Assembly: GCA_039794085.1 (NCBI GenBank)
Contig: JBDIWC010000020.1
Coordinates: 1 to 64,000, forward strand
DNA: 64,000 nt
Source: Gemmatimonadales bacterium
GTDB lineage: Bacteria; Gemmatimonadota; Gemmatimonadetes; Gemmatimonadales; GWC2-71-9
Direction: 5' to 3'
Shown here: positions 1-64,000 of the stretch, piece by piece
Layout: every line of letters starts with the position of its first letter
How positions within the stretch are numbered: position 1 is the stretch's first letter
Position numbers and translations under genes: made by a program
Notes under the pieces: model-generated
Seen by the model: the letters and a program-made list of their open reading frames with translations, nothing else
Database searches by the model: none
Told to the model about the DNA's origin: nothing

Positions 1-77
1 GCACAAAAGGCACAAAACCTCTCCCCCCCCTGGTGGCAGAGGGGCGTGCCTCTTGTGACTTCTGTGCTTTTTGTGGC
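1..77. repeat. 9-bp unit arrays in inverted orientation (GCACAAAAG/GCACAAAAC versus GTGCCTCTT-GTGACTTCT-GTGCTTTTT-GTGGC); potential hairpin, truncated by the window edge
   Basis: Read directly at 1-18 and 46-77; arms are approximate reverse complements. Confidence 0.7.
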
Positions 78-301
78 CATTCCCCTCGCCCGCCTGACCA
101 TCCGAATCCCCAGGGCGGGTCCCCGGACTCCGGGGCGTCCCCTCGCACCGTGCCGACAACGCGCCCGATCGACGTGTCTCTCACCCACGCGAAACCCTGA
201 AGAGCCCCAAGTGGGATGCCGTCACAGACGCCGTCACACGCACGGCCGGAGCGGGTGTCCGGGGGGCGCCCCAAATATTGTTGCCGTTTTGTGTTCAATC
301 T

Positions 302-329
302 TGTCCTACGTCCTACGTCCTATGTCCTC
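302..329. repeat. Heptamer tandem repeat YGTCCTM x4
   Basis: TGTCCTA CGTCCTA CGTCCTA TGTCCTC, just past the stop of the 355-1734 gene. Confidence 0.8.
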
Positions 330-354
330 CGATCTTCCGTCTATCCCGACCCGC

Positions 355-1734
355 CTAGTTCACCATCGCCGCTGTTTTCCCCCTCACTCCCTCCGGCCCG
401 GTGTCCCAGTTCTGCACGCTGGAGACGTTTGGCATTCCCCAGTCCTTCCCGTTCCATCCCGAGAATCCCTCGAAGCGGAAGGCCCAGAACCCGGTGTTCG
501 AGTCGGTGATGACCACGAGGCCATCCGAGTTCCGGACATCCACGCCGAAGGCCCCGTTCATGACACTGGTGCCTTCCCAGACCGGAACTCCGCCGAATCC
601 CGCCTGATGCTTGCACATGCAGGTGTAGTACCAGCCGAGGGTGTGAGGGTTCTCGGGGTCCATCATGTTGAAGATCTGCAGGCCGTCCTCGTACCCCGAG
701 ACAAAGACATAGGGCCACCGGATCTCGTGATTATGCGCCAGCGCCCGCCAGTCGGCGGTCCAGGCGCTGATCGGCCGGCTGATGGTCTGTACTTCTCCGG
801 ACAGGCCGGGCCGGAGGTCGAACAGGCGCAGGGGGGCGTACTGGTACTCTGATTCGGTGACCGCGAATTTCCCGTCGGGTGTGGGAGTGAAGGTGTGTCC
901 ACTCGAGATGCCCGAGGCCCCCACGATGGAGGTGAGGAGCGTCGGCTCCTCCCGCCCGACGTTGGTCACGTCATAGAGGAAGTACCCCCCGCGACCGGCG
1001 CCATAGAACTTGTCCTGCTGGGTTTCCGCGTCGAAGGCGACGTAAAAATCGTGGTACCCCCCGCGGCCCGCGGTCTGGTTGGCGGGAATCGGCACCCGGC
1101 CGATGAGTGCTCCGGCATCACCGGCGAGGACCTTCTCCATGTCATACACGTTGGCGAAGGGACCGCCCACGGTCGTGAAGAGGAGGACCCGGCCATCGGA
1201 ATGCTTGTAGGCGAAGATGTTGTGGAACCCTCCGGGATGCTCCGCGTCCCGGATCCGGGCGACGATCCGGATCTTGCTGGTGTCCGGAAGTGAGGTCACA
1301 TCGGCCACGACGGCGCCCAGATCCGAGTCCGGCCCTCCCTGCCCGAACTGGAGGGATTGGACGTAGTAGTATTTGCCCTTGAGCTTGAAGTATTTCCCGT
1401 CCATCCCGCCGGTCCCGCCATGCAATTCCGGATTCTCGATACGCCAGTGGTAGATCGGCTTGATGTTGTCCAGGTCGGCGAGGGAGAGGATCGTGAAGCC
1501 CGGGCGATCCCGCGACTGGGAGGCGTAGGCGTAGGGCCGGGAGAGTTCCTCCTCGATCTCGACATCCATCGTCCGGAAGAATCCGCCGAGGGGAACATGC
1601 CCTAGCACCTTTACGTTGGAACTACCGCCGACCTTGTTCTTGGCCGGCTCGGTGTACTGCGCCGTGGCGGCCGACACGGCGACCAGGAGACCAAGCAGGG
1701 CTCCGGGGAGAGGGCGAATGAATCTGGGGGTCAT
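355..1734 (-). CDS. Secreted LVIVD-repeat / choice-of-anchor-B-like beta-propeller protein
   Basis: Signal peptide (…VSAATA-Q); repeated beta-strand units (YVFVSGYEDGLQIFNM, GLVVITDSNTGFW); His motifs HNIF, YHDF, GHTF, AHNHE. Confidence 0.65.
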   Translation of the reverse strand: MTPRFIRPLPGALLGLLVAVSAATAQYTEPAKNKVGGSSNVKVLGHVPLGGFFRTMDVEIEEELSRPYAYASQSRDRPGFTILSLADLDNIKPIYHWRIENPELHGGTGGMDGKYFKLKGKYYYVQSLQFGQGGPDSDLGAVVADVTSLPDTSKIRIVARIRDAEHPGGFHNIFAYKHSDGRVLLFTTVGGPFANVYDMEKVLAGDAGALIGRVPIPANQTAGRGGYHDFYVAFDAETQQDKFYGAGRGGYFLYDVTNVGREEPTLLTSIVGASGISSGHTFTPTPDGKFAVTESEYQYAPLRLFDLRPGLSGEVQTISRPISAWTADWRALAHNHEIRWPYVFVSGYEDGLQIFNMMDPENPHTLGWYYTCMCKHQAGFGGVPVWEGTSVMNGAFGVDVRNSDGLVVITDSNTGFWAFRFEGFSGWNGKDWGMPNVSSVQNWDTGPEGVRGKTAAMVN

Positions 1735-1753
1735 GGGGGCTCCGGGGGAGGAA

Positions 1754-1823
1754 GGGTGTTGGGTTCTGGGTGTTGGGTGTCGGGTGTCGGGTTCTATGTC
1801 CTATGTTCTATGTCCTATTCTCC
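1754..1823. repeat. Heptamer tandem array, 10 in-phase units (GGGTGTY/GGGTTCT x6 then ATGTYCT x3 and ATTCTCC)
   Basis: Read directly in the intergenic gap. Confidence 0.85.
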
Positions 1824-1841
1824 ACGTCCGGCGTCCTGCGA

Positions 1842-3506
1842 TCACGGGGTCACCGTGAACACCATGTGCATCCCCGCCTCGAGGTGCTCGGCGATGTGAC
1901 AGTGGGCCATCCAGCGTCCCGGGTTGGTGGCCTCGACCAGGAACTCGACGGTGGACCCCACGGGAACCAGGATGGTGTCGCGCCACGCCACGTCCTCCTC
2001 CGGAAGACCATCCCGGGCCGTGATCAGGAGACGCTGACCGTGAAAATGGATCGGATGGCTCATCGGGTGGACGGAACGCTCGTCGTTGTGCATCCGTACC
2101 TTGAGCACATCACCCCGCGCCACGGTCCATTCGATGTCGTTGTTTTCCTTCCCCGTGGCCCGATCGCGCATGATCCAGCGCACTTCCTTCGTCGTGGCCA
2201 CCCAGTTCATGTCCCGCATGCCGTCGACCCATTCCTGGGGCGGGAAGTAGGTCGTGTCGACGCTCATGAAGGCGGTGATGGGGATCGGCATTCCCTGAAT
2301 CGACACCGTGAGCAGGAGATCCTTGTCCGGAGCGCGGGCGAAGTGCTCGCGGTAGGGTTCGACGCTCTCCGTGACGGACCGGTTGGTGCGCAGCGTTCGG
2401 AAGGCGTCCCCATGATCCGGGGCGGCCGGTTCGTCCCGCACCGTCACCACCCCCAGGGTATCGACCATGGGCTGAAACTCACCCTGGAAATTGTTGAGTC
2501 CCTGGACCCGGTTCGTGATCATCTGCGGGCCCGGCTCGGTGAAGTGCACCTCGACCACATAGCGCTGCGCCGGGGCGATCACGACGCTCTCCACCATCTG
2601 TTCCCGCTCGAAGTTCCCGACGTCCGCCCCGACGAGCTTGATCCGCGCGGTGCCGAACGACAGGTTGAAGGTTCGGGTGTTGGCGACGTTGGTCAGCAGA
2701 AAGCGCACGACGTCCCCGCGGCGCGCCGTCAGGGTGTACTCGGGCTCCCCGTTGACCAGAAACAGGGTCCCGAACCTCCCCATGATGGCGAAGTTGGCCA
2801 CGTCCTGGCCATAGGGAAGAATCCCCTCGTCGTCGACCAGGAGGTCATCGAGCATGAGGACTTCCTCCAGGTTCACAGGGCTGTAGTAGTCCGGATCGGA
2901 GGAGTGTACCACCAGGTTCCCGTAGAGCCCCATGTCCTGCTGGATGTCCTCCCTCACGTGGGGGTGATACCAGTAGATCCCGGGGTCCGGGAAATGGATC
3001 CGGTAGAGGAATTCTCCCCCCACGGGCACCGGATCCTGGGTCACTCCCGGAGCGCCGTCATACCGGTTGTCGAGACGGATCCCGTGCCAGTGAACGGTCG
3101 AGGGAAGGTCGAGACGGTTGAGAAACCGGACCGTGATCGTGGCGGCCTCCCGGACCCGGATCATCGGTCCGGGAATCTGGCCGTTGAATCCGTACATCAC
3201 GTGGTCCCGTCCCCGGAGCCGCCGGCGCACCAGCATGGCGGTCAGATCGATCGAGTCCCCGTCGGCCAGGTCGAGAAGCTGCCGCGGACCGGCCGGGGGC
3301 AGGGTGGCGGGATCCACCCCGACCCCGGGCAGGAACGGAGTCATCGCCGGGCGAACCCCCTCCATGCCGGGGATCAGGGGCATCTCCATCCCCCGCGCCA
3401 TCGGAGGCATCCGGTCGGGACCACGCCCATGCTGGTGCCCCTGTGCGATCCCGTCTCCCACGCCCATTCCTCCCAACCCCATGAGGAGCAGCATCACCCC
3501 TCTCAC
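1842..3506 (-). CDS. Multicopper oxidase (CueO/laccase-like)
   Basis: All four Cu motifs: HWHG, WYHPH, HPIHFHG, HCHIAEHLEAGM; Met-rich segments; hydrophobic N-terminus. Confidence 0.95.
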   Translation of the reverse strand: MRGVMLLLMGLGGMGVGDGIAQGHQHGRGPDRMPPMARGMEMPLIPGMEGVRPAMTPFLPGVGVDPATLPPAGPRQLLDLADGDSIDLTAMLVRRRLRGRDHVMYGFNGQIPGPMIRVREAATITVRFLNRLDLPSTVHWHGIRLDNRYDGAPGVTQDPVPVGGEFLYRIHFPDPGIYWYHPHVREDIQQDMGLYGNLVVHSSDPDYYSPVNLEEVLMLDDLLVDDEGILPYGQDVANFAIMGRFGTLFLVNGEPEYTLTARRGDVVRFLLTNVANTRTFNLSFGTARIKLVGADVGNFEREQMVESVVIAPAQRYVVEVHFTEPGPQMITNRVQGLNNFQGEFQPMVDTLGVVTVRDEPAAPDHGDAFRTLRTNRSVTESVEPYREHFARAPDKDLLLTVSIQGMPIPITAFMSVDTTYFPPQEWVDGMRDMNWVATTKEVRWIMRDRATGKENNDIEWTVARGDVLKVRMHNDERSVHPMSHPIHFHGQRLLITARDGLPEEDVAWRDTILVPVGSTVEFLVEATNPGRWMAHCHIAEHLEAGMHMVFTVTP

Positions 3507-4003
3507 TGCGGCATGCCCCCGTTGAACATGGTGTGGGACGAGAAACTCGTCAGGTAGGACGACGCGGACCGGCCAAGCAGAACAATCGGCCCCCGCCAGC
3601 GGTCTCCCGGCTCGCCCCGTTCGGCGGTGACCAGGACCATGAACTTGTTGTAGGTCACCCGGCCTGCCGCGGTCTCGCCCGCCCCCAGCGTGCCCAGGCG
3701 CACCACCTGGTCCAGGTCGGGCGTGGTGGCCCAGGCCACGAACCGGTCACTGCCGGGCGCAAAGGAGGAGGGATCGGGGAGGGCGTGTGCCGACACCTCC
3801 GCTCGATAGATGAAATGCCCATCCCGGGTCACGGCGAGCCCGAAGGGGGACCGGGGGCGCTTCAACAGGACGACCCCGGTCAAACCGGAGGCGGGATTGG
3901 GGGACGTGAGTTCGATCCGGAAAAGGTCTGGACGGGGACGGGCGTCCGATCCGAGGACGGCAAGGACCAGCACCGCAGCCAGCGGCGGAAGCGTGACGCG
4001 CAA
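3503..4003 (-). CDS. Hypothetical exported protein coupled to the multicopper oxidase
   Basis: Signal-like N-terminus from TTG 4003 (start uncertain); GTGA overlap with the oxidase start; the longer ORF runs through repeat DNA. Confidence 0.65.
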   Translation of the reverse strand: MRVTLPPLAAVLVLAVLGSDARPRPDLFRIELTSPNPASGLTGVVLLKRPRSPFGLAVTRDGHFIYRAEVSAHALPDPSSFAPGSDRFVAWATTPDLDQVVRLGTLGAGETAAGRVTYNKFMVLVTAERGEPGDRWRGPIVLLGRSASSYLTSFSSHTMFNGGMPQ

Positions 4004-4063
4004 TGGATACCCCTGGGAAAAGCCTTTCGAATAGAACCGAGAACGGGAAAGAAGGTCAAGGGA

Positions 4064-4313
4064 GAAGTGTGAAGTTCGAAGGGAACCCGTGTTGTCATTG
4101 CGAGGGCCCGGAGGGCCCGTGGCACTTCCAATCATGGGCCACGTGACGCCGGGTCGACCTTCGTGCCGGAGACAACCCGGACGGGTTCCCGTGGGAAGGC
4201 CTGCCATCCTCGCGCGGCACCACCCTTCGCTCACGAGATCGCCACGGCGGCGTGCGCCGCCTCGCGATGACAGCCTCCCCGTTCCTCCTTCAAGACTTCG
4301 AACTTCACACTTC
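4064..4313. repeat. Nested palindromic element: 18-bp perfect inverted repeat enclosing two inverted REP-like units (REPIN/MITE-like)
   Basis: GAAGTGTGAAGTTCGAAG 4064-4081 versus CTTCGAACTTCACACTTC 4296-4313; TGTCATTGCGAGG at 4093 versus CCTCGCGATGACA ending 4272. Confidence 0.8.
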
Positions 4314-4316
4314 ACT

Positions 4317-6389
4317 TCATCCCAGCCGGAACAGCAGCTCTCCGCGGGGATACCGGGCCACGGCGCGGTCCCGAAGCGGGCGATGAGCGGGGAACTTCAA
4401 CTGAGGGTCGTCGCCGAGGATCGTCTCGGCCACGCGCCGGGCTTCGAGGAGAAGGTCGGTGTCGTCCGGGAAGCGGGCGATCCGCACCTCCATGCCTCCC
4501 GACTGGCGGGGGCCGAGCAGGTCCCCGAAGCGTCGTTCCGCCAGGTCGAGCTCCGCGATCTTGAAGCCGTCGGTCGTGGCGGCGAAGGCCCGCAGCCGAT
4601 CGGGCACCGCTCCATCGGTGAGGAGGATGCAATGGCTGTCGCCGGTGTCGGCGCCGCGGCCAATCCGTCCCCGGAGCTGGTGGAGCTGGGCCAGCCCGAA
4701 CCGGTCGGGATGCTCGATGACCATGGTGGTCGCGTTGGGCACATCGACCCCGACTTCCACCACGGTGGTGGCCACCAGAACATGAATCGTCCCGGCCCGG
4801 AAGGACTCCATCACCTGATCCCGCTTCTCCGCCTTGAGCTTCCCGTGGACCAACCCCACCTGGAGATCGGGCCACCGCTCCCGCAGGGCGTCGGCCATGG
4901 TGGAGGCGGCGCGCAGGTCGGACCGTTCCGATTCCTCGATCACCGGGAGGACGATGTAGGCCTGGCGGCCGGCCCGGGCCTCGGTGGCCACAAAGTCGAG
5001 GATCTGCTCCCGTTGCCGCTGTCCCCGCACGGCGGTCCGGATCCGGCCCCGGCCCGGGGGCCGCTCGCGGAGAGTGGAGACATCCAGATCGCCGTAGCGG
5101 GTGAGCGCGAGCGAGCGGGGAATCGGCGTGGCGGTGAGCATCAGCACATCGGGAGCATGTCCCTTTCCGATGAGGGCGGCGCGCTGCTCCACGCCAAAGC
5201 GATGCTGTTCATCGATGATGACGAGACCGAGGCGGTGAAACTTGACCTTGTCCTGCATCACGGCATGGGTACCGACGATGATCCGGGCGGCCCCCGACGC
5301 GATCCGGGCGAGCGTGTCCTCCTTCTCGCGATCGCGCATCCGTCCGACCAGGAGTACCGGTGCAACCTCCAGCGGGGCGAGGAGCGAAGCCAGAGTCGCG
5401 GCATGCTGCTCGGCGAGGAGCTCGGTGGGGGCCATGAGGACGGCCTGGCAGTCGTTTTCCAGCGCCAGCAACATGGCGAAGAGCGCCACGATCGTCTTGC
5501 CGGTTCCCACGTCTCCCATGAGTAGCCGGTGCATGCGCCGAGGGGCGGTCAGGTCGGCGGTGATTTCCTTGAGAGCCCGGCGTTGATCCCCGGTCAGGTC
5601 CCAGGGCAGCGACTGTTTCAGCCGGCTCGTGAGGGTCCGGTGCGCCACGAAGGCCTGGCCCGCTCGCTGGTGCCTGGCCAGGTGCCCGGCGCGTGCCAGC
5701 ATCAGCTGGAGATCGAGCAGCTCGTCAAACGCCAGGCGGCGGCGGCCTTCCTCGGCGGCGGCCACCGACAGGGGGCGATGCACCGCACGGAGGGCGTCGC
5801 CGAGGGACGGTAGCGGCATCCCGTCTCGGGACGCCGGGGGAAGCACATCGGGACTCGCGGCGATCAGGGCGTCGAGATTCCGGTCGATGAGCGACCGGAT
5901 CAGCTTGTGACTCAGGCCTGCGGTGGCGGGGTAGACCGGGAGAACCACTCCCTTGCCCAGGGAGACCGGGGTGTCAGCGTCCCCCAGGACCAGGAACTCC
6001 CGGGGCGCGAGCTGGCGACCATGATAGAACCGCACGGGACCCGTCACCAGCAGAACCTGGCCCACCTCGATGGAACGATCGAGAAAGGCCTGGCCAGGCC
6101 AGGAACACTCCAGAACCCCGCTCTCGTCGCGGAGGACGGCACTGAAGATCCGAAGACCCTTGCGGGTGGGGAGAACGCCCTTCGTGATGACCCGTCCCAC
6201 ACAGGCCACCTCGTCGCCGACCTGGGCCCGGGCCAGCGGTGTCACGGTGGACGCGTCGAGATACCGGTGGGGCAGGTGCCAGCGCAATGCACCCGCCGTG
6301 GTGATGCCGAGCCGGGCAAAACTATCCGCCCGGCGCTCCCCCACGCCCTTGAGAAACTGGATCGGGGTGTCGAGCCGGATCGGGGCCAT
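4317..6389 (-). CDS. recG: ATP-dependent DNA helicase RecG
   Basis: Wedge domain, GDVGTGKT, DEQH, TATPIPRSL, QLRGRIGRG motifs. Confidence 0.97.
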   Translation of the reverse strand: MAPIRLDTPIQFLKGVGERRADSFARLGITTAGALRWHLPHRYLDASTVTPLARAQVGDEVACVGRVITKGVLPTRKGLRIFSAVLRDESGVLECSWPGQAFLDRSIEVGQVLLVTGPVRFYHGRQLAPREFLVLGDADTPVSLGKGVVLPVYPATAGLSHKLIRSLIDRNLDALIAASPDVLPPASRDGMPLPSLGDALRAVHRPLSVAAAEEGRRRLAFDELLDLQLMLARAGHLARHQRAGQAFVAHRTLTSRLKQSLPWDLTGDQRRALKEITADLTAPRRMHRLLMGDVGTGKTIVALFAMLLALENDCQAVLMAPTELLAEQHAATLASLLAPLEVAPVLLVGRMRDREKEDTLARIASGAARIIVGTHAVMQDKVKFHRLGLVIIDEQHRFGVEQRAALIGKGHAPDVLMLTATPIPRSLALTRYGDLDVSTLRERPPGRGRIRTAVRGQRQREQILDFVATEARAGRQAYIVLPVIEESERSDLRAASTMADALRERWPDLQVGLVHGKLKAEKRDQVMESFRAGTIHVLVATTVVEVGVDVPNATTMVIEHPDRFGLAQLHQLRGRIGRGADTGDSHCILLTDGAVPDRLRAFAATTDGFKIAELDLAERRFGDLLGPRQSGGMEVRIARFPDDTDLLLEARRVAETILGDDPQLKFPAHRPLRDRAVARYPRGELLFRLG

Positions 6390-6400
6390 CGGGCGTGTCC

Positions 6401-7318
6401 TCAGTCCCTCAGGAGTCGGGTGGCAAAGGTGACCGCATCGAAGGCCTCGAGGTCGGCCTCCTGTTCTCCGGTTCCCAGGAACCGGATGGGCACCTGGAGT
6501 TCCTGCCGCAGCGCGATCACCGCCCCCCCCCGAGCGGTGCCATCGAGCTTGGTGATCACCAGCCCGGTGGGCGTCACCACCCGATGGAAGATCTTGCCCT
6601 GCTGCACGGCGTTCTGGCCCACGCTGCCATCGAGAACCAGGAGGACCTCATGCGGAGCGCCGGGGATCTTCCGGGCCAGCACGCGGGTCACCTTGTGCAA
6701 TTCCTCCATCAGGTCGTCCTGAGTGTGGAGCCGACCGGCCGTGTCCACCAGCACCACATCGATCCCGCGGGACACCGCCGCGGTGGCGGCGTCGAAGGCC
6801 ACGGCGGCCGGATCGCCCCCCGGTGTCCCGGCCACGCAGGGCACGCCGAGTCGTTCACTCCAGACCTGGAGCTGATCGATCGCCCCGGCCCGCCAGGTGT
6901 CCGCGGCGGCCAGCAGCACACTCCGGCCCTCCCGCTGCAGGCGCCGCGCGAGCTTGGCGACGGTCGTCGTCTTGCCCACCCCGTTCACGCCCACGAAGAG
7001 AACCACGGTGGGACCGGGCGCGGCCACGGCGATCTCCCCGGGCCGCGGGGCGCCGTCCAGCATCGCCGCGATCCGGTCTCGCAGCGCGGTGTGGAGATCC
7101 GTCTCCGTTTTCAGCGCTCCCGTGCGGACCTGGGTTTCGAGCCACGACGTGAGGGCCAGAGTGGCGGGGACCCCGAAATCCGCCTCGAGCATCACCCGTT
7201 CCGCCGCTTCGATGTCCTCCGCCTTGAGACCCCGAACCAGTGCCCCGACATCGGTGAGCGCGAGCCGCTTGATCCGGGCCCAGAGCCCGGGGCGCCGTCC
7301 TCCCACGCGATCCGCCAT
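6401..7318 (-). CDS. ftsY: SRP receptor FtsY (NG domain only)
   Basis: GVNGVGKTT, DTWRAGA, DTAGRL, TKLDGTARGG; ATG 7318 overlaps the upstream TGA. Confidence 0.96.
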   Translation of the reverse strand: MADRVGGRRPGLWARIKRLALTDVGALVRGLKAEDIEAAERVMLEADFGVPATLALTSWLETQVRTGALKTETDLHTALRDRIAAMLDGAPRPGEIAVAAPGPTVVLFVGVNGVGKTTTVAKLARRLQREGRSVLLAAADTWRAGAIDQLQVWSERLGVPCVAGTPGGDPAAVAFDAATAAVSRGIDVVLVDTAGRLHTQDDLMEELHKVTRVLARKIPGAPHEVLLVLDGSVGQNAVQQGKIFHRVVTPTGLVITKLDGTARGGAVIALRQELQVPIRFLGTGEQEADLEAFDAVTFATRLLRD

Positions 7319-9120
7319 CAGCGCAGTCCTCCCCGGCGGCGGACGAACCATTCACCGCTGAAGGCGCCGATCGCGAGCACAATGAGCCAGGGCCACTCGC
7401 GGGCCGTGCGTCGCCGCCCCCCCACCGATATCGTGGCCGCACGCGACTCCAGGACCGGCTCACGGGGAAACCACTCCGCGGACCACTCCTCCACCGCCAG
7501 GGTGCCTCCCCCGCCGGTGGCGAGCGAGTAGCTCCACGTTCCCGGCTCCAGTGCCACCGAGGCGCGGCCCTCGCCGTCAAACCTCAGGGTATCCTCCCGG
7601 ACCGTTCCGGTCGCGGCGCGGAACCGGATCGGCGTCGCGGCGGGAACGGCATCATCCCGCCAGACGAATGCCACCGGAAGCCCCCGGGGGGTGACGGCGC
7701 GCAGGGGAGTAACCACACCGCGGGTGGTGTCCGGTGCGGCCAACAGCCAGCTCACGGTGCTTCCCACCCAGGTGCGGTAGGCCTGTTCGGCGACCTCCCC
7801 CCGGAGGGCCCACCGCCACAAACCCGCGGCCCCGACCTCCACCGTCCGGCGCCCGGACACTTCCTCACCGACCATGGCCGCGCGCACCGCGCCCCGGCGT
7901 CCCTCCTGCACGGTGAGTCCGGTCCAGACGCCGGGACCGACCCGGTCATCGAGGGGCACCAGGCCGAGAGCGGGAGGGAGGGAGTCGAGCGGCAACCGGG
8001 CCAGCGCCGCGCCGACGGGGCTCGGCTGGGCGGCCGAAACGTACCAATCGCCCGTGAGAGTCCCTTCACGTCCTTCCCGTCCCGGGGTGTGCCAGTGCCA
8101 CCGCGCCGCGGCGTTCGCTCCGCGGGGCGCCGGGGGACCGGTCCCGACCGTGATCAGAAGGTCGGCCCCCCGCGCGGCAGCCTGCACCGCTTCCGCGGAG
8201 GCGGGCTGGAGGTCCTCCATCCGCCGCCACACCCCGGTGGTGACCTGGACGAACCCGCGGGTGGGGAGGGCACTCACATCCTGCAGGGCGCGCATCAGAA
8301 AGCGACTCTCCCACCCCGGTTCCTCGGCCAACAGCACGAGACCGGGGGTCGCGAGGATGGTGAGGAGATGGAGACGGGTGTCATCGCGCGGTTCCGGGTC
8401 GACAGGATCGGCGATCCCGACGGCGAGCAGGTGAGTACCCGCCGGGAGCGGAACGGGTCCCCTCAGCGTCCCCCGGCCGATCCCGGTGGACCCGACCTGG
8501 ATGGTGCCCCGGAAGAGCACGGAGCTGTCGGCCCGCACCACAACGGGGATCTCCCGCGGGAGTGACACTCCGGTGGTGCGAACCTCCACATCGAGGCGAA
8601 GCGTGTCCCCCGCCACCAACCGCGACGGTCCGGCCACTCCCCAGAGGGACCCTCCCGGGACGGAGTCCCGCGGAAGGAGGTGGACCGTGGTCCGGGCCAT
8701 CACCTCGGGAGGGAGGTCCGCGACGTCGTCGATTTCCCCGTCGGTCACCAGGTGAAGGGTCCGACCGGAGGCGGCCGCGGTGGCAAGGGCCGCGGCCACG
8801 CGGGACTGGCCCGCCCGGGGCAGCGAGTCCTCAGGAAATCCCGGGTGTCCGAGCGTCCGGACCTCGCCGAGACTCCGGGCGAGGGAGTCGGCCTCGGACC
8901 ACCGGGAGGTCATGGAGAGTGAGGCATCGAGGAGAACGAGAGGGGGCCCCCCGTTCGGGACGGGACACCCGGGATTGACCAGCAGGAGGGCGAGGGCCCC
9001 CCAGGCGGTGGCGCGGAGCGCCACGGCGGACCGACCGGGGCGTGGGGTGGTTTCCCGCAGACGGTACGACACCACGGCCGCCAGGGCGGCGGCTATCGCG
9101 GCGAGAACTGCGCCAGGCAT
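7318..9120 (-). CDS. Membrane protein with a vWA-like (MIDAS) segment and Ig-like region
   Basis: N-terminal TM pair, LLDASLSM and VTDGE motifs, C-terminal TM ending EWFVRRRGGLR. Confidence 0.6.
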   Translation of the reverse strand: MPGAVLAAIAAALAAVVSYRLRETTPRPGRSAVALRATAWGALALLLVNPGCPVPNGGPPLVLLDASLSMTSRWSEADSLARSLGEVRTLGHPGFPEDSLPRAGQSRVAAALATAAASGRTLHLVTDGEIDDVADLPPEVMARTTVHLLPRDSVPGGSLWGVAGPSRLVAGDTLRLDVEVRTTGVSLPREIPVVVRADSSVLFRGTIQVGSTGIGRGTLRGPVPLPAGTHLLAVGIADPVDPEPRDDTRLHLLTILATPGLVLLAEEPGWESRFLMRALQDVSALPTRGFVQVTTGVWRRMEDLQPASAEAVQAAARGADLLITVGTGPPAPRGANAAARWHWHTPGREGREGTLTGDWYVSAAQPSPVGAALARLPLDSLPPALGLVPLDDRVGPGVWTGLTVQEGRRGAVRAAMVGEEVSGRRTVEVGAAGLWRWALRGEVAEQAYRTWVGSTVSWLLAAPDTTRGVVTPLRAVTPRGLPVAFVWRDDAVPAATPIRFRAATGTVREDTLRFDGEGRASVALEPGTWSYSLATGGGGTLAVEEWSAEWFPREPVLESRAATISVGGRRRTAREWPWLIVLAIGAFSGEWFVRRRGGLR

Positions 9121-9123
9121 CGG

Positions 9124-9855
9124 TCAGCCCGCCGGCTCGCCCGCGGCCACCGCCAGAGCGTCGGAGAGGGTCATCCGGTTCTCATAGAGTGCGCGTCCGA
9201 TGATGACCCCGGCCAGGGTGGTGTCGGCCACGCGCCGCACGTCGTCGAGGGACGAGACCCCCCCGCTCAGGATGACCAGGGCGCCGGTTTCCTGCAGAGC
9301 CCGGGCCCCGTCCAGGTCGGGACCGGTCAGCATGCCGTCCCGGCCGATATCGGTGTAGATGAGAGTCCGAACTCCCTGGTCCACGACTCGCCGGGCCACA
9401 TCCACCGCCTGCTCCGCGCTGGTCTCGGTCCATCCGTGATGGGCCACCTTGCCGTTCCGGGTGTCGAGGGCCACGGCCACCCGGGCCACCCCACCCGCCA
9501 TCAGCGCCTCCTCCACGAGGCCGGGACGTTCGATGGCTGCCGTCCCCAGAACGAGGCGGGTCACCATCGTGTCGAGGCCCCGGCGAATCTGGTCGGCCGT
9601 GCGGAATCCCCCGCCGATCTGAATCTGCACATGGCTCCCCACCCGGGCCATGATCCGGTCGACGAGGGCGATGTTGTCTCCGTCGCCGAAGGCGCGGTCG
9701 AGATCGACGATGTGGATCCACCGGGCGCCCTGCCACACGAACCGCTCCGCGAGCGCCACCGGGTCGGGATGATAGATGGTCTCGGTGTCGGCGTCACCGC
9801 CACTCAGGCGGACGGCCTTGCCGTTCCGGATGTCAATGGCAGGATAGATGTCCAC
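9124..9855 (-). CDS. hisA: ProFAR isomerase (histidine biosynthesis)
   Basis: YPAIDIRNGKAVRL, HIVDLD, IQIGGGFR, TDIGRDGMLTG, SGGV, GRALY. Confidence 0.93.
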   Translation of the reverse strand: MDIYPAIDIRNGKAVRLSGGDADTETIYHPDPVALAERFVWQGARWIHIVDLDRAFGDGDNIALVDRIMARVGSHVQIQIGGGFRTADQIRRGLDTMVTRLVLGTAAIERPGLVEEALMAGGVARVAVALDTRNGKVAHHGWTETSAEQAVDVARRVVDQGVRTLIYTDIGRDGMLTGPDLDGARALQETGALVILSGGVSSLDDVRRVADTTLAGVIIGRALYENRMTLSDALAVAAGEPAG

Positions 9856-9881
9856 GGGGCGTCCAGGCAGACCGGGTCGAA

Positions 9882-11147
9882 TCAGTCGGCGAAACTCGGC
9901 GGCGGACCCGGTACCCGGATCCCGCGCAGGAGGGCCTGGAGGCGATCGCGCTCCGCGAAGAAGGCGGGGCGCAGCTCGGATTCGAGCGGGGCCCCGTGAT
10001 TGAGGAGAACGCGCCGGGAGTCCTGCGCCACTCCGTTGACCCGGAACTCGTAGTGCAGATGGGGTGCCGACGCGAGGCCGGTGGCGCCCACATACCCGAT
10101 CACCTCGCCCTGTTGGACCACCGATCCGACCCGGATCCCTCGCGCAAAGCCCCGCAGGTGCGCGTAGCGCGTGGTAATCCCGTTCCGGTGACGCACTTCC
10201 ACCAGGTTCCCATAGCCACCCGACCGCCCGGCCGTCACCACGCGCCCGTCCCCGGCGGCCATCACCGGCGTCCCCGCACTGGCGCTGTAATCGGTCCCCT
10301 CGTGACGACGGCGGATCTTGAGGATGGGATGAAACCGGGCCCGGCTGAAGTTGGAGGAAATCCGGCGGAACTCCAGCGGTGCCCGGAGGAAGGCCCGCCG
10401 CAGCGACTCCGCGTCGTCATCGTAGAAGCCGAGGCGGCCCTGCGCATCCCGGTACGCCCAGGCGGAGAGCCGTTTGCCGCTCGCCTGCATCTCTCCCGCC
10501 AGCACGCGGCCGAACCGAACCTCCCCCTCCTCCGACACCAGACGCTCGATCAGCACGGTGAGGGAATCCCCCGGCTGAATGTCCCGTGAGAAATCGAGGT
10601 TCCAGGCGTAGATGTCGGCCACGGCCCAGGCGAGCTGTGTCCGCGCCCCGGTATCCAGCATCGAATCGGGCACCGCCGCGTCGAGCGCGGTGTAGAGGCT
10701 CTGGTGGATCGAGGCTCCCAGGCGGATCACCTCGGGACTCCAGCGCACCGCCTCCCGCACCCCTGTCCACCCCGTGCTGGCCCGGTGGAGGCGGATCCGT
10801 TCCTCCGGCCCGGTTCGCACCGTCACTCCCACCGGGAGCGAATCGTGGGGGTGGCGGAGGAAGCTGAACACGAGACCCGCGCGCATCCGCCGGGGATCCC
10901 ACCCGATGGAGCGGGCGAGCTGGCCGAGTTCAAACCCGGCGACGCCCTGCCGGGCAAAGAGATCGGAAATGGTCTCCCCGCGGCGCAACGTATCCAGAAT
11001 CGGCTCCGGAGTGGGGTCGGCCGAGGGGAGGGTGAGGGAGGGAGTGGACGGCACGTATCGCGTCCAGGGCCAGTTCCCCCGCACGGCGAAGACCCACGCG
11101 GCGAGCACCACCGCAGCCGACCCGGCCAACAGAAGTCGCCGCATCAA
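9882..11147 (-). CDS. M23 family peptidoglycan DD-endopeptidase (MepM-like)
   Basis: HEGTD and HLHYE Zn motifs, YAHL, N-terminal TM. Confidence 0.92.
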   Translation of the reverse strand: MMRRLLLAGSAAVVLAAWVFAVRGNWPWTRYVPSTPSLTLPSADPTPEPILDTLRRGETISDLFARQGVAGFELGQLARSIGWDPRRMRAGLVFSFLRHPHDSLPVGVTVRTGPEERIRLHRASTGWTGVREAVRWSPEVIRLGASIHQSLYTALDAAVPDSMLDTGARTQLAWAVADIYAWNLDFSRDIQPGDSLTVLIERLVSEEGEVRFGRVLAGEMQASGKRLSAWAYRDAQGRLGFYDDDAESLRRAFLRAPLEFRRISSNFSRARFHPILKIRRRHEGTDYSASAGTPVMAAGDGRVVTAGRSGGYGNLVEVRHRNGITTRYAHLRGFARGIRVGSVVQQGEVIGYVGATGLASAPHLHYEFRVNGVAQDSRRVLLNHGAPLESELRPAFFAERDRLQALLRGIRVPGPPPSFAD

Positions 11148-12322
11148 TCCATCTGCCGACGGATGAAGGTGGGAATCTCCATGTCGGACACGTCGGCCGC
11201 CGGGGTGGTGCGCCCCGCAGGCCGAGGGGCTGGCGCCGCGGGGGACGTTCGCGCGGGCACCGGGGAGGCGGGCGCGGGGGTCGCGGCGTGGGGCGGACGA
11301 CGGGAATTGATGGGGAGCACGCCCGGCGCCGAGACCGGTCGCACGATCGGTTCCCCCGTCACCGCCCGGTCGAAACCCGTGGCAATGACCGTGACCCGCA
11401 CCTCACCCTCCATCGCCGGGTCGTACCCGGTGCCGAAGATGATCTCGGCGTCGTCGCCGGCGGCGTCGTGGATGATGTCGCTGATCTGGGTGACTTCATC
11501 GAGCGAGATGTCGCCGGATCCGATGATGTTGATCAGCACTCCGGTGGCGCCGGCGATGGAGATGTTGTCGAGGAGGGGACTCGAAATGGCCTGCTGGGCC
11601 GCTTCGAGTGCCCGGGTTTCGCCCCGGCCGATGCCGGTTCCCATGAGGGCCGCTCCGCCATTCTGCATGATGGTCCGCACATCGGCAAAATCGACGTTGA
11701 TGAGCCCGGTGGAGGTCACGAGACTTGCGATGCCCTGGGTGGCATGGAGCAGGACCTCGTCGGCCTTCTTGAGGGCGTCCTGAAAGGGAATCCCCTTCCC
11801 CACCACCGCCAGCAACCGCTCGTTCGGCACCACGATCATGGTGTCCACGTTCCGTCGCATTTCGGCGATCCCCATCTCCGCCTGCTTCATCCGCTTGCGA
11901 CCTTCGAACAGGAACGGCTTGGTGACGATCCCCACGGTCAGGGCCCCCAGATCCCGGGCCACCTGGGCCACGATCGGCGCCGCGCCGGTTCCGGTGCCCC
12001 CCCCCATTCCGCAGGTCACGAAGACCAGATCGGAGTTCTGCAGGGTCTGAACCACTTCGTCGCGGTTCTCCTCGATGGCCTGGCGCCCGATCTCGGGCCG
12101 TGCCCCCGCGCCAAGACCACGGGTCAGCTTGCGGCCGATTTGAATCTTCACATCGGATTTCGAGGCGGTGAGCGCCTGGGCATCGGTGTTGACCGAGATG
12201 AACTCGACCCCGACCAGTCGCTCCTCGATCATCCGGTTGACCGCATTGCCCCCTCCCCCGCCGACCCCCACCACACGCATCCGGGCGCTCTGCGCATTGG
12301 CCTCTTCCAGTTCGAATCGCAT
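11144..12322 (-). CDS. ftsZ: Cell division protein FtsZ
   Basis: GGGTGTG tubulin signature, GGGGGNAVN, C-terminal EIPTFIR; GAGG RBS before ATG 12322. Confidence 0.98.
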   Translation of the reverse strand: MRFELEEANAQSARMRVVGVGGGGGNAVNRMIEERLVGVEFISVNTDAQALTASKSDVKIQIGRKLTRGLGAGARPEIGRQAIEENRDEVVQTLQNSDLVFVTCGMGGGTGTGAAPIVAQVARDLGALTVGIVTKPFLFEGRKRMKQAEMGIAEMRRNVDTMIVVPNERLLAVVGKGIPFQDALKKADEVLLHATQGIASLVTSTGLINVDFADVRTIMQNGGAALMGTGIGRGETRALEAAQQAISSPLLDNISIAGATGVLINIIGSGDISLDEVTQISDIIHDAAGDDAEIIFGTGYDPAMEGEVRVTVIATGFDRAVTGEPIVRPVSAPGVLPINSRRPPHAATPAPASPVPARTSPAAPAPRPAGRTTPAADVSDMEIPTFIRRQMD

Positions 12323-12387
12323 GCTCATGTCCTCGGATCCGGGAGTGTCGAATGCCTCACTCGGGGCAAAACCCCGGGTGCGGAAAC

Positions 12388-13641
12388 TCAGAAGAAATCC
12401 TGCAACCAGCGCTTGACCGGGCCCAACACTTTCTCCACGGCCGGGGACCGTCGGTTTCCGGCCCCGAACGCCCCCCCCAGAACCGCCTGCCTGGCCCCGT
12501 AGAGTGCAAGTCCCGCACCGACCGCCATCCGCGGGGTGTCGACGCTGTCCACCAGTCCCGCGAGGCCTTCGCCCGGCACGCCGCACCGGACCGGAAGGGC
12601 GAAGACCTCCCGGGCCAATTCCACGATTCCGGGGGTCTGGGCTCCCCCGCCGGTCAGAATGATGCCCGCAGGGAGCCGTTGCTGGTACCCCGCCCGCGAC
12701 AACTCGTCGGCGGCGAGTTCCAGGATCTCCTGGAGGCGCATTCGCATGATGTGCGCAAGAACCCGCCGCTGGGCATTCCGGGGGCCCTGTCCCGGCGTTC
12801 CCGTGAGATCGAAGGTGTCGCTCTCCGGGACCAGGGCCTCGTAGGCGGCCCCAAACCGGTGCTTGATCCGCTCCGCATCCTGCTGGGTGACCTGCAGGCC
12901 ATGGACGATGTCGTTGGTGACATGGGTGCCCGCGAACATCAGGGAGGCGCTGTGCCGGATTTTCCCGCCCTGGAACACCGACACGTGAGTGGATCCCCCG
13001 CCCAGTTCCACGAGAGCGCAGCCGAGGTCGCGCTCATCGGGGGTGGTCACCGCGATCGACGAGCCCAGCGGTTCGAGCACGAACTCTCCCACATGATAGC
13101 CCGCGCGCTCCACGCAGCGGCGCAGGTTCTGGATCGCGCTCGCCAGTACCGTGACGAGATAGACCTCGGCCTCGAGCCGCGAACCGGTCATTCCGATCGG
13201 ATCGGTGATGTCGGCCTGCTGATCCACGAGGTAATCCTGCGGAATCGCATGGAGGAGTTCATGGTCCCGGCCAAAGGAGACATTGCTCGCCACGTCGTTG
13301 ACCCGTGCCACATCGGCGGTCCGGATCTCGGACCCGGTGACGGACACGACGCCGTGACTGCTCCGCCCGGCCACATGTTCTCCGGCCACCCCGCAGTACA
13401 GGGTCCCGACCTCGACCCCGGCCATGAGCTGCGCATCCTTCAGCGCCTTGGTGACGGCGCGGGTGGTTTCCTCGATGTCCCGGACCACACCTCGCCGGAT
13501 GCCGCTGCTCCGCTCCAAACCCACGCCGAGGATCTTGACGCCGGCCTTCCGGACGTCACCGGTGACCTCCCCGATGACCGCGGCCACCTTGGTGGAACCC
13601 AGGTCGAGGGCCGCCACGAGGCGGGGGGACGAAAGACTCAT
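12388..13641 (-). CDS. ftsA: Cell division protein FtsA
   Basis: LDLGSTKV, ELGGGST, LTGGGA; C-terminal WLQDFF amphipathic helix. Confidence 0.97.
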   Translation of the reverse strand: MSLSSPRLVAALDLGSTKVAAVIGEVTGDVRKAGVKILGVGLERSSGIRRGVVRDIEETTRAVTKALKDAQLMAGVEVGTLYCGVAGEHVAGRSSHGVVSVTGSEIRTADVARVNDVASNVSFGRDHELLHAIPQDYLVDQQADITDPIGMTGSRLEAEVYLVTVLASAIQNLRRCVERAGYHVGEFVLEPLGSSIAVTTPDERDLGCALVELGGGSTHVSVFQGGKIRHSASLMFAGTHVTNDIVHGLQVTQQDAERIKHRFGAAYEALVPESDTFDLTGTPGQGPRNAQRRVLAHIMRMRLQEILELAADELSRAGYQQRLPAGIILTGGGAQTPGIVELAREVFALPVRCGVPGEGLAGLVDSVDTPRMAVGAGLALYGARQAVLGGAFGAGNRRSPAVEKVLGPVKRWLQDFF

Positions 13642-14318
13642 GTGGTGCGCCCCCTCACGATAACACGCCCGCTGTAGCGACAATCGATCTCCCGATAGTT
13701 CACGCCGCGGTCCGCGAGGTCGGTCGCCACCGCCCGCATCGCCTGCAACTCGGGAGGAGTCACCTCACGGCGCACCAGGATTCGCCGATCGGCCAGCTCC
13801 AGGGCCACTCCGAAGTCCACGGTTCGGGCCCCGAGCACCTCCTGGAACAGGGCCGGATCGGCGCTCTGGACCCGGGCCAGGGCCTCGGTGATGACCGGGT
13901 CCCCACGGACCACCGGCAGATCGGCCGGCACCCGGGTGGGGTCCCAGGGGAGGATCCGCCCGGCGGCATCCACCATCCGGAGGATTCCCTCGTTCATCAC
14001 GAAGGCCACCGGGTGGCGTTCCACCACGCGCACCCGGATCACACCGGGCAACCGGCGCGACACCGTCACCTGGTCGAATCCGGGCAGCGCGGCCGCGCGG
14101 CGCCGCAATGGCTCCAGGGGATCGAAGATGCTCATCCCCCGCGGAATATCGAGCGCACGGGCGATGAACTCGGCCTGGGCAAAGCGGGCGTTCACCAGCT
14201 CCACGCGGCGCACCCGGAAGAACTCGATCGACCGCAGACGCGGCAACCCGGCCTGCCACACGAGCACCAGCACCAGAACGGCGCCGAGGACCTTCCACCC
14301 CGGTTTCACACGGCGCAT
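13638..14318 (-). CDS. ftsQ: Cell division protein FtsQ/DivIB
   Basis: N-terminal TM, POTRA-like VSRRLPGVIRVRVVER, IDCRY; position between murC and ftsA. Confidence 0.88.
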   Translation of the reverse strand: MRRVKPGWKVLGAVLVLVLVWQAGLPRLRSIEFFRVRRVELVNARFAQAEFIARALDIPRGMSIFDPLEPLRRRAAALPGFDQVTVSRRLPGVIRVRVVERHPVAFVMNEGILRMVDAAGRILPWDPTRVPADLPVVRGDPVITEALARVQSADPALFQEVLGARTVDFGVALELADRRILVRREVTPPELQAMRAVATDLADRGVNYREIDCRYSGRVIVRGRTT

Positions 14319-15709
14319 GGCGGGCCTCCCTTCCGCGATCCCGCCAGCACGGACACCAGGCGCCGGCCGAGATGGGTGATGTCCCCTGCCCCGAGGGTGC
14401 AGACCACGTCGCCGGGGGCAAGCGTCTCGCGGACCGCATCCCGGGCCTGATCGAGGGTGGCCACGAAACGGACCCGTCCGCCCGCTCTCTCCGCGGCCCC
14501 GGCCACGAGCCGTCCATCCACCCCGGCGATCGGAGCCTCACGGGCGGCATAGACATCGGTCACAATCGCCAGGTCGGCGCCGGCGGCGAGGGCTTCTCCC
14601 ATCGCTTCACCCAGGCGCTGGGTCCGGCTGTAGAGATGAGGCTGGAAAACCACGACGAGCCGCCGGTCGGGGAACCGCTGGCGGAGAGCCCCGAGGGTGG
14701 CCGAGATCTCGGCTGGATGATGGGCGTAGTCATCCACCACCGTCACGCCCGCCACCTCCCCCACCACCTCGAAGCGACGACCGACGCCGGTGAAATCTTC
14801 CAGGGCGTGGGCCGCCTCGGCGAGACCCTCACCACCCGTGACCGCGCTGACAACGCCCAGGGCTCCCACCGCATTGCGGAGGTTGTGCTCTCCCGGAACC
14901 CGGAGACGGAGCGGGAGGGAGAGGCCCTCGGGAAAGGTGACCGTGGCCGTGGTCACCTCGGGCCCGAATCGTGCCTCGTGCCATCCCAGCGGGGCTCCCG
15001 GCCCGAATCGCACGATCCGGGGCCCCAGGGCACGGGCCACCGACTCGGTGCGCTCCCCCGCCGTCCCGACGAGGACGCACTCGGCCCCGGACGCAAAGGT
15101 CACGAAGGCACCTTCCAGTGCCTCGGGCGAACCGTAGCATTCGAGATGATCCACATCCACGTTCGTGATGACCGCCACTGAAGGAGAGAGCGCCAGGAAG
15201 GCCCGATCATATTCGTCGGCCTCGACCACGTACCACTCCGATGCTCCGGAACGCGCATTGCCACCCCAGGCACCGACAAACCCTCCTGCCAGAGCCGTGG
15301 GCCTCCGGCCTGCCGCCTCGAGGGCCAGCGTGGCCATGACCGTCGTGGTCGTCTTGCCGTGAGTTCCCGCGACTCCGACGGTTCGGCCCCCCGCCACGAG
15401 CCCGGCGAGGGCCTCCTTCCGCCGGATCACCGGAAGTCCCAGGGCACGCGCCCGTTGCAGTTCCGGGTTGTCGTCCCCCACGGCCGCGCTCACCACCACG
15501 GCGCGTGCCCCGTCCACCCACGCGGGATCATGGCCCCCATGTACCACCGCCCCTTGCGCCCGGAGATGCTCAACCGATGAAGGATCCCGGTCCGACCCGG
15601 AAACCCGGACTCCCCGGGCCAGGGCCACCCCGGCCAGGGCACTCATGCCCGCTCCCGCTATCCCCACGAAGTGCAAGGGTCTCGGGTCATCCGGGAGAAA
15701 GAGGTTCAT
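14306..15709 (-). CDS. murC: UDP-N-acetylmuramate--L-alanine ligase
   Basis: GIAGAGMSALA, GTHGKTTT, EADEYD, DDYAHHP, FQPHLYSRT. Confidence 0.97.
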   Translation of the reverse strand: MNLFLPDDPRPLHFVGIAGAGMSALAGVALARGVRVSGSDRDPSSVEHLRAQGAVVHGGHDPAWVDGARAVVVSAAVGDDNPELQRARALGLPVIRRKEALAGLVAGGRTVGVAGTHGKTTTTVMATLALEAAGRRPTALAGGFVGAWGGNARSGASEWYVVEADEYDRAFLALSPSVAVITNVDVDHLECYGSPEALEGAFVTFASGAECVLVGTAGERTESVARALGPRIVRFGPGAPLGWHEARFGPEVTTATVTFPEGLSLPLRLRVPGEHNLRNAVGALGVVSAVTGGEGLAEAAHALEDFTGVGRRFEVVGEVAGVTVVDDYAHHPAEISATLGALRQRFPDRRLVVVFQPHLYSRTQRLGEAMGEALAAGADLAIVTDVYAAREAPIAGVDGRLVAGAAERAGGRVRFVATLDQARDAVRETLAPGDVVCTLGAGDITHLGRRLVSVLAGSRKGGPPCAV

Positions 15710-15722
15710 GGGCAGTGGACTC

Positions 15723-15750
15723 AATGTAAAATCATTCTTGAACTTGGCAA
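15723..15750 (-). promoter_or_regulatory. Putative sigma70-type promoter upstream of murC
   Basis: TTGCCA-N16-TACATT in an AT-rich murG-murC gap. Confidence 0.45.
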
Positions 15751-15760
15751 AGAGCCAGGG

Positions 15761-16861
15761 TCAAGACAACAGGTCGTCCAGATGTCCGAGAATCGTACGG
15801 GCCGCCTCGGGACGCCCCCGGAGGCGGGCCTGGGCCGCGCAAGTCGCACGCCGTTTCGGATCGGTGATGAGCAGGTCGATTTCGTGCCCGAGACGCAGAG
15901 GAGTGAGGGCCCCCTGCGGCAGAAAGACCCCGGCCCCCGCATTCGCCACCACACGGGCATTGGGAGTTTGATGGTCCCCGGCCGCGGTCGGCAGCGGAAT
16001 CAGGATTGCCGGCACCCCCCAGGCCATGGCCTCGGCGACGGTCATCATCCCGGCACGGCTGACAACCAGGTCGGCGACCGACCACCCATCCGCCATGGGG
16101 TCGAGAAAATCGAAGACCTGGACAGAGGGAGGCCGGTGCCACCGGATCCACTCGGGGTGGGTGGCCCGGCCGGTCACCCAGAGCACGATTCGCCCCTCTC
16201 CCCCACCCGCGTCGAGCCACCCGGCCACAGCCCGGTTGATGGCCTGTGCTCCCTGGCTCCCCCCCGTGACCAGGACCACCGGCCGGTCATCGCCGATCCC
16301 GAACCGCTCCCGAGCGACGGGGCGCCGGCCGGGGTCCGGAGGAAGGACAGGGTTCCCCGTATCGAGGACCCTGGTCTCCCTCCCGGGCCGGAGGAGATCC
16401 CGGGCCTCGGGAACACCGAGGTACACGTGGCGCACCTGCCGGGCGAGGAGGCGGGTGGCCAGCCCGGGAGCGGCATTCTGTTCCTGCACCGCAGTGGGGA
16501 TGTGGCGCCGGCTCGCCCGCCACACGACCGGGCCGGAGGCATACCCCCCGGTTCCGATCACGAGGTCGGGGCGCACGTCATCGAGCAGCCGTTCGACCTG
16601 GCGCAGGAGACGGGGAAGAAGTGTCACCCATCGGGCATTGCGCCACCACTGCCGCCGATAGAGCGGCTCGAAGGGAAGGAGAGTGAAGGGGAAGTCCCGC
16701 TGCGGGAGAATCATCTGTTCCACTCCCCGCCGGGCACCGACCAGGTGCACGGTCCAGCCCGGGCGATCGCGCCGGATCGTCTCCGCCAGGGCGAGGGCCG
16801 GCATGAGGTGTCCGCCGGTTCCTCCTCCGGCAATCAGGATCGCAGGAGCCGGGGAAGTCAT
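15761..16861 (-). CDS. murG: Lipid II GlcNAc transferase MurG
   Basis: GGGTGGH, GTGGY, EQNA, GGSQGA, SRAG; ATGA overlap with ftsW. Confidence 0.97.
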   Translation of the reverse strand: MTSPAPAILIAGGGTGGHLMPALALAETIRRDRPGWTVHLVGARRGVEQMILPQRDFPFTLLPFEPLYRRQWWRNARWVTLLPRLLRQVERLLDDVRPDLVIGTGGYASGPVVWRASRRHIPTAVQEQNAAPGLATRLLARQVRHVYLGVPEARDLLRPGRETRVLDTGNPVLPPDPGRRPVARERFGIGDDRPVVLVTGGSQGAQAINRAVAGWLDAGGGEGRIVLWVTGRATHPEWIRWHRPPSVQVFDFLDPMADGWSVADLVVSRAGMMTVAEAMAWGVPAILIPLPTAAGDHQTPNARVVANAGAGVFLPQGALTPLRLGHEIDLLITDPKRRATCAAQARLRGRPEAARTILGHLDDLLS

Positions 16862-17991
16862 CGGGAGGAGGTCGGAGGTCGCCCGCGGGCCCGGCCCACG
16901 CTGAGCAGCACGCCGGTGGTCAGAAGACTCATCATGAGGCTGGAGCGACCGTAGGACATGAAGGGGAGGGTCAACCCCGTGGCGGGCATCACGCCGAGCG
17001 TCACGGCCACATGGAGGAGGGCGGTCACGCCGATGGCGGCGGTCAGCCCGGTGGCCAGAAACTGGCCGAAGGGATCCTCGATGGTCCGGGCGATCCGGAA
17101 TCCCATCCAGCAGAAGAGGCCGTACAACCCGAGTACGAGAACGACCCCCAGGAATCCCCACTCCTCCCCGATCGTGCTGAAGATGAAGTCGGAATAGGCA
17201 TACGGAAGGTGCCCCAGCTTGAGTTGGCCCTGGCCGAAGCCGGTGCCGAGAGCTCCCCCCGATCCGATGCCGATGAGCGACTGCTGCACCTGGGTGAGGT
17301 CGCCTTCGATGCCGGACCCCTGGTTGAGGAACGAGGTCCACCGTGCCAGGCGGTACTGGGCCTCGGCGATCTGCTGGAACACCAGCAGGACGGCCCCGGC
17401 ACCCAACAGGAGGAAGTGTCCGATCTTGGCTCCCGCCGTGAAGAGCACGAGCCCGCCGAGCATCGCCACCACCGTGGCCATGGAGAGATTCGGTTGAAGC
17501 AGGATCAGGAGGGACACGCTCCCGATGACCACCAGAAACGGGGCCACCCCACGCCGAAACCGGCGCACCCCGGCTCCCTTCTTCGCGGCGAGCATCGCGG
17601 CCCAGACGACGATCACGAACTTGGCCACCTCCGAGGGCTGGAAGGTGACGGGGCCGAGGGAAATCCACCGGCGGGCCCCGTTCGTCACGGGCGCGATCGC
17701 GGTGGTGAACGGGAGGACCGGGATGAGAAGGAGGAGGAGTGTGGCCACCAGGAGGGGCCAGGCCAGACGACGCCACACCCGATAGTCCGTCCGGGCGGCC
17801 ACCAGGAGGAGCACGCCCCCCGCGAGGGCCCCGGTTCCCTGGCGGACCGCGAACCCCAGTGCCCCGGTCTGGAAACTGGCCGCGCCGAAGAGACTCACGA
17901 TGCCAAACACGGTCAGGGTCGCGGTGACCACCAGGAGGAGCCGGGTTTCCCACCGGACATCGCCGGGGTGCTCGATGGTGCGGGACGTCAC
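16858..17991 (-). CDS. ftsW: SEDS peptidoglycan polymerase FtsW
   Basis: GARRWI, FQPSE, DFIFSTIGEEWG, LPFMSYG; multiple TMs. Confidence 0.96.
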   Translation of the reverse strand: MTSRTIEHPGDVRWETRLLLVVTATLTVFGIVSLFGAASFQTGALGFAVRQGTGALAGGVLLLVAARTDYRVWRRLAWPLLVATLLLLLIPVLPFTTAIAPVTNGARRWISLGPVTFQPSEVAKFVIVVWAAMLAAKKGAGVRRFRRGVAPFLVVIGSVSLLILLQPNLSMATVVAMLGGLVLFTAGAKIGHFLLLGAGAVLLVFQQIAEAQYRLARWTSFLNQGSGIEGDLTQVQQSLIGIGSGGALGTGFGQGQLKLGHLPYAYSDFIFSTIGEEWGFLGVVLVLGLYGLFCWMGFRIARTIEDPFGQFLATGLTAAIGVTALLHVAVTLGVMPATGLTLPFMSYGRSSLMMSLLTTGVLLSVGRARGRPPTSSR

Positions 17992-19349
17992 GGCGATCCA
18001 CCGGCGAGCGAGCGAAACGTTTCTCCCCGATCTTCGTAGTTGCGGAACATGTCGTAGCTCGAGCAGGCCGGAGAGAGCAGGACCGCGTCGCCGGGCTGAG
18101 CCAGGCGGGCGGCCTGAGCCATGACCTCGGGGAAGTCCCCCGCGGGCGTCACCGCCACCGCGTCCGCCAGATCCGAGAGGATGATGTCCCGGGCCTCACC
18201 ATAGGCCACCACCCCCCGGCAATGTTCCCTCAGGAGTGGCACAAGACCACGATAGGTTTCCCCTTTGTGGCGTCCTCCGAGCAGGAGGATGAAGGGACGG
18301 TCCATGGCCTGCACCGCCACCGTGGTCGAGGCGACGTTCGTCGCCTTGGAGTCGTTGATCCAGAGGACTCCCCCCGTTTCCCCCACGGGCTCGAGCCGGT
18401 GGGGCAAGGCCCGGAAGGAGCGGAGTCCCTCCGCGAGGAGGGGGAGATCGATCCCGGCCTGCTCCACGGTCAGGGCCGCCATCAGGGCGTTGGCCACGTT
18501 GTGCACGCCCAGGAGAGGAAGGGCCGCGCGCGCCAGGAGAGGAGCCGATCCGATCCGCAGCATGTGCTCACCCGCGTCGTACCATCCATCGGCTGGATCC
18601 TTCACCGACACCGAGCGATGGAGACCCCGGACACCCATCATCATATCCTTCACCGCGGCGTCATCGGCGTTCTGGACCCAGATGCTGTCGGCGTCCGCGT
18701 GCCGGAAGAGGAGCGCCTTGTCGGCATAGTAGGAGGCCACATCCGGGTAGCGGTCCAGGTGGTCGGGACTCAGGTTGGTGAGGACGCCGATGTCGGGGCG
18801 AAAGGCGGGAGCATCGTGCAACTGGAATGAGGAGAGCTCCACCGCGATCCACTCCGGCAGGACGGGCGCCAGCGCCACCTCCGAGAGGGGAGTCCCGATG
18901 TTCCCCGCCGCCACCGCCCGCACTCCCGCCGCCGTGAGCAGATGCGCGACCAGAGCTGTCGTCGTGGTCTTTCCGTTCGTCCCCGTGACACCCACGATCC
19001 GCACTTCGGGCGGGAGGGCATCGAACCCGAGATCGACCTCGGCCCGAATCTCGACTCCCGCTTTCCGGGCGGCTTTCACCGGGTCGGCGGCCGGGGGTAT
19101 CCCGGGGGACACGATGACCGCCCGGGCCCGGGCGATGCGATCGAGGTCGTGTCGGCCACATTCGATCGTCACGCCGGTCCCCTCCGCGGCGCGCACCTCG
19201 GGAGCCCCCCCCCGTGAGGAATCGAGGTCGGAGGCATACACCGCGATGCCATGGCGATGCAGCAGGCGCGTGGCGGCCACGCCACTCCGGCCGAGCCCCA
19301 ACACCGCCACCTCGGCCCCGTCACCGCCCCAGGTCGTGAAATGCGTCAT
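17988..19349 (-). CDS. murD: UDP-MurNAc-L-Ala--D-Glu ligase
   Basis: GLGRSG, GTNGKTTT, ELSSFQL, NDSKATN, LSPACSSYD. Confidence 0.97.
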   Translation of the reverse strand: MTHFTTWGGDGAEVAVLGLGRSGVAATRLLHRHGIAVYASDLDSSRGGAPEVRAAEGTGVTIECGRHDLDRIARARAVIVSPGIPPAADPVKAARKAGVEIRAEVDLGFDALPPEVRIVGVTGTNGKTTTTALVAHLLTAAGVRAVAAGNIGTPLSEVALAPVLPEWIAVELSSFQLHDAPAFRPDIGVLTNLSPDHLDRYPDVASYYADKALLFRHADADSIWVQNADDAAVKDMMMGVRGLHRSVSVKDPADGWYDAGEHMLRIGSAPLLARAALPLLGVHNVANALMAALTVEQAGIDLPLLAEGLRSFRALPHRLEPVGETGGVLWINDSKATNVASTTVAVQAMDRPFILLLGGRHKGETYRGLVPLLREHCRGVVAYGEARDIILSDLADAVAVTPAGDFPEVMAQAARLAQPGDAVLLSPACSSYDMFRNYEDRGETFRSLAGGSP

Positions 19350-20464
19350 CGCAACTTCAGGGTGGAGAGGGCCACCAGGGCACAGATCAGCCCGATGATG
19401 TAAAAGCGGGTCACGACGGTGGTCTCGGCCCACCCCAGTTTCTCGAAGTGATGGTGCAGGGGTGCCATCCGGAACACCCGGTGGGCATCGGCATACTCCC
19501 GCCCCCGGGTGCGCCGGTACCATTTGTATACACTGGTCTGCAGCATGACGGACCCCGCCTCGGCCACGAACACCCCCCCGATGATCACCAGCAGAAACTC
19601 CGCCTTGAGAAGAATGGCCACCGTTCCGAACGCTCCCCCGAGGGCGAGGCTCCCCGTGTCCCCCATGAAGACCCGGGCCGGATGGGCGTTGAACCAGAGG
19701 AAGCCCACCGTGGCCCCCAGGAGCGCCCCGCAGAAGATGGTGAGCTCGCCCGCGCCGGGGAGGTAGTAGAGGTTGAGATAGCTCGTCGCATCCACGCGCC
19801 CGAACAGGTAGGCGAAGAAGGCGAAGGCGCCGGCCGCGATGGCGCTGAGTCCGGTGGCGAGGCCGTCCAGGCCATCGGTCAGGTTCACACCGTTGCTGAA
19901 TCCGGTCACCACCCCGGTGACGAACACCACGTAAAGCCACGGCGCAAAGGACACCACCACGTATTTGAAGAAGGGAATGGTGGTGCCGGTGACCGGAATC
20001 GTCCCGGGCGACACCACGGGCCAGCGCATCAACACCAGCGCAAGCGCCACACCGAACGCGATCTGGCCCACGAGCTTGTAGCGCGCGATGAGCCCCCGGG
20101 ATCGGCCCTGCACCACCTTGAGGTAATCATCGAGAAACCCGATGGCCCCCATCCAGAGAGTGGCCAGCATCGCGATGACGACAAACCGGTTGGTGAGAGG
20201 CGCCCACAACAGCGTGGGAACGATCGTGGCGAGCAGGATGATCAGCCCCCCCATGGTCGGCGTGCCCCGCTTGCCCTCGTGCGTCGTGAGGAAATTGGCG
20301 CGCACCACCTGTCCCACCTTGAGGACCCGGAGCCGGCGGATGATGGCGGGTCCCGCCACGAACGCGATGAGCAGGGCGGTGACGGTGGCCCCCGCCGCCC
20401 GGAAACTGATGTACGAAAACAGATTGAAGAGGCCGCCCAGGGGTGCCAACAGATGATAGAGCAT
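19346..20464 (-). CDS. mraY: Phospho-MurNAc-pentapeptide transferase
   Basis: GTPTMGG, GFLDD, NLTDGLDGL, FMGDTGS, MAPLHHHFE. Confidence 0.98.
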   Translation of the reverse strand: MLYHLLAPLGGLFNLFSYISFRAAGATVTALLIAFVAGPAIIRRLRVLKVGQVVRANFLTTHEGKRGTPTMGGLIILLATIVPTLLWAPLTNRFVVIAMLATLWMGAIGFLDDYLKVVQGRSRGLIARYKLVGQIAFGVALALVLMRWPVVSPGTIPVTGTTIPFFKYVVVSFAPWLYVVFVTGVVTGFSNGVNLTDGLDGLATGLSAIAAGAFAFFAYLFGRVDATSYLNLYYLPGAGELTIFCGALLGATVGFLWFNAHPARVFMGDTGSLALGGAFGTVAILLKAEFLLVIIGGVFVAEAGSVMLQTSVYKWYRRTRGREYADAHRVFRMAPLHHHFEKLGWAETTVVTRFYIIGLICALVALSTLKLR

Positions 20465-20470
20465 GAGTCC

Positions 20471-21844
20471 TCAGTCCGGGGGAGCGGCCGGCGACGCCAG
20501 CAGCGGAAGTATACGTTCGAGCGCAACCCCGCGGGATGCCTTGAGCACCACCAGGTCGGTGCCCCGCAGATGGGGCCTCAGGACCGGCGCCAACGCCAGG
20601 GGGTCGGAGGCGGTCAGCTCCACCACGCCCTCCGGCGGCGGGCCGAGACTGGCCAGCGCGGGACCAAACTCACCCACCACGGCAAGCACCTCGGGACGCA
20701 ACTCCCGGAGCGCCGATCCCACCTCCCGATGCCACCGCGCCGCCTCAGGCCCCAGTTCCCGCATGGTGCCGGCCACGAACACCAACCGCCGTCCGGTGGC
20801 CGCCCGAAGATCGCGTGCCATGGCGATGGTCCCGCGGAAGGAATGCGGATTGGCGTTGTAGGCGTCATGAAGGATCAGAAAATCCTCCTGCCGACGGATC
20901 TCGCCCCGCCCTCCCGGGAGCTCAACCGAGGCGAGGGCCCCCGCCATGGCGCCGGGCTCGAATCCCAGGGCGGAGCCCACGGCCCAGGCGAGCATCGCAT
21001 TGGCCGCCTGATGACGGCCCGGAATCGAGAGGTGCACCTCCACCCCCTCGCGCATCCAGTGCGGACACCCGCGGGCGTCCATCGTCACCGGCCCGGCCTG
21101 CACCTCGCCCTCGCCAAGTCCCGCGACCACGACCTTCGCCGCGAGGGTGCGCGCGCGATCCGCGAGCGCAGCGGGCTCGGTCCCCACCACGGCCAGGGGG
21201 ACCTCCTCCAGAAGCGCTGTCTTCTCCCGAAGCACTCCGGCGAGGCTCCCGAACCCCTCCAGATGACCCGGAGCCACGTTGGTAACCACCGCGATATCGG
21301 GGCACAGAATCTCCCGATACCGGGCGATCTCCCCCGGCACGGAGGCCCCCGCTTCCACCACCAACGCCTCGGTCCCCGCGGGAGCGCTGAGCACGGTGTG
21401 AGGCACGCCGACAAGGTTGTTCAGGTTGGCCGGAGTGGCGTGGGTCGCGTATCGCAGCCGCAGGATGGCCGCCACCATTTCCTTGGTGGAGGTCTTCCCG
21501 TTGGTACCGGTGATCGCCACCACGGGGCCCGGGAGGCGACGACGACACGCGGCCGCCAGGTCACCATAGGCGCGAAGCGTGTCGGGAACGGGAAAAAGCC
21601 GGAGACCGGCCACCGGGGCGGTTCCCTCGCGCACCACGGCGCCCGTCGCCCCCGCATCCCGAGCCTCGGCCAGGAAGGTGTGCCCGTCGAAGCGATCTCC
21701 GCGGAGCGCCACGAAGAGGCCACCGGCCTCGAACTCCCGGACCAACGCCCGGGTGTCGGTCGTGAGGGAGGAGAATCGCAGGGTGGGATCGCCCCCGGGC
21801 AACCCGAGAGCGGCCGACACGGTGGCGTCGGTCCAGGTGGTCAT
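20471..21844 (-). CDS. murF: UDP-MurNAc-tripeptide--D-Ala-D-Ala ligase
   Basis: GTNGKTSTK, DAYNANP, LKASRG. Confidence 0.96.
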   Translation of the reverse strand: MTTWTDATVSAALGLPGGDPTLRFSSLTTDTRALVREFEAGGLFVALRGDRFDGHTFLAEARDAGATGAVVREGTAPVAGLRLFPVPDTLRAYGDLAAACRRRLPGPVVAITGTNGKTSTKEMVAAILRLRYATHATPANLNNLVGVPHTVLSAPAGTEALVVEAGASVPGEIARYREILCPDIAVVTNVAPGHLEGFGSLAGVLREKTALLEEVPLAVVGTEPAALADRARTLAAKVVVAGLGEGEVQAGPVTMDARGCPHWMREGVEVHLSIPGRHQAANAMLAWAVGSALGFEPGAMAGALASVELPGGRGEIRRQEDFLILHDAYNANPHSFRGTIAMARDLRAATGRRLVFVAGTMRELGPEAARWHREVGSALRELRPEVLAVVGEFGPALASLGPPPEGVVELTASDPLALAPVLRPHLRGTDLVVLKASRGVALERILPLLASPAAPPD

Positions 21845-23319
21845 GGGGATCCGAGGAGTTCCTGCACGATGGCCCGCTCATCGAAGGGATGGGAGACGGT
21901 ACCCACGATCTGGTATGTCTCGTGCCCCTTGCCGGCGAGCAGAACCGTGTCGCCCGGGCGGGCCAGGGTGAGGGCCTCTGCGAGCGCCTCCCGGCGATCC
22001 ACCCGGCGCACCACAGGAATCCGCCGCAGAGCAGGCATGATGTCATCCACGATCCGTTCGGGATCCTCCGTGCGGGGATTGTCCGAGGTCACGATGGCCA
22101 GGTCGGCCATCCGGTCCACCACCTCCCCCATCAGGGGCCGTTTCCCGCGGTCCCGGTCGCCCCCGCAGCCGAAGAGCACGATCAGCCGACCGGATGTCAG
22201 GGGGCGGAGCGTCCCGCAGGCTCGCTCCAGGGCATCGGGTGTGTGGGCGTAGTCCCGGATCACGACACAGGGACGATCGCTGATCCGTTCCATGCGTCCC
22301 GGCACCTGGGGCACCGTGCCGAGCCGCTCCGCCACTTCGGCCACCGGCATGCCGAGGACGAGGGGCACCGCGGCCGCCGCCAGCGCGTTGGCCATGTTGA
22401 AGGAGCCCGGTATCGGAAGCCGCACGTCCGCGGAGCCGAAACGCCCCGTGAGACGAAACCGGCTCCCCGTCGCGTCCTCCACCGGTTCGGCGGCGCCGCA
22501 ATCGGCCCCGGGCGTCAATCCGAACGTCACCGGAATGCGGGACGTTCTCCCCGCCACGGCGATCCAGGCGGGATCGTCCCGATTCACGACCACGACACCC
22601 GCGGGAGCCAGAAGATCGAGCAGCCGGAGCTTGGCCGCCCGGTAGGCTTCCATCGTCCCATGGTAATCGAGGTGGTCCCGGGTGAGGTTGGTGAACACCG
22701 CCGACGTGAAGAGGATACCATCGAGCCGGCCCTGATCGAGGCTGTGGCTGCTCGCCTCCATGGTCACCGTGCGGCACCCCCGGTTCCGCAGAGCCGCCAG
22801 CGTGGCCTGGAGATCGAGGGGCCCCGGAGTGGTCAGGGCCGCCGTGCCGGGAATGATCCGGCCCGCCCCGTCCATGGCGCCGAGGGTGCCCAGAACACCC
22901 GCATCCTCCGTGTCGTTCATCAGGTGGCGAAGAATGCTGCTGGTGGTGGTCTTGCCGTTGGTTCCCGTCACGGCGTGCAGCCGCAGGCCGGCGGCCGGGT
23001 CGCGATGCCAGGCCCGGGCGAGCACCACCGTCGCCCGATGCGTGTCCCGCACCTGGATCACGGGAACGGGACACTCCACGGGGCGTGCCACCATGACAGC
23101 CGCGGCTCCCCGCCTCACGGCATCGGGGACGTGATCGTGCCCATCGGTGCGGGTCCCGGGGACGGCGAGAAAGAGCCCACCGGCCTCGATCTGGCGGCTG
23201 TCGGTGGCCAGGCCCGCGAAGCGATGCCCGGGAGACAGGTCCGGGGCCGACAGGAGAAGATCGGCGGCGCGCAATTCCGCCACCAGCGTGGACCAGGAGG
23301 GAGGGGACTCGATCGTCAC
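21841..23319 (-). CDS. murE: UDP-MurNAc-dipeptide--diamino acid ligase
   Basis: TGTNGKTTT, MEASSH, DYAHTPDA, GCGGDRD, DNPR, GKGHE. Confidence 0.97.
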   Translation of the reverse strand: MTIESPPSWSTLVAELRAADLLLSAPDLSPGHRFAGLATDSRQIEAGGLFLAVPGTRTDGHDHVPDAVRRGAAAVMVARPVECPVPVIQVRDTHRATVVLARAWHRDPAAGLRLHAVTGTNGKTTTSSILRHLMNDTEDAGVLGTLGAMDGAGRIIPGTAALTTPGPLDLQATLAALRNRGCRTVTMEASSHSLDQGRLDGILFTSAVFTNLTRDHLDYHGTMEAYRAAKLRLLDLLAPAGVVVVNRDDPAWIAVAGRTSRIPVTFGLTPGADCGAAEPVEDATGSRFRLTGRFGSADVRLPIPGSFNMANALAAAAVPLVLGMPVAEVAERLGTVPQVPGRMERISDRPCVVIRDYAHTPDALERACGTLRPLTSGRLIVLFGCGGDRDRGKRPLMGEVVDRMADLAIVTSDNPRTEDPERIVDDIMPALRRIPVVRRVDRREALAEALTLARPGDTVLLAGKGHETYQIVGTVSHPFDERAIVQELLGSP

Positions 23320-23330
23320 GGGAGGGCCAT

Positions 23331-25292
23331 TCAGGGGGCGTCGCCCGCCAGGATCTGGACCGTAGCCCCCGGCGCCAGGGTGGCGCCGGCAGCCGGGCGA
23401 CTCCCCCGGACCACACCGGAACCGGTCACGCGCACCCGAAATCCCCGGCGGTGAAGGAGCAGGACCGCTTCCCGGACCGTGCGCCCGCTCACCTCGGGAA
23501 CGAGTCGGCGGGGGGAGGCGGAATCATCCTCCGCCACCGGGAGGTCCACGATCTGGAGGGGAGCCGGTGTGCCCGGTGGGACCGGCGGGGCGTCCGGAGC
23601 CGACGCCACGCGCGCCCCAAGCGCCCGGCGATCGAGGGCACTCTCCCGTGCGGCCAGGGCCTCTTCGAGCATGCGCCGGGTGAGGGGAGCCGCGGTGAGG
23701 CCTCCGTACCCGCCCCGCGGGTTGGTGAGTCGTGCGATCACCACGAGCTGGGGGTCGTGGGCGGGAAAGATCCCCGCGAACGACGCCGTGAACTTGCCCG
23801 GCTGATAGGCACCCCGTTCGAAGAGCCGGGCGGTCCCGGTCTTGCCCAACACACTCACGTTGGCAAGCTGCACCTGGGATCCGGTTCCCTCCGTCCCGGC
23901 GGCCTCCTGGAGAAAGTACCGGAGACGCGCCGCCACGTCGGCCGTGATCACCCGGCGCACCACCTCGGGGGCATGCCGGTAGCGCGTGGTGCCGACAGGA
24001 TCCCGGATCTCACGAACCAGGGTCGGGGCCAGAAGCACTCCGTCGTTGGCGATGGCGGCGTACGCGGCGGCGAGCTGAATGGCCGTGACACCGAACTCAT
24101 ATCCGATGGCGTGGCTCGGTCCACTGTAGTTGGCATTCCACCGGTGGGGCCGCGCGAGGCGACCCGGGGCTTCTCCGGGAAACTCCACCCCCGTCGGGGC
24201 GCCGAATCCGAAATCCCGCAAGGTCTCATACTGCTCCTCCGGCGCGAGCAGCTGGGAGAACTTGGCCATCGCAATGTTGCTCGACACCTGAACCGCCCTC
24301 TGCAGCGTCAGCGGTTCCCGCTCCGCGTGCGTGTCCTCCAGTATCCGAACCCGGGTGGAGGATACGGGCATGACCCACCGGCCGTTCTCGCCCGAGACCG
24401 TGCGCGTGCTGTCGACCCGCTCCCGGGACAGGAGACCCGCGGCGGTGAACAGCTTGGCCGTGGATCCCGGCTCGAAGGGGGCCGTGAAGACGGTGGCCCC
24501 GGCCCGGTGATCGGAGCCCGACGCGAGTTGCGACGCCGCCGCGAGCACCTCTCCAGTTCGGATGTCGAGGAAAACCACGTCCCCCCCCTCCGCCGCGTAT
24601 TCCGCGATGGCGTCCGTCAGGCCCGTTTCGGCGATCCCCTGCAAATCGGTGTCGATGGTGAGAACCACATCCGATCCCTCCACCGGTTCCCGGACCCGCC
24701 GGCTGGGGGATTGGTAGAGCCGGCCGGCACCGTCCCGCAGGAACACCGCCTCCCCGGCACGACCGGCCAGCAGCGAGTCGAACGCCTTCTCCAGGCCCGA
24801 CGTTCCGAATCCCGAGTCGGGATGGAGCGTCCCGATGACGGGGCGTGCGAGGCCACCCGCGGGGTAGTGACGCAGATACACCGATTCGAGATGAACTCCG
24901 CGCAGGGGCCGGAGGGAATCGATCTGGCTCGCGCTCCAGGGGCCGTGAAGGTAGTAGTCGCGGCGGGTCCGCGCCGCCTGCCGCAGCGCCTCCGGGCGAA
25001 CGCCCAGATGCCGCGAGGTCAGCGACACCAGCCGAGCCGTGTCCCGGACCTGGGGAAAGGAGATGTTGACGTGATAGAATTGTTGACTGACGGCGAGGGG
25101 TCGGCCGGCTCGATCGAGAATGGTGCCCCGCCGAGCCGGAAGAGGGCGGACCGCGAGGCGCCGGGACTTCCCCGCCTCCGCCCACCGGTCGCGTTGAATC
25201 AACTGGACCTGGGCGGCCCGGGCCACGAGCCCCACCAGCCCCAGAGCCACTACGGCCTGGATAAGGGCGATGCGCGCCGCGGGTTTGGCCAT
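23331..25292 (-). CDS. ftsI: Class B penicillin-binding protein with C-terminal PASTA domain
   Basis: STAK (SxxK), SSN, KTG motifs; PASTA-like VPEVSGRTVREA. Confidence 0.93.
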   Translation of the reverse strand: MAKPAARIALIQAVVALGLVGLVARAAQVQLIQRDRWAEAGKSRRLAVRPLPARRGTILDRAGRPLAVSQQFYHVNISFPQVRDTARLVSLTSRHLGVRPEALRQAARTRRDYYLHGPWSASQIDSLRPLRGVHLESVYLRHYPAGGLARPVIGTLHPDSGFGTSGLEKAFDSLLAGRAGEAVFLRDGAGRLYQSPSRRVREPVEGSDVVLTIDTDLQGIAETGLTDAIAEYAAEGGDVVFLDIRTGEVLAAASQLASGSDHRAGATVFTAPFEPGSTAKLFTAAGLLSRERVDSTRTVSGENGRWVMPVSSTRVRILEDTHAEREPLTLQRAVQVSSNIAMAKFSQLLAPEEQYETLRDFGFGAPTGVEFPGEAPGRLARPHRWNANYSGPSHAIGYEFGVTAIQLAAAYAAIANDGVLLAPTLVREIRDPVGTTRYRHAPEVVRRVITADVAARLRYFLQEAAGTEGTGSQVQLANVSVLGKTGTARLFERGAYQPGKFTASFAGIFPAHDPQLVVIARLTNPRGGYGGLTAAPLTRRMLEEALAARESALDRRALGARVASAPDAPPVPPGTPAPLQIVDLPVAEDDSASPRRLVPEVSGRTVREAVLLLHRRGFRVRVTGSGVVRGSRPAAGATLAPGATVQILAGDAP

Positions 25293-25588
25293 CAGTCCCG
25301 TCCCCCGCTCGGGGTCGCTTCCCGCACCCGGAACTGCACGAATTCGCTGTCGCTCGGAGAATGCAGGCCCAGGGATTCGGCGCGAGGCACCAGGACCTTC
25401 CGGCTCGATCCATCGCGGATGCGGCGTTCCAGGTCCGCCAGGCGGGCCTCGAGCGCGGCGCGATCCGACCGCAGGGCGGCCACCCGCCGCGCCGTATCAA
25501 GACCGGCGCGTTGACGCACCACCACGATCGTCGCGACCCCCAGGAAGAGGAGAAGCCAGAGCATCACCCAATACCGGCCCCGGATCAT
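25292..25588 (-). CDS. ftsL: Cell division protein FtsL-like
   Basis: TM helix plus leucine-zipper coiled coil; position between rsmH and ftsI. Confidence 0.75.
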   Translation of the reverse strand: MIRGRYWVMLWLLLFLGVATIVVVRQRAGLDTARRVAALRSDRAALEARLADLERRIRDGSSRKVLVPRAESLGLHSPSDSEFVQFRVREATPSGGRD

Positions 25589-26513
25589 CGGCCTTCCGGA
25601 AGCCGCGCAACCTCGCGCTGCGCGCGCGAGGATTGGTCACAATCTCCGCGGCGCCGGCCTGGATCGGCCGCCGGGGATCGACGGTCCCCAGGGCACGTCC
25701 ACTGCATCGGCATTCGGGAAAGGCCGTGGGACAACGACACGCGAGCCCCCACTCACGAAAGGCATGTTTGACGAGGCGATCTTCGCCCGAATGATAACTG
25801 ATCACCGCCAGAATGCCGGAGGGGAGAAGCGCATCCCGGAGGGCCGGGAGAGCCGAACGAAGTCCTTCGAGTTCATCATTGACCGCGATGCGGACCGCCT
25901 GGAAGCAGCGGGCAAAGTCGGCCGGCCCGCTCCGCGGACCGAGGACGGCCCGGATGGCGTTCACCAGGTCATCGCTGATCCGGAAGGGGTGGTGTCCTCG
26001 CCGGCGGGCGATGTCGCGGGCCAGTCGAGGGGCCCGCGGCTCGTCGCCGTAATCCCGGAAAATCGTGGTGAGGTCCGCCGGGGAGGCCTCGTTCAGCAGA
26101 TCCGCCGCCGAGGCGCCCCCTTGTCGCCCCGCCATCCGCATGTCGAGCGGAACACCGGGCCGAAAGGAGAACCCGCGCAGATCGGCGTCGAGCTGCCAGG
26201 AGGAGACGCCGAGGTCGAGGAGAATGAAGTCGGGAGCGAACTCCCGGATGGCGGCCAGCGCTTCGGGAGAGGAGTAGTTGGCCTGGAGCAGAGCGAGACG
26301 GGGGTCCGGGAACCGGCTGCGGACGGCGGCGATCGCCTCGGGGTCCTGGTCGATCCCGAGCACGCTCGCGCCCCGTTCCAGCAACCGGGCGGTGTGTCCC
26401 CCAAACCCGATGGTTCCGTCCACCACGCGTTTCGCGGAGGAGACCAGACTCAGGACCTCCGCCAGCAGAACGGGGAGATGCAACGGGATCGGGGACGAAT
26501 CAGGGGTGGGCAC
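25497..26513 (-). CDS. rsmH: 16S rRNA m4C1402 methyltransferase
   Basis: HLPVL, DGTIGFGGH, LDLGVSS, PLDMRM, FQAVRIAVN, NPRARSARLR. Confidence 0.96.
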   Translation of the reverse strand: MPTPDSSPIPLHLPVLLAEVLSLVSSAKRVVDGTIGFGGHTARLLERGASVLGIDQDPEAIAAVRSRFPDPRLALLQANYSSPEALAAIREFAPDFILLDLGVSSWQLDADLRGFSFRPGVPLDMRMAGRQGGASAADLLNEASPADLTTIFRDYGDEPRAPRLARDIARRRGHHPFRISDDLVNAIRAVLGPRSGPADFARCFQAVRIAVNDELEGLRSALPALRDALLPSGILAVISYHSGEDRLVKHAFREWGLACRCPTAFPECRCSGRALGTVDPRRPIQAGAAEIVTNPRARSARLRGFRKADDPGPVLGDALASPLPGGRDDRGGASTRRS

Positions 26514-26534
26514 GCAGAAACCTCGCCAAGGCGA

Positions 26535-26568
26535 AACACCCCACCGGCACCGGAGCCGATGGGGTGTT
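26535..26568 (-). terminator. Hairpin after tRNA-Asp (terminator or processing stem; weak U-tail)
   Basis: Minus strand AACACCCCATCGGC-TCCGGT-GCCGGTGGGGTGTT, 14-bp stem with one G-U pair. Confidence 0.5.
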
Positions 26569-26581
26569 CCAGAGTGAACAA

Positions 26582-26656
26582 CGGGGCTGACGGGGCTCGA
26601 ACCCGCGACCTCCGCAGTGACAGTGCGGCACTCTAACCAAGCTGAGCTACAGCCCC
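26582..26656 (-). tRNA. tRNA-Asp(GTC), CCA not encoded
   Basis: GGGGCTG/CAGCCCC acceptor stem, CCGCA-CTGTCAC-TGCGG anticodon arm, GGTTCGAGCC T arm. Confidence 0.96.
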
Positions 26657-26672
26657 TCCCACAGAGCCGGGC

Positions 26673-26701
26673 AATTTAGCGGTCTGGCCCCTCCAGGGGA
26701 A
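26673..26701 (-). promoter_or_regulatory. Possible tRNA-Asp promoter
   Basis: TAAATT -10 followed by GC-rich GCCCGGC; weak -35 (TTCCCC) at 17-bp spacing. Confidence 0.3.
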
Positions 26702-26705
26702 GCCC

Positions 26706-28406
26706 TCAGCGGCAGTAGGCCTTGGCCATCTGGCTCAGCCGGACGTTCTGGTATTCCCGCATCTGGGTCAAGGTCGTGACCGCGCCCTCAAAGACCCGGA
26801 GCCCGATCTCCATGGCGGGAATCCCCTCGGCCAGGAGGGCCTGCGAGGAGCGGACCAGGTCACAGGACTTCTGCTCCATGATAGCCGCGTCCTGCGCCGT
26901 GACCAACTGCCAGGTCGCAAAACCAAGGAACAGATTCGCCTGCTGCACCACCTGCGGGTTGGTGGTCAAGGTCAGGATCTTCCGCGCCATGGGGGCCGCG
27001 GCCGTCGGGTTGGGAGGCGTGTTGCTGACGAGGGGCTGCAACGCTTCGAGGAGGATGATCCCATAGTTCTGTTTGGCGTCATCGTCCCCGAGCCGCTCGA
27101 CCAGCTCCCCGAGGGAGTAGGCATCGTCATAGCGGGCCTCGCGCACCAGGCCCTGGACCGCGAGCAGGACGGGCCGCACGTCGCTCGAATCGAGGGCGAT
27201 GTACCGCCGCGTCGTGGCCACGAGACTGTCGAGGGGCCCGGCGTAACTGTAGGCCTTGACCAGGTAGTCGACGATCTGAGGGTTGTTCGGGTATTTCTGC
27301 GCGCCAAGGCGGGCCCACTTGAGGAGTCGTGTGGTGTCGGGCTGCTGGTCGGCGGCGATCCCGATCTTCAGGAAGAAGGTCGTGTCGGCCTTTTCCCGGT
27401 CGATTTCGTACATCTGCTCCAGGGCGTCGATCGCGCAGGCAAAGTTGCTCTGCGAGAGGCAGGCATTGCTCTTCAGGTCGTACCAGTCGGGGTTGGTCGG
27501 ATCCAGTGCGATGGCTTCGTTGGTGAGGTTCATCGCCTCCTCCGGGCGGCCGTACGCCTGGAAGGCCTTGAACGCCTCATCCCGCAGGGCCTGATTAGTC
27601 GGGGCCACGCGGAGCATCTGCTTCAGGGTTTCAATGGTGGTGTTGGTGTCGTTCCGCGCGACATGCAGTTTGAGGACCTCGTTCCAGGCATCCAGACTGA
27701 GGGAATCCCCTGTCGTGGCTCCCTGGAAATGCGCCAGGGCGGAATCGGTGGCATTCTGCGCCAGGAAGATCTCCCCGAGGCAGAACTCGGCGAGTCCGTG
27801 GTTGGGCTGTTGCTTCAGCGCATCGCGCGCGGCCTTGATCGCCCGGTCGACCTTCTCATACTGATTGTCCCGGCACTCCCGGGCGTCTTCCATCGCCTTG
27901 AAGGCGTCGGCAAGCTGATCGGCGAGGCGGCCGCCGAAATCCTCGAGGCTCTGGTTCTCGCCCTGCGTCAGACTGGCAAGGTATCCCGCCTTGTCGCTGT
28001 ACCCGACCACGCGCACCGAGGCGGTGAACCGGTTGTTGTCGTTCCGGGACATGGTGCCGGTGACCAGCGCCTGGGCCTGCAGGGTCCCGGCCAGAGTGCG
28101 AGCCACGACGGGAGCCAGCACGGCATCCGCCGGGTAGGCGTACTGCATCAACGCCTCGTTCATCTGCTCTCGGGTGATCACCCGGAACCACTTTCCCGCC
28201 ACGTTGTCCATCCGCCTGCGCAGCCCATCGCCGACGCGGACGGCCGCGGTGGAGTCGGAGGCGGAGGAGACGAAGGGAGTCGCCACGAAGAGGCGGGGCA
28301 GATTCTGCACCGGCCGCTGGGGCCGCACCGCACGCAGCTGAGCCATGGCCGGTACCGCCGTACCGAGAGCGACAAGCGAGAGAAGTACCGATCGGGTCAG
28401 ACGCAT
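26706..28406 (-). CDS. Exported tetratricopeptide-repeat protein
   Basis: GGAGG upstream of ATG; signal peptide AMA-Q; TPR-like repeats (AIALDPTNPDWY). Confidence 0.8.
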   Translation of the reverse strand: MRLTRSVLLSLVALGTAVPAMAQLRAVRPQRPVQNLPRLFVATPFVSSASDSTAAVRVGDGLRRRMDNVAGKWFRVITREQMNEALMQYAYPADAVLAPVVARTLAGTLQAQALVTGTMSRNDNNRFTASVRVVGYSDKAGYLASLTQGENQSLEDFGGRLADQLADAFKAMEDARECRDNQYEKVDRAIKAARDALKQQPNHGLAEFCLGEIFLAQNATDSALAHFQGATTGDSLSLDAWNEVLKLHVARNDTNTTIETLKQMLRVAPTNQALRDEAFKAFQAYGRPEEAMNLTNEAIALDPTNPDWYDLKSNACLSQSNFACAIDALEQMYEIDREKADTTFFLKIGIAADQQPDTTRLLKWARLGAQKYPNNPQIVDYLVKAYSYAGPLDSLVATTRRYIALDSSDVRPVLLAVQGLVREARYDDAYSLGELVERLGDDDAKQNYGIILLEALQPLVSNTPPNPTAAAPMARKILTLTTNPQVVQQANLFLGFATWQLVTAQDAAIMEQKSCDLVRSSQALLAEGIPAMEIGLRVFEGAVTTLTQMREYQNVRLSQMAKAYCR

Positions 28407-28466
28407 CGCGCACCTACCTCCAAACGTGAACTGTCGAGGGCCGGCACAGGGCCGGCCAGGTTCCAG

Positions 28467-28541
28467 TGGGCGAAGAGGGATTCGAACCCCCGACATCCTG
28501 CGTGTAAGGCAGGCGCTCTGGACCGGCTGAGCTATTCGCCC
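28467..28541 (-). tRNA. tRNA-Val(TAC), CCA not encoded
   Basis: GGGCGAA/TTCGCCC acceptor stem, CCTGC-CTTACAC-GCAGG anticodon arm, GGTTCGAATCC T arm. Confidence 0.96.
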
Positions 28542-28610
28542 GATCCACCTGCCCCTGTTCAACAGGGAGACGACACGCCCCCCACCCATTTGCACGGAGC
28601 GAACCGGCAA

Positions 28611-28799
28611 TCAGATTGCAATGGCCAGCGGAAACAGGACGACGTACCCGAGAACGAGCAACACGGCCGCCGGACTGGCACTGCCCGATGCGAGCAGGAC
28701 ATACCCCCCCGCCAGCGTTCCCACCGCCACAGCCAGCACAACCCGGTTCCGGATCCCGAACGTGGCCTTCCCTGCAGGGGGTGCATTCTTTTCAGGCAT
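28611..28799 (-). CDS. Small two-TM membrane protein (DUF3098-like)
   Basis: 62 aa, two hydrophobic helices, AVLLVLGY motif; promoter directly upstream. Confidence 0.7.
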   Translation of the reverse strand: MPEKNAPPAGKATFGIRNRVVLAVAVGTLAGGYVLLASGSASPAAVLLVLGYVVLFPLAIAI

Positions 28800-28807
28800 A
28801 AGTCAGT

Positions 28808-28836
28808 ATGCTATTCGCATTGTGGTCTGGGGTCAA
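28808..28836 (-). promoter_or_regulatory. Putative sigma70 promoter, near-leaderless transcript
   Basis: TTGACC-N17-TAGCAT, 8 nt before ATG, no SD. Confidence 0.6.
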
Positions 28837-29714
28837 GCTCTCGGAGTCGGTGAGGCGACTCCGCCCACCTCGGGGACGTCCCATCCCTGGTCAAGGGCTG
28901 CACGGCGGCGCGAATCGGAGCGTCGGCGAATCGACCGGGCCAGAACCATCCAGAGGATCACGAGCCCCCAGATCCCCCCGGCCGACAGCCAGACGATCAC
29001 GCCGTAGCGGTGCCGCACGTCCTTTCGCCAGGCCTCGTCGAACCGGTCCACGGTCAGGCCTGTGGCGGCCCGGAGTGCGTCGTCAAACGGAACCCGGCGC
29101 TCAAGGGCGCCCAGCAGAGGCTCGAGAGACCCGGTGGGATGCCGACGGGCCAGGCTCATCACGGCGTCGCCGGCCAGAGCGTAGGCCAGGCGGATGGTGG
29201 CCGGATCGTCCCGAAGCGCGGCATCGAGCCCATGCAACGTGGGAACGCGTCCCCGCACCACGGCCAGATTGAGGCGGAGGGCATCGAGACGTCCCCACTC
29301 CCCAGCCGCAACCACCGCGTACCCTTCGGCAAACCAGAGGGGGACCCGTCCGGGGAGTGCCGAGGCCAGGATCAGGTGGGCGAGTTCATGGCGAAGGGTG
29401 GCCTCCGGGTCGCCGGCGTCGAGCCGGAGGATGATCGTGCGGGCGGACGGCAGCGTGAGCCCTGCTCCCCAGGCGGGCCCCCGTCCCCGGGTGATCCGCT
29501 GGAGCGCCGCCACGTCGCGTACCAGGATCAACCGGAAGGGCCCGGGCTCCCGCCGACCAAGCCCGTACCACGCGCGGGTCTGGTCCGCTCGTTCGGCAAG
29601 TGCAATCCCCAACGCGAGGTGCTCGGCAGACGCCTGCACCAGAACGTTGCCCACTTGCACTTCCTCGACCGGAAGCCCGAGGGCCAGCTGCGCCGCCAGA
29701 AGGAGTGTCCACAT
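28833..29714 (-). CDS. Membrane-anchored gluzincin metallopeptidase (peptidase MA-like)
   Basis: HELAH plus downstream PLWFAEG; signal peptide; C-terminal TM. Confidence 0.8.
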   Translation of the reverse strand: MWTLLLAAQLALGLPVEEVQVGNVLVQASAEHLALGIALAERADQTRAWYGLGRREPGPFRLILVRDVAALQRITRGRGPAWGAGLTLPSARTIILRLDAGDPEATLRHELAHLILASALPGRVPLWFAEGYAVVAAGEWGRLDALRLNLAVVRGRVPTLHGLDAALRDDPATIRLAYALAGDAVMSLARRHPTGSLEPLLGALERRVPFDDALRAATGLTVDRFDEAWRKDVRHRYGVIVWLSAGGIWGLVILWMVLARSIRRRSDSRRRAALDQGWDVPEVGGVASPTPRA

Positions 29715-29717
29715 GTC

Positions 29718-30626
29718 CTACTCCGCCGGGGGGCCGGGCACCGCACCGCCCGAGGCGATCAGGTCAAGCATCTCCTGGCACCGGGCCGCCCAGGGCGCAT
29801 GCCGGTTGGCGGCGATCCCCGCCTGCCACACCGTTCGCGCCTCGTCGGGTTTGCCCCCGTGCCAGAGGGACCGACCCAGGTCATAGTAGGCTTCGATCAG
29901 ATTGGGCCCCAGGGCCACCGCCTTCCTCAGAAAACCCTCGGCATCACCATGCATTCCCCGTTCAAAGTACACCAGTCCAAGGTAGTAATGAGCATAGAGG
30001 GTGGCCTTCCGGTCCGCCTCCAGCCGGAGCACTCGCGAAAGATGCTCGATGGCCTCTCCGTAGATCCGCTTCTTGAGGCAGATGTACCCGACGTTGACCC
30101 GGGCCAGCGCGTTGTTCGGCTCCCGGCCCAGCACCAGGCTGAAAGTGCCGAGGGCGGCGTCATATTCTGCGTTGAGCATCTGGGCCCACCCGAGGAGAGC
30201 ATGTCCCTGCAGGTCGTTGGGAGCCAGTCGTGTCGCATGTGTCAGAGCCTCGATGGCGCCGACATGGTCGCCGACCGCGATGAGACTCCACCCCTTCTCG
30301 ATGTAGGTGGACGCTCCGATGTGATCTTCCCGGATCGCCGACTCCGGGGGCGTTGCCTGCGGCCCGGGCGGTGTGGCGGCGCGGTCCCCGTCACGCACAC
30401 TCTTGTATTGATCCACCAGCACGCGGATCTGTTCCTTGAGAGAAGTCAACTCGTCCAGGGCCGCATCGGTGCGCCGGAAGAGGGCCACGATCCGCCGACG
30501 CACATCGTCGCGACCCTCCCGCGAACCGGGCGTCTCCAGCCGTTGGCGAATCGACTCGAGCTCGGTCTCGAGTTCGCGGAGGCCCTCGAGGCGGGAGGGC
30601 GTCGGCGCCGGAACGGGATCAGCCAT
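29718..30626 (-). CDS. Coiled-coil plus TPR protein
   Basis: Heptad-rich N-terminus followed by about five TPR units. Confidence 0.8.
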   Translation of the reverse strand: MADPVPAPTPSRLEGLRELETELESIRQRLETPGSREGRDDVRRRIVALFRRTDAALDELTSLKEQIRVLVDQYKSVRDGDRAATPPGPQATPPESAIREDHIGASTYIEKGWSLIAVGDHVGAIEALTHATRLAPNDLQGHALLGWAQMLNAEYDAALGTFSLVLGREPNNALARVNVGYICLKKRIYGEAIEHLSRVLRLEADRKATLYAHYYLGLVYFERGMHGDAEGFLRKAVALGPNLIEAYYDLGRSLWHGGKPDEARTVWQAGIAANRHAPWAARCQEMLDLIASGGAVPGPPAE

Positions 30627-31728
30627 CGGTGCGACTTCCGGGCCCGGGATCCCGCAACACGGCCAGGTGCCGATTCACGGCGGCGCCGATGTCGGGAAGT
30701 GGGAGGACTTCCTGAACTCCTCCTTCGCGTGCGGCCGCCTTGGGCATCCCGAAAATCGCGGATGTCGCCTGGTCCTGAGCGATCCCGATCCCCCCCGCGT
30801 CCCGCAGGGCTCGCAGGCCAGCCGCGCCATCCCGCCCGAGACCCGTCAGCACCACTCCCACGGCGCGGGGACAGGCGTGCTCGGCCACGCTCACGAAGAG
30901 AGGGTCCGCGGCCGGCCGCACGCCCCACACGGAGGGACCCTGGTGGAGGTGCAGAGCCCACCCCCCGGGTGCCTGCTGGTCCACCACCATATGGAAATCC
31001 CCCGGGGCCACATACACGGTGTCTTCCACGATGGGACTTCCCGCCGCCGCTTCGACCACCGTGAGGTGTGAGAGCCCATCGAGCCGCTCCGCGAGGCTGC
31101 GGGTGAACCCGGGGGGCATGTGCTGAACCACCAGATACCCCGCTCCGTATCCGGGGCGGAGCGCCGGGACGAGCTCGGCGAGGGCCCGGGGCCCTCCGGT
31201 GGACGCGGCCACCACCACCAGGAGCCGCGCCCGTCCCGGAATCACCATCCGGTGTGCGGGGAGGGACGGGGCTGGCGCAGGTCTCGCCAGCACCGGGAGC
31301 CGCGCCACATCGGTCACCGCGGCGGCGCGCAACGCGTCTGTCAGGCGGCGCCGGAATTCCTCCACTCCGGCGGGGGACCGGTCCGGGGCCTTGGCCACGA
31401 GTTCCGCCGCCCCCAACTCGAGGGCGCGGATCGCGAGCCCTGTCCCCGGACCGGCCCAGGAGCTCACCACCACGATGGGGCGCGGGGCCTCGGACATGAG
31501 GTACCCGATCGCCTGGAGGCCATCCAGCTCGGGCATCTCCAGGTCCATCGTGACCAGATCAGGGTCCTCGGCATGGACTTTCCGCAGCGCGTCGAGTCCA
31601 TTGCGGGCACTACCCGCCACCGCGAATCCCGGGATGCTCCCCACGACGTCGGCGATCAGCCGGCGGAAGAAGGGGCTGTCGTCCACCACCAGGACGCGCC
31701 GGATTCCCGGGTCAGAGGGTCTCGACAC
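30619..31728 (-). CDS. cheB: Chemotaxis response regulator / methylesterase CheB
   Basis: REC domain (VVDD, TMDLEMP); catalytic ASTGG, QHMP, TGLGRDG; start approximate. Confidence 0.95.
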   Translation of the reverse strand: MSRPSDPGIRRVLVVDDSPFFRRLIADVVGSIPGFAVAGSARNGLDALRKVHAEDPDLVTMDLEMPELDGLQAIGYLMSEAPRPIVVVSSWAGPGTGLAIRALELGAAELVAKAPDRSPAGVEEFRRRLTDALRAAAVTDVARLPVLARPAPAPSLPAHRMVIPGRARLLVVVAASTGGPRALAELVPALRPGYGAGYLVVQHMPPGFTRSLAERLDGLSHLTVVEAAAGSPIVEDTVYVAPGDFHMVVDQQAPGGWALHLHQGPSVWGVRPAADPLFVSVAEHACPRAVGVVLTGLGRDGAAGLRALRDAGGIGIAQDQATSAIFGMPKAAAREGGVQEVLPLPDIGAAVNRHLAVLRDPGPGSRTDG

Positions 31729-32200
31729 CACGCGCCACCGACGTGATCTCCAGTCGTCCGGACTCGACATCCAGAGTCACCGACCGGCCATGCTCCCCTC
31801 CGACCAACTCCCCGGCCACGAGGATCCCGTGTGCCGCCAGTGCCTCCCGCGACGCCACCGTGTTGCGCTCACCCATCTGCAGGGTCCCGCGGGCACTCAG
31901 GGACGCAAACATACTGGCCCCCCCGATCAGCCGGGCGGTGATGCGTTCCTGGCCAGCCCCCAGGTCGGCCATGGCGTCCAGCAGGGCGGGAACGGCCGTC
32001 TCCGGGTAGCGGCCGGGCGCGTCGTGAATCCGGCTCAGGGCGGGGGACGGAAGCAGGATGTGGGCCATCCCCCCGGTTCGGGACGCCGGATCGTGCAGCA
32101 CGATCGCAATGCAGCTTCCCAGGCCGAGAGTGACGAGTTCCCCCGTGCCCCGAAGAGCCCGGAGTTCCCCGACGCCCACCATGTGACGGGGCCCGCTCAT
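31712..32200 (-). CDS. cheD: Chemoreceptor glutamine deamidase CheD
   Basis: LGLGSC, GMAHILLP, GGASMF, GERN. Confidence 0.93.
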   Translation of the reverse strand: MSGPRHMVGVGELRALRGTGELVTLGLGSCIAIVLHDPASRTGGMAHILLPSPALSRIHDAPGRYPETAVPALLDAMADLGAGQERITARLIGGASMFASLSARGTLQMGERNTVASREALAAHGILVAGELVGGEHGRSVTLDVESGRLEITSVARGVETL

Positions 32201-33009
32201 GCGATCCTCCGATACAGGCGGGATCGCGGATCCACCGCGACCATCCGTCGGCTCGCCGGTCCGGTCAGGCCCTCCACCTTGCCCAGAAGGAGCACGCCCC
32301 CCGGCGCCAGGGCGTCGACAAACTTTTGATAGAGTGACTCCTGCACGTCGCGGCCGAAATAGATCACCACGTTGCGGCACACGATCAGGTCATACGGGGG
32401 ATCGGGGGGCGGGTCCACACCCAGATCGTGCCGGAGGAAGCGCGCGCGGTTCCGGAGCCCCGGACGGATGGCCACCTGCTCGGGCCCGGCGGATGCCAGG
32501 TGCCGGCGGGCCCGGTCCGGGACCGGCACCCCGAAGTTCCGCTCGGGGTAGACCGCGGCCCGGGCCCGATCGAGCACGGCGGGGTCGACATCGGTCGCAT
32601 CCACTCGACTCTCGGCCGACCAGGCCGGATCCCGCCCCCCCTCCCCCAGATCGGCCAGCATCATCACGATTGTCCACGCCTCCTCTCCCGTGGCGCATCC
32701 CGCACTCCAGCATCGCAGGGGAGGGCCCGTCACCCGGGCGCGCAGAGTGGCCTCGAGGGAGTCCCACGCCTCCGGGTTGCGAAAGAACTGCGTCACATTG
32801 ATGGTCAGCGTCTGCAACAGCCGCTCGACCTCCTCGGGTGTCCCCCGGAGGATCCCCGCGTAGTCGGCCATGGTCTCCACCCCGCACGCACGCATCCGTA
32901 CGGCGAGCCGGCGGCGGAGACACCGATCCTTGTACATGGAGAGCGCGGGAATTCCCGCCGCGCCCCGAAGCGCCTGGATCACGACTGTCAGATCCTCCTG
33001 CTCCGGCAT
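32197..33009 (-). CDS. cheR: Chemotaxis methyltransferase CheR
   Basis: TINVTQFFR, WSAGCATGEE, ATD, CRNVVIYF. Confidence 0.95.
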   Translation of the reverse strand: MPEQEDLTVVIQALRGAAGIPALSMYKDRCLRRRLAVRMRACGVETMADYAGILRGTPEEVERLLQTLTINVTQFFRNPEAWDSLEATLRARVTGPPLRCWSAGCATGEEAWTIVMMLADLGEGGRDPAWSAESRVDATDVDPAVLDRARAAVYPERNFGVPVPDRARRHLASAGPEQVAIRPGLRNRARFLRHDLGVDPPPDPPYDLIVCRNVVIYFGRDVQESLYQKFVDALAPGGVLLLGKVEGLTGPASRRMVAVDPRSRLYRRIA

Positions 33010-34625
33010 CAGGTCACGCTCCCGGCGAGGGAGTCGAGGTTGGCCCGGGCCAACTGATGGTCGGAATTGATGGTCAGTGCCTGTTCCCAACACCGGCGCG
33101 CCTCCTGCGCATCGTGACGCTTCAGCGCCAGGTTGCCCAACTTGAAATAGAGATCGTCGCCGAGGTCCGGAGCCAGGGTGGCCGCCCGGCGATACCAGCT
33201 TTCGGCCTCCTCGTATCGTCCCGACCGATAACAGATGTCCCCCAGGTTCTTGGTGACCTGAGCCAGGCCGGGTCCCTCCGCGATGGCGTCACGCAACTCG
33301 GCTTCCGCCCCGGCCAGGTCCCCCGAGGCCTCGAGAAACACGGCGTGGGTGGCCTTCAGGACCGGATGGCCGGGATGGGACTCGAGCCCCTCCTGGATGC
33401 GGGTCAGGGCCCCCTCCAGGTCGCCGCGGAGGGCACACACCCGGGCCCGGGCCCACGGCAGGGTCGGCGGGGGAGTCGTCGTGCCGAACAGGGCCAGGGC
33501 CGCGTCGAGGCGCGCCTCCGCCGCATTGGCGTCCCCCCGGGCCAGGGCCACAATGCCCCAGGAGGTCAGGATGCGAGGCTGGTCCCGACCGCGCCCCACG
33601 GCCTCCGCCAGAAGCTGCTCCGCCTCGTCGAGACGCCCCTGGCGTTCGAGGGCCACCCCGAGATTGTGGAGAGTCACGGCCCGGGGGCCCGCGCGGTCGA
33701 GTGACATCCGGAACGCCGCCTCCGCGTCGGCCCATGCGCCCTGGCGCATCGCGATGAGCCCGAGGTGAAACGGCGCCGCACCCTCGCCGGGGCGCAGATC
33801 GGCCACCCGGCGGAACTCCCTCCTTGCTTCTTCCAGCATTCCGGTGCGGTAGAAGGCCACCCCGAGATTGCGATGCTCCTCGATCTGGCTCTCCTGCTTC
33901 CGGGTGTCGGCGGGGGGGCTCGCCGTACCGACCCGCCGGATGAGTCCCGCCGTGAGCAGTCCATAGAGAGCCTTCGCCACGTCGAACTCGGACATCCCCG
34001 CCTCCTCCACCAGAGTCCGCACATCCCGCCGGCCATCCAGAAGCTCGAGGACGCGGCGCTGCGTCACGGTGAAGTCGAGTGTCTGATCGGGCTCATGCTC
34101 CATCCCGAAGATGAGATCAAAGGACGGGATTTTCTTCTCGATCAGAGCCCACTCGTCCACCCGGCGGGCCCCTTCCAGGAGGACCGATTCCGGGTTGATC
34201 CGGCACAGAACTTCGTCGGCCTCGGGCTGGATCCCCGCCTCGAAGCTGAAGGTCCCGGAATCCCAGGTGAACAGGGCGAAGATCGCCTCCTCCACCTGCA
34301 TCCTCACATGTTCTTCCATCTCACCCCGGCCCAGCATGCCCAGGGAGACGAGAATCTCCCCCAGGCGGAGGTTGGGAACATTGGATTGAAACCGCATGGC
34401 CGCGTCGAGCTGAGTGGCCGTGATGCGCCCGGTCCTCACCAACATGTCGCCCAGGCGATCCCGCCGGTTGACGATCGTGGCATGGACAATGAACCCCTCC
34501 TCGAAGAAGATCGATCCGTGACTGTGGCGGTCCGCCAGGGCGAGACACCCCGTCCGGCGTCCCAGAAAGAGGAGTTGCATGACGTCGGGGAGGCTCGCTT
34601 CCCTCAGACTGCCCTTGATCGCCAT
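33009..34625 (-). CDS. DUF4388 (PATAN-like) domain plus tandem MshEN motif plus TPR protein
   Basis: IKGSLREASLPDVMQLL…WDSGTFSF…LLEGARRVDEW pattern; two RLG..LV..G motifs; C-terminal TPRs. Confidence 0.85.
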   Translation of the reverse strand: MAIKGSLREASLPDVMQLLFLGRRTGCLALADRHSHGSIFFEEGFIVHATIVNRRDRLGDMLVRTGRITATQLDAAMRFQSNVPNLRLGEILVSLGMLGRGEMEEHVRMQVEEAIFALFTWDSGTFSFEAGIQPEADEVLCRINPESVLLEGARRVDEWALIEKKIPSFDLIFGMEHEPDQTLDFTVTQRRVLELLDGRRDVRTLVEEAGMSEFDVAKALYGLLTAGLIRRVGTASPPADTRKQESQIEEHRNLGVAFYRTGMLEEARREFRRVADLRPGEGAAPFHLGLIAMRQGAWADAEAAFRMSLDRAGPRAVTLHNLGVALERQGRLDEAEQLLAEAVGRGRDQPRILTSWGIVALARGDANAAEARLDAALALFGTTTPPPTLPWARARVCALRGDLEGALTRIQEGLESHPGHPVLKATHAVFLEASGDLAGAEAELRDAIAEGPGLAQVTKNLGDICYRSGRYEEAESWYRRAATLAPDLGDDLYFKLGNLALKRHDAQEARRCWEQALTINSDHQLARANLDSLAGSVT

Positions 34626-36559
34626 CAGCGGAACTCCTCCAATAGCTGATCGGTGACCTGGGGCCAGACGGGAATGATCTTTTCCTGGAGACGGGCTCCG
34701 GTCAGCAATGGATTCTGCAATCCCGATCCCGACCGGACCCGGGGGGCCACCGGGGACGGCGCCTCCCCGAGGGCCTCCCGCGCCAGGCTCGATGTGGGCG
34801 GAGTGCCCCGGCGCGTGGCCGCCGCCATCACGCGCTGCACGGCGGCCTGAACCGCGCGGGCTGATGCCGCGGGCGGACGGGCGATCACGTCGACGAGGGC
34901 CGCGTCGTCGCGATGTCGCTCGGGGAGAGCGTGCATGACCAGTCGGGCGCGAAGCTCCCGGTCCGGAGGCTCCAGATCCACGATGACGCCCGCCGTGAGG
35001 CGGGACAACAGCCGTGCCTCGACACCCTCCAGCTCCTGCAGCGGCGTGGATGTCGTCACCAGGACCGGGCGACCGGAGGACACGAGGGCCTCCAGGGCGT
35101 CGGTCAGGAGAGCCAGCGTGTGAGGAGCCCCGATCCGGTCCAAGTCGTCCACGAGGATCGCCGAGGCGATGCGGATGCCGGCCCACCATCCCGCCGGGTC
35201 CCCCGCGAAGTCGGGGGAGGACAGGCACGCGACGACACCGCCATGACGCTCCAGCCAGGCGGATCCGAATCCGTGCAGGAGATGAGTCTTGCCACTCCCG
35301 CTGGCTCCGTGTACCACGACGGGATTGTCGCCGGTGTCCCCTCCGAGGAGCCGGTCGAGGGCCCGGAGCACCGACCGCGTCGAGGCGCTCTCCACAAAAG
35401 TTTCCAGCCGCCAGGCGGGGTCGGGCCCCGGGAGACCGGCCACACGGAGCCGGATCTGGTCCAGGGCGCGGCGCGCCCCGGGAAGATCATCGGGATCCTG
35501 AAACACGGCTCCTTCCCCGCCCCGGGGATCCAGAGCCCGTGCCTCGCGCGCCAGGGCCACCATCGCCTCGGCATCCCGCTCGAACTCCGCCAGCAGGGTG
35601 TCAGGGTCGTCAGGAAACTCCTCGCGCAACAACCCTTCCAGCCGCGCCGTGCGGATGCCCTCCCCCTCCCATCGGAGAATCGCCGCTCCCACTCTCTCCC
35701 GCCACCGGTCCACCTGCTCCGCGACGGTGGCCACGACCTCGGAGAGGAAGTCGCCAAACTCGTCGGCGTGGTCCCGGTCCTCTTCCACCCCATCCGGGAA
35801 GGCACGAACCCTTTCTGCCGAACCGCTGACGACATGGGTTCCGGGCAGGTCACCTGGCGGGCCCTCGGGAACCGGCCCCGCCGCTCCCAGTTCCCCCAGC
35901 AGCACGGAGGCCTGGGAGACATCCAAGGGGTGCCGGCTGACCGCCTGAAAGGCCACCAGGCGCCGGAAGGCTCCGAGCAACTCGCGGATGTTCCGCACCG
36001 GCAGGAGGGCGAGCGCCTCCAGGACGGCGGGATCCAGAGCCGGGTCCGCGGGAAGAGAGCGCAGGAGGCCCAGCCGGCGGTCGGGTCCGGGGAGATCGAG
36101 CTCCACCACGAGCCCGCTCGCCGACACCCGGCACAGCCGGGAATCGGCGTGAGGGATCTCCCCCGGGGACAGGGCGGAGGTCAGCACGGTGGCGCGGCGT
36201 GCTTCGGCTCTCGCCTCCAGCACCTCCGCCGCCACCCCCTGTCCGGCGCGGGGCAGCTGGTCCACATCGTCCACCAGCAGCAGGTCGGCCCCCGTCCACT
36301 CCTCGCGTTGCTCCGGCCGAAAGGCCGCGCCGCTCACCCGCACGGCCCGCCGGGCGGGATCCACGCGCGCCGCGAGTCCCTCGATCGCGGACAGAAGGTG
36401 GCTCTTGCCGAAACCGGGAGAGCCCACCAAGAAAAGGGGGTTGTAGGGCGGATGACGTGACTCGGCCACGGCCCGCGCCGCGGTGACGGCCAGCGCCCCC
36501 TGGGGTCCCGCGACATAGGTGTCGAATCGTTCCGCCGACTGCGCCCCGATCCTCGTCAT
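34625..36559 (-). CDS. Protein with two tandem DnaA/Hda-like AAA+ modules and no DnaA DNA-binding domain
   Basis: FDTYVAG…[29 protein letters not shown]; second module [29 protein letters not shown]. Confidence 0.85.
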
Positions 36560-37173
36560 GGCTCCTCCACCCCGTCGGTCCCGGTGCGGGGGGCGAGCCG
36601 TTTCAGCACCAGGCCGGACAGTGCCTTCAAGGTCTCGAACACCCCGACGCCGGTCAGGGCATCGGCCCCGAAGCTCGGTACATCGCGAAAGTTGAGCGCG
36701 TCATCCAGCTCTGCGCTTGTCAGGATGAGATCTCTCGGCAGGTCCTGCTTGTTGAACTGGAGAATCAACGGCACGGTCCGGATGTCCACGCCCTGCTCCC
36801 GCAGGTTGTCCTGCAGGTTCTGCAGACTCTCCACGTTGTCGTCGAACCGGCGGGCCTGACTGTCGGCCACGAAGACCACCCCATCCGCACCCTGAAGAAC
36901 GAGTCGGCGGGTGGCATTGTAGTAGACCTGTCCCGGGACGGTGTACAGCTGGAACCGGGTGGTGAAACCGGAGATCGATCCCAGGTCGAGGGGAAGAAAG
37001 TCGAAGAACAACGTGCGATCCGTCTGGGTGGCCAGCGACACCATCTGGCCCCGCCGCGACGGCGGGACCCGGTCGTGGATGTACTGCAGGTTCGTGGTCT
37101 TGCCCGATCGTCCGGGACCGTAGTAGACCAGTTTGCAGGTGATCTCCCGCGCACCGAAGTTGACCAGGGACAT
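36556..37173 (-). CDS. mglA: MglA family small GTPase
   Basis: [36 protein letters not shown]. Confidence 0.95.
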
Positions 37174-37177
37174 GGGC

Positions 37178-37639
37178 CTAGTCTCCGAAGAGGGCGCGAA
37201 GGCTGGCGTCGAGATCGGCCTCGAAGTTCTCGGCGAGGACCGGTCGCGTTTCCCGGACCGGGGCGGCGCCGGCCAGAGCCGAGACCAACTGGCCGAAGAA
37301 GAGCTGGACCAGACCGATCGAGGTGTCCCGGCCGAACACCACGAGTCCGATCCACTGGGCATCCGGCATGGGGAGAGGCGAGAGGTACACCCCGAGCTCG
37401 GTTCCTTGATGCACCAGGGCACCGAAGTGCTCCCCGCCGATCACCTGTCCCAGTTCGGAGGTGGAGGCCATGATGCCGGCCCCGAGGGCCGCCGCCGACA
37501 TCACATCGAGCGCCCGGGTGAACCCATGCTGGGCCACCACCTGCCCCGCCGACGTCATCAGCAGGACCACCCGGGCCCCCGACTCGGCTACGAACCGGTC
37601 CAGGGGCCCGGCCACCCACGGTTCAATGCTGCGTTTCAC
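37178..37639 (-). CDS. mglB: Roadblock/LC7 protein, MglB-like GAP
   Basis: Roadblock pattern ([30 protein letters not shown]); adjacent to mglA. Confidence 0.8.
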
Positions 37640-37986
37640 CCCGCCCCCTTCCCGCCCAGATCCAGCAGCCGGAGCCGCAGCACACCGCGGTGAGTTCGTT
37701 CCGTGGTCACGGCGACCGCCAGGACCACTTCGTCCACCGGTACCACCAGCACGGCACCATGCTCCGCCTCGAGCTGCAGGAAGCGGGGGGGACGTTGTCC
37801 ACCCGCCACGGCGGCTCGGCGCATCCGGCCCCACAGGCTGGCGGACAACGCCGCGGCCGCCGCCGCATCGAATCCCTCACGCACCATCTCAGCAATCACC
37901 AGACCATCCTCCACGGCCACCAGGAGGGCGCCCTGAACCCCGGGGACATCGGCGATGGCGGCCAACGCGGACTCCTCGATCGACAT
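37636..37986 (-). CDS. Roadblock/LC7 domain protein
   Basis: VPGVQGALLVAVEDGLVI, AAALSA, G.LR pattern. Confidence 0.85.
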   Translation of the reverse strand: MSIEESALAAIADVPGVQGALLVAVEDGLVIAEMVREGFDAAAAAALSASLWGRMRRAAVAGGQRPPRFLQLEAEHGAVLVVPVDEVVLAVAVTTERTHRGVLRLRLLDLGGKGAG

Positions 37987-38768
37987 CAGCCGAGGCGCTC
38001 CAGCCATTGTTGCGCGTGCCGGGCCGCGCGCCGGGCCACGAGGGGAAGCCGCCCCGGGGGGGCGCCGGCCTCACCCACGGCGAGCAACAGGGTGTCCGGC
38101 GTGGGGGGAAGAAGGTGCATGGCGGCGTCCGGTCCCTCCGTCGACAGGCACTCCCACGAACCGAGATCAAGCAGGCGGGCCACGCGGGACGCCTCCTGCG
38201 ACACGCCGGCGAGCAGCGCCGCAAGGCCGTCCGAGACCTCGGACCCATCGGGAGTATGGAGACTTCCCGCGAGACGCCGACCATCGAGATCCACCAGGAT
38301 TGTGCCGGGCATGGTGTCGTCGAGGGGTGGCTCCAGAGGCGCGCCACCGGTCGGCGTGGATCGGCCCGCCACCTGGGCCCGAGTCCGTTCCACGGCCTGG
38401 GCGAGACTCGGGTCCTCGGGTTCCAGGTGGGCCGCCATCTCCAGATGGCGCAATGCGCGAGAGAGGTCCTCGTTCCGGAAGGCGAGATAGGCGAGGCCCT
38501 TGTGGGCCCCGGCGTGGTCGGGTTGGAGCCGCAGCGCGGTGGTCCAGGCGTCGAAGGCCGCATCCCCGTCGCCCTGATCGCTCCGGATCCGCCCGAGCAG
38601 ATCATGGGCATCCGCCAGGTGAGGATACCGGGCCAGACCGCTGGTCGCCACCGCCAGGGCGGCATCCAACTGGCCAACCCGGCGGAGGTGTTCTCCCAGT
38701 GGAAGAAACGCCAGGCTCGTCGGGTCGGCGGCAAGCCGCGCCGTCAACGTTTGCACATTATCTGCCAT
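37986..38768 (-). CDS. TPR plus Roadblock/LC7 fusion protein
   Basis: N-terminal TPRs; C-terminal GTILVDLDG…LAALLAG…LLLAV Roadblock-like fold. Confidence 0.75.
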   Translation of the reverse strand: MADNVQTLTARLAADPTSLAFLPLGEHLRRVGQLDAALAVATSGLARYPHLADAHDLLGRIRSDQGDGDAAFDAWTTALRLQPDHAGAHKGLAYLAFRNEDLSRALRHLEMAAHLEPEDPSLAQAVERTRAQVAGRSTPTGGAPLEPPLDDTMPGTILVDLDGRRLAGSLHTPDGSEVSDGLAALLAGVSQEASRVARLLDLGSWECLSTEGPDAAMHLLPPTPDTLLLAVGEAGAPPGRLPLVARRAARHAQQWLERLG

Positions 38769-39912
38769 GCCGGTCCCGCAGGCCGGTCCCCAGGGATCGG
38801 GCCGCCTCAAGGTGGTGAAGGATGGCGGGTTGGTGCTGCCGTTCGGCAGACTCCGCAATGCCAAGAGTGCTCCACTGTTCCCACGCCGCCACGGCCTCGT
38901 CGAACCGTGCCGTGCCCACACAGGCGAAACCGAGCAACCGCCAGGCCTGGGGAACCTCGGGCGATCGGCGCGTGGCTTCCCGAAGTGCCTCCCGCGCTTC
39001 CGCATAGCCCTGCTGCACGAGCCAGGCCCGCCCGAGCAGAAGATACCCCTCCACCATGTCCGGGAAGCTGCTGATGACCGTCCCCGCCATGAAACGGGCG
39101 GATTCCGCATCGCCAAGCCGGAGGTGCTCCTCCCCCTGCTGCAGCATGGCCGCGGGATCCTGCCGGGACGCGGCCGAGGACTCCGCCGTGGGATCGCTCA
39201 ACAGAATAACACCGGCCGAGGCCAGACCGAAGAGGGCGCGCGCCACGTCAAAATCCGATTCCCCCAGCATCCCGGCGATGGTCCGGATGTCGTGTCGCCC
39301 GTCCACACGGGCCAGGAGGCGCCACTCCCCGGGGAGAAGGGTCAGGGAACCCGGATCCAATTGCCGGGGGGGAGGCGCGAGACGGGGCACCACTCCCAGA
39401 TGTGGGACCTTGCCCTGGATCCGGGACCACTCATCGATCCGCCGGGCGGCCTCCAGCAGGAGCGACTCGGTCGAGATCCGGATTCCTGCTTCCTGCGGGA
39501 TGTCCTCCGGCGGCACGTCCTCGAACACGAAGTGTCCCTCCGACCAACCGAGGACGGTGAAGACCACCTCCTCGATCTGAGCGCGGGCCTGGCGCTCGAC
39601 ATCGCGCGGGCTGATCGCCCCGATCGACACCAGGATCTCTCCCAGCCGACGGGAGTCCCCGGCCTCCTGCATGGCACGGGCCCGCGTGAGGTCCTCCTGA
39701 TGAATCTTCCCCGCTCGAAGCAACGCCGTTCCGAGCGGATGGGGATTGGACCGGATGGCGGCCGCGACCACGGCGGCGTTGTGGACCCAGATCGTGCCTT
39801 CGTTCTGCCGCAGCTCGGACGTGATGCGGAGCACCCCGGTCTTCCTCCCCAGATCGAGCAACTGGAAGACGTCGTGAATGCCGAGTTCGCGCAGGGGACC
39901 CTGGATGGCCAT
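38758..39912 (-). CDS. DUF4388 domain plus MshEN-like motif plus TPR protein (paralog of 33009-34625)
   Basis: IQGPLRELGIHDVFQLL, WSEGHFVF, LLEAARRIDEW; RLGEILVSIG; TPRs. Confidence 0.85.
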   Translation of the reverse strand: MAIQGPLRELGIHDVFQLLDLGRKTGVLRITSELRQNEGTIWVHNAAVVAAAIRSNPHPLGTALLRAGKIHQEDLTRARAMQEAGDSRRLGEILVSIGAISPRDVERQARAQIEEVVFTVLGWSEGHFVFEDVPPEDIPQEAGIRISTESLLLEAARRIDEWSRIQGKVPHLGVVPRLAPPPRQLDPGSLTLLPGEWRLLARVDGRHDIRTIAGMLGESDFDVARALFGLASAGVILLSDPTAESSAASRQDPAAMLQQGEEHLRLGDAESARFMAGTVISSFPDMVEGYLLLGRAWLVQQGYAEAREALREATRRSPEVPQAWRLLGFACVGTARFDEAVAAWEQWSTLGIAESAERQHQPAILHHLEAARSLGTGLRDRHGR

Positions 39913-39914
39913 GG

Positions 39915-42623
39915 TCAGCCGGCCTCCAGGCCGAAAATCTGGATCAGTTCGCGCGCCGAGCGGACGCTGGCCCGGGCTTCCGCGGCCAACGGGCCCGTGG
40001 GCGCAAGGGCCAGCACGCGGTCCCAGGCCTCCACCGCCGCCCCGAAGTGCCGGAGTCGAGATTCGGCCACGCCCAGGTGGAAAGAGGCCACAACCTGCTC
40101 CGGATCCAGGGCCAGGGCGCGCTGCAGGGCCCGCCGGGCCATGTCCGGCCGCCGGTCCGCGAGCAGGGATCGCCCCAGCGCCACCAAGGCCTCCACCGAC
40201 AGCGGCTCGGCCACCAGAAAGTCCACCAGCAGGTTGACCGCTTCCCCGGGCCGCCCCCCGCGCCGGAGGAGGTGGGCGAGGGAGAGCACCGTGTCCTGAT
40301 GCGTCGGCAGCAAACGGAGAGCACGGTCCCACGCCATCCGGGCCTCACCGGGGTTGCCAGCGGACTCGCAGGACGCCCCCAGCTCGTACCAGGCCTGCAC
40401 CAGACCGCCGTCCAGGTCGAGCGCGGCCCGGAACGCCTCCATCGCCCCGCCGTGATCCTGCTGGCGCCGCGCGATCGTCCCCTTCAGGACGAGCAGGTCG
40501 GCCCGCCCCGGAGCGGCCGTGATCGCCGCCTCGACGTCGTCGGCTGCTCCCGCCAGATCCTCGGTCACCAACCGAACCCGGGCCCGGATGACGCGGGCAT
40601 CCACGTTGCCCGGCAGCGCCTCCACCACCGCGTGCGCCGCCCGCAGTGCCTCCTCGGCCCGCCCCAGAGCCAGGAGAGCTCCCGCCTCTCCCAAGCGCAA
40701 CCGGACGCTGTCCGGGTCGGCGTCCCGGGCGATGCGATACCGCTCCAGAGCCTCGCCATAGAGTCCGCGCCGCGCAAAGACCTCCGCCAGGACACCGGCG
40801 GCCGCCGCCGCGCTCGCCCCGCGCTGGACGGCGCGGTTGATCTCCGCAGTCGCCGCATCCAGCAACCCCTTGGCGAGATAGTCTGCGGCCAACTGGAAGG
40901 GGTCCCCCGCTAAGGGGTCGCCCTCTTCGGGATCCGGAGTCGGCGAGGGGGGCTCCACCAAGCGGTCGAACACGCCGTCCAGAACCCCGGCGTCGAAGGA
41001 GAATCCGGCCACCTGCTCGGCTCCCTCCCGTCCGGACAGGTGGGGCGCCACCTCGAAGGCCGACTCCTCGTGCTGCAGCTGAAGAGTCAGAGAGAGTTTC
41101 TGCGGAACGTACAGAGGGTCGAGCTCCAGGGCCCGGCGCGTCTCCCGTAGCGCCGCATCGAACTCCCCCAGGTGACTGAGCGCAAATCCGAGGTTGTAAC
41201 GCGCCACCGCCAGATCGGGAGCGAGTTCCACCGCCCGACCGAAGGCGTTGCGGGCGTCGGTGAAGCGCTTCAGGTCCATCAACACCAGGCCGATTCCATT
41301 CCACGCTCCGGGATGGTCCGCATGCTCGGCAAGCACCATGCGGTAGATCTCGGCCGCGGCCTGGTAGCGCCGGTGGTGCAGGTGAAGCATCGCCAGATTC
41401 AGCCGGGCCGGGGTCAGATCGGGCCGCGCGCGCAGCGCCGCTCCGAAGGCGCGCTCCGCCTCGCGGGAATCGCTCTCGGCGCCGAGGGCTACGCCCACAT
41501 TGTTCCAGGCCAGCGCATTGGAGGGATCGATGTCGACCGCGCGACGGAACACAGACCGGGCTTCCTCGACACGACCCGCCAGATGGAGGCAGACACCATG
41601 CGCATTGCAGACGGCGCTGTTGCCGGGCTGGACCGCCCGCAGAGACTCGAACAGGTCGAGCGCCGATTTGTAGTCGCGGCGGAGCAGGTGAACCTCGGCC
41701 ATTCCCTGGAGGGTGGCACTGTGGTCCTCCCCCGTTTCGAGCGCGAGCCGGTACTCCCGCAGCGCCTCCGCAAGATACCCCCGCTGCCGGAATGCGAGAG
41801 CGAGCCGTCCGTGCGCCTCGGCGCCCGGAGCGCTCGCGGGAACAGCCGGCGAGGCGGAGCCTCCCCGCTCGGAAGCGCGTGGCGGCTGGGCCTGTGAGGA
41901 TTCCAGCCGCAGGTTGCTGTGTGCCGTGGCGAGCCCCGGGTTGAGCTCGATGGCCTTCCGCGTCGAGGCGCGAGCCGCCTCCTGACGGCCCAGATCCCCG
42001 TAGACGAACCCCAGGAGGTAGTGAGCCTCCGCGTTGGTGGGCGCGAGCCGAGTGGCTTCGGTCAGCGCCTCCAGGGCCAGCTCGCTCAGGCCGAGCTGAT
42101 ACCGTGCCTCACCCAGGTACACCCGCGCCACCGAGCTCGCCGCATCCGCGTCGCAAGAGCGCTCGAACCACACGACGGCCTCCTCGGGCCGTTGACGGGC
42201 CTGGGCCACAAGCCCGAGTTGCACCAGGGCCGTCGCGTCCCGGGGCCGGAGACGTCGCAGTTCCTCGAACTGCTCCGCGGCCTCGTCCAGGTGTCCCAGG
42301 CCCAGCAGGGCCCGCCCCAGTTCCAGCCGAAGCTCCGCGTCCATGGGCTGGTGGCGCAGCCGCTCCCGAAGCGCCGGAATCACCCGATCGTATTCACCTG
42401 ACTCCCTCAGCACCTGGTCCAGGTTGCGCCGCGCCGTCTCCATCCGGGGATCGAGTTCGAGCGCATGACGGAACGCCGCGATCGCCTCGGGAATCAGCTG
42501 GCGGTGATGATAGAGGTATCCGAGGTTATTGTGGGCGCCGGGATCAGCGGGGTCGATGCGCCGCGCCAGCGCCCGGAGCGCCTCGACCTCCCGCGCACCG
42601 GTCCCGGATCCGATCATGATCAA
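39915..42623 (-). CDS. Large multi-TPR scaffold protein
   Basis: Many TPR units (AHNNLG, AWNNVG, ARYNLG); no signal peptide; start uncertain by a few codons. Confidence 0.88.
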   Translation of the reverse strand: MIMIGSGTGAREVEALRALARRIDPADPGAHNNLGYLYHHRQLIPEAIAAFRHALELDPRMETARRNLDQVLRESGEYDRVIPALRERLRHQPMDAELRLELGRALLGLGHLDEAAEQFEELRRLRPRDATALVQLGLVAQARQRPEEAVVWFERSCDADAASSVARVYLGEARYQLGLSELALEALTEATRLAPTNAEAHYLLGFVYGDLGRQEAARASTRKAIELNPGLATAHSNLRLESSQAQPPRASERGGSASPAVPASAPGAEAHGRLALAFRQRGYLAEALREYRLALETGEDHSATLQGMAEVHLLRRDYKSALDLFESLRAVQPGNSAVCNAHGVCLHLAGRVEEARSVFRRAVDIDPSNALAWNNVGVALGAESDSREAERAFGAALRARPDLTPARLNLAMLHLHHRRYQAAAEIYRMVLAEHADHPGAWNGIGLVLMDLKRFTDARNAFGRAVELAPDLAVARYNLGFALSHLGEFDAALRETRRALELDPLYVPQKLSLTLQLQHEESAFEVAPHLSGREGAEQVAGFSFDAGVLDGVFDRLVEPPSPTPDPEEGDPLAGDPFQLAADYLAKGLLDAATAEINRAVQRGASAAAAAGVLAEVFARRGLYGEALERYRIARDADPDSVRLRLGEAGALLALGRAEEALRAAHAVVEALPGNVDARVIRARVRLVTEDLAGAADDVEAAITAAPGRADLLVLKGTIARRQQDHGGAMEAFRAALDLDGGLVQAWYELGASCESAGNPGEARMAWDRALRLLPTHQDTVLSLAHLLRRGGRPGEAVNLLVDFLVAEPLSVEALVALGRSLLADRRPDMARRALQRALALDPEQVVASFHLGVAESRLRHFGAAVEAWDRVLALAPTGPLAAEARASVRSARELIQIFGLEAG

Positions 42624-43240
42624 TCGCGGGCGATCGACTCGAGGATCGCGCGCAGGGAGGGAAAGTCGGGCAGCAGGAGAAACTCGCCCCGGAGGCTCTC
42701 CTGGCTCCCCTCCACCCGAAAGGCGGTGTCCACGCAGAAGACGATGTCCCTCTCCTGTCCGAAGCTCACATAGGTCGTGGTCAGGACCGCCCCCGCGAAG
42801 TCGAGCACGAAACTCGGAACCGAGGGCACCAACATCATGCTCATGAAATCGCTGAGCGCGTTGAGATAGGCCGAACTCAGGATGTTCCCCGTCTCCTTGA
42901 GGGAGGAGATTTCCATCTCCCCGAAGGTGGTGGTCGACCCGGTGTCCCGCCGGAGGAGGATGTCGCAGAGCACCCGCGCCGACGGCTCCGGGATGACCAC
43001 CATGGTCCGGCCCGTCAGGTCGCCCATCATGTGCATGAGGATCCCCGCAACGACCGTGTCCGGGGGCCCGACCAGGTGCGCCACCTCCTCGAGGCGCCGG
43101 ATGTTCACCTCCGGCACATCGATCATGATGGTGCGCCCCGTCATCTGCGACAGCGCGGTGGCGGCGTGACCCGCTCCGATGTTGGCCACCTCCCGGAGGG
43201 CGTCCCGCTCGATTTCACCAAGCTTCTGCAAGGCGTCCAT
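42620..43240 (-). CDS. cheC: CheY-P phosphatase CheC
   Basis: DALREVANIGAGHAATALS and SSLKETGNIL (two E-xx-N motifs). Confidence 0.95.
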   Translation of the reverse strand: MDALQKLGEIERDALREVANIGAGHAATALSQMTGRTIMIDVPEVNIRRLEEVAHLVGPPDTVVAGILMHMMGDLTGRTMVVIPEPSARVLCDILLRRDTGSTTTFGEMEISSLKETGNILSSAYLNALSDFMSMMLVPSVPSFVLDFAGAVLTTTYVSFGQERDIVFCVDTAFRVEGSQESLRGEFLLLPDFPSLRAILESIARD

Positions 43241-43251
43241 GCAACCTCCCC

Positions 43252-45120
43252 TCAGACCAGGACCATGGGATCGAGCACCAGGATGGGTACGCCGTCCCCC
43301 AGAATGGCGGCGCCGTTGATCCATCGCGGCATGCCGCGCGGGGCGTCAACCGGTTCGACCACGATATGTTGCCGACCTACTAATGTATCCACCACGACGC
43401 CGATTCGCCGATGTCCCTGGTCCACCACCACGACCGGAGTTCTCCGTCCAGCCCGGCCCGGCCCCGGGGCTCCGGTCACCCCCCGCAGGACCACGGCCGG
43501 AAGGGTTGCCCCGCGGTAGGAAATGGTCCCCCCGGATGCCCGGGCAGGAATCTCCTCCACGTGCCCCGTCTCGACAATATGGGCGAGGGGCACGGCATAC
43601 CGCTCCGGGCCCACCTGCACGATGAGCGCCTGCACGATGGCCAGCGTCAGCGGGAGACGGAGCTCGAACGTCGTCCCGGCCCCGGGCCTCGTATGGAGGG
43701 ACACCCGGCCACCGAGTTGCCGGAAACGGGTCAGGACCACGTCGATCCCGACTCCGCGACCGGACACCCCGGTCACCTCCCGACTCGTGCTGAATCCGGG
43801 CCGCCCGAGCAGCGCCAGAAGATCCTCATCCGAATCGAGGGTGGAGGTGGGCCCCAGGAATCTCTCCCGGCGGGCCTTGTCCACCACGGCCTCCCGGTCG
43901 ATGCCCCGTCCGTCGTCCCGAACCAGAATGAGCACCGAATTGTGTTCCCGGGTCGCGCGCAGCAGGATCCTTCCCTCGGGCGTCTTCCCCGAGCGCACCC
44001 GCTCCTCGGGAGTCTCGAGCCCATGATCCACCGCGTTCCGAAGCAGGTGGAGAAGCGGATCGCCGATGTCATCGAGGAGGGACCGGTCAAGCTCGATGTC
44101 TCCCCCCTCGATCACGAAGGCCACCCGCTTCTCCAACTGACGCGCGAGATCCCGGATCGGTCGGGGGAACCGGTCGAACACCTCCGCCACCGGGGCCAGC
44201 CGGGCCTCGGTCACACTGGTCTGGGCCTGGGACACCAGGCGACTGATGCGACCCGACAGGGTCTCCAGGGGGGATCCCGGAGCGGTCACCGCAATTTCGG
44301 CGAGTTGGTTGGTGGCCACGACCAATTCACTGACCTGGTTGAGGAGGTCGTCCAGACGCTGGAGAGTCACTCGAACCTGGCGGCCCGCCATTCGCGTGGC
44401 CGGTGTGGGACGATCCCCCACGATGACCGAGAGCACGTCACCCGCCTCCCGGATCGCCTCGCGAATCCGCTCGTCCGAGGCGGCGGTGGCCAGCCGGAAG
44501 GAGAGGTCGCCTCCGAAGGCCGGGCTCTGGATCGCCTCTCGGGGCGGGAACACCGCCGACACCTTCCCGAGAAGCTCCGCCTTGAGGAGCACCAGGGCCG
44601 CCCGGGCACCGAGCATCTCCCCATCATGCCGAAGGGTGACGCGGATCGGGCGCCCCGCGGGGGCTCCGAGCCCGACCGGAATGGCGAACTCCCCGGTGCG
44701 GTGGACGTCCACCTCCCCGCCTTCTCCCTCGCCGGCCGTCTCCGGACTCGCGGCCCGCCGAAGCCCGGCAAGCACCTCGTCCACCGGCAACTCCGCGTCC
44801 CGGCCCTCGGCGGCGGGATCGATGCCCGCCTCCAGGAGATCCACTGCCTGGAAGCAGAGATCGATGATCCCCGGATCGGCGGATCTCTCGTGGTCGCGGA
44901 TGGTGGCGAGGAGGCTCTCCAGGGCGTGGCTCAGGTCGGCAAGCCGGGTGTAGCCCATGGTGGCGGCCATCCCCTTGATGGTGTGGATGGACCGGAACAG
45001 ACCATCGAGGGGAGCGGAGGCCGTGGGGGCCCGCTCCCACTCCAGGAGCAGCGCGTTGCACTGGGCCAAGTGCTCGCGGCTGTCCGCCCGAAAGAGAGCG
45101 ACGTACTTGTCGAGATCCAC
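43252..45120 (-). CDS. cheA: Chemotaxis histidine kinase CheA (Hpt-P2-dimerisation-HATPase-CheW)
   Basis: HTIKGM, HLLRNAVDHG, DDGRG, GFST, GRGVG, LPLTL. Confidence 0.97.
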   Translation of the reverse strand: MDLDKYVALFRADSREHLAQCNALLLEWERAPTASAPLDGLFRSIHTIKGMAATMGYTRLADLSHALESLLATIRDHERSADPGIIDLCFQAVDLLEAGIDPAAEGRDAELPVDEVLAGLRRAASPETAGEGEGGEVDVHRTGEFAIPVGLGAPAGRPIRVTLRHDGEMLGARAALVLLKAELLGKVSAVFPPREAIQSPAFGGDLSFRLATAASDERIREAIREAGDVLSVIVGDRPTPATRMAGRQVRVTLQRLDDLLNQVSELVVATNQLAEIAVTAPGSPLETLSGRISRLVSQAQTSVTEARLAPVAEVFDRFPRPIRDLARQLEKRVAFVIEGGDIELDRSLLDDIGDPLLHLLRNAVDHGLETPEERVRSGKTPEGRILLRATREHNSVLILVRDDGRGIDREAVVDKARRERFLGPTSTLDSDEDLLALLGRPGFSTSREVTGVSGRGVGIDVVLTRFRQLGGRVSLHTRPGAGTTFELRLPLTLAIVQALIVQVGPERYAVPLAHIVETGHVEEIPARASGGTISYRGATLPAVVLRGVTGAPGPGRAGRRTPVVVVDQGHRRIGVVVDTLVGRQHIVVEPVDAPRGMPRWINGAAILGDGVPILVLDPMVLV

Positions 45121-45130
45121 CCGGCGCCGG

Positions 45131-45493
45131 TCAGCTGAGGAGGCGCTGAACGGCCTCGAGCACGCGCGAGGGCTGGAACGGCTTGACCACGAAGTCCTTG
45201 GCCCCCGCCTGGATCGCCTCCACCACCAGGGCCTGTTGCCCCATCGCGCTGCACATGAGAATCTTGGCGTCGGGATCGATCTTGACGATTTCCCGCACCG
45301 CGTCGATGCCCCCCATGTCGGGCATGACGATGTCCATGGTTACCATGTTGGGGCGGAGTTCCCGGTAGCGTTCCACAGCCTGGGCCCCGCTCTCGGCCTC
45401 CCCGACCACTTCGTACCCGGCCTGGGTGAGAATGTCGGTGATCATGGTGCGCATGAAGATCGCGTCGTCACATACCAAAACGGTCTGACCCAC
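45131..45493 (-). CDS. cheY: Chemotaxis response regulator CheY (Bacillus/Thermotoga type)
   Basis: DDAIFMR, TMDIVMP, CSAMGQ, KPF; GGAGG RBS before GTG. Confidence 0.95.
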   Translation of the reverse strand: MGQTVLVCDDAIFMRTMITDILTQAGYEVVGEAESGAQAVERYRELRPNMVTMDIVMPDMGGIDAVREIVKIDPDAKILMCSAMGQQALVVEAIQAGAKDFVVKPFQPSRVLEAVQRLLS

Positions 45494-45543
45494 GTGCTGC
45501 CTCCGTGCGAGGGGATCGTGAGGTGCCCCGGGGGCACCCGATG

Positions 45544-45924
45544 TCACAAGGCCCGGCCGACACCGTCCGGGGCGAAAAGCGGACCCACCTGGGCCGCGAG
45601 ATCCGGTACCTCCACGCCCGCCACGTCCGCCTGATCCGCATCCCGAAGATCAAGCACTTCGCTCACCGCCACCCCGACCGCACGCCCTTCCAGCTCGAGG
45701 ACCAGAATCGCCGCCGGATCTTCGGCCCGAGCCTCGCCGAAGAGCGTCCGGCCGTCAATCACCGTGATGATCGTCCCCCGGACGTTGACCAGCCCGAGAA
45801 TCTCCGCAGGGGTCCCCGGAATGCGCGTGGCGACACGGGCCTCCAATATCTCCCGCACGCCGGACACCGGGGTACCGAACCGGCGGGATCCCACCCGCCA
45901 TTCCAGGAGGCGCGACCCGGTCAC
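45544..45924 (-). CDS. cheW: Chemotaxis coupling protein CheW
   Basis: VREI, TRIPG, GLVNVRGTIITVID. Confidence 0.88.
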   Translation of the reverse strand: MTGSRLLEWRVGSRRFGTPVSGVREILEARVATRIPGTPAEILGLVNVRGTIITVIDGRTLFGEARAEDPAAILVLELEGRAVGVAVSEVLDLRDADQADVAGVEVPDLAAQVGPLFAPDGVGRAL

Positions 45925-46946
45925 GCCGGAACCTCACCAAAGAATCGAAGGTAGTGGAGCGCCGCGTGGTCGGCAATCCGGACCCGGTTCCCCGCGGCCA
46001 CCCGCAAGGCGGGAAGGAGGTCCGCGGGCCATTCGCTTCGAAGCACCAGCGGCTCGCCGTGGATCGGGTGCCGGAACCGGAGTTCCGCCGCGTGGAGCGC
46101 CTGGCGAGGAGCACTCCGTTCCAGCCTTTCGGCCTCGATTCGGTCCGAGCCGCTCACCCTCCGACTCCCGCCTCCATGATACACCGGATCTCCCACCACA
46201 GGGTGACCGATGTGGGCGAGGTGGACCCGGATCTGGTGTGTCCGCCCCGTCACCAGCACCACCTGGAGCAGGTCCGCCACCCCGAACCGTGCCACGGTCC
46301 GGGCCTCGGTTCGGGCCGGCCGACCCTCGGAATGGACCGCCATGCGCTTGCGGTCGGTGACACTCCGCGCCAGGGGTGCCTCGATGAGGACGGGCTCCCG
46401 GTCCAGATGCCCCCAGGCCAGTGCCGCATAGGTCCGGTGAACCCGGCGCGCCGCGATGGCATGCGCCAGCCGCCGGTGTGCCAGGTCGGTCTTGGCCACG
46501 ACCAGGAGTCCCGAGGTGTCGCGATCGAGCCGGTGGACGATGCCGGGCCTCCCGGCAGGTCCCCCGGAGAGGGTCGTGCCCCGGGCGACCAGGGCGTTGA
46601 CCAGGGTGTCCTCCCAGTGGCCCGGTGCCGGATGGACGACCAGCCCGGCGGGCTTGTCCACCACCGCCAGGTGCTCGTCCTCGTACACGAAGGTGAGAGC
46701 CATGTCACAGGGAGCGAGGGGGCGCATCCCCTCACGGACCGGGGGGCCGGTCGTGACGTGCACCCGATCGCCTCGCTGCAACACGAGCGAGGCCCGGGCG
46801 GGAGAATCGTTGACCCGGGCGGCCCCGGCGGCCACCAGACGGGCGGCCACGGTCCGGGACAGGGCCAGCTGATCGGCAAGAAACCGGTCGAGTCGCTCGG
46901 TCCGGTCGGCGAGCACGGTGAAGGCGAATCCGGGATCGTCGGTCAG
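45921..46946 (-). CDS. rluD: RluA/RluD family 23S rRNA pseudouridine synthase
   Basis: S4-like RLDRFL, KPAGLVVHP, HRLDRDTSG, GRTHQIRVH; start uncertain (CTG 46946 or GTG 46916). Confidence 0.92.
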   Translation of the reverse strand: MTDDPGFAFTVLADRTERLDRFLADQLALSRTVAARLVAAGAARVNDSPARASLVLQRGDRVHVTTGPPVREGMRPLAPCDMALTFVYEDEHLAVVDKPAGLVVHPAPGHWEDTLVNALVARGTTLSGGPAGRPGIVHRLDRDTSGLLVVAKTDLAHRRLAHAIAARRVHRTYAALAWGHLDREPVLIEAPLARSVTDRKRMAVHSEGRPARTEARTVARFGVADLLQVVLVTGRTHQIRVHLAHIGHPVVGDPVYHGGGSRRVSGSDRIEAERLERSAPRQALHAAELRFRHPIHGEPLVLRSEWPADLLPALRVAAGNRVRIADHAALHYLRFFGEVPA

Positions 46947-47452
46947 CGGGAGGAACCGGGTTCGGCCGAGCGGTATCGGGCATCCTCGGCCCAGAGCGAC
47001 ACGGCCAGGGCGATGGCGCCAAGACTCACTCCGATGTCGGCCACGTTGAACGTGGGCCACCGCAGGGTTCCCACCCCCACGTCGATGAAATCCACCACCC
47101 CCGAGGTGCTCCGGATCCGGTCCACCAGGTTTCCCGCCGCTCCCCCCGCCACCAGGCCCAGCGCCACCTGGCGAAGACGATCGCCGGGAGCGCTGCTCCA
47201 CGCCATCCGGGTGAGGATGACCAGCGCCACAAGGGCAATCCCGAGGAAGATCCACCGGGACCAGGGGCCCAGATGGAGGCCGAACGCGGCCCCGGGATTG
47301 TATACCAGGCGGAACTGGAGGGTGTCCCCCAGCAACGGCAGCACCCGGCCCCGGGGGAATGAGGCCTCGACGGCGAGCTTGGTCACCAGGTCCAGCACCA
47401 GCACCAGCGCGGCCACACCGGCGTAGCGGAGGTTTCTACCGGCGCTTGGCAT
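46943..47452 (-). CDS. lspA: Lipoprotein signal peptidase II
   Basis: NPGAAFG, GNLVDR, VVDFI, FNVAD. Confidence 0.96.
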   Translation of the reverse strand: MPSAGRNLRYAGVAALVLVLDLVTKLAVEASFPRGRVLPLLGDTLQFRLVYNPGAAFGLHLGPWSRWIFLGIALVALVILTRMAWSSAPGDRLRQVALGLVAGGAAGNLVDRIRSTSGVVDFIDVGVGTLRWPTFNVADIGVSLGAIALAVSLWAEDARYRSAEPGSSR

Positions 47453-47819
47453 CTTCCTCCTGCTCCTTGCAGGTGATGCAGAGTCGCGCGTGGGGCAGGG
47501 CGTCCAACCGGTCGAAGCTGATCGCCTCGCCGCACTGCTGGCACTTCCCAAAACTCTCGGGATCATTGTAGAAGCGACGGAGAGCCTGGTTCACGTGCCA
47601 CAGATAGCGTCCCTCCTGCGACGCGAAGAGGAACTGCTTCTCCCGCTCCATGGTATCGGTGCCCTGGTCGGCCATGTGAAACGAGTAGCTCGACAGGTCG
47701 CCATCCGAGCCTTGCAGCGTATTGCTGAAGGATTCCCCATAGTAGCCGAGTTCCTTCATCACGCGGGCGCGTTCGTCGAGCAGTCGCTGGCCGAGGTGCG
47801 CAAGTTGTTTCTTGTTCAT
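47436..47819 (-). CDS. TraR/DksA C4-type zinc finger protein
   Basis: Coiled coil with HMADQGTD tip; CQQC…RLDALP…CITC. Confidence 0.9.
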   Translation of the reverse strand: MNKKQLAHLGQRLLDERARVMKELGYYGESFSNTLQGSDGDLSSYSFHMADQGTDTMEREKQFLFASQEGRYLWHVNQALRRFYNDPESFGKCQQCGEAISFDRLDALPHARLCITCKEQEEDAKRR

Positions 47820-50800
47820 GATGATTCCATCGTGGGCGGATCAGGAATGGCGACCGGGTGGGGGCACCGGGTCACCGACAAGTGCACACAGTGATCGTTC
47901 AGGGGCGTCCGGTCCTCGGCCTCCGCCGGGTCAAGCACCGTATTGAAATGTAACTTTCGAACGAGGGCCTCGCGACACACCAGGGCCTGGTGCGTTCGGA
48001 CCGCATCGAGGACGGGAGCATCGGCCTCGATCGCGAGGTGGATGCGGGCATCGTAGTCGAAGGACGCCTCCTTCCGGAGACGCTGCACGCGGCTCAGCAC
48101 CTCGCGGGCGAGCCCCTCGGCGCGCAGATCCTCCGTCACCACGGGATCCACCGCCACCACATGTTCCCCGCTCGACTGGACCAGCCACTCCGTCGCGACT
48201 TCCCGCTCGATAACCACATCGCCCGGCTCGATCACCCACGGGGCCCCCTCCGACTCCGAGGGGAGCGAGAGAACCCCGCCGGACTCGAGCGTCCGCAGCG
48301 GCTCGCCAACCAGCGCGGCCACCCGCGCCGCGACGACGGGTGTTTCCCGGCCGAATCTCTTTCCCAGCGTCCGGAAATTGGGACGCGCCCGCAGCCGGAC
48401 CAGGTCGGTGTCGGTCTCGGCCACCTCCAGACGGCGCACGTTCACCTCCGTCCGCAGCAGTTCGAGCAATCCGTCGAAGGCCGGACCGCGCACCCGCGCC
48501 GGCACCGCAACGCGCATCGTGCCCAGGGGCTGGCGCACGGGGAGCCCCCCCGCTTCCCGGGCCGACCGGCCGAGGGAGGCCAACACCCGGATCGATGTCA
48601 TCGCCGCCCCGAGAGCGGGATCGGCCACCGGAGCCGGGGAGGGAAAATCCGCCCGGTGTACCGAGTGACCGACCAGGCTTCGGTGGATCCAATCGCTGAC
48701 GAAGGGACACACTGGAGCCAGGAGACGGGTCACCGTGACCAGGGCGGTATACAGTGTCGACACCGCCGCCGGATCGGCCTCGGCGTCCGGGGCCCAGAAC
48801 CGCGACCGATTGAGACGCACGTACCAGTTGGAGAGGTCATCCACGATGAACTCCCCGAGACGCTTGGCCCCGGCCGTCATGTCATACTGTTCCCAGGCCG
48901 AGGACACCTCTCGCACGCAGGCATCGAGCGCTCCCAGGAGCCAGCGGTCGATGGGCTGGCGGGTGACCTCCTCCGCTCCGGGCCGCCAATTCCCGGCGTA
49001 CAGCGCAAAGAACGTGTAGGTGTGGCGCAGCGTGTTCAGCACTCCCCCGGCAAACTCGGGAATCCCCCGTCGGTCGAACCGCTTGGGAAGCCAGACCTGG
49101 CTCGAGGTCAGCAGGTAGAGCCGCACCGCGTCCGCCCCATGCTGCCCCACCACCTCCCAGGGATCCACCACGTTGCCCCGGCTCTTCGACATCTTCTGCC
49201 CGTCCGCGTCCAGGATCAGCTCGTTGACGATCACGTTCCGGTACGGGCTGTCCTCGAAGGCGGCGGTGCCGATGGCCAGCAGCGAGTAGAACCACCCCCG
49301 GGTCTGGTCCACGCCCTCGCAGATGAAGTCGGCGGGGAAATGGCTGGTGAACTCCTCTCGATTCTCAAACGGATAGTGCCACTGGGCGTACGGCATGGCC
49401 CCGCTGTCGAACCAGGTGTCGATCACCTCCGGGGTTCGACGCCGGATCCCCCCACAGGGACAGTCCCAGGTGAAGGCATCGATCCCGGGGCGATGCGGAT
49501 CAAAATCGGGGGGGAGCGGACCCACCCGCGCGGCCAGGTCCGCATAGCTCCCCACGACGTCGACATGGTCCGGATTCCGGTCGCACACCCACACCGGGAG
49601 CGGCGTCCCCCAATACCGGTTGCGGCTCAGGGCCCAGTCCACATTGTTGGTGAGCCAATCCCCGAAACGCCGGGCACCCACCTCGGGAGGATGCCAGGAT
49701 ACCCCCCCGTTGAGCGCCAACATCCGGTCGCGCACGGCACTCGTCCGCACGAACCAGGAGTCCCGGGCCAGGTAGATCAGCTTGCTCCGGCACCGCCAGC
49801 AATGGGGATAGCTGTGCACCACCTGCTCGGTCGCCAGGTGCCGCCCTTCGGTCTTGAGACGGCGCAACAGGAGCTCCGTTGTGGCCTCGGCGGTGACGAG
49901 ACACCCCTCGAGCTCCGGCCAGAGGGTGCCGGTGAAGGTGCCGTCCGCGGCCACCGGACGGAGCATGGCGAGTCCGTGCTCCTGTCCCGCCGCGTGATCG
50001 TCGGCGCCGAAGGCCGGGGCCAGGTGCACCAGCCCGGATCCGTCCTCCGCCGTCACGAAGTCCGCCCCGATCACCTCCGAGTGCCGCCCCTCCGCCGGAA
50101 GCGGCACCACATCGAGCGGCCGGGTGTACCGCCGTCCCACCAGTTCCCGCCCCGGGACGCGCCCCACCAGGGGCGCCTCGGAGAGAGGCCGTCCTCCCAC
50201 CCGGATGGCGCCTGCCCGATCCACGGCCGCAACCAGGAGACGCTCCCCGTCCTCGCCACCCGCCACCCGGTAGATCCCGTACTCCAGCGTCGGATGCACC
50301 GCCACCGCGACGTTGGACGGCAGGGTCCAGGGAGTCGTGGTCCAGACCACCAGTTCCCATCCTTCCGCTCCCTCGACCGGCATCGTCACATAGACCGACT
50401 TGTCCCGCACCTCCTGGTACCCGAGCGCCAGCTCATGGCTCGACAGCACGGTTCCGCACCGGGGACAATACGGCAACACCCGATGCCCGCGGACCAGCAA
50501 TCCCCGCTCGTGCAATCGATGCAGCAGCCACCACACCGTCTCGATGTAGTCCGGGGTGCAGGTCACGTACGGGTGCTCATAGTCGAGCCAGTAGGCGATC
50601 CGGTTCGAGAGCGCCACCCATTCCGTCTGGTAGGTGAACACGCTCTCCCGGCAGAGGGCGTTGAACTCGGCGATGCCGAACGCTTCGATGTCCTTCTTGC
50701 CCGACAACGACAACCGCTTCTCCACCTCGATCTCGACCGGCAGTCCGTGCGTGTCCCACCCCGCGATCCGGGTGACCGACCGCCCCTGCATGGTCCGGAA

Positions 50801-51010
50801 ACGGCACACCGCATCCTTGATGGTGCGGGAAAACACGTGATGAATGCCCGGACGACCGTTGGCGGTGGGGGGGCCCTCGTAGAAGACAAACGGGGTGCCA
50901 CCTGCCCGATCCTCCCGGGTCCGGGCAAAGAGATCCTCCGCCGTCCACTGGTCAAGGAGATCCCGCTCGAACTGATCGGCGGACCCGTCCGGAAGCCGAG
51001 GCCAGGTCAT
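47816..51010 (-). CDS. ileS: Isoleucine--tRNA ligase, type 2
   Basis: EGPPTANG, GWDTHGLP, WTTTPWT, KMSKS; type-2 C-terminus without zinc finger. Confidence 0.97.
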   Translation of the reverse strand: MTWPRLPDGSADQFERDLLDQWTAEDLFARTREDRAGGTPFVFYEGPPTANGRPGIHHVFSRTIKDAVCRFRTMQGRSVTRIAGWDTHGLPVEIEVEKRLSLSGKKDIEAFGIAEFNALCRESVFTYQTEWVALSNRIAYWLDYEHPYVTCTPDYIETVWWLLHRLHERGLLVRGHRVLPYCPRCGTVLSSHELALGYQEVRDKSVYVTMPVEGAEGWELVVWTTTPWTLPSNVAVAVHPTLEYGIYRVAGGEDGERLLVAAVDRAGAIRVGGRPLSEAPLVGRVPGRELVGRRYTRPLDVVPLPAEGRHSEVIGADFVTAEDGSGLVHLAPAFGADDHAAGQEHGLAMLRPVAADGTFTGTLWPELEGCLVTAEATTELLLRRLKTEGRHLATEQVVHSYPHCWRCRSKLIYLARDSWFVRTSAVRDRMLALNGGVSWHPPEVGARRFGDWLTNNVDWALSRNRYWGTPLPVWVCDRNPDHVDVVGSYADLAARVGPLPPDFDPHRPGIDAFTWDCPCGGIRRRTPEVIDTWFDSGAMPYAQWHYPFENREEFTSHFPADFICEGVDQTRGWFYSLLAIGTAAFEDSPYRNVIVNELILDADGQKMSKSRGNVVDPWEVVGQHGADAVRLYLLTSSQVWLPKRFDRRGIPEFAGGVLNTLRHTYTFFALYAGNWRPGAEEVTRQPIDRWLLGALDACVREVSSAWEQYDMTAGAKRLGEFIVDDLSNWYVRLNRSRFWAPDAEADPAAVSTLYTALVTVTRLLAPVCPFVSDWIHRSLVGHSVHRADFPSPAPVADPALGAAMTSIRVLASLGRSAREAGGLPVRQPLGTMRVAVPARVRGPAFDGLLELLRTEVNVRRLEVAETDTDLVRLRARPNFRTLGKRFGRETPVVAARVAALVGEPLRTLESGGVLSLPSESEGAPWVIEPGDVVIEREVATEWLVQSSGEHVVAVDPVVTEDLRAEGLAREVLSRVQRLRKEASFDYDARIHLAIEADAPVLDAVRTHQALVCREALVRKLHFNTVLDPAEAEDRTPLNDHCVHLSVTRCPHPVAIPDPPTMESS

Positions 51011-51846
51011 GGATCCATCCCCTCCAGGATCCCGCGCAGGAGCGCCACCAGGTGAGGCTCCGCCGCGGCCGCCACTGCGATGATCTCCTCCAGCCCCACG
51101 GGAACGAGGGCGTCGGGAAGACACCGATCGGTGATCACCGATAGCCCGAGAACCCGCATCCCCTGTTGCCGCGCCGCAATCACCTCGGGCACGGTCGACA
51201 TGCCGACCGCATCGGCCCCCAGGGAACGGAGCATCCGGTACTCCGCCGCCGTCTCGAGGTTGGGGCCGGTCACGGCGGCATACACCCCCTCGTGGACCCG
51301 GCGCCCCACCCGGGTTGCCACCCGGCGCCCCAGGGCCCGGAGATCCGCGTCGTAGGCCTCGCTCAGGTCGGGAAACCGGGGTCCCAACGCTAGGGTGTGG
51401 GAACCGACCAGGGGAGATTCCATCATCAGATTCAGATGGTCGCTGATCAGCATCAGATCACCCGCATTCCACTCGGGACGCAACCCGCCGCACGCGTTGC
51501 TGACGATGAGGGTGGGGGCCCCCAGCGCCCCGACGACGCGAACCGGGAAGACCACCTCCGCCGGGTCGTGCCCCTCGTACCGGTGCCACCGGCCCTGGAG
51601 CGCCACGATCCGGCGACCCGCCCACTCCCCGAGGAGCATCTGTCCGGCGTGGCTCTCCACCGTACTGACCGGAAAACCGGGGATGGAGGCATACGGCATC
51701 GCGAACGACACCGCCATCTCCTCGGCCACGCCCCCCAGGCCGGTTCCCAGAATGAGGGCCACCTCCGGATCGAACCCGGTCTGGTCACGCACCCAGCTCA
51801 CTGCCTGGTCACGCCGTTCCAGCAGGGGCACGGAGACCTGGCTCAC
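51007..51846 (-). CDS. punA: Purine-nucleoside phosphorylase (trimeric PNP family)
   Basis: ILGTGLG, QGRWHRYEG, GPNLETAAE, VGMSTVPE. Confidence 0.92.
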   Translation of the reverse strand: MSQVSVPLLERRDQAVSWVRDQTGFDPEVALILGTGLGGVAEEMAVSFAMPYASIPGFPVSTVESHAGQMLLGEWAGRRIVALQGRWHRYEGHDPAEVVFPVRVVGALGAPTLIVSNACGGLRPEWNAGDLMLISDHLNLMMESPLVGSHTLALGPRFPDLSEAYDADLRALGRRVATRVGRRVHEGVYAAVTGPNLETAAEYRMLRSLGADAVGMSTVPEVIAARQQGMRVLGLSVITDRCLPDALVPVGLEEIIAVAAAAEPHLVALLRGILEGMDP

Positions 51847-52370
51847 GCGGGCTCCCCTCCGCCCGCTGGCTCGGCCACATCCCCATCGGCCTCCTGGGCT
51901 GCCTGGACCCCGTCCTCCAGACCTTCGAGTTCGGTGAGCTGCCGGTGCAGCAGAGCGCGAAAACCGGCCAGATAGGCGGAGAATTGCCGTCTTGCCCCCT
52001 CGGTACTCCGGCGCACCATGGCGGCCTCCTGCAGCGCCTTCTCCTGGATGGCCCGGGCCTCGGTCTCCGCCTCCCGCACCAGGATCTCCGCCTCTCGCCC
52101 CGCCTGGGCCTGAATGTCATCCCGAAGCTGCTGGGCCGCGATCAACGCGTCGTTCATGGCGCGCTCCCGGTCCCGGAACGCCCGCAGCTGCTCCACCATC
52201 CCCCGCAGTCGTTCCTCGAGCAGAACGCGCTCGCGGATCAGGCGCTCCACCTCGTCGGCCAGACGATCCTTGAAGCTCTCGACCTGCACCGGGTCGAACC
52301 CGCGCATGGTCCGCTGGAACTCCTGGGCGCGCACGTCATGAGGTGTCAGGTGAAAGGCATCGTCCGACAT
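51843..52370 (-). CDS. divIVA: DivIVA domain protein
   Basis: LTPHDVRAQEFQRTMRGFD N-terminal motif plus long coiled coil. Confidence 0.9.
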   Translation of the reverse strand: MSDDAFHLTPHDVRAQEFQRTMRGFDPVQVESFKDRLADEVERLIRERVLLEERLRGMVEQLRAFRDRERAMNDALIAAQQLRDDIQAQAGREAEILVREAETEARAIQEKALQEAAMVRRSTEGARRQFSAYLAGFRALLHRQLTELEGLEDGVQAAQEADGDVAEPAGGGEPA

Positions 52371-53062
52371 CAGATCCGGTCTCCAAACAGCAGGGTTCCC
52401 AAACGCACCAGAGTGGCGCCCTCCTCAACCGCGATGAGATAATCGCCCGACATCCCCATCGACAACTCGGGGAGGCTCGCTCCCTCCGCAACCAACGTGT
52501 CCCGCAGATCGCGCAGGAGCCGGAAGGCGCGACGCTGTTCCGTCGGATCCTCCGTGAACGGAGCCATTCCCATGAGGCCGGTCACGGTGATCCCGGGAGC
52601 GGCCTCGATGGCCCGCACCAGATCCGCAGCCTCCTCCGGACGACACCCGGAGCGACCGGCGGCCTGAGCGCAGTTGACCTCCACCAGCACCGCCTGTGAT
52701 GCCCCACCCGGCTCAGCCCCCATCCGCCGGGAAATCTCCTCCACCAGTTCCCTCCGATCCACGGAGTGGATCAGGGCAAACCGGCCGAGAGCTTTCCGCA
52801 CCTTGTTGCGCTGCAGGTGGCCTATCAGGTGCCATTCGACCCCGACATCCCCCAGCTCGTCCTGCTTGGCTACGGCCTCCTGAACCCGGTTTTCCCCCAC
52901 GGCTCCAATCCCGGCATCCCGGGCGGCGAGCACCGCCTCCGGCCCGTGGGTCTTGGTGACGGCCACGATCCGTACCGGGTGGCGCCATCCTCCCTTCTCC
53001 TGGTGCCGGACAATCCGCTCGCGAATTCCCCGCACCCGTACTCCAAAATCCTCGTAGGCCAT
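52370..53062 (-). CDS. yggS: PLP homeostasis protein (YggS/PLPBP)
   Basis: VAVTK, GENRVQE, WHLIGHLQRNK, LSMGMSGD. Confidence 0.95.
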   Translation of the reverse strand: MAYEDFGVRVRGIRERIVRHQEKGGWRHPVRIVAVTKTHGPEAVLAARDAGIGAVGENRVQEAVAKQDELGDVGVEWHLIGHLQRNKVRKALGRFALIHSVDRRELVEEISRRMGAEPGGASQAVLVEVNCAQAAGRSGCRPEEAADLVRAIEAAPGITVTGLMGMAPFTEDPTEQRRAFRLLRDLRDTLVAEGASLPELSMGMSGDYLIAVEEGATLVRLGTLLFGDRI

Positions 53063-53070
53063 AACCCTCA

Positions 53071-53100
53071 AATCTAGACGGGATGACCACTTTCGGACAA
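53071..53100 (-). promoter_or_regulatory. Putative promoter for yggS, near-leaderless
   Basis: TTGTCC-N18-TAGATT, 8 nt before ATG. Confidence 0.45.
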
Positions 53101-53167
53101 TGAACAATGACCAATGAACATTGATCATTGATCATTGATCATTGATCCTTGACCATTGATCATTGAC
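53098..53167. repeat. Self-complementary heptamer array, 10 units (CAATGAM x3 then CATTGAY-type x7)
   Basis: Read directly; overlaps the folP 3' end. Confidence 0.9.
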
Positions 53168-54312
53168 CTTGCCACCTCGACGGCATCCCGCGCCGCCGCC
53201 ACATCGTGCACCCGGAAGAGGCGCGCTCCCCGTTCCCACGCCAGGGCGCACGCGGCCGCCGTGGCCCGGTCCCGGTCCTGGACCTCTCGTCCCGTGGCGA
53301 CTCCCAGAAACCGCTTGCGCGAGACACCCACGCAGAGGGGATGGCCCAGGCCCCTCAGGGACCCGAGATCCCGCAACAGGGTGAGGCTCTGACCGGGGGT
53401 CTTCGCAAAACCGAACCCGGGATCCACCGCGATCCTTTCCCCCGGAACACCGGCGTCGCGAAACCGGTTCACCCCCTCGTGGAGCTCGCTCACCACCTCC
53501 GCCGTGACATGGGAATACCGGGCATGGTCATACCCCGCCATCGTGGCGATCGAACCCCGGGAGTGCATCACGATCACACCGGCGGCTCTCTCAGCAACCA
53601 AGGGCGCCATCCCGCAGTCGAGGCGGCCCCCGCTCACGTCATTGATCACGTCGGCTCCCTCATCGAAGGCGGCCGCCGCCACCCGGGCGGAGACCGTATC
53701 CACCGAGAGGGGGAGATTCGGCCAGCGGCGCCGGAGGGCTCGCACCGCCGGGAGGACCCGGGCGCACTCCTCGGCGGACTCGATCGCCACCGCCCCCGGG
53801 CGCGTGCTCTGGCCGCCGATGTCAAGGAGGGTGGCCCCCGACTCCACCAGCGCCGCCGCCTTCCGTTCGGCATCCGCAAGGGTCACAGCTTCCCCGCCGT
53901 CACTGAAGCTGTCGGGGGTCACGTTGAGGATTCCGATCCAGATCGGTGAGTCGAGCGCGAGGTTGGTTCGCCCCGCCTGCCATGCCGGAGGAGAGTCCGC
54001 CGGAAGCGCGGTGGCCGCGGCAACGGCAAACTCCGCCAGGTCCTCCGGGAGCGACCAGGGCCGGGCGAACATGGCGAGTCGGCTGCGGGCCCCGAGCAGC
54101 ACCACCCACTCCTCGCCGGTCACGACCTCCAGGCCGAGTCGGCCGGCCACCTGGACCAGGGCGGGAAAGATCTCGGGTGACACTCCGGTGGCGTGGAGGG
54201 CGATGGTCTCCGCTCCCCCGGCGGCCTCCCGTGCACGAACGCCCTCCCATCCGTGAGACAGGAGAGCGTGTGTTATCGAGGAGGCTGCGGTGTCGAGAAG
54301 GGCGACCTTCAC
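53125..54312 (-). CDS. folP: Dihydropteroate synthase with N-terminal extension
   Basis: [46 protein letters not shown] overlap with ftsH. Confidence 0.95.
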
Positions 54313-56288
54313 GCGCCCGCGGGTTCTGCGGGAGGCGCTCCGAGAAGGGGAGCGCGGGCCGGTGCCTTGGCGTCGGCCGTGGGCTTCCACGGCGGGAGCG
54401 GTTCGGGCGGGAGGGGGCGCGGCGGCAACGTCTCGTTCCGAACCAGGAGGTCGAGGTCGTCGCGGTCGATCGTCTCCCGTTCCAGCAGCGCCTGGGCAAT
54501 CCGTTCCAGCAGATCCCGATGTTCGGTGATCAGGGCGCGTGCCTCGGCATAGGCCTCGTCGAGGAGACGCTTGACCTCGCCATCCACCATCTGTGCCGTC
54601 TGTTCGGACACTTCGCGGCGATGACCGAACTCCCGCCCCAGGAAGATCTCCTGCTCCCGGTCCCCGATGGCCATCGCCCCCACCTTGTCGCTCATGCCGA
54701 ACTGGGTCACCATCCGCCGGGCCAGCGCGGTGGCGCGCTCGATGTCATTGCCCGCGCCGGTGGTCACCTTCTCCGGTCCGAAGACGATCTCCTCCGCCAC
54801 CCGTCCCCCATAGAACATCGCCAGACTCCCGATCAGCCACTCCTTGGTGTAGTTGTGGCGATCCACCTCGGGAAGGGACGCGGTGAGCCCCAGGGCCCGT
54901 CCCCGCGGGATGATCGTCACCTTGTGCACCGGATCCGATCCCGCGGTCTTGAGGGCCACCACGGCGTGTCCCGCCTCGTGATAAGCGGTCAGGCGTCGCT
55001 CATCATCGGTGAGCAGGAGACTGCGGCGTTCCACGCCCAGCATCACCTTGTCCTTGGCATCCTCGAAGTCCTGCATGTCCACCAGCGACTTGTTGCGCCG
55101 GGCGGCGAGAACGGCGGCCTCGTTGACCAGGTTCGCCAGATCGGCGCCGGCCAGGCCCGGAGTGCCCTTGGCGATGGTGCCGAGCACCACGTCGGACGCC
55201 AAGGGAATCTTCCGGGTATGCACCCGCAGAATCCCTTCCCGCCCGCGCACATCGGGCGTGTCCACCACGACCTGGCGGTCGAACCGTCCCGGCCGGAGGA
55301 GGGCGGGGTCGAGCACATCGGGCCGGTTCGTGGCCGCGAGCAGGATCACTCCGTCGTTCGACTCGAAACCGTCCATCTCGACCAGGAGCTGGTTCAAGGT
55401 CTGTTCCCGCTCGTCGTGCCCTCCGCCCAGCCCCGCGCCCCGGTGCCGGCCCACCGCATCGATCTCGTCGATGAAGATGATGCAGGGGGCGTGGGCCTTT
55501 CCCTGTTCGAAGAGATCGCGCACCCGGCTCGCCCCGACGCCCACGAACATTTCGACGAAGTCGGATCCCGACATCGAGAAGAACGGCCGACCCGCCTCAC
55601 CGGCCACGGCCCGCGCCAGCAGAGTCTTGCCGGTGCCGGGAGGTCCGACCAGCAGCACGCCCTTCGGAAGACGCCCCCCGAGCCGGGTGAACTTCTGCGG
55701 ATCCTTGAGGAACTCAATGACCTCCTGGAGTTCCACCTTCGCCTCGTCGGCCCCGGCCACGTCGGCAAAGGTCACCTTCGGCGTGTCACCGGTCAGCAGC
55801 TTGGCCTTCGACTTGCCGAAGCTGAAGGCCCGGTTTCCCCCGGCCTGAAGCTGGCGGAACAGCAGCAGCCAGATCCCGAGGATGATGACCCAGGGAAGGG
55901 CGCTCATGAGGATCACCAGGAACCCGCTCTTCTGCTCTTTGGCCGAGATGCTCGCCCCGGAGGCCTTGATCTGCGCCAGCAACTCTTCGCTGTCGGCGAT
56001 CGGCAACAGGACGGTGAAGTTCTGGAGCGACTGATTCTGCCGGGTCACCGGGGTCCGGAACTCCCCCTTCACGTTCTTGCCGTCGAAGATCTCGACGCTG
56101 GCCACATTGCCGCTCTGGAGCTGGGCCTCGAACTCCGTGAAGGAGAGCTCCTGAGTCGACGTCCGATCATTCCCCATCATGCGGAAGACGACCATCGCGA
56201 TCAGGGCCACCAGCACCCAGAGCGCGAGGTTCTTGCTGCGGCCGGACCAGCCGCCAGTCGGGGGAGTCGGGGGGGGACGTTGTGCCAT
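54309..56288 (-). CDS. ftsH: ATP-dependent zinc metalloprotease FtsH
   Basis: Two TMs, [22 protein letters not shown]. Confidence 0.98.
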
Positions 56289-56843
56289 CTAATCCAGATC
56301 CGCAATGAAGGGAAGATGCCGATAATTCTCGGCATGGTCGAGTCCGTACCCGACCAGAAATGCCGAGGGGGCGTCGAAGCCCACGAACCGGATCGCCGGC
56401 GGCGGCTCCGGAATCAGGCGCTTGTGGAGCAGGGCGCACACCGCCAGGCTCCGCGGCGACCGGCTGGCCAGGAGACCCAGCAGATGCCGGAGCGTGTTTC
56501 CGGTGTCGATGATGTCCTCCACCACCAGAATGTGCTTCCCTTCCAACCGGGTTTCGGGGTCGTAGACCAGCCGGACCTCCCCGCTCGACACGGTGTTGGA
56601 TCCGTAGCTGCTCGCCACCAGAAAATCGATCTGCAGCGGTCGACGAATCTGACGCACCAGGTCGCCCAGGAAGATGAAGCTCCCCTTGAGGAGACCGAGC
56701 ACGAGCAGATCCCCATCCGGGTAGACCGTGGTGATCTCGTCTCCCAGTTCCCGCACCCGGCGAGCAATGGTTTCTTCGTCGTAGACGATCGAACCGACAC
56801 TGCGACCTCCGGTTCGCTGCAAGACCTCAGGCGATGCCAACAT
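56289..56843 (-). CDS. hpt: Hypoxanthine phosphoribosyltransferase
   Basis: LLKGSFIF, VVEDIIDTGNT, VGYGLD; tilS-hpt-ftsH synteny. Confidence 0.96.
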   Translation of the reverse strand: MLASPEVLQRTGGRSVGSIVYDEETIARRVRELGDEITTVYPDGDLLVLGLLKGSFIFLGDLVRQIRRPLQIDFLVASSYGSNTVSSGEVRLVYDPETRLEGKHILVVEDIIDTGNTLRHLLGLLASRSPRSLAVCALLHKRLIPEPPPAIRFVGFDAPSAFLVGYGLDHAENYRHLPFIADLD

Positions 56844-58179
56844 CAATCCGCCAAGCCTCCGTTCCGGGAGCGGGACACGATACATCACTGCGACACACAC
56901 CAGCCAGCCACACCACCCGGCCTGCGGCATCCACGACCAGGGGCCAGTCCTCCCGGTCGTGGAGTGGAACCCGGGCCTCCTGCAGGCACCGCACCACCCG
57001 TTTCCGCCCCGTCATACCGAGGGGACGAATGCGGTCGCCCGGAGCCCACACCCGCACCTGCAACGACTCGGAGGGGGTCACCCATGTGGTGGGCCCGTCC
57101 CGCAGCAGAACGGTGGGCGCCGTGTCCGGGGTGCAACGGAGAGTCCGCCGCCCATGAACCACCGTTCCGGGAGCCAGTGTCACGGGACCGCCCCCACCCT
57201 CCCCCTCCCCGATGTCCGCCGGACAACGGATCCAGAGGCGGCCGAAGTCGAGCGCCCCGCTCCATCCTCCCCCCAGATCCACCCGGCGTCCGCTCTGTCC
57301 CCGGTGCGCCAGGGCCAGGACCGTCCGGGCACGCCTCAGTCCAATCGGTCGCCGGACGCGGCTTCCCAGCGCCTGAATGACGCCGAGGGCCAGAGAGGAA
57401 TCATAGCCCCTCAGCGCCTTCACAGCAACGGAAATGTTCCTTCCCTCCTCACTCAGACACAGGCCGGGGAGCAGTTTCAGGACCTCCTGCCATGCCGCGC
57501 GGTCCACGGACGCGGCGGCCTGGACCCGGAGCAGGTTCTGATCCACCCGCGGAATCCGGCGGCGAACCCCGGGGAGAACCTCGTGGCGGATCCAGGATCG
57601 GACATGTTCGGGAGACCGGTTGGCCGGGTCGTCCCACGGCTCCTCACCCGAGGCGGCCACCAGGTCCGCCAGTTCGGCCGGGGTCCAGCCCAGCAGAGGC
57701 CGGATCAACCGGCCCCGCCGGGGGGAGATTCCCGCGAGGCCGGCCAGCCCCGACCCGGCCAGAAATCGCATCAGGACAGTTTCGGCCTGATCCCCCGCGT
57801 GGTGGGCCGTGAGGAGGAGCGCGGATCCGGGAGGATCGGTCAGGGCATCCGCCACCCTCCAGAGCCAGGCATACCGGGCCCGTCGAGCCTCGGTCTCGGT
57901 CGTGCCCGCACCCAGGCCCAGACGGCCGACCCGCAGCGGGATCTGGTGACGGGAGGCCGTGGCCCGCACCCGATCCGCGACCTGGCCGCTCTCGGGGGAG
58001 ATCCCATGATCCACATGTCCCACGGTCAGTTCCCACCGGTGGCGATCGCGGGTTCCGGCCAGCAATTCGAGCAGGGCGAGCGAATCGGGCCCGCCCGAGA
58101 CCGCCACCAGGGCCACGTGGGACCCCGGCGCCAGGGACCCCAGGTCACGGAGAAAACGATCCGCCGGGGACTCGGGCAT
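56827..58179 (-). CDS. tilS: tRNA(Ile)-lysidine synthetase
   Basis: AVSGGPDS PP-loop, AHHAGDQAET, IRPLL, TilS C-terminal domain. Confidence 0.95.
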   Translation of the reverse strand: MPESPADRFLRDLGSLAPGSHVALVAVSGGPDSLALLELLAGTRDRHRWELTVGHVDHGISPESGQVADRVRATASRHQIPLRVGRLGLGAGTTETEARRARYAWLWRVADALTDPPGSALLLTAHHAGDQAETVLMRFLAGSGLAGLAGISPRRGRLIRPLLGWTPAELADLVAASGEEPWDDPANRSPEHVRSWIRHEVLPGVRRRIPRVDQNLLRVQAAASVDRAAWQEVLKLLPGLCLSEEGRNISVAVKALRGYDSSLALGVIQALGSRVRRPIGLRRARTVLALAHRGQSGRRVDLGGGWSGALDFGRLWIRCPADIGEGEGGGGPVTLAPGTVVHGRRTLRCTPDTAPTVLLRDGPTTWVTPSESLQVRVWAPGDRIRPLGMTGRKRVVRCLQEARVPLHDREDWPLVVDAAGRVVWLAGVCRSDVSCPAPGTEAWRIDVGIA

Positions 58180-58186
58180 CGCCGCC

Positions 58187-60562
58187 TTACCGGGGGAGCA
58201 GGTGACGATCGAACAGATCGAGGATTCGTCGGTACTCATCCGTCCAGGAATCGGGACGCACGAACCCGTGGTCTTCGACCGGGTACACCGCCAGTTCCCA
58301 GTCCGTCTTCCCCAGCTCGATGAGCCGCTGGGTCAGACGCACGATGTCCTGGAAGTGCACATTCACATCCACCATCCCATGGGCCATCAGCAAGGGGTCC
58401 TCCAGCCCCTCGGCGAACCAGATGGGAGACGACCGGCGATACGCGGTGGAATCGGCCTGCGGCTCGTTCAGGATGTTGGCGGTGTAGGGATGGTTGTAGT
58501 GGGCCCAGTCGGTCACCGACCGGAGCGCCGCCCCCGCCCCGAACGACGAGGGTTCGGTGAAGAGCGCCATCAGGGTGATGAAGCCCCCATAGCTTCCGCC
58601 GTAGATCCCCACCCGGTCGGCGGGGATCCCGAACTCGCGCTGGAGATACCGTGCCCCATCCACCTGGTCCTGCAGGTCGCGGCCTCCCATGTGACGGTAG
58701 ATCGCCGTGCGCCACTCCCGGCCATACCCCGCCGACCCTCGATAATCGATGTCCAGCACCACATACCCGCGGGACGCGAGCAGGTGATGGAACATGTACT
58801 CCCGGTAGTAGCTCGACCACCAGCGGTGCACATTGTGCAGGTATCCCGCGCCGTGCACGAAGATCACCGCGGCCCCATTGCCGGGAGCACCCACGTCCGA
58901 GGGCCGGTAGATCCGGGCCGGAACCGCCACCCCGTCCGACGCCGGGATGGTCACGATCTCGGGCTCGATCCAATCGTAGGCGAGCCAGGCCTCCGTGGGC
59001 GACGTCGTGAGCCGCGCCGCCTCGGCCCCCGCGGCGGCCCGCTGCAGAAAGAGCTCGCCCGGCCGGTTGGCGCGGGAATACACATCCGCGAGCCACCGGC
59101 CGTCAGGGGACCAGACCACGCTGTGACCGCCCGCGGAGGTGGTCAGGCGCTGGCCGCTCCTCCCCTCCTCCACCGGAAGCAGCCAGGCGTGCCGCTCATA
59201 CACCGACCCCTCGGAGGTATGCAGCGCGAAATGTGTCCGCGCCGGGGTGAGTTCCGCGCTCAGAACCTCCCAGTCGCCCCGGGTGCGCTGCACCCGCCGG
59301 GTTCCGTCCGCGGCCACGGTGTACAGATGCGCCCAGCCATCGGCCTCGGACACGAACCAGATCCCGGCCTCGCCGGGGAGCCACCCGCCGCAGAACACGC
59401 AGGGTCCTCCGACCCAGGCGGAATCGGTCAGCTCGTCGACCACGCTCAGCACCGCCGGCGACCCGGCCTGCAACCGGTGCAGACGGCGCGTGGTCCGGTC
59501 CGCCGACACGGTGCGCAGCAGGGCCTCGGTGCCGGCATCATTCCACCCGGCCGAACCCAGCGCGGCGTAGTGGCCGGCGGAATCCCCGGGAATGGGATGG
59601 AGCCACTCCACCGTCCCGGTCGCCGTCTCGACGAGGCCCACCCGCTGGGTGGCCTGGGCATCCCCCACCTTGGGCCGGGCCGGGAGGGATCCGGTGTAGC
59701 CGGTGTCGGTCACGTAGTTGGGCACCATGGTCCCCGGGGATCCCACCGGGGGCCGGGTCGTGATCACCACCGCCCACCTACCGTCCGGCGAGGGGTCGAA
59801 CCGGACGACCCGCTCCCGGGGCTCGAGCCACACCGGACGGGGGGGGCGGCGGGCCTGGCGGGCCTCGCGGAGATCTTTCGCGAGACTGTCCCGGATCTTC
59901 CGTTCCCGCACGGCGGCCAGGAGGCGGATCTCATCCCGCACCAGGGCCCCCCTCTGCCCGGTCGCCTCCTTCGGGTCGGGCGGCGCGGGTCCCGCCCGCA
60001 GGTCCGTGAGCTGGGTCGTGGCCCCATCCCCGAGCGAGAGCCGGAAGAGATTGCCCGACTCCTGGAAGAACACCGCGTCACCCTCCGGGGTGATCCCCAG
60101 CGCGGTTTCCGGTGCCGTCGTGGCGGTCAACCGGCGGATAGTCCCTCCCGGGAGCGCCACGAGATGGAGATCCCCCTCCACCGACACCACCTTCCGGGTT
60201 CGCCGACGGTCGGTGAACCCCTCGGCGAGGGCCGGCTCCAGCGAGTCCGACTCCGCCCGGGCAAGCTCCTCGGGGACCGCGCCGGCCCGGGCCCGAACCC
60301 GGTAGGGACGGAGGGGGACATCCCACGCCGTGCCCGGGGGAACCCACTCGAAGTGGATCCAGGCACCATCGGGCGACCACCTCACGTTGGACGGCTCTCG
60401 TCCCACCAGTTCGGGACCGCGCATGATCCCGGCCACGGTCAGGTCCAGGCGGGGGGCCACGGCGGGAGCCTGCGCGGCCAGTCCCGGGCCGAGGGCCGCC
60501 GGCAGGAGAAGAAGGGTGACGACCAGGTATCGCGGGCGTGCGAGGGAAAGGGGACGGGTCAT
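58187..60562 (-). CDS. Secreted S9 family (DPP IV-like) serine peptidase
   Basis: Signal peptide, beta-propeller, GGSYGG, HGMVD, EDHG catalytic triad. Confidence 0.93.
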   Translation of the reverse strand: MTRPLSLARPRYLVVTLLLLPAALGPGLAAQAPAVAPRLDLTVAGIMRGPELVGREPSNVRWSPDGAWIHFEWVPPGTAWDVPLRPYRVRARAGAVPEELARAESDSLEPALAEGFTDRRRTRKVVSVEGDLHLVALPGGTIRRLTATTAPETALGITPEGDAVFFQESGNLFRLSLGDGATTQLTDLRAGPAPPDPKEATGQRGALVRDEIRLLAAVRERKIRDSLAKDLREARQARRPPRPVWLEPRERVVRFDPSPDGRWAVVITTRPPVGSPGTMVPNYVTDTGYTGSLPARPKVGDAQATQRVGLVETATGTVEWLHPIPGDSAGHYAALGSAGWNDAGTEALLRTVSADRTTRRLHRLQAGSPAVLSVVDELTDSAWVGGPCVFCGGWLPGEAGIWFVSEADGWAHLYTVAADGTRRVQRTRGDWEVLSAELTPARTHFALHTSEGSVYERHAWLLPVEEGRSGQRLTTSAGGHSVVWSPDGRWLADVYSRANRPGELFLQRAAAGAEAARLTTSPTEAWLAYDWIEPEIVTIPASDGVAVPARIYRPSDVGAPGNGAAVIFVHGAGYLHNVHRWWSSYYREYMFHHLLASRGYVVLDIDYRGSAGYGREWRTAIYRHMGGRDLQDQVDGARYLQREFGIPADRVGIYGGSYGGFITLMALFTEPSSFGAGAALRSVTDWAHYNHPYTANILNEPQADSTAYRRSSPIWFAEGLEDPLLMAHGMVDVNVHFQDIVRLTQRLIELGKTDWELAVYPVEDHGFVRPDSWTDEYRRILDLFDRHLLPR

Positions 60563-61212
60563 GGGGAGAGTCGCTCCAGGGTCCAGTGGGTGCCGTCGAC
60601 GCGGCGGTATCGGATGCGGTCGTGCAGGCGGCCCTCCCGGCCCTGCCAGAACTCGAGCGTGTCCGGGGTGAGACGGAACCCGCCCCAGTGCGGCGGCCGG
60701 GGAACCTCCCGGCCGGCAAACCGCTCCGTGGCGGACCGCACCCGGTCCTCGAGGGTCGCCCGATCCGGGAGCACGGTGCTCTGCTCTGAGGACCAGGCAC
60801 CCACCTGACTCTCCCGGGGCCGGGTGGCGAAATAGGCGTCACTCTCGGAGGGCGCGATCCGGGCCACCCTCCCCCGGACGCGCACCTGCCGGCTGAGCGC
60901 CGGCCAGTGGAAGCAGAGAGTCGCCACCGGATGGGCCCCGAGATCCCGCGCCTTGGCACTCCGGTAATCGGTGAAGAAAACGAACCCCTCGGGGTCGAGC
61001 CCCTTGAGCAGCACCACGCGGGCATCGGGGAGACCATTCTCGTCCACCGTGGCCAGCACACAGGCGTTGGCATCGAGCTCGGAGGTCGCCGCCACGTCGC
61101 CGTACCAGCGCGCGAACTGAACCCGCGGGTCCGGTGCCACTGTGCCCTCGTCGAGCGTCCCGCCGCTGTATTCCCGGCGCTGGCCCGCCAGGTTGAGATC
61201 CGGTTCCGTCAT
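60559..61212 (-). CDS. pdxH: Pyridoxamine 5'-phosphate oxidase
   Basis: ARVVLLK, RQVRVRG, EFWQGREGRLHDR. Confidence 0.96.
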   Translation of the reverse strand: MTEPDLNLAGQRREYSGGTLDEGTVAPDPRVQFARWYGDVAATSELDANACVLATVDENGLPDARVVLLKGLDPEGFVFFTDYRSAKARDLGAHPVATLCFHWPALSRQVRVRGRVARIAPSESDAYFATRPRESQVGAWSSEQSTVLPDRATLEDRVRSATERFAGREVPRPPHWGGFRLTPDTLEFWQGREGRLHDRIRYRRVDGTHWTLERLSP

Positions 61213-62558
61213 GCCGTGCTCTCCTGAGTGTCATCCATTCCGATGGGCGCCGGCAGCACCGTCCCGACGCAGCTCCCGAACCCGATCCGGATCGCTCCTC
61301 CCCTCCCCCTCGCCGTTTCGCACCAGGCCCGCATCGTCACCCGGTCCCCGTCCTCCAGAAAGGTACGCTGCTCCCCACCGGGCAACATCAACGGTTCGCT
61401 GCCGCGCCAGGTGCGCTCGAGCAGACAGCCCCGGCTCTCCGGCTCCGGGCCCGACACCGTGCCACTCGCCAGGAGATCCCCGGGTCGAAGATTGCATCCG
61501 TTGCTCGCGTGGTGCGCCACCATCTGGGCCAGAGTCCACGCCATCTCCCGGAATGACCCGAGACTCACCCGGAAGGCGGGATGTCCCGCCTCCCGCATCC
61601 CGGCCGTGTCGAGCAGCACCTCGAGAGTGAGGTCGAACCCGCCGGCAACCTGGTCGGACGGATCCACCAGGTGTGGCAGCAGGGGCGGGTCGTCCGGGGC
61701 CCGCGCCGCCACCGGAATGCGCCACGGAGCCAGGGCCTCGGTGGTGACGATCCAGGGGGAGAGGGTGGTCGCGAAGCTCTTGGCCAGGAACGGACCGAGC
61801 GGCTGGTACTCCCACTTCTGGATGTCCCGTGCGGACCAGTCGTTCACCAGGCAGAGCCCGAAGATGCGCTCTCCCGCCCGGGCGATCGGAACCGGCGTCC
61901 CCAGCGGGTTGGCCCCGCCGAGGAGCGCTCCCACCTCACACTCATAGTCCAGCAGGCGGCTCGGACCAAACACCGGCGCCCCCGGCGAGTCCTCCCTCTG
62001 ACCCGACGGTCGCCGCACCGATGTTCCGCTCGGCACCAGCGAGCTGGCCCGCCCATGATATCCGACCGGCAGGTGAAGCCAGTTGGGGAGGAGGGGCGCG
62101 TCCGGGCGGAACATCCGGCCGACGTTCGTGGCATGGTGGCGGGAGGCGTAGAAGTCGGTGTAGTCGCCGATGGTGCACGGGAGAGCGGGAGTGACCTCCT
62201 CCAGGCGAAGCAATGCTCCGTCAGGCACCCCGGGATTCTCCGGCGCCGCCAGCAGGTCGAAGAGCGCGCGCCGGATCCGGGACCACGCGGCGGGATCGGC
62301 GGCCAGCAGAGGGTCGAGCCGCGCGGCGAGGAGCAGACGCCGGTCATCCTCGGGGAGGTCGAGAATCGGAGCCACCGTCGCCACATCGAGCACCAGGTCG
62401 CCGATCGCGACTCCGAGGCGCTCGGGCTCCCCCGGCCCGGACCGCACCACTCCCCAGGGAAGGTTCTGCACCGGGAAGTCGTGGTCCGGACGGTTGGCCG
62501 AGGGGATCCAGGACCGGCGGGTGGGGTCGTGGGTGGTATTCAGGACGGGAAGGGTCAT
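61209..62558 (-). CDS. fahA: Fumarylacetoacetase
   Basis: FPVQNLPWG, YTDFY, YHGRASS, LDYECE, NDWSARDIQKWE, SGTVSG. Confidence 0.96.
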   Translation of the reverse strand: MTLPVLNTTHDPTRRSWIPSANRPDHDFPVQNLPWGVVRSGPGEPERLGVAIGDLVLDVATVAPILDLPEDDRRLLLAARLDPLLAADPAAWSRIRRALFDLLAAPENPGVPDGALLRLEEVTPALPCTIGDYTDFYASRHHATNVGRMFRPDAPLLPNWLHLPVGYHGRASSLVPSGTSVRRPSGQREDSPGAPVFGPSRLLDYECEVGALLGGANPLGTPVPIARAGERIFGLCLVNDWSARDIQKWEYQPLGPFLAKSFATTLSPWIVTTEALAPWRIPVAARAPDDPPLLPHLVDPSDQVAGGFDLTLEVLLDTAGMREAGHPAFRVSLGSFREMAWTLAQMVAHHASNGCNLRPGDLLASGTVSGPEPESRGCLLERTWRGSEPLMLPGGEQRTFLEDGDRVTMRAWCETARGRGGAIRIGFGSCVGTVLPAPIGMDDTQESTA

Positions 62559-63436
62559 CGGGCAAGCTCCGCGAGCGCCTCGACGGGCTCGAGAAAGGAA
62601 CACGATCCGAAGGAGTGCAGACTGAGGTCGCGGGCCCGGCTCAATGCCGTGGCTTCGAGCCGCCGCCCGCCCCAGGCGAGGTGGGGTCCATCGATCTGGA
62701 AGGCCACCGGGTCGGTCTCCTCCAGGGCCTCACGCACGGTGGCGTCGGTGGCCCCTTCGTGCAGCAGGGCCGTCGCGGTGATCAGATTGAGAAATCCGTG
62801 CATCACGGCGGTCGGGGCATCCGGGGCATAGGTCAGGGGATACCTCCCCCGCACCGGGTGGTGAAGCCCCGCCGTGGCCTTGAACGGAACACCCCGGGTC
62901 ACGGCGGCCCGGAGAAACCGGAGAACCAGGGAGGAATCAGGGATGCCCTCCGCCACCACCGACCCGGTGCGGATCTTGGGCCATGCTCCAGCCCGCTGGA
63001 TCGCCGGGAGCCATTCGTCCGGGACCTCGCCGAGGGGGACCTCAACGTACCGGAAGGAGGCATTGGGGAGCCAACCCAGAGTCTCCTCGACCTGTCCCGG
63101 CGTGGCCGACGCGCACTCGATGGTGTCGATCTCGACCCGGCCCGCCAGATCGGCGCGGAGCGCCTCGATCACGGCGCTGCTCTCAGTTCCCCCCGGACCG
63201 GCCACGATACCCAGATGCCACGGGCCGGACTCGGGAGAGGGGGGCACGGATGCGAGGGCGGTACGAAACGCATCCGCGTGGGAACACCCCAGGATGAAGC
63301 GCCCCAGCATCCAGGAATCGGGTCCCCGGCGGTAGCGGTGGTAGTTCTCGACGGCCTCCGCCATGGGGAGCGTCGCGGGGGGGAAGAGCCCGGCATAGTC
63401 GATGAGAGAGGAGAGAAACGCGGCGGAGGGCGTCAT
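62555..63436 (-). CDS. Conserved hypothetical protein coupled to fahA
   Basis: IDYAGLFPPA, KIRTG, FKATAGLHHP, MHGFLN, FGSCSF blocks; ATGA overlap with fahA. Confidence 0.8.
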   Translation of the reverse strand: MTPSAAFLSSLIDYAGLFPPATLPMAEAVENYHRYRRGPDSWMLGRFILGCSHADAFRTALASVPPSPESGPWHLGIVAGPGGTESSAVIEALRADLAGRVEIDTIECASATPGQVEETLGWLPNASFRYVEVPLGEVPDEWLPAIQRAGAWPKIRTGSVVAEGIPDSSLVLRFLRAAVTRGVPFKATAGLHHPVRGRYPLTYAPDAPTAVMHGFLNLITATALLHEGATDATVREALEETDPVAFQIDGPHLAWGGRRLEATALSRARDLSLHSFGSCSFLEPVEALAELAR

Positions 63437-63443
63437 AAGGCCA

Positions 63444-63472
63444 AGTATCTCTCCCCCCCGCCCTGGCGGCAA
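63444..63472 (-). promoter_or_regulatory. Putative promoter, near-leaderless
   Basis: TTGCCG-N17-GATACT, 7 nt before ATG. Confidence 0.4.
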
Positions 63473-63552
63473 CCCACCCGCGGAGGAGCGGGGTCTGGGA
63501 GTGCTGGCAGAACGTCCGGCCCTTTGCCGTGGCGATGCCCTGCCCGGGATTC

Positions 63553-63596
63553 GTCATCGCGAGGACCCCGGAGGGGTCCGTGGCGATCTCGTGAGC
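63553..63596. repeat. Third copy of the REP-like unit GTCATCGCGAGG-hairpin-CCGTGGCGATCTCGTGAGC
   Basis: Flanks identical to the reverse complement of 4229-4271. Confidence 0.85.
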
Positions 63597-63849
63597 AGAT
63601 GCCGGCGAGGTGAGCGATGGCTGGCCTTCATGCCGGATCCCCGGGGCTTTCGCCCCGGGCTCGGCCATGCGGCCGTTCGCACGGCCGGGTGTCCTTCGCG
63701 GTTCCGCGTGGGGCGACCACTGGGTGACTGCCCTTCAGGGCAGGTCACGTGCGCGTGCATCGCGTTGGCTTCAGCCACCGTGAACGCGCGAAGGCACCAG
63801 CCCCTCCTCTCACTCCTCACTTCTCGTTTCCCGGGGGTAAGGGCCCTTC

Positions 63850-63898
63850 TCTCTCCTCTCTCCTCTCTCCTCTCTCCTCTCTCCTCTCCCCTCACTTC
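63850..63898. repeat. Heptamer tandem repeat TCTCTCC x5 plus two variants
   Basis: Read directly; related units at 63810-63830. Confidence 0.9.
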
Positions 63899-63899
63899 A

Positions 63900-64000
63900 C
63901 TACCTCGTCCAGATCGCCAGTACTCCGCAGGCCGAACCGGTCGCGTTGAGTTCCGGCGGGATCTCCGCAGCCGACCGATAGAACTCCATCGCCGCGATCT
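63900..64000 (-). CDS. Partial CDS (3' end) ending in a TonB-receptor plug-like domain
   Basis: Manual translation IAAMEFYRSAAEIPPELNATGSACGVLAIWTR* resembles the plug-domain C-terminus. Confidence 0.65.
   Translation of the reverse strand, partial: IAAMEFYRSAAEIPPELNATGSACGVLAIWTR

Follow-up and report, generated by a model that had tools for sequence, protein, structure and literature searches.

A complete, receptor-less chemosensory gene set encloses a second MglA/MglB module in one operon of a Gemmatimonadales bacterium

Described relatives of the system and layout of the locus

The Frz pathway of Myxococcus xanthus, together with MglA/MglB(/RomR), combines CheA, CheW, a CheY-type output, CheR and CheB with a Group-1 MglA and a Roadblock-type GAP, and proteins of all these kinds are encoded by the operon described here. 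In Myxococcus, however, mglA lies away from the genes of its signalling partners, according to the part of PMC4316618 that deals with this arrangement, whereas here all of them are found in one operon. Beyond the Frz set, our operon encodes CheC and CheD, a pair of PATAN-TPR proteins, two further Roadblock proteins and a tandem DnaA-type ATPase; it lacks a receptor gene, and its MglA is a second copy, in addition to a stand-alone mglBA pair elsewhere in the genome (the paralog, at C32, lies beside an mglB-like gene). By their Pfam domains, the 17 cluster proteins contain neither a CheA-receiver fusion nor a double-receiver architecture. The cyanobacterial Tax/Pix systems with PatA-type (PATAN-REC) proteins likewise unite chemosensory genes with a PATAN domain that has a two-hairpin insert; in the operon, however, PATAN is fused to TPR and not to a receiver, the receiver being a separate CheY, and the cyanobacterial systems, as far as the sections describing them go, are without MglA, Roadblock proteins and the ATPase (10.1101/2021.06.11.447907).

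The neighbourhood of MglA and PATAN has been catalogued before. According to the relevant text and supplement entries of Wuichet and Sogaard-Andersen 2014 (the supplement following Makarova 2006), MglA/MglB genes often neighbour PATAN genes, and Gemmatimonas aurantiaca GAU_1409 is listed as 'PATAN>MglA>-PATAN>' and GAU_1115 as 'MglB>MglA>' (PMC4316618). The GAU_1409 pattern fits the core of our operon as well as three single-contig genomes of a related genus. The entries of that table recognise three gene types only; they mention neither Che nor TPR genes and do not say what the '-' gene (here a DnaA-type ATPase) is. A literature search gave no paper describing the operon, in agreement with the preliminary description, which knew of no characterised operon of this composition; the 2014 supplement records only the PATAN>MglA>-PATAN core.

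Pfam domains of the 64,000-nt stretch analysed (the window) placed 16 genes, all on the minus strand, at 29718-45924 (Table 1). Composition, order, coordinates and domains were exactly those given in the preliminary description, but its string of 16 genes is too short, since the co-directional run continues on both sides: upstream, the end of rluD and the start of CheW share 4 nt, and downstream a Peptidase_MA-like gene lies 3 nt past the last TPR gene. The latter (g17) is a possible seventeenth operon gene; it is found downstream of g16 in 12/20 relatives, and the stretches of several others stop short of its position. With gene starts hand-picked among the listed candidate starts, on which these figures depend, nine of the 15 junctions are overlaps (1, 1, 1, 4, 4, 4, 8, 11 and 20 nt) and six are gaps (2, 2, 4, 10, 11 and 50 nt). 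The widest gap, between CheW and CheY, turns into an overlap of 4 nt with an upstream GTG; CheY then has 138 aa instead of the 120 aa counted from the GTG behind GGAGG. The cluster is located between rluD and division/cell-wall genes, with divIVA nearby. No MCP gene is present in the 64,000-nt window, the eight MCP-signal matches of the genome all being on other contigs, and no pil genes adjoin the cluster in the window. The locus is a complete yet receptor-less chemotaxis gene set that encloses a second MglA/MglB module in one operon.

Table 1. Genes of the cluster, with positions in the window and supporting matches
Gene	Product	Position	Strand	Evidence
g01	CheW, 126 aa	45544..45924	-	Pfam CheW 1.6e-21; GTG start; in 19/20 relatives
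g02	CheY, single receiver	45131..45493	-	Pfam Response_reg 2.2e-30
g03	CheA, 622 aa, P1-P2-P3-P4-P5	43252..45120	-	Pfam Hpt 3.3e-18, P2 1.5e-09, H-kinase_dim 4.6e-07, HATPase_c 3.5e-16, CheW 1.4e-22
g04	CheC, CheY-P phosphatase, 206 aa	42620..43240	-	Pfam CheC 1.1e-18, two stretches
g05	Cytoplasmic TPR protein, 900 aa	39915..42617	-	Many TPR families, TPR_2 1.2e-74; 19/20 relatives
g06	PATAN (DUF4388)-TPR, 384 aa: PATAN with helical insert, winged-helix-like part, TPR	38758..39912	-	PF14332 1.6e-29
g07	TPR + C-terminal Roadblock/LC7, 260 aa	37986..38768	-	TPR families, Robl_LC7 1.9e-05; 19/20 relatives
g08	Stand-alone Roadblock/LC7, 116 aa	37636..37986	-	Robl_LC7 7e-09; PDB matches to generic Roadblock only; 18/20 relatives
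g09	MglB-type Roadblock, 153 aa	37178..37639	-	Robl_LC7 1.9e-05; phmmer vs MglB
g10	MglA-type small GTPase, 205 aa	36556..37173	-	phmmer vs M. xanthus MglA
g11	Tandem DnaA-domain-III AAA+, 644 aa	34625..36559	-	Bac_DnaA 1.8e-30, two stretches
g12	PATAN-TPR with MshE-type insert, 538 aa	33009..34625	-	PF14332 2.6e-33
g13	CheR methyltransferase, 270 aa	32197..33009	-	Pfam CheR 1.5e-38; 17/20 relatives
g14	CheD deamidase, 162 aa	31712..32200	-	Pfam CheD 6.7e-24
g15	CheB, receiver + methylesterase, 370 aa	30619..31731	-	CheB_methylest 1.6e-59, Response_reg 3.1e-18; passes NF001965 (336.9 bits, cut-off 293)
g16	TPR protein, 302 aa, ~100 N-terminal residues ahead of the repeats	29718..30626	-	TPR_2 6.3e-21; 20/20 relatives
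g17	Peptidase_MA-like HExxH protein, 293 aa	28833..29714	-	PF13485 6.5e-10

Proteins of the enclosed module

The GTPase and its partner proved to be a true MglA and a true MglB, as had been proposed: phmmer matched g10 to M. xanthus MglA (5ymx) at 4.9e-75 over residues 1-196 and g09 to M. xanthus MglB (6hjm) at 3.4e-10, with T. thermophilus MglB matching g09 as well. The motifs GPGRSGKT, G2 Arg-Thr and TVPGQ of g10 were invariant in 24 aligned sequences.

The two PATAN proteins had been read as carrying DUF4388 followed by an MshEN domain through which c-di-GMP acts. An MshE-type insert does exist, but it is no separate domain, being the alpha-helical insertion already known within PATAN, and c-di-GMP input is predicted for g12 whereas the site of g06 is degenerate. 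The g12 insert passes NF053729, the NCBI model of the MshE-type motif, with 43.0 bits against a cut-off of 38, and its key motif residues are conserved in 19/19 sequences; g06 reaches 33.5 bits, under the cut-off, and in its first half-site motif-1 position 1 is Pro in 12/19 and position 21 is Arg in 16/19 sequences. As in the MshEN/GSPII domains of MshE and PilF, g12 has two motifs of 24 residues in the published form (PMC5013675), but the module is embedded in PATAN instead of forming the N-terminal part of a secretion ATPase, and the spacer has 6 residues, not 5. The insert occupies residues 57-110 and is followed by a winged-helix-like part (about 161-236) and then TPR. The structural model of g12 (pLDDT 89.6) had as its top match MshE with c-di-GMP (5htl_B; Z 10.8, rmsd 2.1, 59 residues, 36% identity), and the insert matched the GSPII-B domain of PilF with c-di-GMP (8pdk) with Z 9.2. 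The Pfam T2SSE_N model detects neither the g06 nor the g12 insert. From its motifs and modelled fold, g12 is a predicted c-di-GMP receptor; the genome has nine GGDEF matches.

The ATPase g11 consists of module 1 (about residues 10-225), a helical linker (about 267-374) and module 2 (about 380-600). The closest known proteins are DnaA and its AAA+-only relative Hda: in sequence and fold both modules are DnaA domain III, and both keep the Walker A lysine and the Walker B Asp-Asp; arginines kept in both are read as those of box VII and sensor II. A profile built from 17 orthologs matched domain III of B. subtilis DnaA (2.5e-74) and Aquifex DnaA (4.6e-51), and the structural model (pLDDT 80.7) gave 8bv3_A as the best Foldseek match (TMt 0.82, rmsd 2.1). 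Unlike DnaA or Hda, g11 has two modules per chain joined by a conserved linker, its gene sits in a signalling operon, and it passes neither the DnaA nor the Hda equivalog model (195 bits on TIGR00362, under the cut-off of 343.9). Neither domain I, domain IV nor a DNA-binding or clamp-binding part was detected in it by Pfam, NCBIfam or profile search. In the ortholog-profile search the N-module came out nearer to genuine DnaA than to signalling ATPases of any kind, so that a connection with replication is conceivable; a dnaA-like match of the genome itself is elsewhere, at C28.

Conservation and distribution

Gene order, whose non-conservation the preliminary description had named as counting against its unit, is colinear in 19/20 relatives from three families and in 80/80 metagenome loci, and this conservation excludes a chance arrangement. 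The genes g10, g11, g12 and g16 were found in all 20 relatives, and among the metagenome loci g11 lies directly upstream of g12 in 54/54 cases and CheR follows g12 in 49/52. Counted at E<=1e-30, the g11 marker is present in 174/197 sampled Gemmatimonadales genomes and in 1/103 from the rest of the phylum; by family, it occurs in 120/124 genomes of the window's own family, in 51/70 and 3/3 of two others, and in 1/103 of the remaining nine. CheY is the most conserved protein of the set, with 80-96% identity in the 18 of 20 relatives carrying the gene.

One relative (L042) has lost all Che genes and has kept g05-g12 and g16-g17 at the same site behind rluD. The TPR protein g05, retained in this variant, is a candidate scaffold or effector, and g16, retained also in relatives with lost or trimmed Che genes, belongs to the core rather than to the Che set. 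In the three single-contig genomes of the related genus no match was found for the three Roadblock genes or for CheR; the unit can therefore do without MglB. In a further relative the Che set is trimmed and no MCP match was found.

Proposed function and alternative readings

We propose, with about an even chance of being correct, that the operon encodes a non-flagellar chemosensory pathway that switches or positions a polar machine, type IV pili being the probable one. Signals from orphan MCPs, whose genes lie elsewhere, would pass via CheW to CheA, which would phosphorylate CheY and CheB; receptor adaptation would fall to CheR, CheB and CheD, and removal of CheY-P to CheC. CheY-P would act on the enclosed module (MglA and its GAP MglB, two more Roadblock proteins, and adaptors of the TPR and PATAN-TPR types) and so change the location of MglA-GTP in the cell. 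Binding of c-di-GMP to the MshE-type insert of g12 may gate the same MglA module, and the double ATPase g11 may serve as an ATP-dependent assembly switch or timer, the weakest step of the scheme. The adaptors would then relay the state of the module to the pilus motor. In Myxococcus, MglA works through the TPR protein SgmX. This step is modelled on that pair and on the PATAN regulators of Synechocystis, which bind PilB1 and PilC and whose PATAN insert is similar to the N-terminal part of secretion ATPases (10.1101/2021.06.11.447907). The genome has nine matches to T2SSE-type ATPases, so pili would be on hand as a target. PilM is present in 286/301 genomes of the phylum sample, including families without the cluster, and therefore fails to discriminate between outputs.

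The occurrence of the middle block without Che genes in L042 would suit two or three unrelated operons placed side by side by chance, but the same interleaved order in three families and in every metagenome locus, together with tight junctions where Che and non-Che genes meet (CheC and the TPR gene are 2 nt apart, PATAN and CheR overlap by 1 nt), makes this extremely improbable. It is very unlikely that the locus is an ordinary flagellar chemotaxis operon with inserted genes, even though FliG is present in the window's genome and the Che proteins score best against flagellar/archaellar Thermotogales and haloarchaeal models. The best NCBIfam models were CheY_Halo for g02 (2e-37), CheC_Thtogales for g04 (8.5e-46) and CheD_Thtga for g14 (4.7e-36), each under its cut-off; these top scores fit the F1-like character attributed earlier to the Che system but fall short of a class assignment. 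Against a flagellar role stands a second Che locus (MCP-MCP-CheA-CheW-CheB), about 15 kb from fliG, in the window's genome, which has two CheA genes including g03. Moreover, FliG was found in only 24 of the 124 genomes of the window's family, which leaves a minimum of 96 with the marker but no FliG match, and in four FliG-less relatives, with 2-6 MCPs per genome, the sole H-kinase_dim match, and hence the only CheA, lies inside the cluster. A purely flagellar role is excluded; the outputs named in the preliminary description (pili, gliding or division), like its convergence of CheY-P, MglA and c-di-GMP on a TPR scaffold, are putative.

The Dif system of Myxococcus includes a CheC homologue and controls exopolysaccharide. 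A pathway of this type, in which the Che proteins regulate exopolysaccharide or biofilm and not polarity, with c-di-GMP as a co-input, would be in keeping with the CheC-type phosphatase, the absence of a receptor gene from the operon and the predicted c-di-GMP site of one adaptor (g12). To our knowledge, however, all studied cases of an MglA/MglB pair accompanied by additional Roadblock proteins are polarity devices, and the conserved unit is without a glycosyltransferase or export gene; we consider this reading improbable. Less remote, though still doubtful, is the same chemosensory-MglA wiring with another polar output, such as division or budding, polar growth, or replication timing via the DnaA-like ATPase. 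The cluster keeps a fixed place, flanked by ileS-lspA-rluD on one side and the dcw genes on the other and with divIVA upstream, a position that would fit a division-related role equally well, but a neighbourhood of housekeeping genes is weak evidence. The match of the g11 N-module to DnaA domain III and its putative box VII arginine make co-assembly with DnaA conceivable, against which stands the lack of a detected clamp-binding or DNA-binding part. Non-motility outputs of the MglA family are on record, for example the Streptomyces conservons in the section of PMC4316618 on them, whereas type IV pili or motility are the targets of the characterised PATAN proteins (the Synechocystis regulators and SgnC of M. 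xanthus) and of MglA in Myxococcus (PMC4316618; 10.1101/2021.06.11.447907). If the proposed non-flagellar pathway is correct, chemical sensing would steer a polar non-flagellar machine via MglA in Gemmatimonadales.

Gene content and conservation of the operon

Because the G+C content of the window is 64–72%, genes were picked by third-position G+C and domain content, and the gene starts were our choice from the listed candidates. With these starts, overlaps of 1–20 nt were found at 9 of the 15 junctions of the operon, and the other six had gaps of 2, 2, 4, 10, 11 and 50 nt. Reading the Pfam domains from position 45924 to position 29718 reproduced exactly the list and order of 16 genes given in the preliminary description. 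The co-directional string exceeded these 16 genes at both ends. Upstream, the stop of rluD overlaps the start of cheW (g01), and rluD is itself the last member of an overlapping string of genes. Downstream, g17 is followed by a TPR lipoprotein gene and then by a division and cell-wall cluster. The positions of all these features, together with those of a divIVA gene and of the dcw-type genes observed in the same window, are collected in the table.

Genes of the operon and features flanking it in the window
Feature	Position in the window	Strand	Product or content
divIVA	51843–52370, upstream of the operon		
ileS to rluD	45921–51124		overlapping string into cheW: ileS, DksA/TraR-type zinc-finger gene, lspA, rluD
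g01	first gene, at the 45924 end	minus	CheW
g02	after g01	minus	CheY receiver
g03	after g02	minus	CheA with Hpt, P2, dimerisation, ATPase and CheW-like domains (Pfam)
g04	after g03	minus	CheC, Pfam 1.1e-18
g05	after g04	minus	TPR protein, 900 aa
g06	after g05	minus	PATAN/DUF4388-TPR
g07	after g06	minus	TPR-Roadblock
g08	after g07	minus	Roadblock
g09	after g08	minus	MglB-like Roadblock
g10	after g09	minus	MglA-like GTPase
g11	34625–36559	minus	644 aa, two DnaA-type AAA+ modules
g12	after g11	minus	second PATAN-TPR
g13	after g12	minus	CheR, Pfam 1.5e-38
g14	after g13	minus	CheD, Pfam 6.7e-24
g15	after g14	minus	CheB, Pfam 1.6e-59; passes NF001965
g16	last of 16, ends at 29718	minus	TPR
g17	28833–29714, 3 nt downstream of g16	minus	Peptidase_MA-like, HExxH
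dcw-type cluster	16858–25588, downstream	minus	ftsI-like PBP with PASTA, murE, murF, mraY, ftsW

Twelve of the 20 relatives and many metagenome loci keep g17 at the end of the operon, to which the gene may belong. By eye, its translation is hydrophobic at the N-terminus and again in a stretch close to the C-terminus. A promoter and terminator scan of window positions 28000–47900 was uninformative: it gave one promoter-like site, against 1.0 expected by chance, and four terminator-like sites, against 6.2.

The preliminary description depended on the conservation of the gene order in relatives, and this conservation was observed. Twenty relatives, drawn from three Gemmatimonadales families, were compared: the gene order was colinear in 19, the exception being a contig that ends within the cluster, and all 80 metagenome loci examined were colinear as well. 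The genes g10, g11, g12 and g16 were found in all 20 relatives; g01, g05, g06, g07, g09 and g14 in 19; g02, g03, g04 and g08 in 18; and those for CheR and CheB in 17. Identity across the relatives was highest for CheY (80–96%) and MglA (69–89%) and lowest for the g11 ATPase (29–46%). In the metagenome loci g11 immediately preceded g12 in all 54 cases, and the gene after g12 was that of CheR in 49, that of CheD in two and g16 in one of 52. A metagenome scan with the g12 alignment gave 561 confirmed stretches, which came from close relatives only (53–63% identity). Window positions 33000–42900 were also found in nine sequencing runs, all of DNA, from hot-spring, biofilm and soil metagenomes; the near-complete matches (share of sampled words 0.88–0.94) were hot-spring metagenome DNA runs. 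The operon of the preliminary description is genuine, and its conservation is strong.

The zinc-finger gene, lspA and rluD were found upstream of the cluster in all 19 relatives whose stretch extends there, and also in three genomes of another genus, each a single contig, and in genome G071. Since the same genes lie upstream in these relatives the cluster occupies a fixed place, and this suggests that it was inherited vertically within the Gemmatimonadales. We counted carriers of the cluster in a phylum sample of 301 genomes using g11 as a marker at a threshold of E ≤ 1e-30, which excludes true dnaA, whose matches to the g11 query are of about 1e-17 to 1e-23. The marker was detected in 120 of 124 genomes of the window's own family (f1), in 51 of 70 and 3 of 3 genomes of two further families of the order (f2 and f3, respectively), and in 1 of 103 genomes of the other nine families. 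The sample holds one unpublished genome (G174, an f2 match), without which the f2 count is 50 of 69. The single match outside the order was in genome G120 (5.9e-33). A contig search of public genomes with the g11 alignment returned mostly true dnaA. We kept 80 loci, and 17 of them had a match of 1.9–2.0 kb over both modules; 16 of these 17 were titled Gemmatimonadales or Gemmatimonadota, and one was an Acidimicrobiia-labelled MAG. In the Atlas, a set of sequence clusters that carries no gene context, clusters of 590–660 aa were all annotated 'commonest Gemmatimonadota', and single-module, DnaA-only clusters of 220–320 aa occurred in other phyla.

The MglA module and the two PATAN proteins

The g10 product matched M. 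xanthus MglA in phmmer at 4.9e-75, and its P-loop, the Arg beside the G2 Thr and the TVPGQ sequence were invariant in all 24 aligned sequences. PMC4316618 gives a G3 motif TVPGQ and an Arg beside the G2 Thr as features of Group 1 MglA, and the predicted g10 product has both. The g09 product had a Robl_LC7 match, matches to the structures 6hjm, 6h5b and 6izw (3.4e-10 to 3.9e-10) and a match to T. thermophilus MglB (1.3e-05), and its gene lies directly upstream of g10; it can be classed as an MglB, with a putative GAP role. The g08 product is a generic Roadblock protein. The genome of the window (G000; an assembly of 4.16 Mb in 115 contigs, 94.7% complete) has two MglA genes, and a stand-alone mglB-like–mglA pair is located at C32:12216–13400 (locus L015), behind dnaX-ybaB-recR. 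The stand-alone MglA has a 32-residue insertion, and none of the 23 operon-type MglA sequences in the same alignment shares it.

The g06 and g12 genes are the only PATAN genes in the window's genome, and both products span profile positions 1–122 of 122 in PF14332 (1.6e-29 and 2.6e-33, respectively). The preliminary description had placed an MshEN domain in both of them. That assignment held for g12, which scored 43.0 bits with the 53-position NCBI model NF053729 ('c-di-GMP motif, MshE-related', cut-off 38), and did not hold for g06, which at 33.5 bits fell below the cut-off. The segment concerned corresponds to a two-hairpin insertion inside PATAN that is already described in 10.1101/2021.06.11.447907, and the PF14332 model itself spans the insert. 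The Pfam model T2SSE_N (PF05157) gave no match at E ≤ 10 with either insert or with either N-terminal half of g06 and g12.

The MshEN motif, as set out in PMC5013675, consists of two tandem 24-residue units, RLGxx(L/V/I)(L/V/I)xxG(L/V/I)(L/V/I)xxxxLxxxLxxQ, separated by a short spacer of 5 residues. In the g12 group, Arg1, Gly3, Leu6 and Gln24 of the first motif and Arg/Lys1, Gly3, Leu6 and Gln24 of the second were present in 19 of 19 sequences, position 10 was Gly in 14 and 16 of the 19, respectively, and the spacer had 6 residues, not 5. The strict published pattern matched one of 38 sequences, and position 11 is often non-hydrophobic. The first motif of the g06 group was degenerate: of its 19 sequences, 12 have Pro at position 1 and 16 have Arg at position 21. 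The change of Leu to Arg at position 21 is among those listed for the non-binding XpsE (PMC5013675).

When g12 residues 1–250 were modelled (pLDDT 89.6), the top match among 48,161 chains was 5htl_B, MshE with c-di-GMP (Z 10.8, rmsd 2.1, 59 residues, 36% identity), with model residues 55–114 lying on 5htl_B residues 7–66. The next MshE-type fold was that of 8pdk_A, PilF GSPII-B with c-di-GMP (Z 9.2). The g12 insert is thus modelled with the four-helix MshEN_N fold. Weighing the motif, the NF053729 scores and the structural matches together with the T2SSE_N and strict-pattern misses, we predict c-di-GMP binding by g12 and regard binding by g06 as doubtful. After the PATAN core, residues 161–236 of the g12 model (window ∼33918–34145) appear winged-helix-like, with best structural matches to parts of subunits of the eukaryotic GATOR1 and SEA complexes (Z 9.7 each); numerous wHTH regulators of bacteria came next (Z 5–6). 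A complex prediction for MglA and the PATAN N-terminal half of g12 with GTP and Mg, made from the alignments of the two proteins, scored 0.00 in two runs and gave no evidence either way.

The DnaA-derived ATPase

A profile built from 17 g11 orthologs matched domain III of B. subtilis DnaA with module 1 (2.5e-74) and Aquifex DnaA with module 2 (4.6e-51). Of the 446 residues of the B. subtilis protein the match reached only as far as 349, short of the DNA-binding domain, and DnaA domains I and IV were absent among the Pfam matches of g11 at E ≤ 0.01. The Walker A lysines (K52 and K424) and the Walker B Asp-Asp pairs (D97/D98 and D471/D472) were invariant in all 17 sequences, as were R141 of module 1 and R520 and R576 of module 2; R192 was nearly invariant. 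Set against the DnaA motifs, R141 and R520 are tentatively read as the box VII arginines and R576 as sensor II of module 2. The structural model of g11 (pLDDT 80.7, pTM 0.45) consists of two alpha/beta modules, a conserved helical linker (residues 267–374) and a tail of 45 residues that is predicted to be disordered. In a Foldseek search with this model the best matches were DnaA domain III structures (TMt 0.82 for 8bv3_A, and 0.78), and Hda reached 0.65. As far as profiles and models can tell, both modules are of the DnaA domain III type.

Two known families were considered for this protein. An identity as DnaA itself was rejected, as g11 scored 195.4 bits with TIGR00362 against a cut-off of 343.9, and an identity as Hda was rejected at 101.2 bits with TIGR03420, the cut-off of which is 194.8; inspection by eye revealed no clamp-binding motif in g11. 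Judged by sequence, g11 is a derivative of DnaA and not a DnaA. In module 1, a stretch of about 12 columns that separates the Walker A motif from Walker B (alignment columns 89–100) is present in 15 orthologs and mostly missing from the window's g11 and from that of a congener (locus L047). Module 1 of the window's protein also has GKS for GKT and TSA for TSD, and it may be decaying in the window's genus.

The g11 ATPase is the part of the operon that could prove truly new. A joint reading of the evidence, which we put forward as a long shot, is that g11 would be a new nucleotide switch in polarity. In this reading a former replication-initiator ATPase without the DNA-binding parts, duplicated in-chain, would have been recruited to an MglA complex, there to act as an ATP-driven timer or core for assembly. 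Four signals would be integrated by this complex: CheY-P, ATP, GTP (through MglA) and c-di-GMP (through the PATAN insert). At its boldest, the reading has g11 still in contact with DnaA, which, if true, would tie polarity signalling to the initiation of replication.

Modules, output and meaning of the pathway

Natural variants delimit the modules of the operon by losses of all or part of the Che set, of CheR and CheB, or of the Roadblock genes. In genome G015, g05 directly follows rluD and all seven Che genes are missing, with g05–g12 and g16–g17 kept. In G071 (locus L156, C4:69500–89400; 99% complete) the Che block is decaying: it comprised CheY, a CheA-like remnant and part of CheC, no match was found for CheW, CheR, CheD or CheB, and the genome had neither an MCP match nor an H-kinase_dim match. 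The middle block of G071 was intact. CheR and CheB were unmatched in G019. The three single-contig genomes of another genus (4.64–5.18 Mb) had no match for the three Roadblock genes and CheR, and keep CheW-Y-A-C, a TPR protein, a short PATAN protein, MglA, the ATPase, PATAN-TPR, CheD, CheB and a TPR protein. In these same genomes lspA was seen as two adjacent matches, which suggests a tandem duplication of that gene. Several relatives have two extra CheW-like genes between CheB and g16 (e.g. L028 17479–18374), which the window does not have. Because all or part of the Che set is lost in natural variants, we divide the operon into a core, g05–g12 with g16, and two Che blocks that form an input layer around it.

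Every Pfam match of the CheA kinase (Hpt, dimerisation, ATPase and CheW-like domains), CheW and CheY was above the gathering score, and with CheR, CheB, CheD and CheC all detected the set of adaptation and accessory enzymes is complete. The best NCBIfam models were CheA_Halo, CheY_Halo, CheC_Thtogales and CheD_Thtga, and these matches, all below the cut-offs, are compatible with the F1 class of Wuichet and Zhulin and fall short of an assignment. No MCP gene was found in the operon or the window, and the eight MCP-signal matches of the genome were all on other contigs. Two CheA genes are present in this genome, and the second belongs to an MCP-MCP-CheA-CheW-CheB locus at a distance of about 15 kb to fliG.

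The distribution of FliG bears on whether the output is flagellar. FliG was found in 24 of 124 f1 genomes, whereas the marker was found in 120 of the 124, so that at least 96 f1 genomes keep the cluster without a FliG match. In four FliG-less relatives (97–100% complete) the single H-kinase_dim match was inside the cluster and 2–6 MCPs were present. With the only CheA in the cluster and with MCPs in FliG-less genomes, the Che part appears to be a functioning pathway that is fed by receptors and has an output other than flagella. PilM was detected in 286 of the 301 genomes of the phylum sample, and almost every carrier has type IV pili as a potential target. As a discriminator of candidate outputs PilM was rejected, because families without the cluster also carry it. 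The window's genome itself had nine T2SSE-type ATPase matches, PilM and nine GGDEF matches. On the best reading, the operon encodes a chemosensory pathway that does not serve flagella and is wired directly to an MglA polarity module of its own. The pathway would also take in c-di-GMP, as predicted for g12, and include the DnaA-derived ATPase, and it probably steers type IV pili.

To our knowledge, chemosensory control of the MglA polarity switch is understood in detail from Myxococcus only. The parts of the Myxococcus circuit are scattered, and the links between them needed decades of genetics. The literature searched, which covers a minority of the subscription journals, contained no characterised operon of the present composition, in agreement with the preliminary description, and no work linking Roadblock, DnaA and MglA together. 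The nearest record, in PMC4316618, was a supplement row for G. aurantiaca GAU_1409, 'PATAN>MglA>-PATAN>'. Here a whole putative circuit is contained in a single operon, and the phylum that carries it, though little studied, turned up repeatedly in the metagenome scan (the 561 stretches above). Since the circuit is in a single operon, candidate partners are named directly: candidate adaptors between CheY-P and MglA, a predicted entry point for c-di-GMP and an unexpected DnaA-derived ATPase. The trimmed operon of the single-contig genomes has a core gene order that fits the cultured genus Gemmatimonas, and its presence in apparently Gemmatimonas-like genomes would open these predictions to testing at the bench.

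Follow-up and report, generated by a model that had tools for sequence, protein, structure and literature searches.

A twin DnaA-type ATPase without DNA-binding domain, encoded in overlap with a PATAN-TPR gene in an MglA/Che cluster of Gemmatimonadota

What a protein built like the replication initiator DnaA does directly behind mglA in a chemosensory cluster is the question raised by the gene at 34625..36559 (minus strand, as are all features below) of the window, i.e., the whole 64,000-nucleotide stretch analyzed here, from a genome of the Gemmatimonadota, a bacterial lineage of soil and water. The original prediction had offered two answers, a regulator of replication initiation and an initiator fold reused as a signalling switch; our analysis supported the latter, and no positive genomic support was found for the former. 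The reading frame was confirmed as real from the sequence of the window and encodes 644 amino acids (P0001), which Pfam searches and structure prediction delineated as a twin DnaA-type AAA+ protein without domain I, II, or IV. As had been stated, its start overlaps the mglA stop (ATGA, behind GGAGG); the overlap of its own stop with the start of the downstream gene (TGATG) had been missed.

Two DnaA domain III-like modules had been proposed, and an HMM search indeed recovered PF00308 twice, at 64.5 and 42.5 bits, both above the cut-off. Module 1 (residues ~11 to 225; 35885..36529) carries all motifs quoted for it, GSPGFGKS (residues 46 to 53), LLVDD (94 to 98), SRLCRV (140 to 145), and NIRELLGA (190 to 197), and keeps Walker A, Walker B, and the sensor II arginine; in the query lineage it has lost the arginine finger (V145) and sensor I (A129), and its initiator-specific helices are shortened, with a span from the Walker A lysine to the Walker B aspartate of 45, versus 57 in Escherichia coli DnaA. 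A flexible Gly/Pro/acidic linker, recognized by composition and low predicted confidence (residues ~226 to 264; 35768..35884; pLDDT < 50 at residues 227 to 264), leads to the helical segment noted earlier between the modules (residues ~265 to 375; 35435..35767), which is present and can be amended to one copy of an unnamed repeat of ~105 amino acids (W-x-x-E-G-Y/I...D-P-D) common to archaeal repeat arrays. Module 2 (residues ~381 to 599; 34763..35419) likewise contains its quoted motifs, GASGSGKT (418 to 425), ILVDD (468 to 472), RLLSRL (516 to 521), and SARAVQAA (566 to 573); it keeps Walker A, Walker B, and the arginine finger (R520), has lost sensor I, and also has shortened initiator-specific helices. 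Its sensor II had been called divergent, but the catalytic arginine (R568, corresponding to E. coli R334) is kept there and in 120/120 homologs. A conserved C-terminal tail (E-K-x-x-W/P-x-W-P...E-E; 34628..34687) is also recognizable in forms without module 2.

The best Pfam, PDB-sequence, and Foldseek matches of the protein were all DnaA, which supports a DnaA-clade fold. Top Foldseek matches were to DnaA domain III (29% identity and a root mean square deviation [rmsd] of 2.2 Å over 232 columns); double-ring AAA proteins (p97/Cdc48) ranked below these (rmsd, 16 to 24 Å; 12 to 17% identity), and AFG1_ATPase (PF03969; ZapE/AFG1) was not among the 13 Pfam families matching P0001 at an E value of ≤0.01. 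Scores for full DnaA (TIGR00362, 195.4 bits; cut-off, 343.9) and Hda (TIGR03420, 101.2 bits; cut-off, 194.8) were below threshold. DnaA domains I and II are absent in front of the AAA+ region, which starts at residue 11, and no other DnaA Pfam family matched at an E value of ≤0.01. The predicted absence of domain IV was borne out, in that PF08299 matched only once in the source genome, on another contig (C28), where the canonical dnaA with domain IV is located; such a dnaA was likewise found elsewhere in 5/5 other carriers checked. The sequence DH[ST]TV, which we take to be the domain IV motif and which was also observed in E. coli DnaA, occurred in 0/120 homologs. Nor was the Hda clamp-binding motif (QLSLPL in E. 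coli) found in the query or at the N terminus of any of the 120 homologs, as anticipated; a QL.LP look-alike at residue 159, inside module 1, was seen in 3/120.

Phylogenetic trees were calculated after 28/98 rows had been dropped (ZapE was not among the tree rows) and, for the second tree, after removal of 23 more redundant, degenerate, or long-branch rows and addition of 5 DnaA rows. The bacterial proteins grouped with those of Thermoplasmata with SH-aLRT values of 91 and 82 in quick trees and <80 in the careful tree. Hda, represented by one long-branch row, did not group with the family in three trees. Three approximately unbiased (AU) tests rejected nothing, neither the joint bacterial-archaeal clade (P = 0.58) nor a clade with Hda (P = 0.48) or with the phylum's own DnaA (P = 0.38).

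The family was present in 201/301 Gemmatimonadota genomes, as a single copy in most carriers, and was not found in the other 100, which include whole families. No relative was detected in the viral contigs searched, and an atlas search with the repeat domain gave no usable match.

The gene lies inside a long signalling cluster, assigned by Pfam throughout. Upstream are mglA (36556..37152), an MglB-like roadblock gene (37178..37636), a second roadblock/LC7 gene (37636..38007), a TPR-plus-roadblock gene (37986..38813; start codon of our choice), a second PATAN (DUF4388)-plus-TPR gene (38758..39918), a long TPR gene (39915..42623), and cheW, cheY, cheA, and cheC (42620..45924); downstream are a gene for a PATAN (DUF4388) protein with an MshEN-like c-di-GMP motif (residues 57 to 106) and TPRs (33009..34625), followed by cheR, cheD, cheB, and a TPR gene (29718..33006). 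Profile searches added to the assignment of mglA, the MglB-like gene, and both PATAN genes (NF053729 matched the downstream PATAN-TPR protein at 43 bits; cut-off, 38). The MglA is of the group 1 type by its TVPGQ, a mark of that group in a published source (PMC4316618), so that a group 1 mglA here stands beside roadblock and PATAN genes. Table S2 of that source gives a Gemmatimonas neighborhood as "PATAN>MglA>-PATAN>", in which the dash would, by our reading, stand for an unlabelled gene at the place of the ATPase. A promoter and terminator scan remained at chance level.

The steadiest partner of the ATPase gene is the downstream PATAN-MshEN-TPR gene rather than mglA. It was directly downstream in 41/41 close loci (44 were examined, of which 3 end at a contig edge) and adjoined the ATPase gene in 20/20 distant loci. 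The gap between ATPase stop and PATAN start was −1 in 47/61 loci and within −11 to +14 nucleotides in all 61. PF14332 was present in 201/201 carrier genomes, and in one family (f7) the same 12/48 genomes carried both PF14332 and the ATPase, with mglA in 23/48. The steady core of the system combines AAA+ module 1 with a single helical repeat and the C-terminal tail, in a gene that overlaps translationally with the PATAN-MshEN-TPR gene and usually lies inside an mglBA/roadblock/Che cluster.

The repeat region of P0001 had no Pfam match and no significant fold match. The same unit occurs in arrays of 4 to 11 copies in archaeal proteins, four of which end in a DnaA-type AAA+ domain, and in Thermoplasmata it stands in front of a DnaA-type ATPase, in chains whose N-terminal part has a PATAN-like fold. 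A first direct comparison of bacterial and Thermoplasmata repeats was weak (hhalign probability, 56%; E value, 1e−4), and the relation became clear only through the arrays (bacterial versus archaeal-type repeat, 97.8%; E value, 1e−12). An HMM built from 97 archaeal-type units of the repeat scored >15 bits in 113/120 Gemmatimonadota homologs (reversed sequences, 0) and >25 bits in 120/120 Thermoplasmata DnaA-DUF835 proteins, and its only match among 21,424 open reading frames of the source genome was the query. This reciprocal test is partly circular, because the bacterial profile had served to find the arrays; the DUF835 family came to light independently, from its AAA+ domain. The N-terminal domain of one Thermoplasmata protein (P0134) is DUF2226-like, with TM scores of 0.59 to 0.76 to PatA_N clusters; the putative link with PATAN rests on these predicted structures; sequence comparison gave no significant match (hhalign probability, ~1%). 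Archaeal initiation uses Orc1/Cdc6, and domain IV was not found in the one, incomplete, archaeal genome checked.

We favor, as somewhat probable, that the twin protein acts together with PATAN as an ATP switch outside replication, in pilus or polarity signalling linked to MglA and Che. As a DnaA-derived switch or assembly factor with no remaining role in starting replication, it would assemble with the PATAN protein into a complex in which the repeat serves as a spacer or docking arm and the tail provides a second docking peptide. The module 1 pocket would hold ATP, to be hydrolyzed with the arginine finger of module 2 or, in single-module forms, with that of a neighboring molecule. c-di-GMP on the partner, together with MglA/Che input in genomes that retain the cluster, would gate this nucleotide cycle, and the cycle would in turn determine where or when the PATAN protein acts on a surface machine, for which the type IV pilus motor is the most likely candidate. 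This pilus output is borrowed by analogy from cyanobacteria and Myxococcus; according to a preprint, PATAN binds PilB1/PilC in Synechocystis (bioRxiv 10.1101/2021.06.11.447907). The source genome has five PilT matches over the cut-off. A flagellar output was considered unlikely, flagellin not being found in 122/176 carriers of families f1 and f2.

How the two modules cooperate had been predicted as complementary degeneration within an intramolecular pseudo-dimer. The former does not extend to the family, as pockets and fingers are intact in both modules of 144/195 two-module proteins, and the module 1 finger position is arginine in 106/120 homologs, its loss in the query being lineage specific. 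The pseudo-dimer draws some support from the direction of the losses, which mostly spare the module 1 pocket and the module 2 finger (34 versus 5): among the 195 proteins, the module 1 finger was lost in 21 and the module 2 pocket in 13, with the reverse losses rare (4 and 1), although these counts are not independent because the proteins are related. Two modules are not essential, since 20/215 complete proteins have one. The predicted structure (pTM, 0.52) does not support a fixed packing of module 1 against module 2. This value was counted against the signalling reading, as were the 15 genomes that have PATAN without a repeat-domain match and the single-stranded DNA (ssDNA) and filament residues in module 2 of most members, for which a pure signalling role offers no explanation.

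Those residues also bear on a different role, which we judge unlikely: as an Hda-like regulator or filament poison, module 2 would co-assemble with DnaA or insert its arginine finger into DnaA-ATP and thereby couple initiation to signals from polarity and c-di-GMP. With positions transferred via E. coli numbering, module 2 of the 195 two-module proteins keeps I190 as I/V in 152, K222 as K in 121, R202 and R206 in 172 each, and R264 in 182, residues essential in Bacillus subtilis DnaA (PMC6669920). The finger was still kept in 11/12 distant module 2 copies without Walker A or lid, and the AU tests left clades with Hda and with DnaA standing. On the other side are the missing clamp motif, the 100 genomes in which the family was not found, the forms without module 2, the loss of most ssDNA and filament residues in the query lineage, the restriction of the neighbors to signalling genes, and the recurrence of the repeat-AAA+ unit in archaea. 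No DnaA boxes were found between 30 and 47 kb of the window, which says little because the background is only 0.05 per kb.

Rather improbable, too, is that the protein is a direct effector or regulator of MglA, such that MglA-GTP would bind and switch it and the PATAN protein would be secondary. The coupling to mglA that had been predicted holds in most lineages, with mglA directly upstream in 44/44 close and 15/20 distant loci, but mglA as the defining partner was not supported. In families f1 and f2, the repeat domain was missing in 11/13 genomes with one mglA versus 8/182 with two, a co-loss among non-independent kin that deletion of the whole cluster would equally produce. In four f7 genomes, however, the ATPase gene persists beside the PATAN-TPR gene and the single mglA resembles, by score, the second paralog more closely; it lies >1 Mb from the ATPase gene in two single-contig f7 genomes. 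The archaeal fusions, moreover, hold a PATAN-like fold and not a GTPase.

Handling of ssDNA at the pilus base, e.g., in DNA uptake, with module 2 binding ssDNA like DnaA filaments and PATAN-TPR recruiting it, appears very unlikely. The ssDNA residues do sit specifically in module 2 and not in module 1 (V211 equivalent, 153 versus 1; R245 equivalent, 168 versus 3, of 195), and the partner is of a domain type associated with pili. Module 2 is nevertheless dispensable in several lineages, the query and 8 further proteins show shortening of the initiator helices in both modules, and no competence gene was present among the neighbors scanned. That the gene is a functionless, lineage-specific decayed duplicate of dnaA is barely conceivable and was refuted at the family level: the query lineage is more eroded than the family and has long branches, but a family conserved across 201 genomes, single-copy in most, with invariant catalytic residues and a conserved tail, is therefore no decayed duplicate, and the gene is under purifying selection (48 synonymous and 25 nonsynonymous codon differences over 574 codons from a same-genus copy), with a GC3 of 0.82 like that of its neighbors.

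Together, the Gemmatimonadota and archaeal versions suggest a common and so far undescribed machine for signalling that was made out of a replication engine. It is possible, if still tentative, that a PATAN/DUF2226 fold, the helical repeat, and a DnaA-type AAA+ domain without DNA-binding domain form a cross-domain signalling or assembly machine, a non-replicative branch of the DnaA family, which would be encoded by two coupled genes in Gemmatimonadota, serving MglA/Che/c-di-GMP control of pili or polarity, and by one fused chain with a variable repeat number in Thermoplasmata. If true, this would explain why Thermoplasmata archaea carry "DnaA." To our knowledge, the roles described for DnaA-type AAA+ domains are the opening of origins and the control of this step. 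A literature search found no published description of the family (older PATAN surveys could still mention the gene), and the Thermoplasmata "DnaA/Hda"-DUF835 proteins and archaeal repeat-array DnaA proteins were found only under automatically assigned database names. If it indeed links the DnaA engine to PATAN, MglA, and chemosensory proteins, the family would provide PATAN domains beyond the cyanobacteria with a concrete ATPase as partner and establish a new repeat domain, and many "DnaA" annotations in Gemmatimonadota and Thermoplasmata would be corrected.

With DnaA domain III (PF00308; TIGR00362; PDB 8BV3, 8BTG, and 2Z4R), the twin ATPase shares the AAA+ core and lid, and Walker A/B, arginine finger, and sensor II are conserved in its family; unlike DnaA, it has two modules, an extra helical repeat, and a tail, lacks domains I, II, and IV, and is encoded in a signalling operon with the true dnaA elsewhere. 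Like Hda/HdaA (TIGR03420 and NF006571), it is a DnaA-type AAA+ protein without domain IV, with shortened initiator helices in the query (spans of 45 and 47 versus 46 in Hda) and possibly an arginine finger acting in trans; it differs by its twin architecture, the lack of an N-terminal clamp motif, and an intact Walker A lysine and Walker B DD, where E. coli Hda has arginine and DN. As in MglA/MglB polarity modules (Myxococcus MglA-SgmX; cyanobacterial PatA type), group 1 MglA, roadblock, TPR, and PATAN proteins occur together, whereas here CheA, W, Y, C, D, R, and B genes are in the same cluster, as is a DnaA-type ATPase, of which the accessible parts of the literature on the published modules make no mention. 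The Thermoplasmata "DnaA/Hda family" DUF835 and archaeal repeat-array proteins have the same repeat followed by a DnaA-type AAA+ domain without domain IV, and the Thermoplasmata proteins have the PATAN-like (DUF2226) fold in one chain that is here encoded by the adjoining gene; unlike the twin ATPase, the archaeal proteins have one AAA+ module, 1 to about 11 repeats, no TPR, and C-terminal DUF835 or zinc ribbons, and the neighbors in the one archaeal locus read (L049) appeared, from their reading frames, KaiC-like and zinc-ribbon-like and not mglA or che.

The twin DnaA-type AAA+ gene (window 34625-36559, minus strand) was an open frame encoding a protein of 644 aa (hereafter the query), in which the Pfam profile Bac_DnaA matched over cut-off two times. 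DnaA domain III topped both the sequence and the fold matches, in line with the original prediction, and every motif quoted there was found in the query. The query lacked domain IV, for which the genome had a single match, in a frame of 469 residues on contig C28. The AlphaFold2 model (mean pLDDT, 86.8) had two AAA+ modules, both well folded, a middle domain of four helices, and a disordered linker (residues 227 to 264); pTM was 0.52, and domain packing is therefore not fixed. The query scored under the curated cut-offs for DnaA and also for Hda, and by the features tested the family is neither DnaA, Hda, nor ZapE. Modules 1 and 2 were each monophyletic (support, 99 to 100) and sister to one another (87/87), and the phylum's own DnaA was a distinct clade (98/98) apart from both. 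Above these clades the backbone was without resolution, and AU tests rejected none of three placements, in a clade with the archaeal proteins (P = 0.58; best likelihood), Hda (P = 0.48), or the phylum's own DnaA (P = 0.38). This DnaA-derived ATPase family, of which our literature searches found no description, is real and conserved. Control of replication by the twin ATPase, a role originally put forward for it, is unlikely.

The query gene lay in a single minus-strand run, preceded by cheW, cheY, cheA, cheC, a long TPR gene, a PATAN-TPR gene, TPR-roadblock and roadblock genes, mglB, and mglA and followed by a second PATAN-TPR gene (window 33009-34625, minus strand), cheR, cheD, cheB, and a TPR gene. 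Its start overlapped the mglA stop (ATGA), as first described, and its stop overlapped the next gene's start (TGATG), which had been overlooked. An MshE-type c-di-GMP motif scored over cut-off in the downstream PATAN (DUF4388) protein. Ahead of the cluster were lspA- and rluD-like genes (window 45921-47566, minus strand; names by reading of the sequence), and rluD was the direct upstream neighbour where the mgl/che block was lost. After it came a peptidase MA-like gene (window 28833-29714, minus strand), as in most loci, including those of family f7 without mgl and che genes; ftsI-like and rsmH-like genes of a division/cell-wall cluster (by ORF reading; window 23331-26513), likewise on the minus strand, lay approximately 8 kb downstream of the query gene. 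The genome encoded flagellin, and in it PilT matched over cut-off five times and MCP eight times. A second mglB-mglA pair (MglA identity, 52%) was located at G000:C32:12276-13397 in the query genome; two mglA paralogs were present in most genomes of the order.

Among the 44 best-scoring loci, which included the window's own and were biased to its family, mglA was directly upstream in 44/44, and PATAN-TPR was the next gene downstream in each of the 41 that had sequence on that side. In 20 further loci hand-picked across seven families, PATAN-TPR was downstream in 20/20 but mglA upstream in only 15; the proposed coupling to mglA held in most lineages. The ATPase-PATAN gap was -1 in 47/61 loci and within -11 to +14 in 61/61. 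PF14332 was present in 201/201 carriers of the middle domain, and in f7 the two sets were the same 12 genomes; 15 genomes had PATAN without a repeat-domain match. That the ATPase is a direct MglA effector is quite improbable: in families f1 and f2 its gene did track mglA count, being missing in 11/13 genomes with one mglA versus 8/182 with two (physical linkage by itself could be sufficient cause), whereas four f7 genomes kept ATPase and PATAN-TPR, with a sole mglA that scored closer to the query genome's second paralog and in the two single-contig genomes lay >1 Mb from the ATPase gene. Flagellin was not found in 122/176 carriers of f1 and f2. In one lineage (L041:9394-9948 and L044:4915-5466), the operon MglA was sharply diverged (40 to 47% identity versus ~80% elsewhere), and cheR, cheD, and cheB were gone downstream, with the ATPase and PATAN genes kept.

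A homolog search gave 156 matches; in the 120 listed, Gemmatimonadales was the taxon wherever one was given, and all 120 had two AAA+ modules. The middle-domain profile was present, nearly always as a single copy, in 201/301 Gemmatimonadota genomes (f1, 120/124; f2, 56/71; f3, 3/3; f4, 4/6; f5, 1/1; f7, 12/48; f8, 4/4) and was not found in the searched genomes of f6 (n = 23) and f9 to f12 (n = 20). Such conservation does not fit a lineage-specific decayed duplicate, the possibility raised originally. These tallies take in four genomes marked unpublished (G055, source of locus L018, and G095, G154, and G179), on which no conclusion solely rests. In three nearly closed genomes (L126, L129, and L136) a frame change, possibly an assembly error, split the ATPase gene. 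One complete Gemmatimonadales-type cluster (L039; whole locus, MglA identity 79%) stood on an Acidimicrobiia-labelled contig, more likely misbinned than transferred.

After removal of 38 fragments or proteins without a single repeat from 253 candidates, 215 were complete, 195 with two modules and 20 with one (module 1, repeat, and tail). Both ATP pockets and both arginine fingers were intact in 144/195. The sole loss was finger 1 in 21 (including the query), pocket 2 in 13, finger 2 in 4, and pocket 1 in 1; losses were mixed in 12. After thinning at 55% identity (n = 40), 8 kept everything, 11 had lost only finger 1, 8 only pocket 2, 1 only finger 2, and 1 only pocket 1. Sensor I was retained in 169/195 first and 15/195 second modules; automatic alignment of divergent rows brings some noise into these motif counts. 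The suggested complementarity of the modules therefore does not hold across the family, but a composite site made up of pocket 1 and finger 2 tends to escape erosion. PMC6669920 names residues of Bacillus subtilis DnaA essential for single-stranded DNA (ssDNA) binding and filament formation; module 2 retained such residues in most family members, which speaks against a purely signalling reading, and module 1 had lost both ssDNA residues and the R206 equivalent. Handling of ssDNA as the role of the family is very unlikely. Initiator helices were shortened in the query and 8 others, mostly of one lineage, and in each of these proteins the two modules were affected together; the query is thus an eroded family member for which ssDNA binding is unlikely.

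A genome scan returned 14 full-length bacterial loci, many ordinary dnaA genes, and one Thermoplasmata locus, whose protein, from a large family, combined a middle-domain-like helical segment, DnaA-type AAA+, and DUF835. The Thermoplasmata DnaA-DUF835 gene (L049:9287-17753) adjoined KaiC/RAD55-like ATPase and zinc-ribbon-like proteins (by ORF reading); its genome, which was incomplete, had ten roadblock matches and no match to DnaA domain IV. Searched over 1.84 billion representatives, the middle-domain profile gave 407 matches; among the best 150, 20 proteins had tandem copies (period ~100 to 110 residues; 4 to 11 copies above 10 bits), four terminating in DnaA-type AAA+ and others having DUF835, KaiC-like, or zinc-ribbon domains. 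Among 18 array proteins queried for taxonomy, a taxon was attached to three clusters (Thermoplasmata/Thermoplasmatota twice, Bathyarchaeia/Thermoproteota once), the rest being unlabelled. One protein, P0245 (3090 aa), had up to 23 matched repeat stretches and no Pfam match. A profile of 97 array units recovered 113/120 bacterial homologs and 120/120 Thermoplasmata proteins, with no match in reversed controls; among 21,424 ORFs of the query genome, the query was its sole match. The archaeal N-terminal domain was DUF2226-like and overlaid PatA_N models (TM, 0.59 to 0.76), sequence similarity to PATAN not being significant. From these models, the archaeal chain may be read as a fusion of a PATAN-like fold, repeat, and DnaA-type ATPase, equivalent to the two coupled bacterial genes.

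On balance we lean toward the family acting as an ATP switch together with the PATAN-MshEN-TPR protein, in surface signalling linked to MglA and Che. The main text and searched supplements of PMC4316618 do not mention DnaA; they place PATAN genes near group-1 mglA and give a Gemmatimonas neighbourhood as 'PATAN>MglA>-PATAN>'. In Myxococcus, PATAN proteins are merely named as candidates in the accessible part of PMC11580455. DUF4388 is PATAN, which in Synechocystis binds PilC and the pilus motor PilB1, according to bioRxiv 10.1101/2021.06.11.447907.
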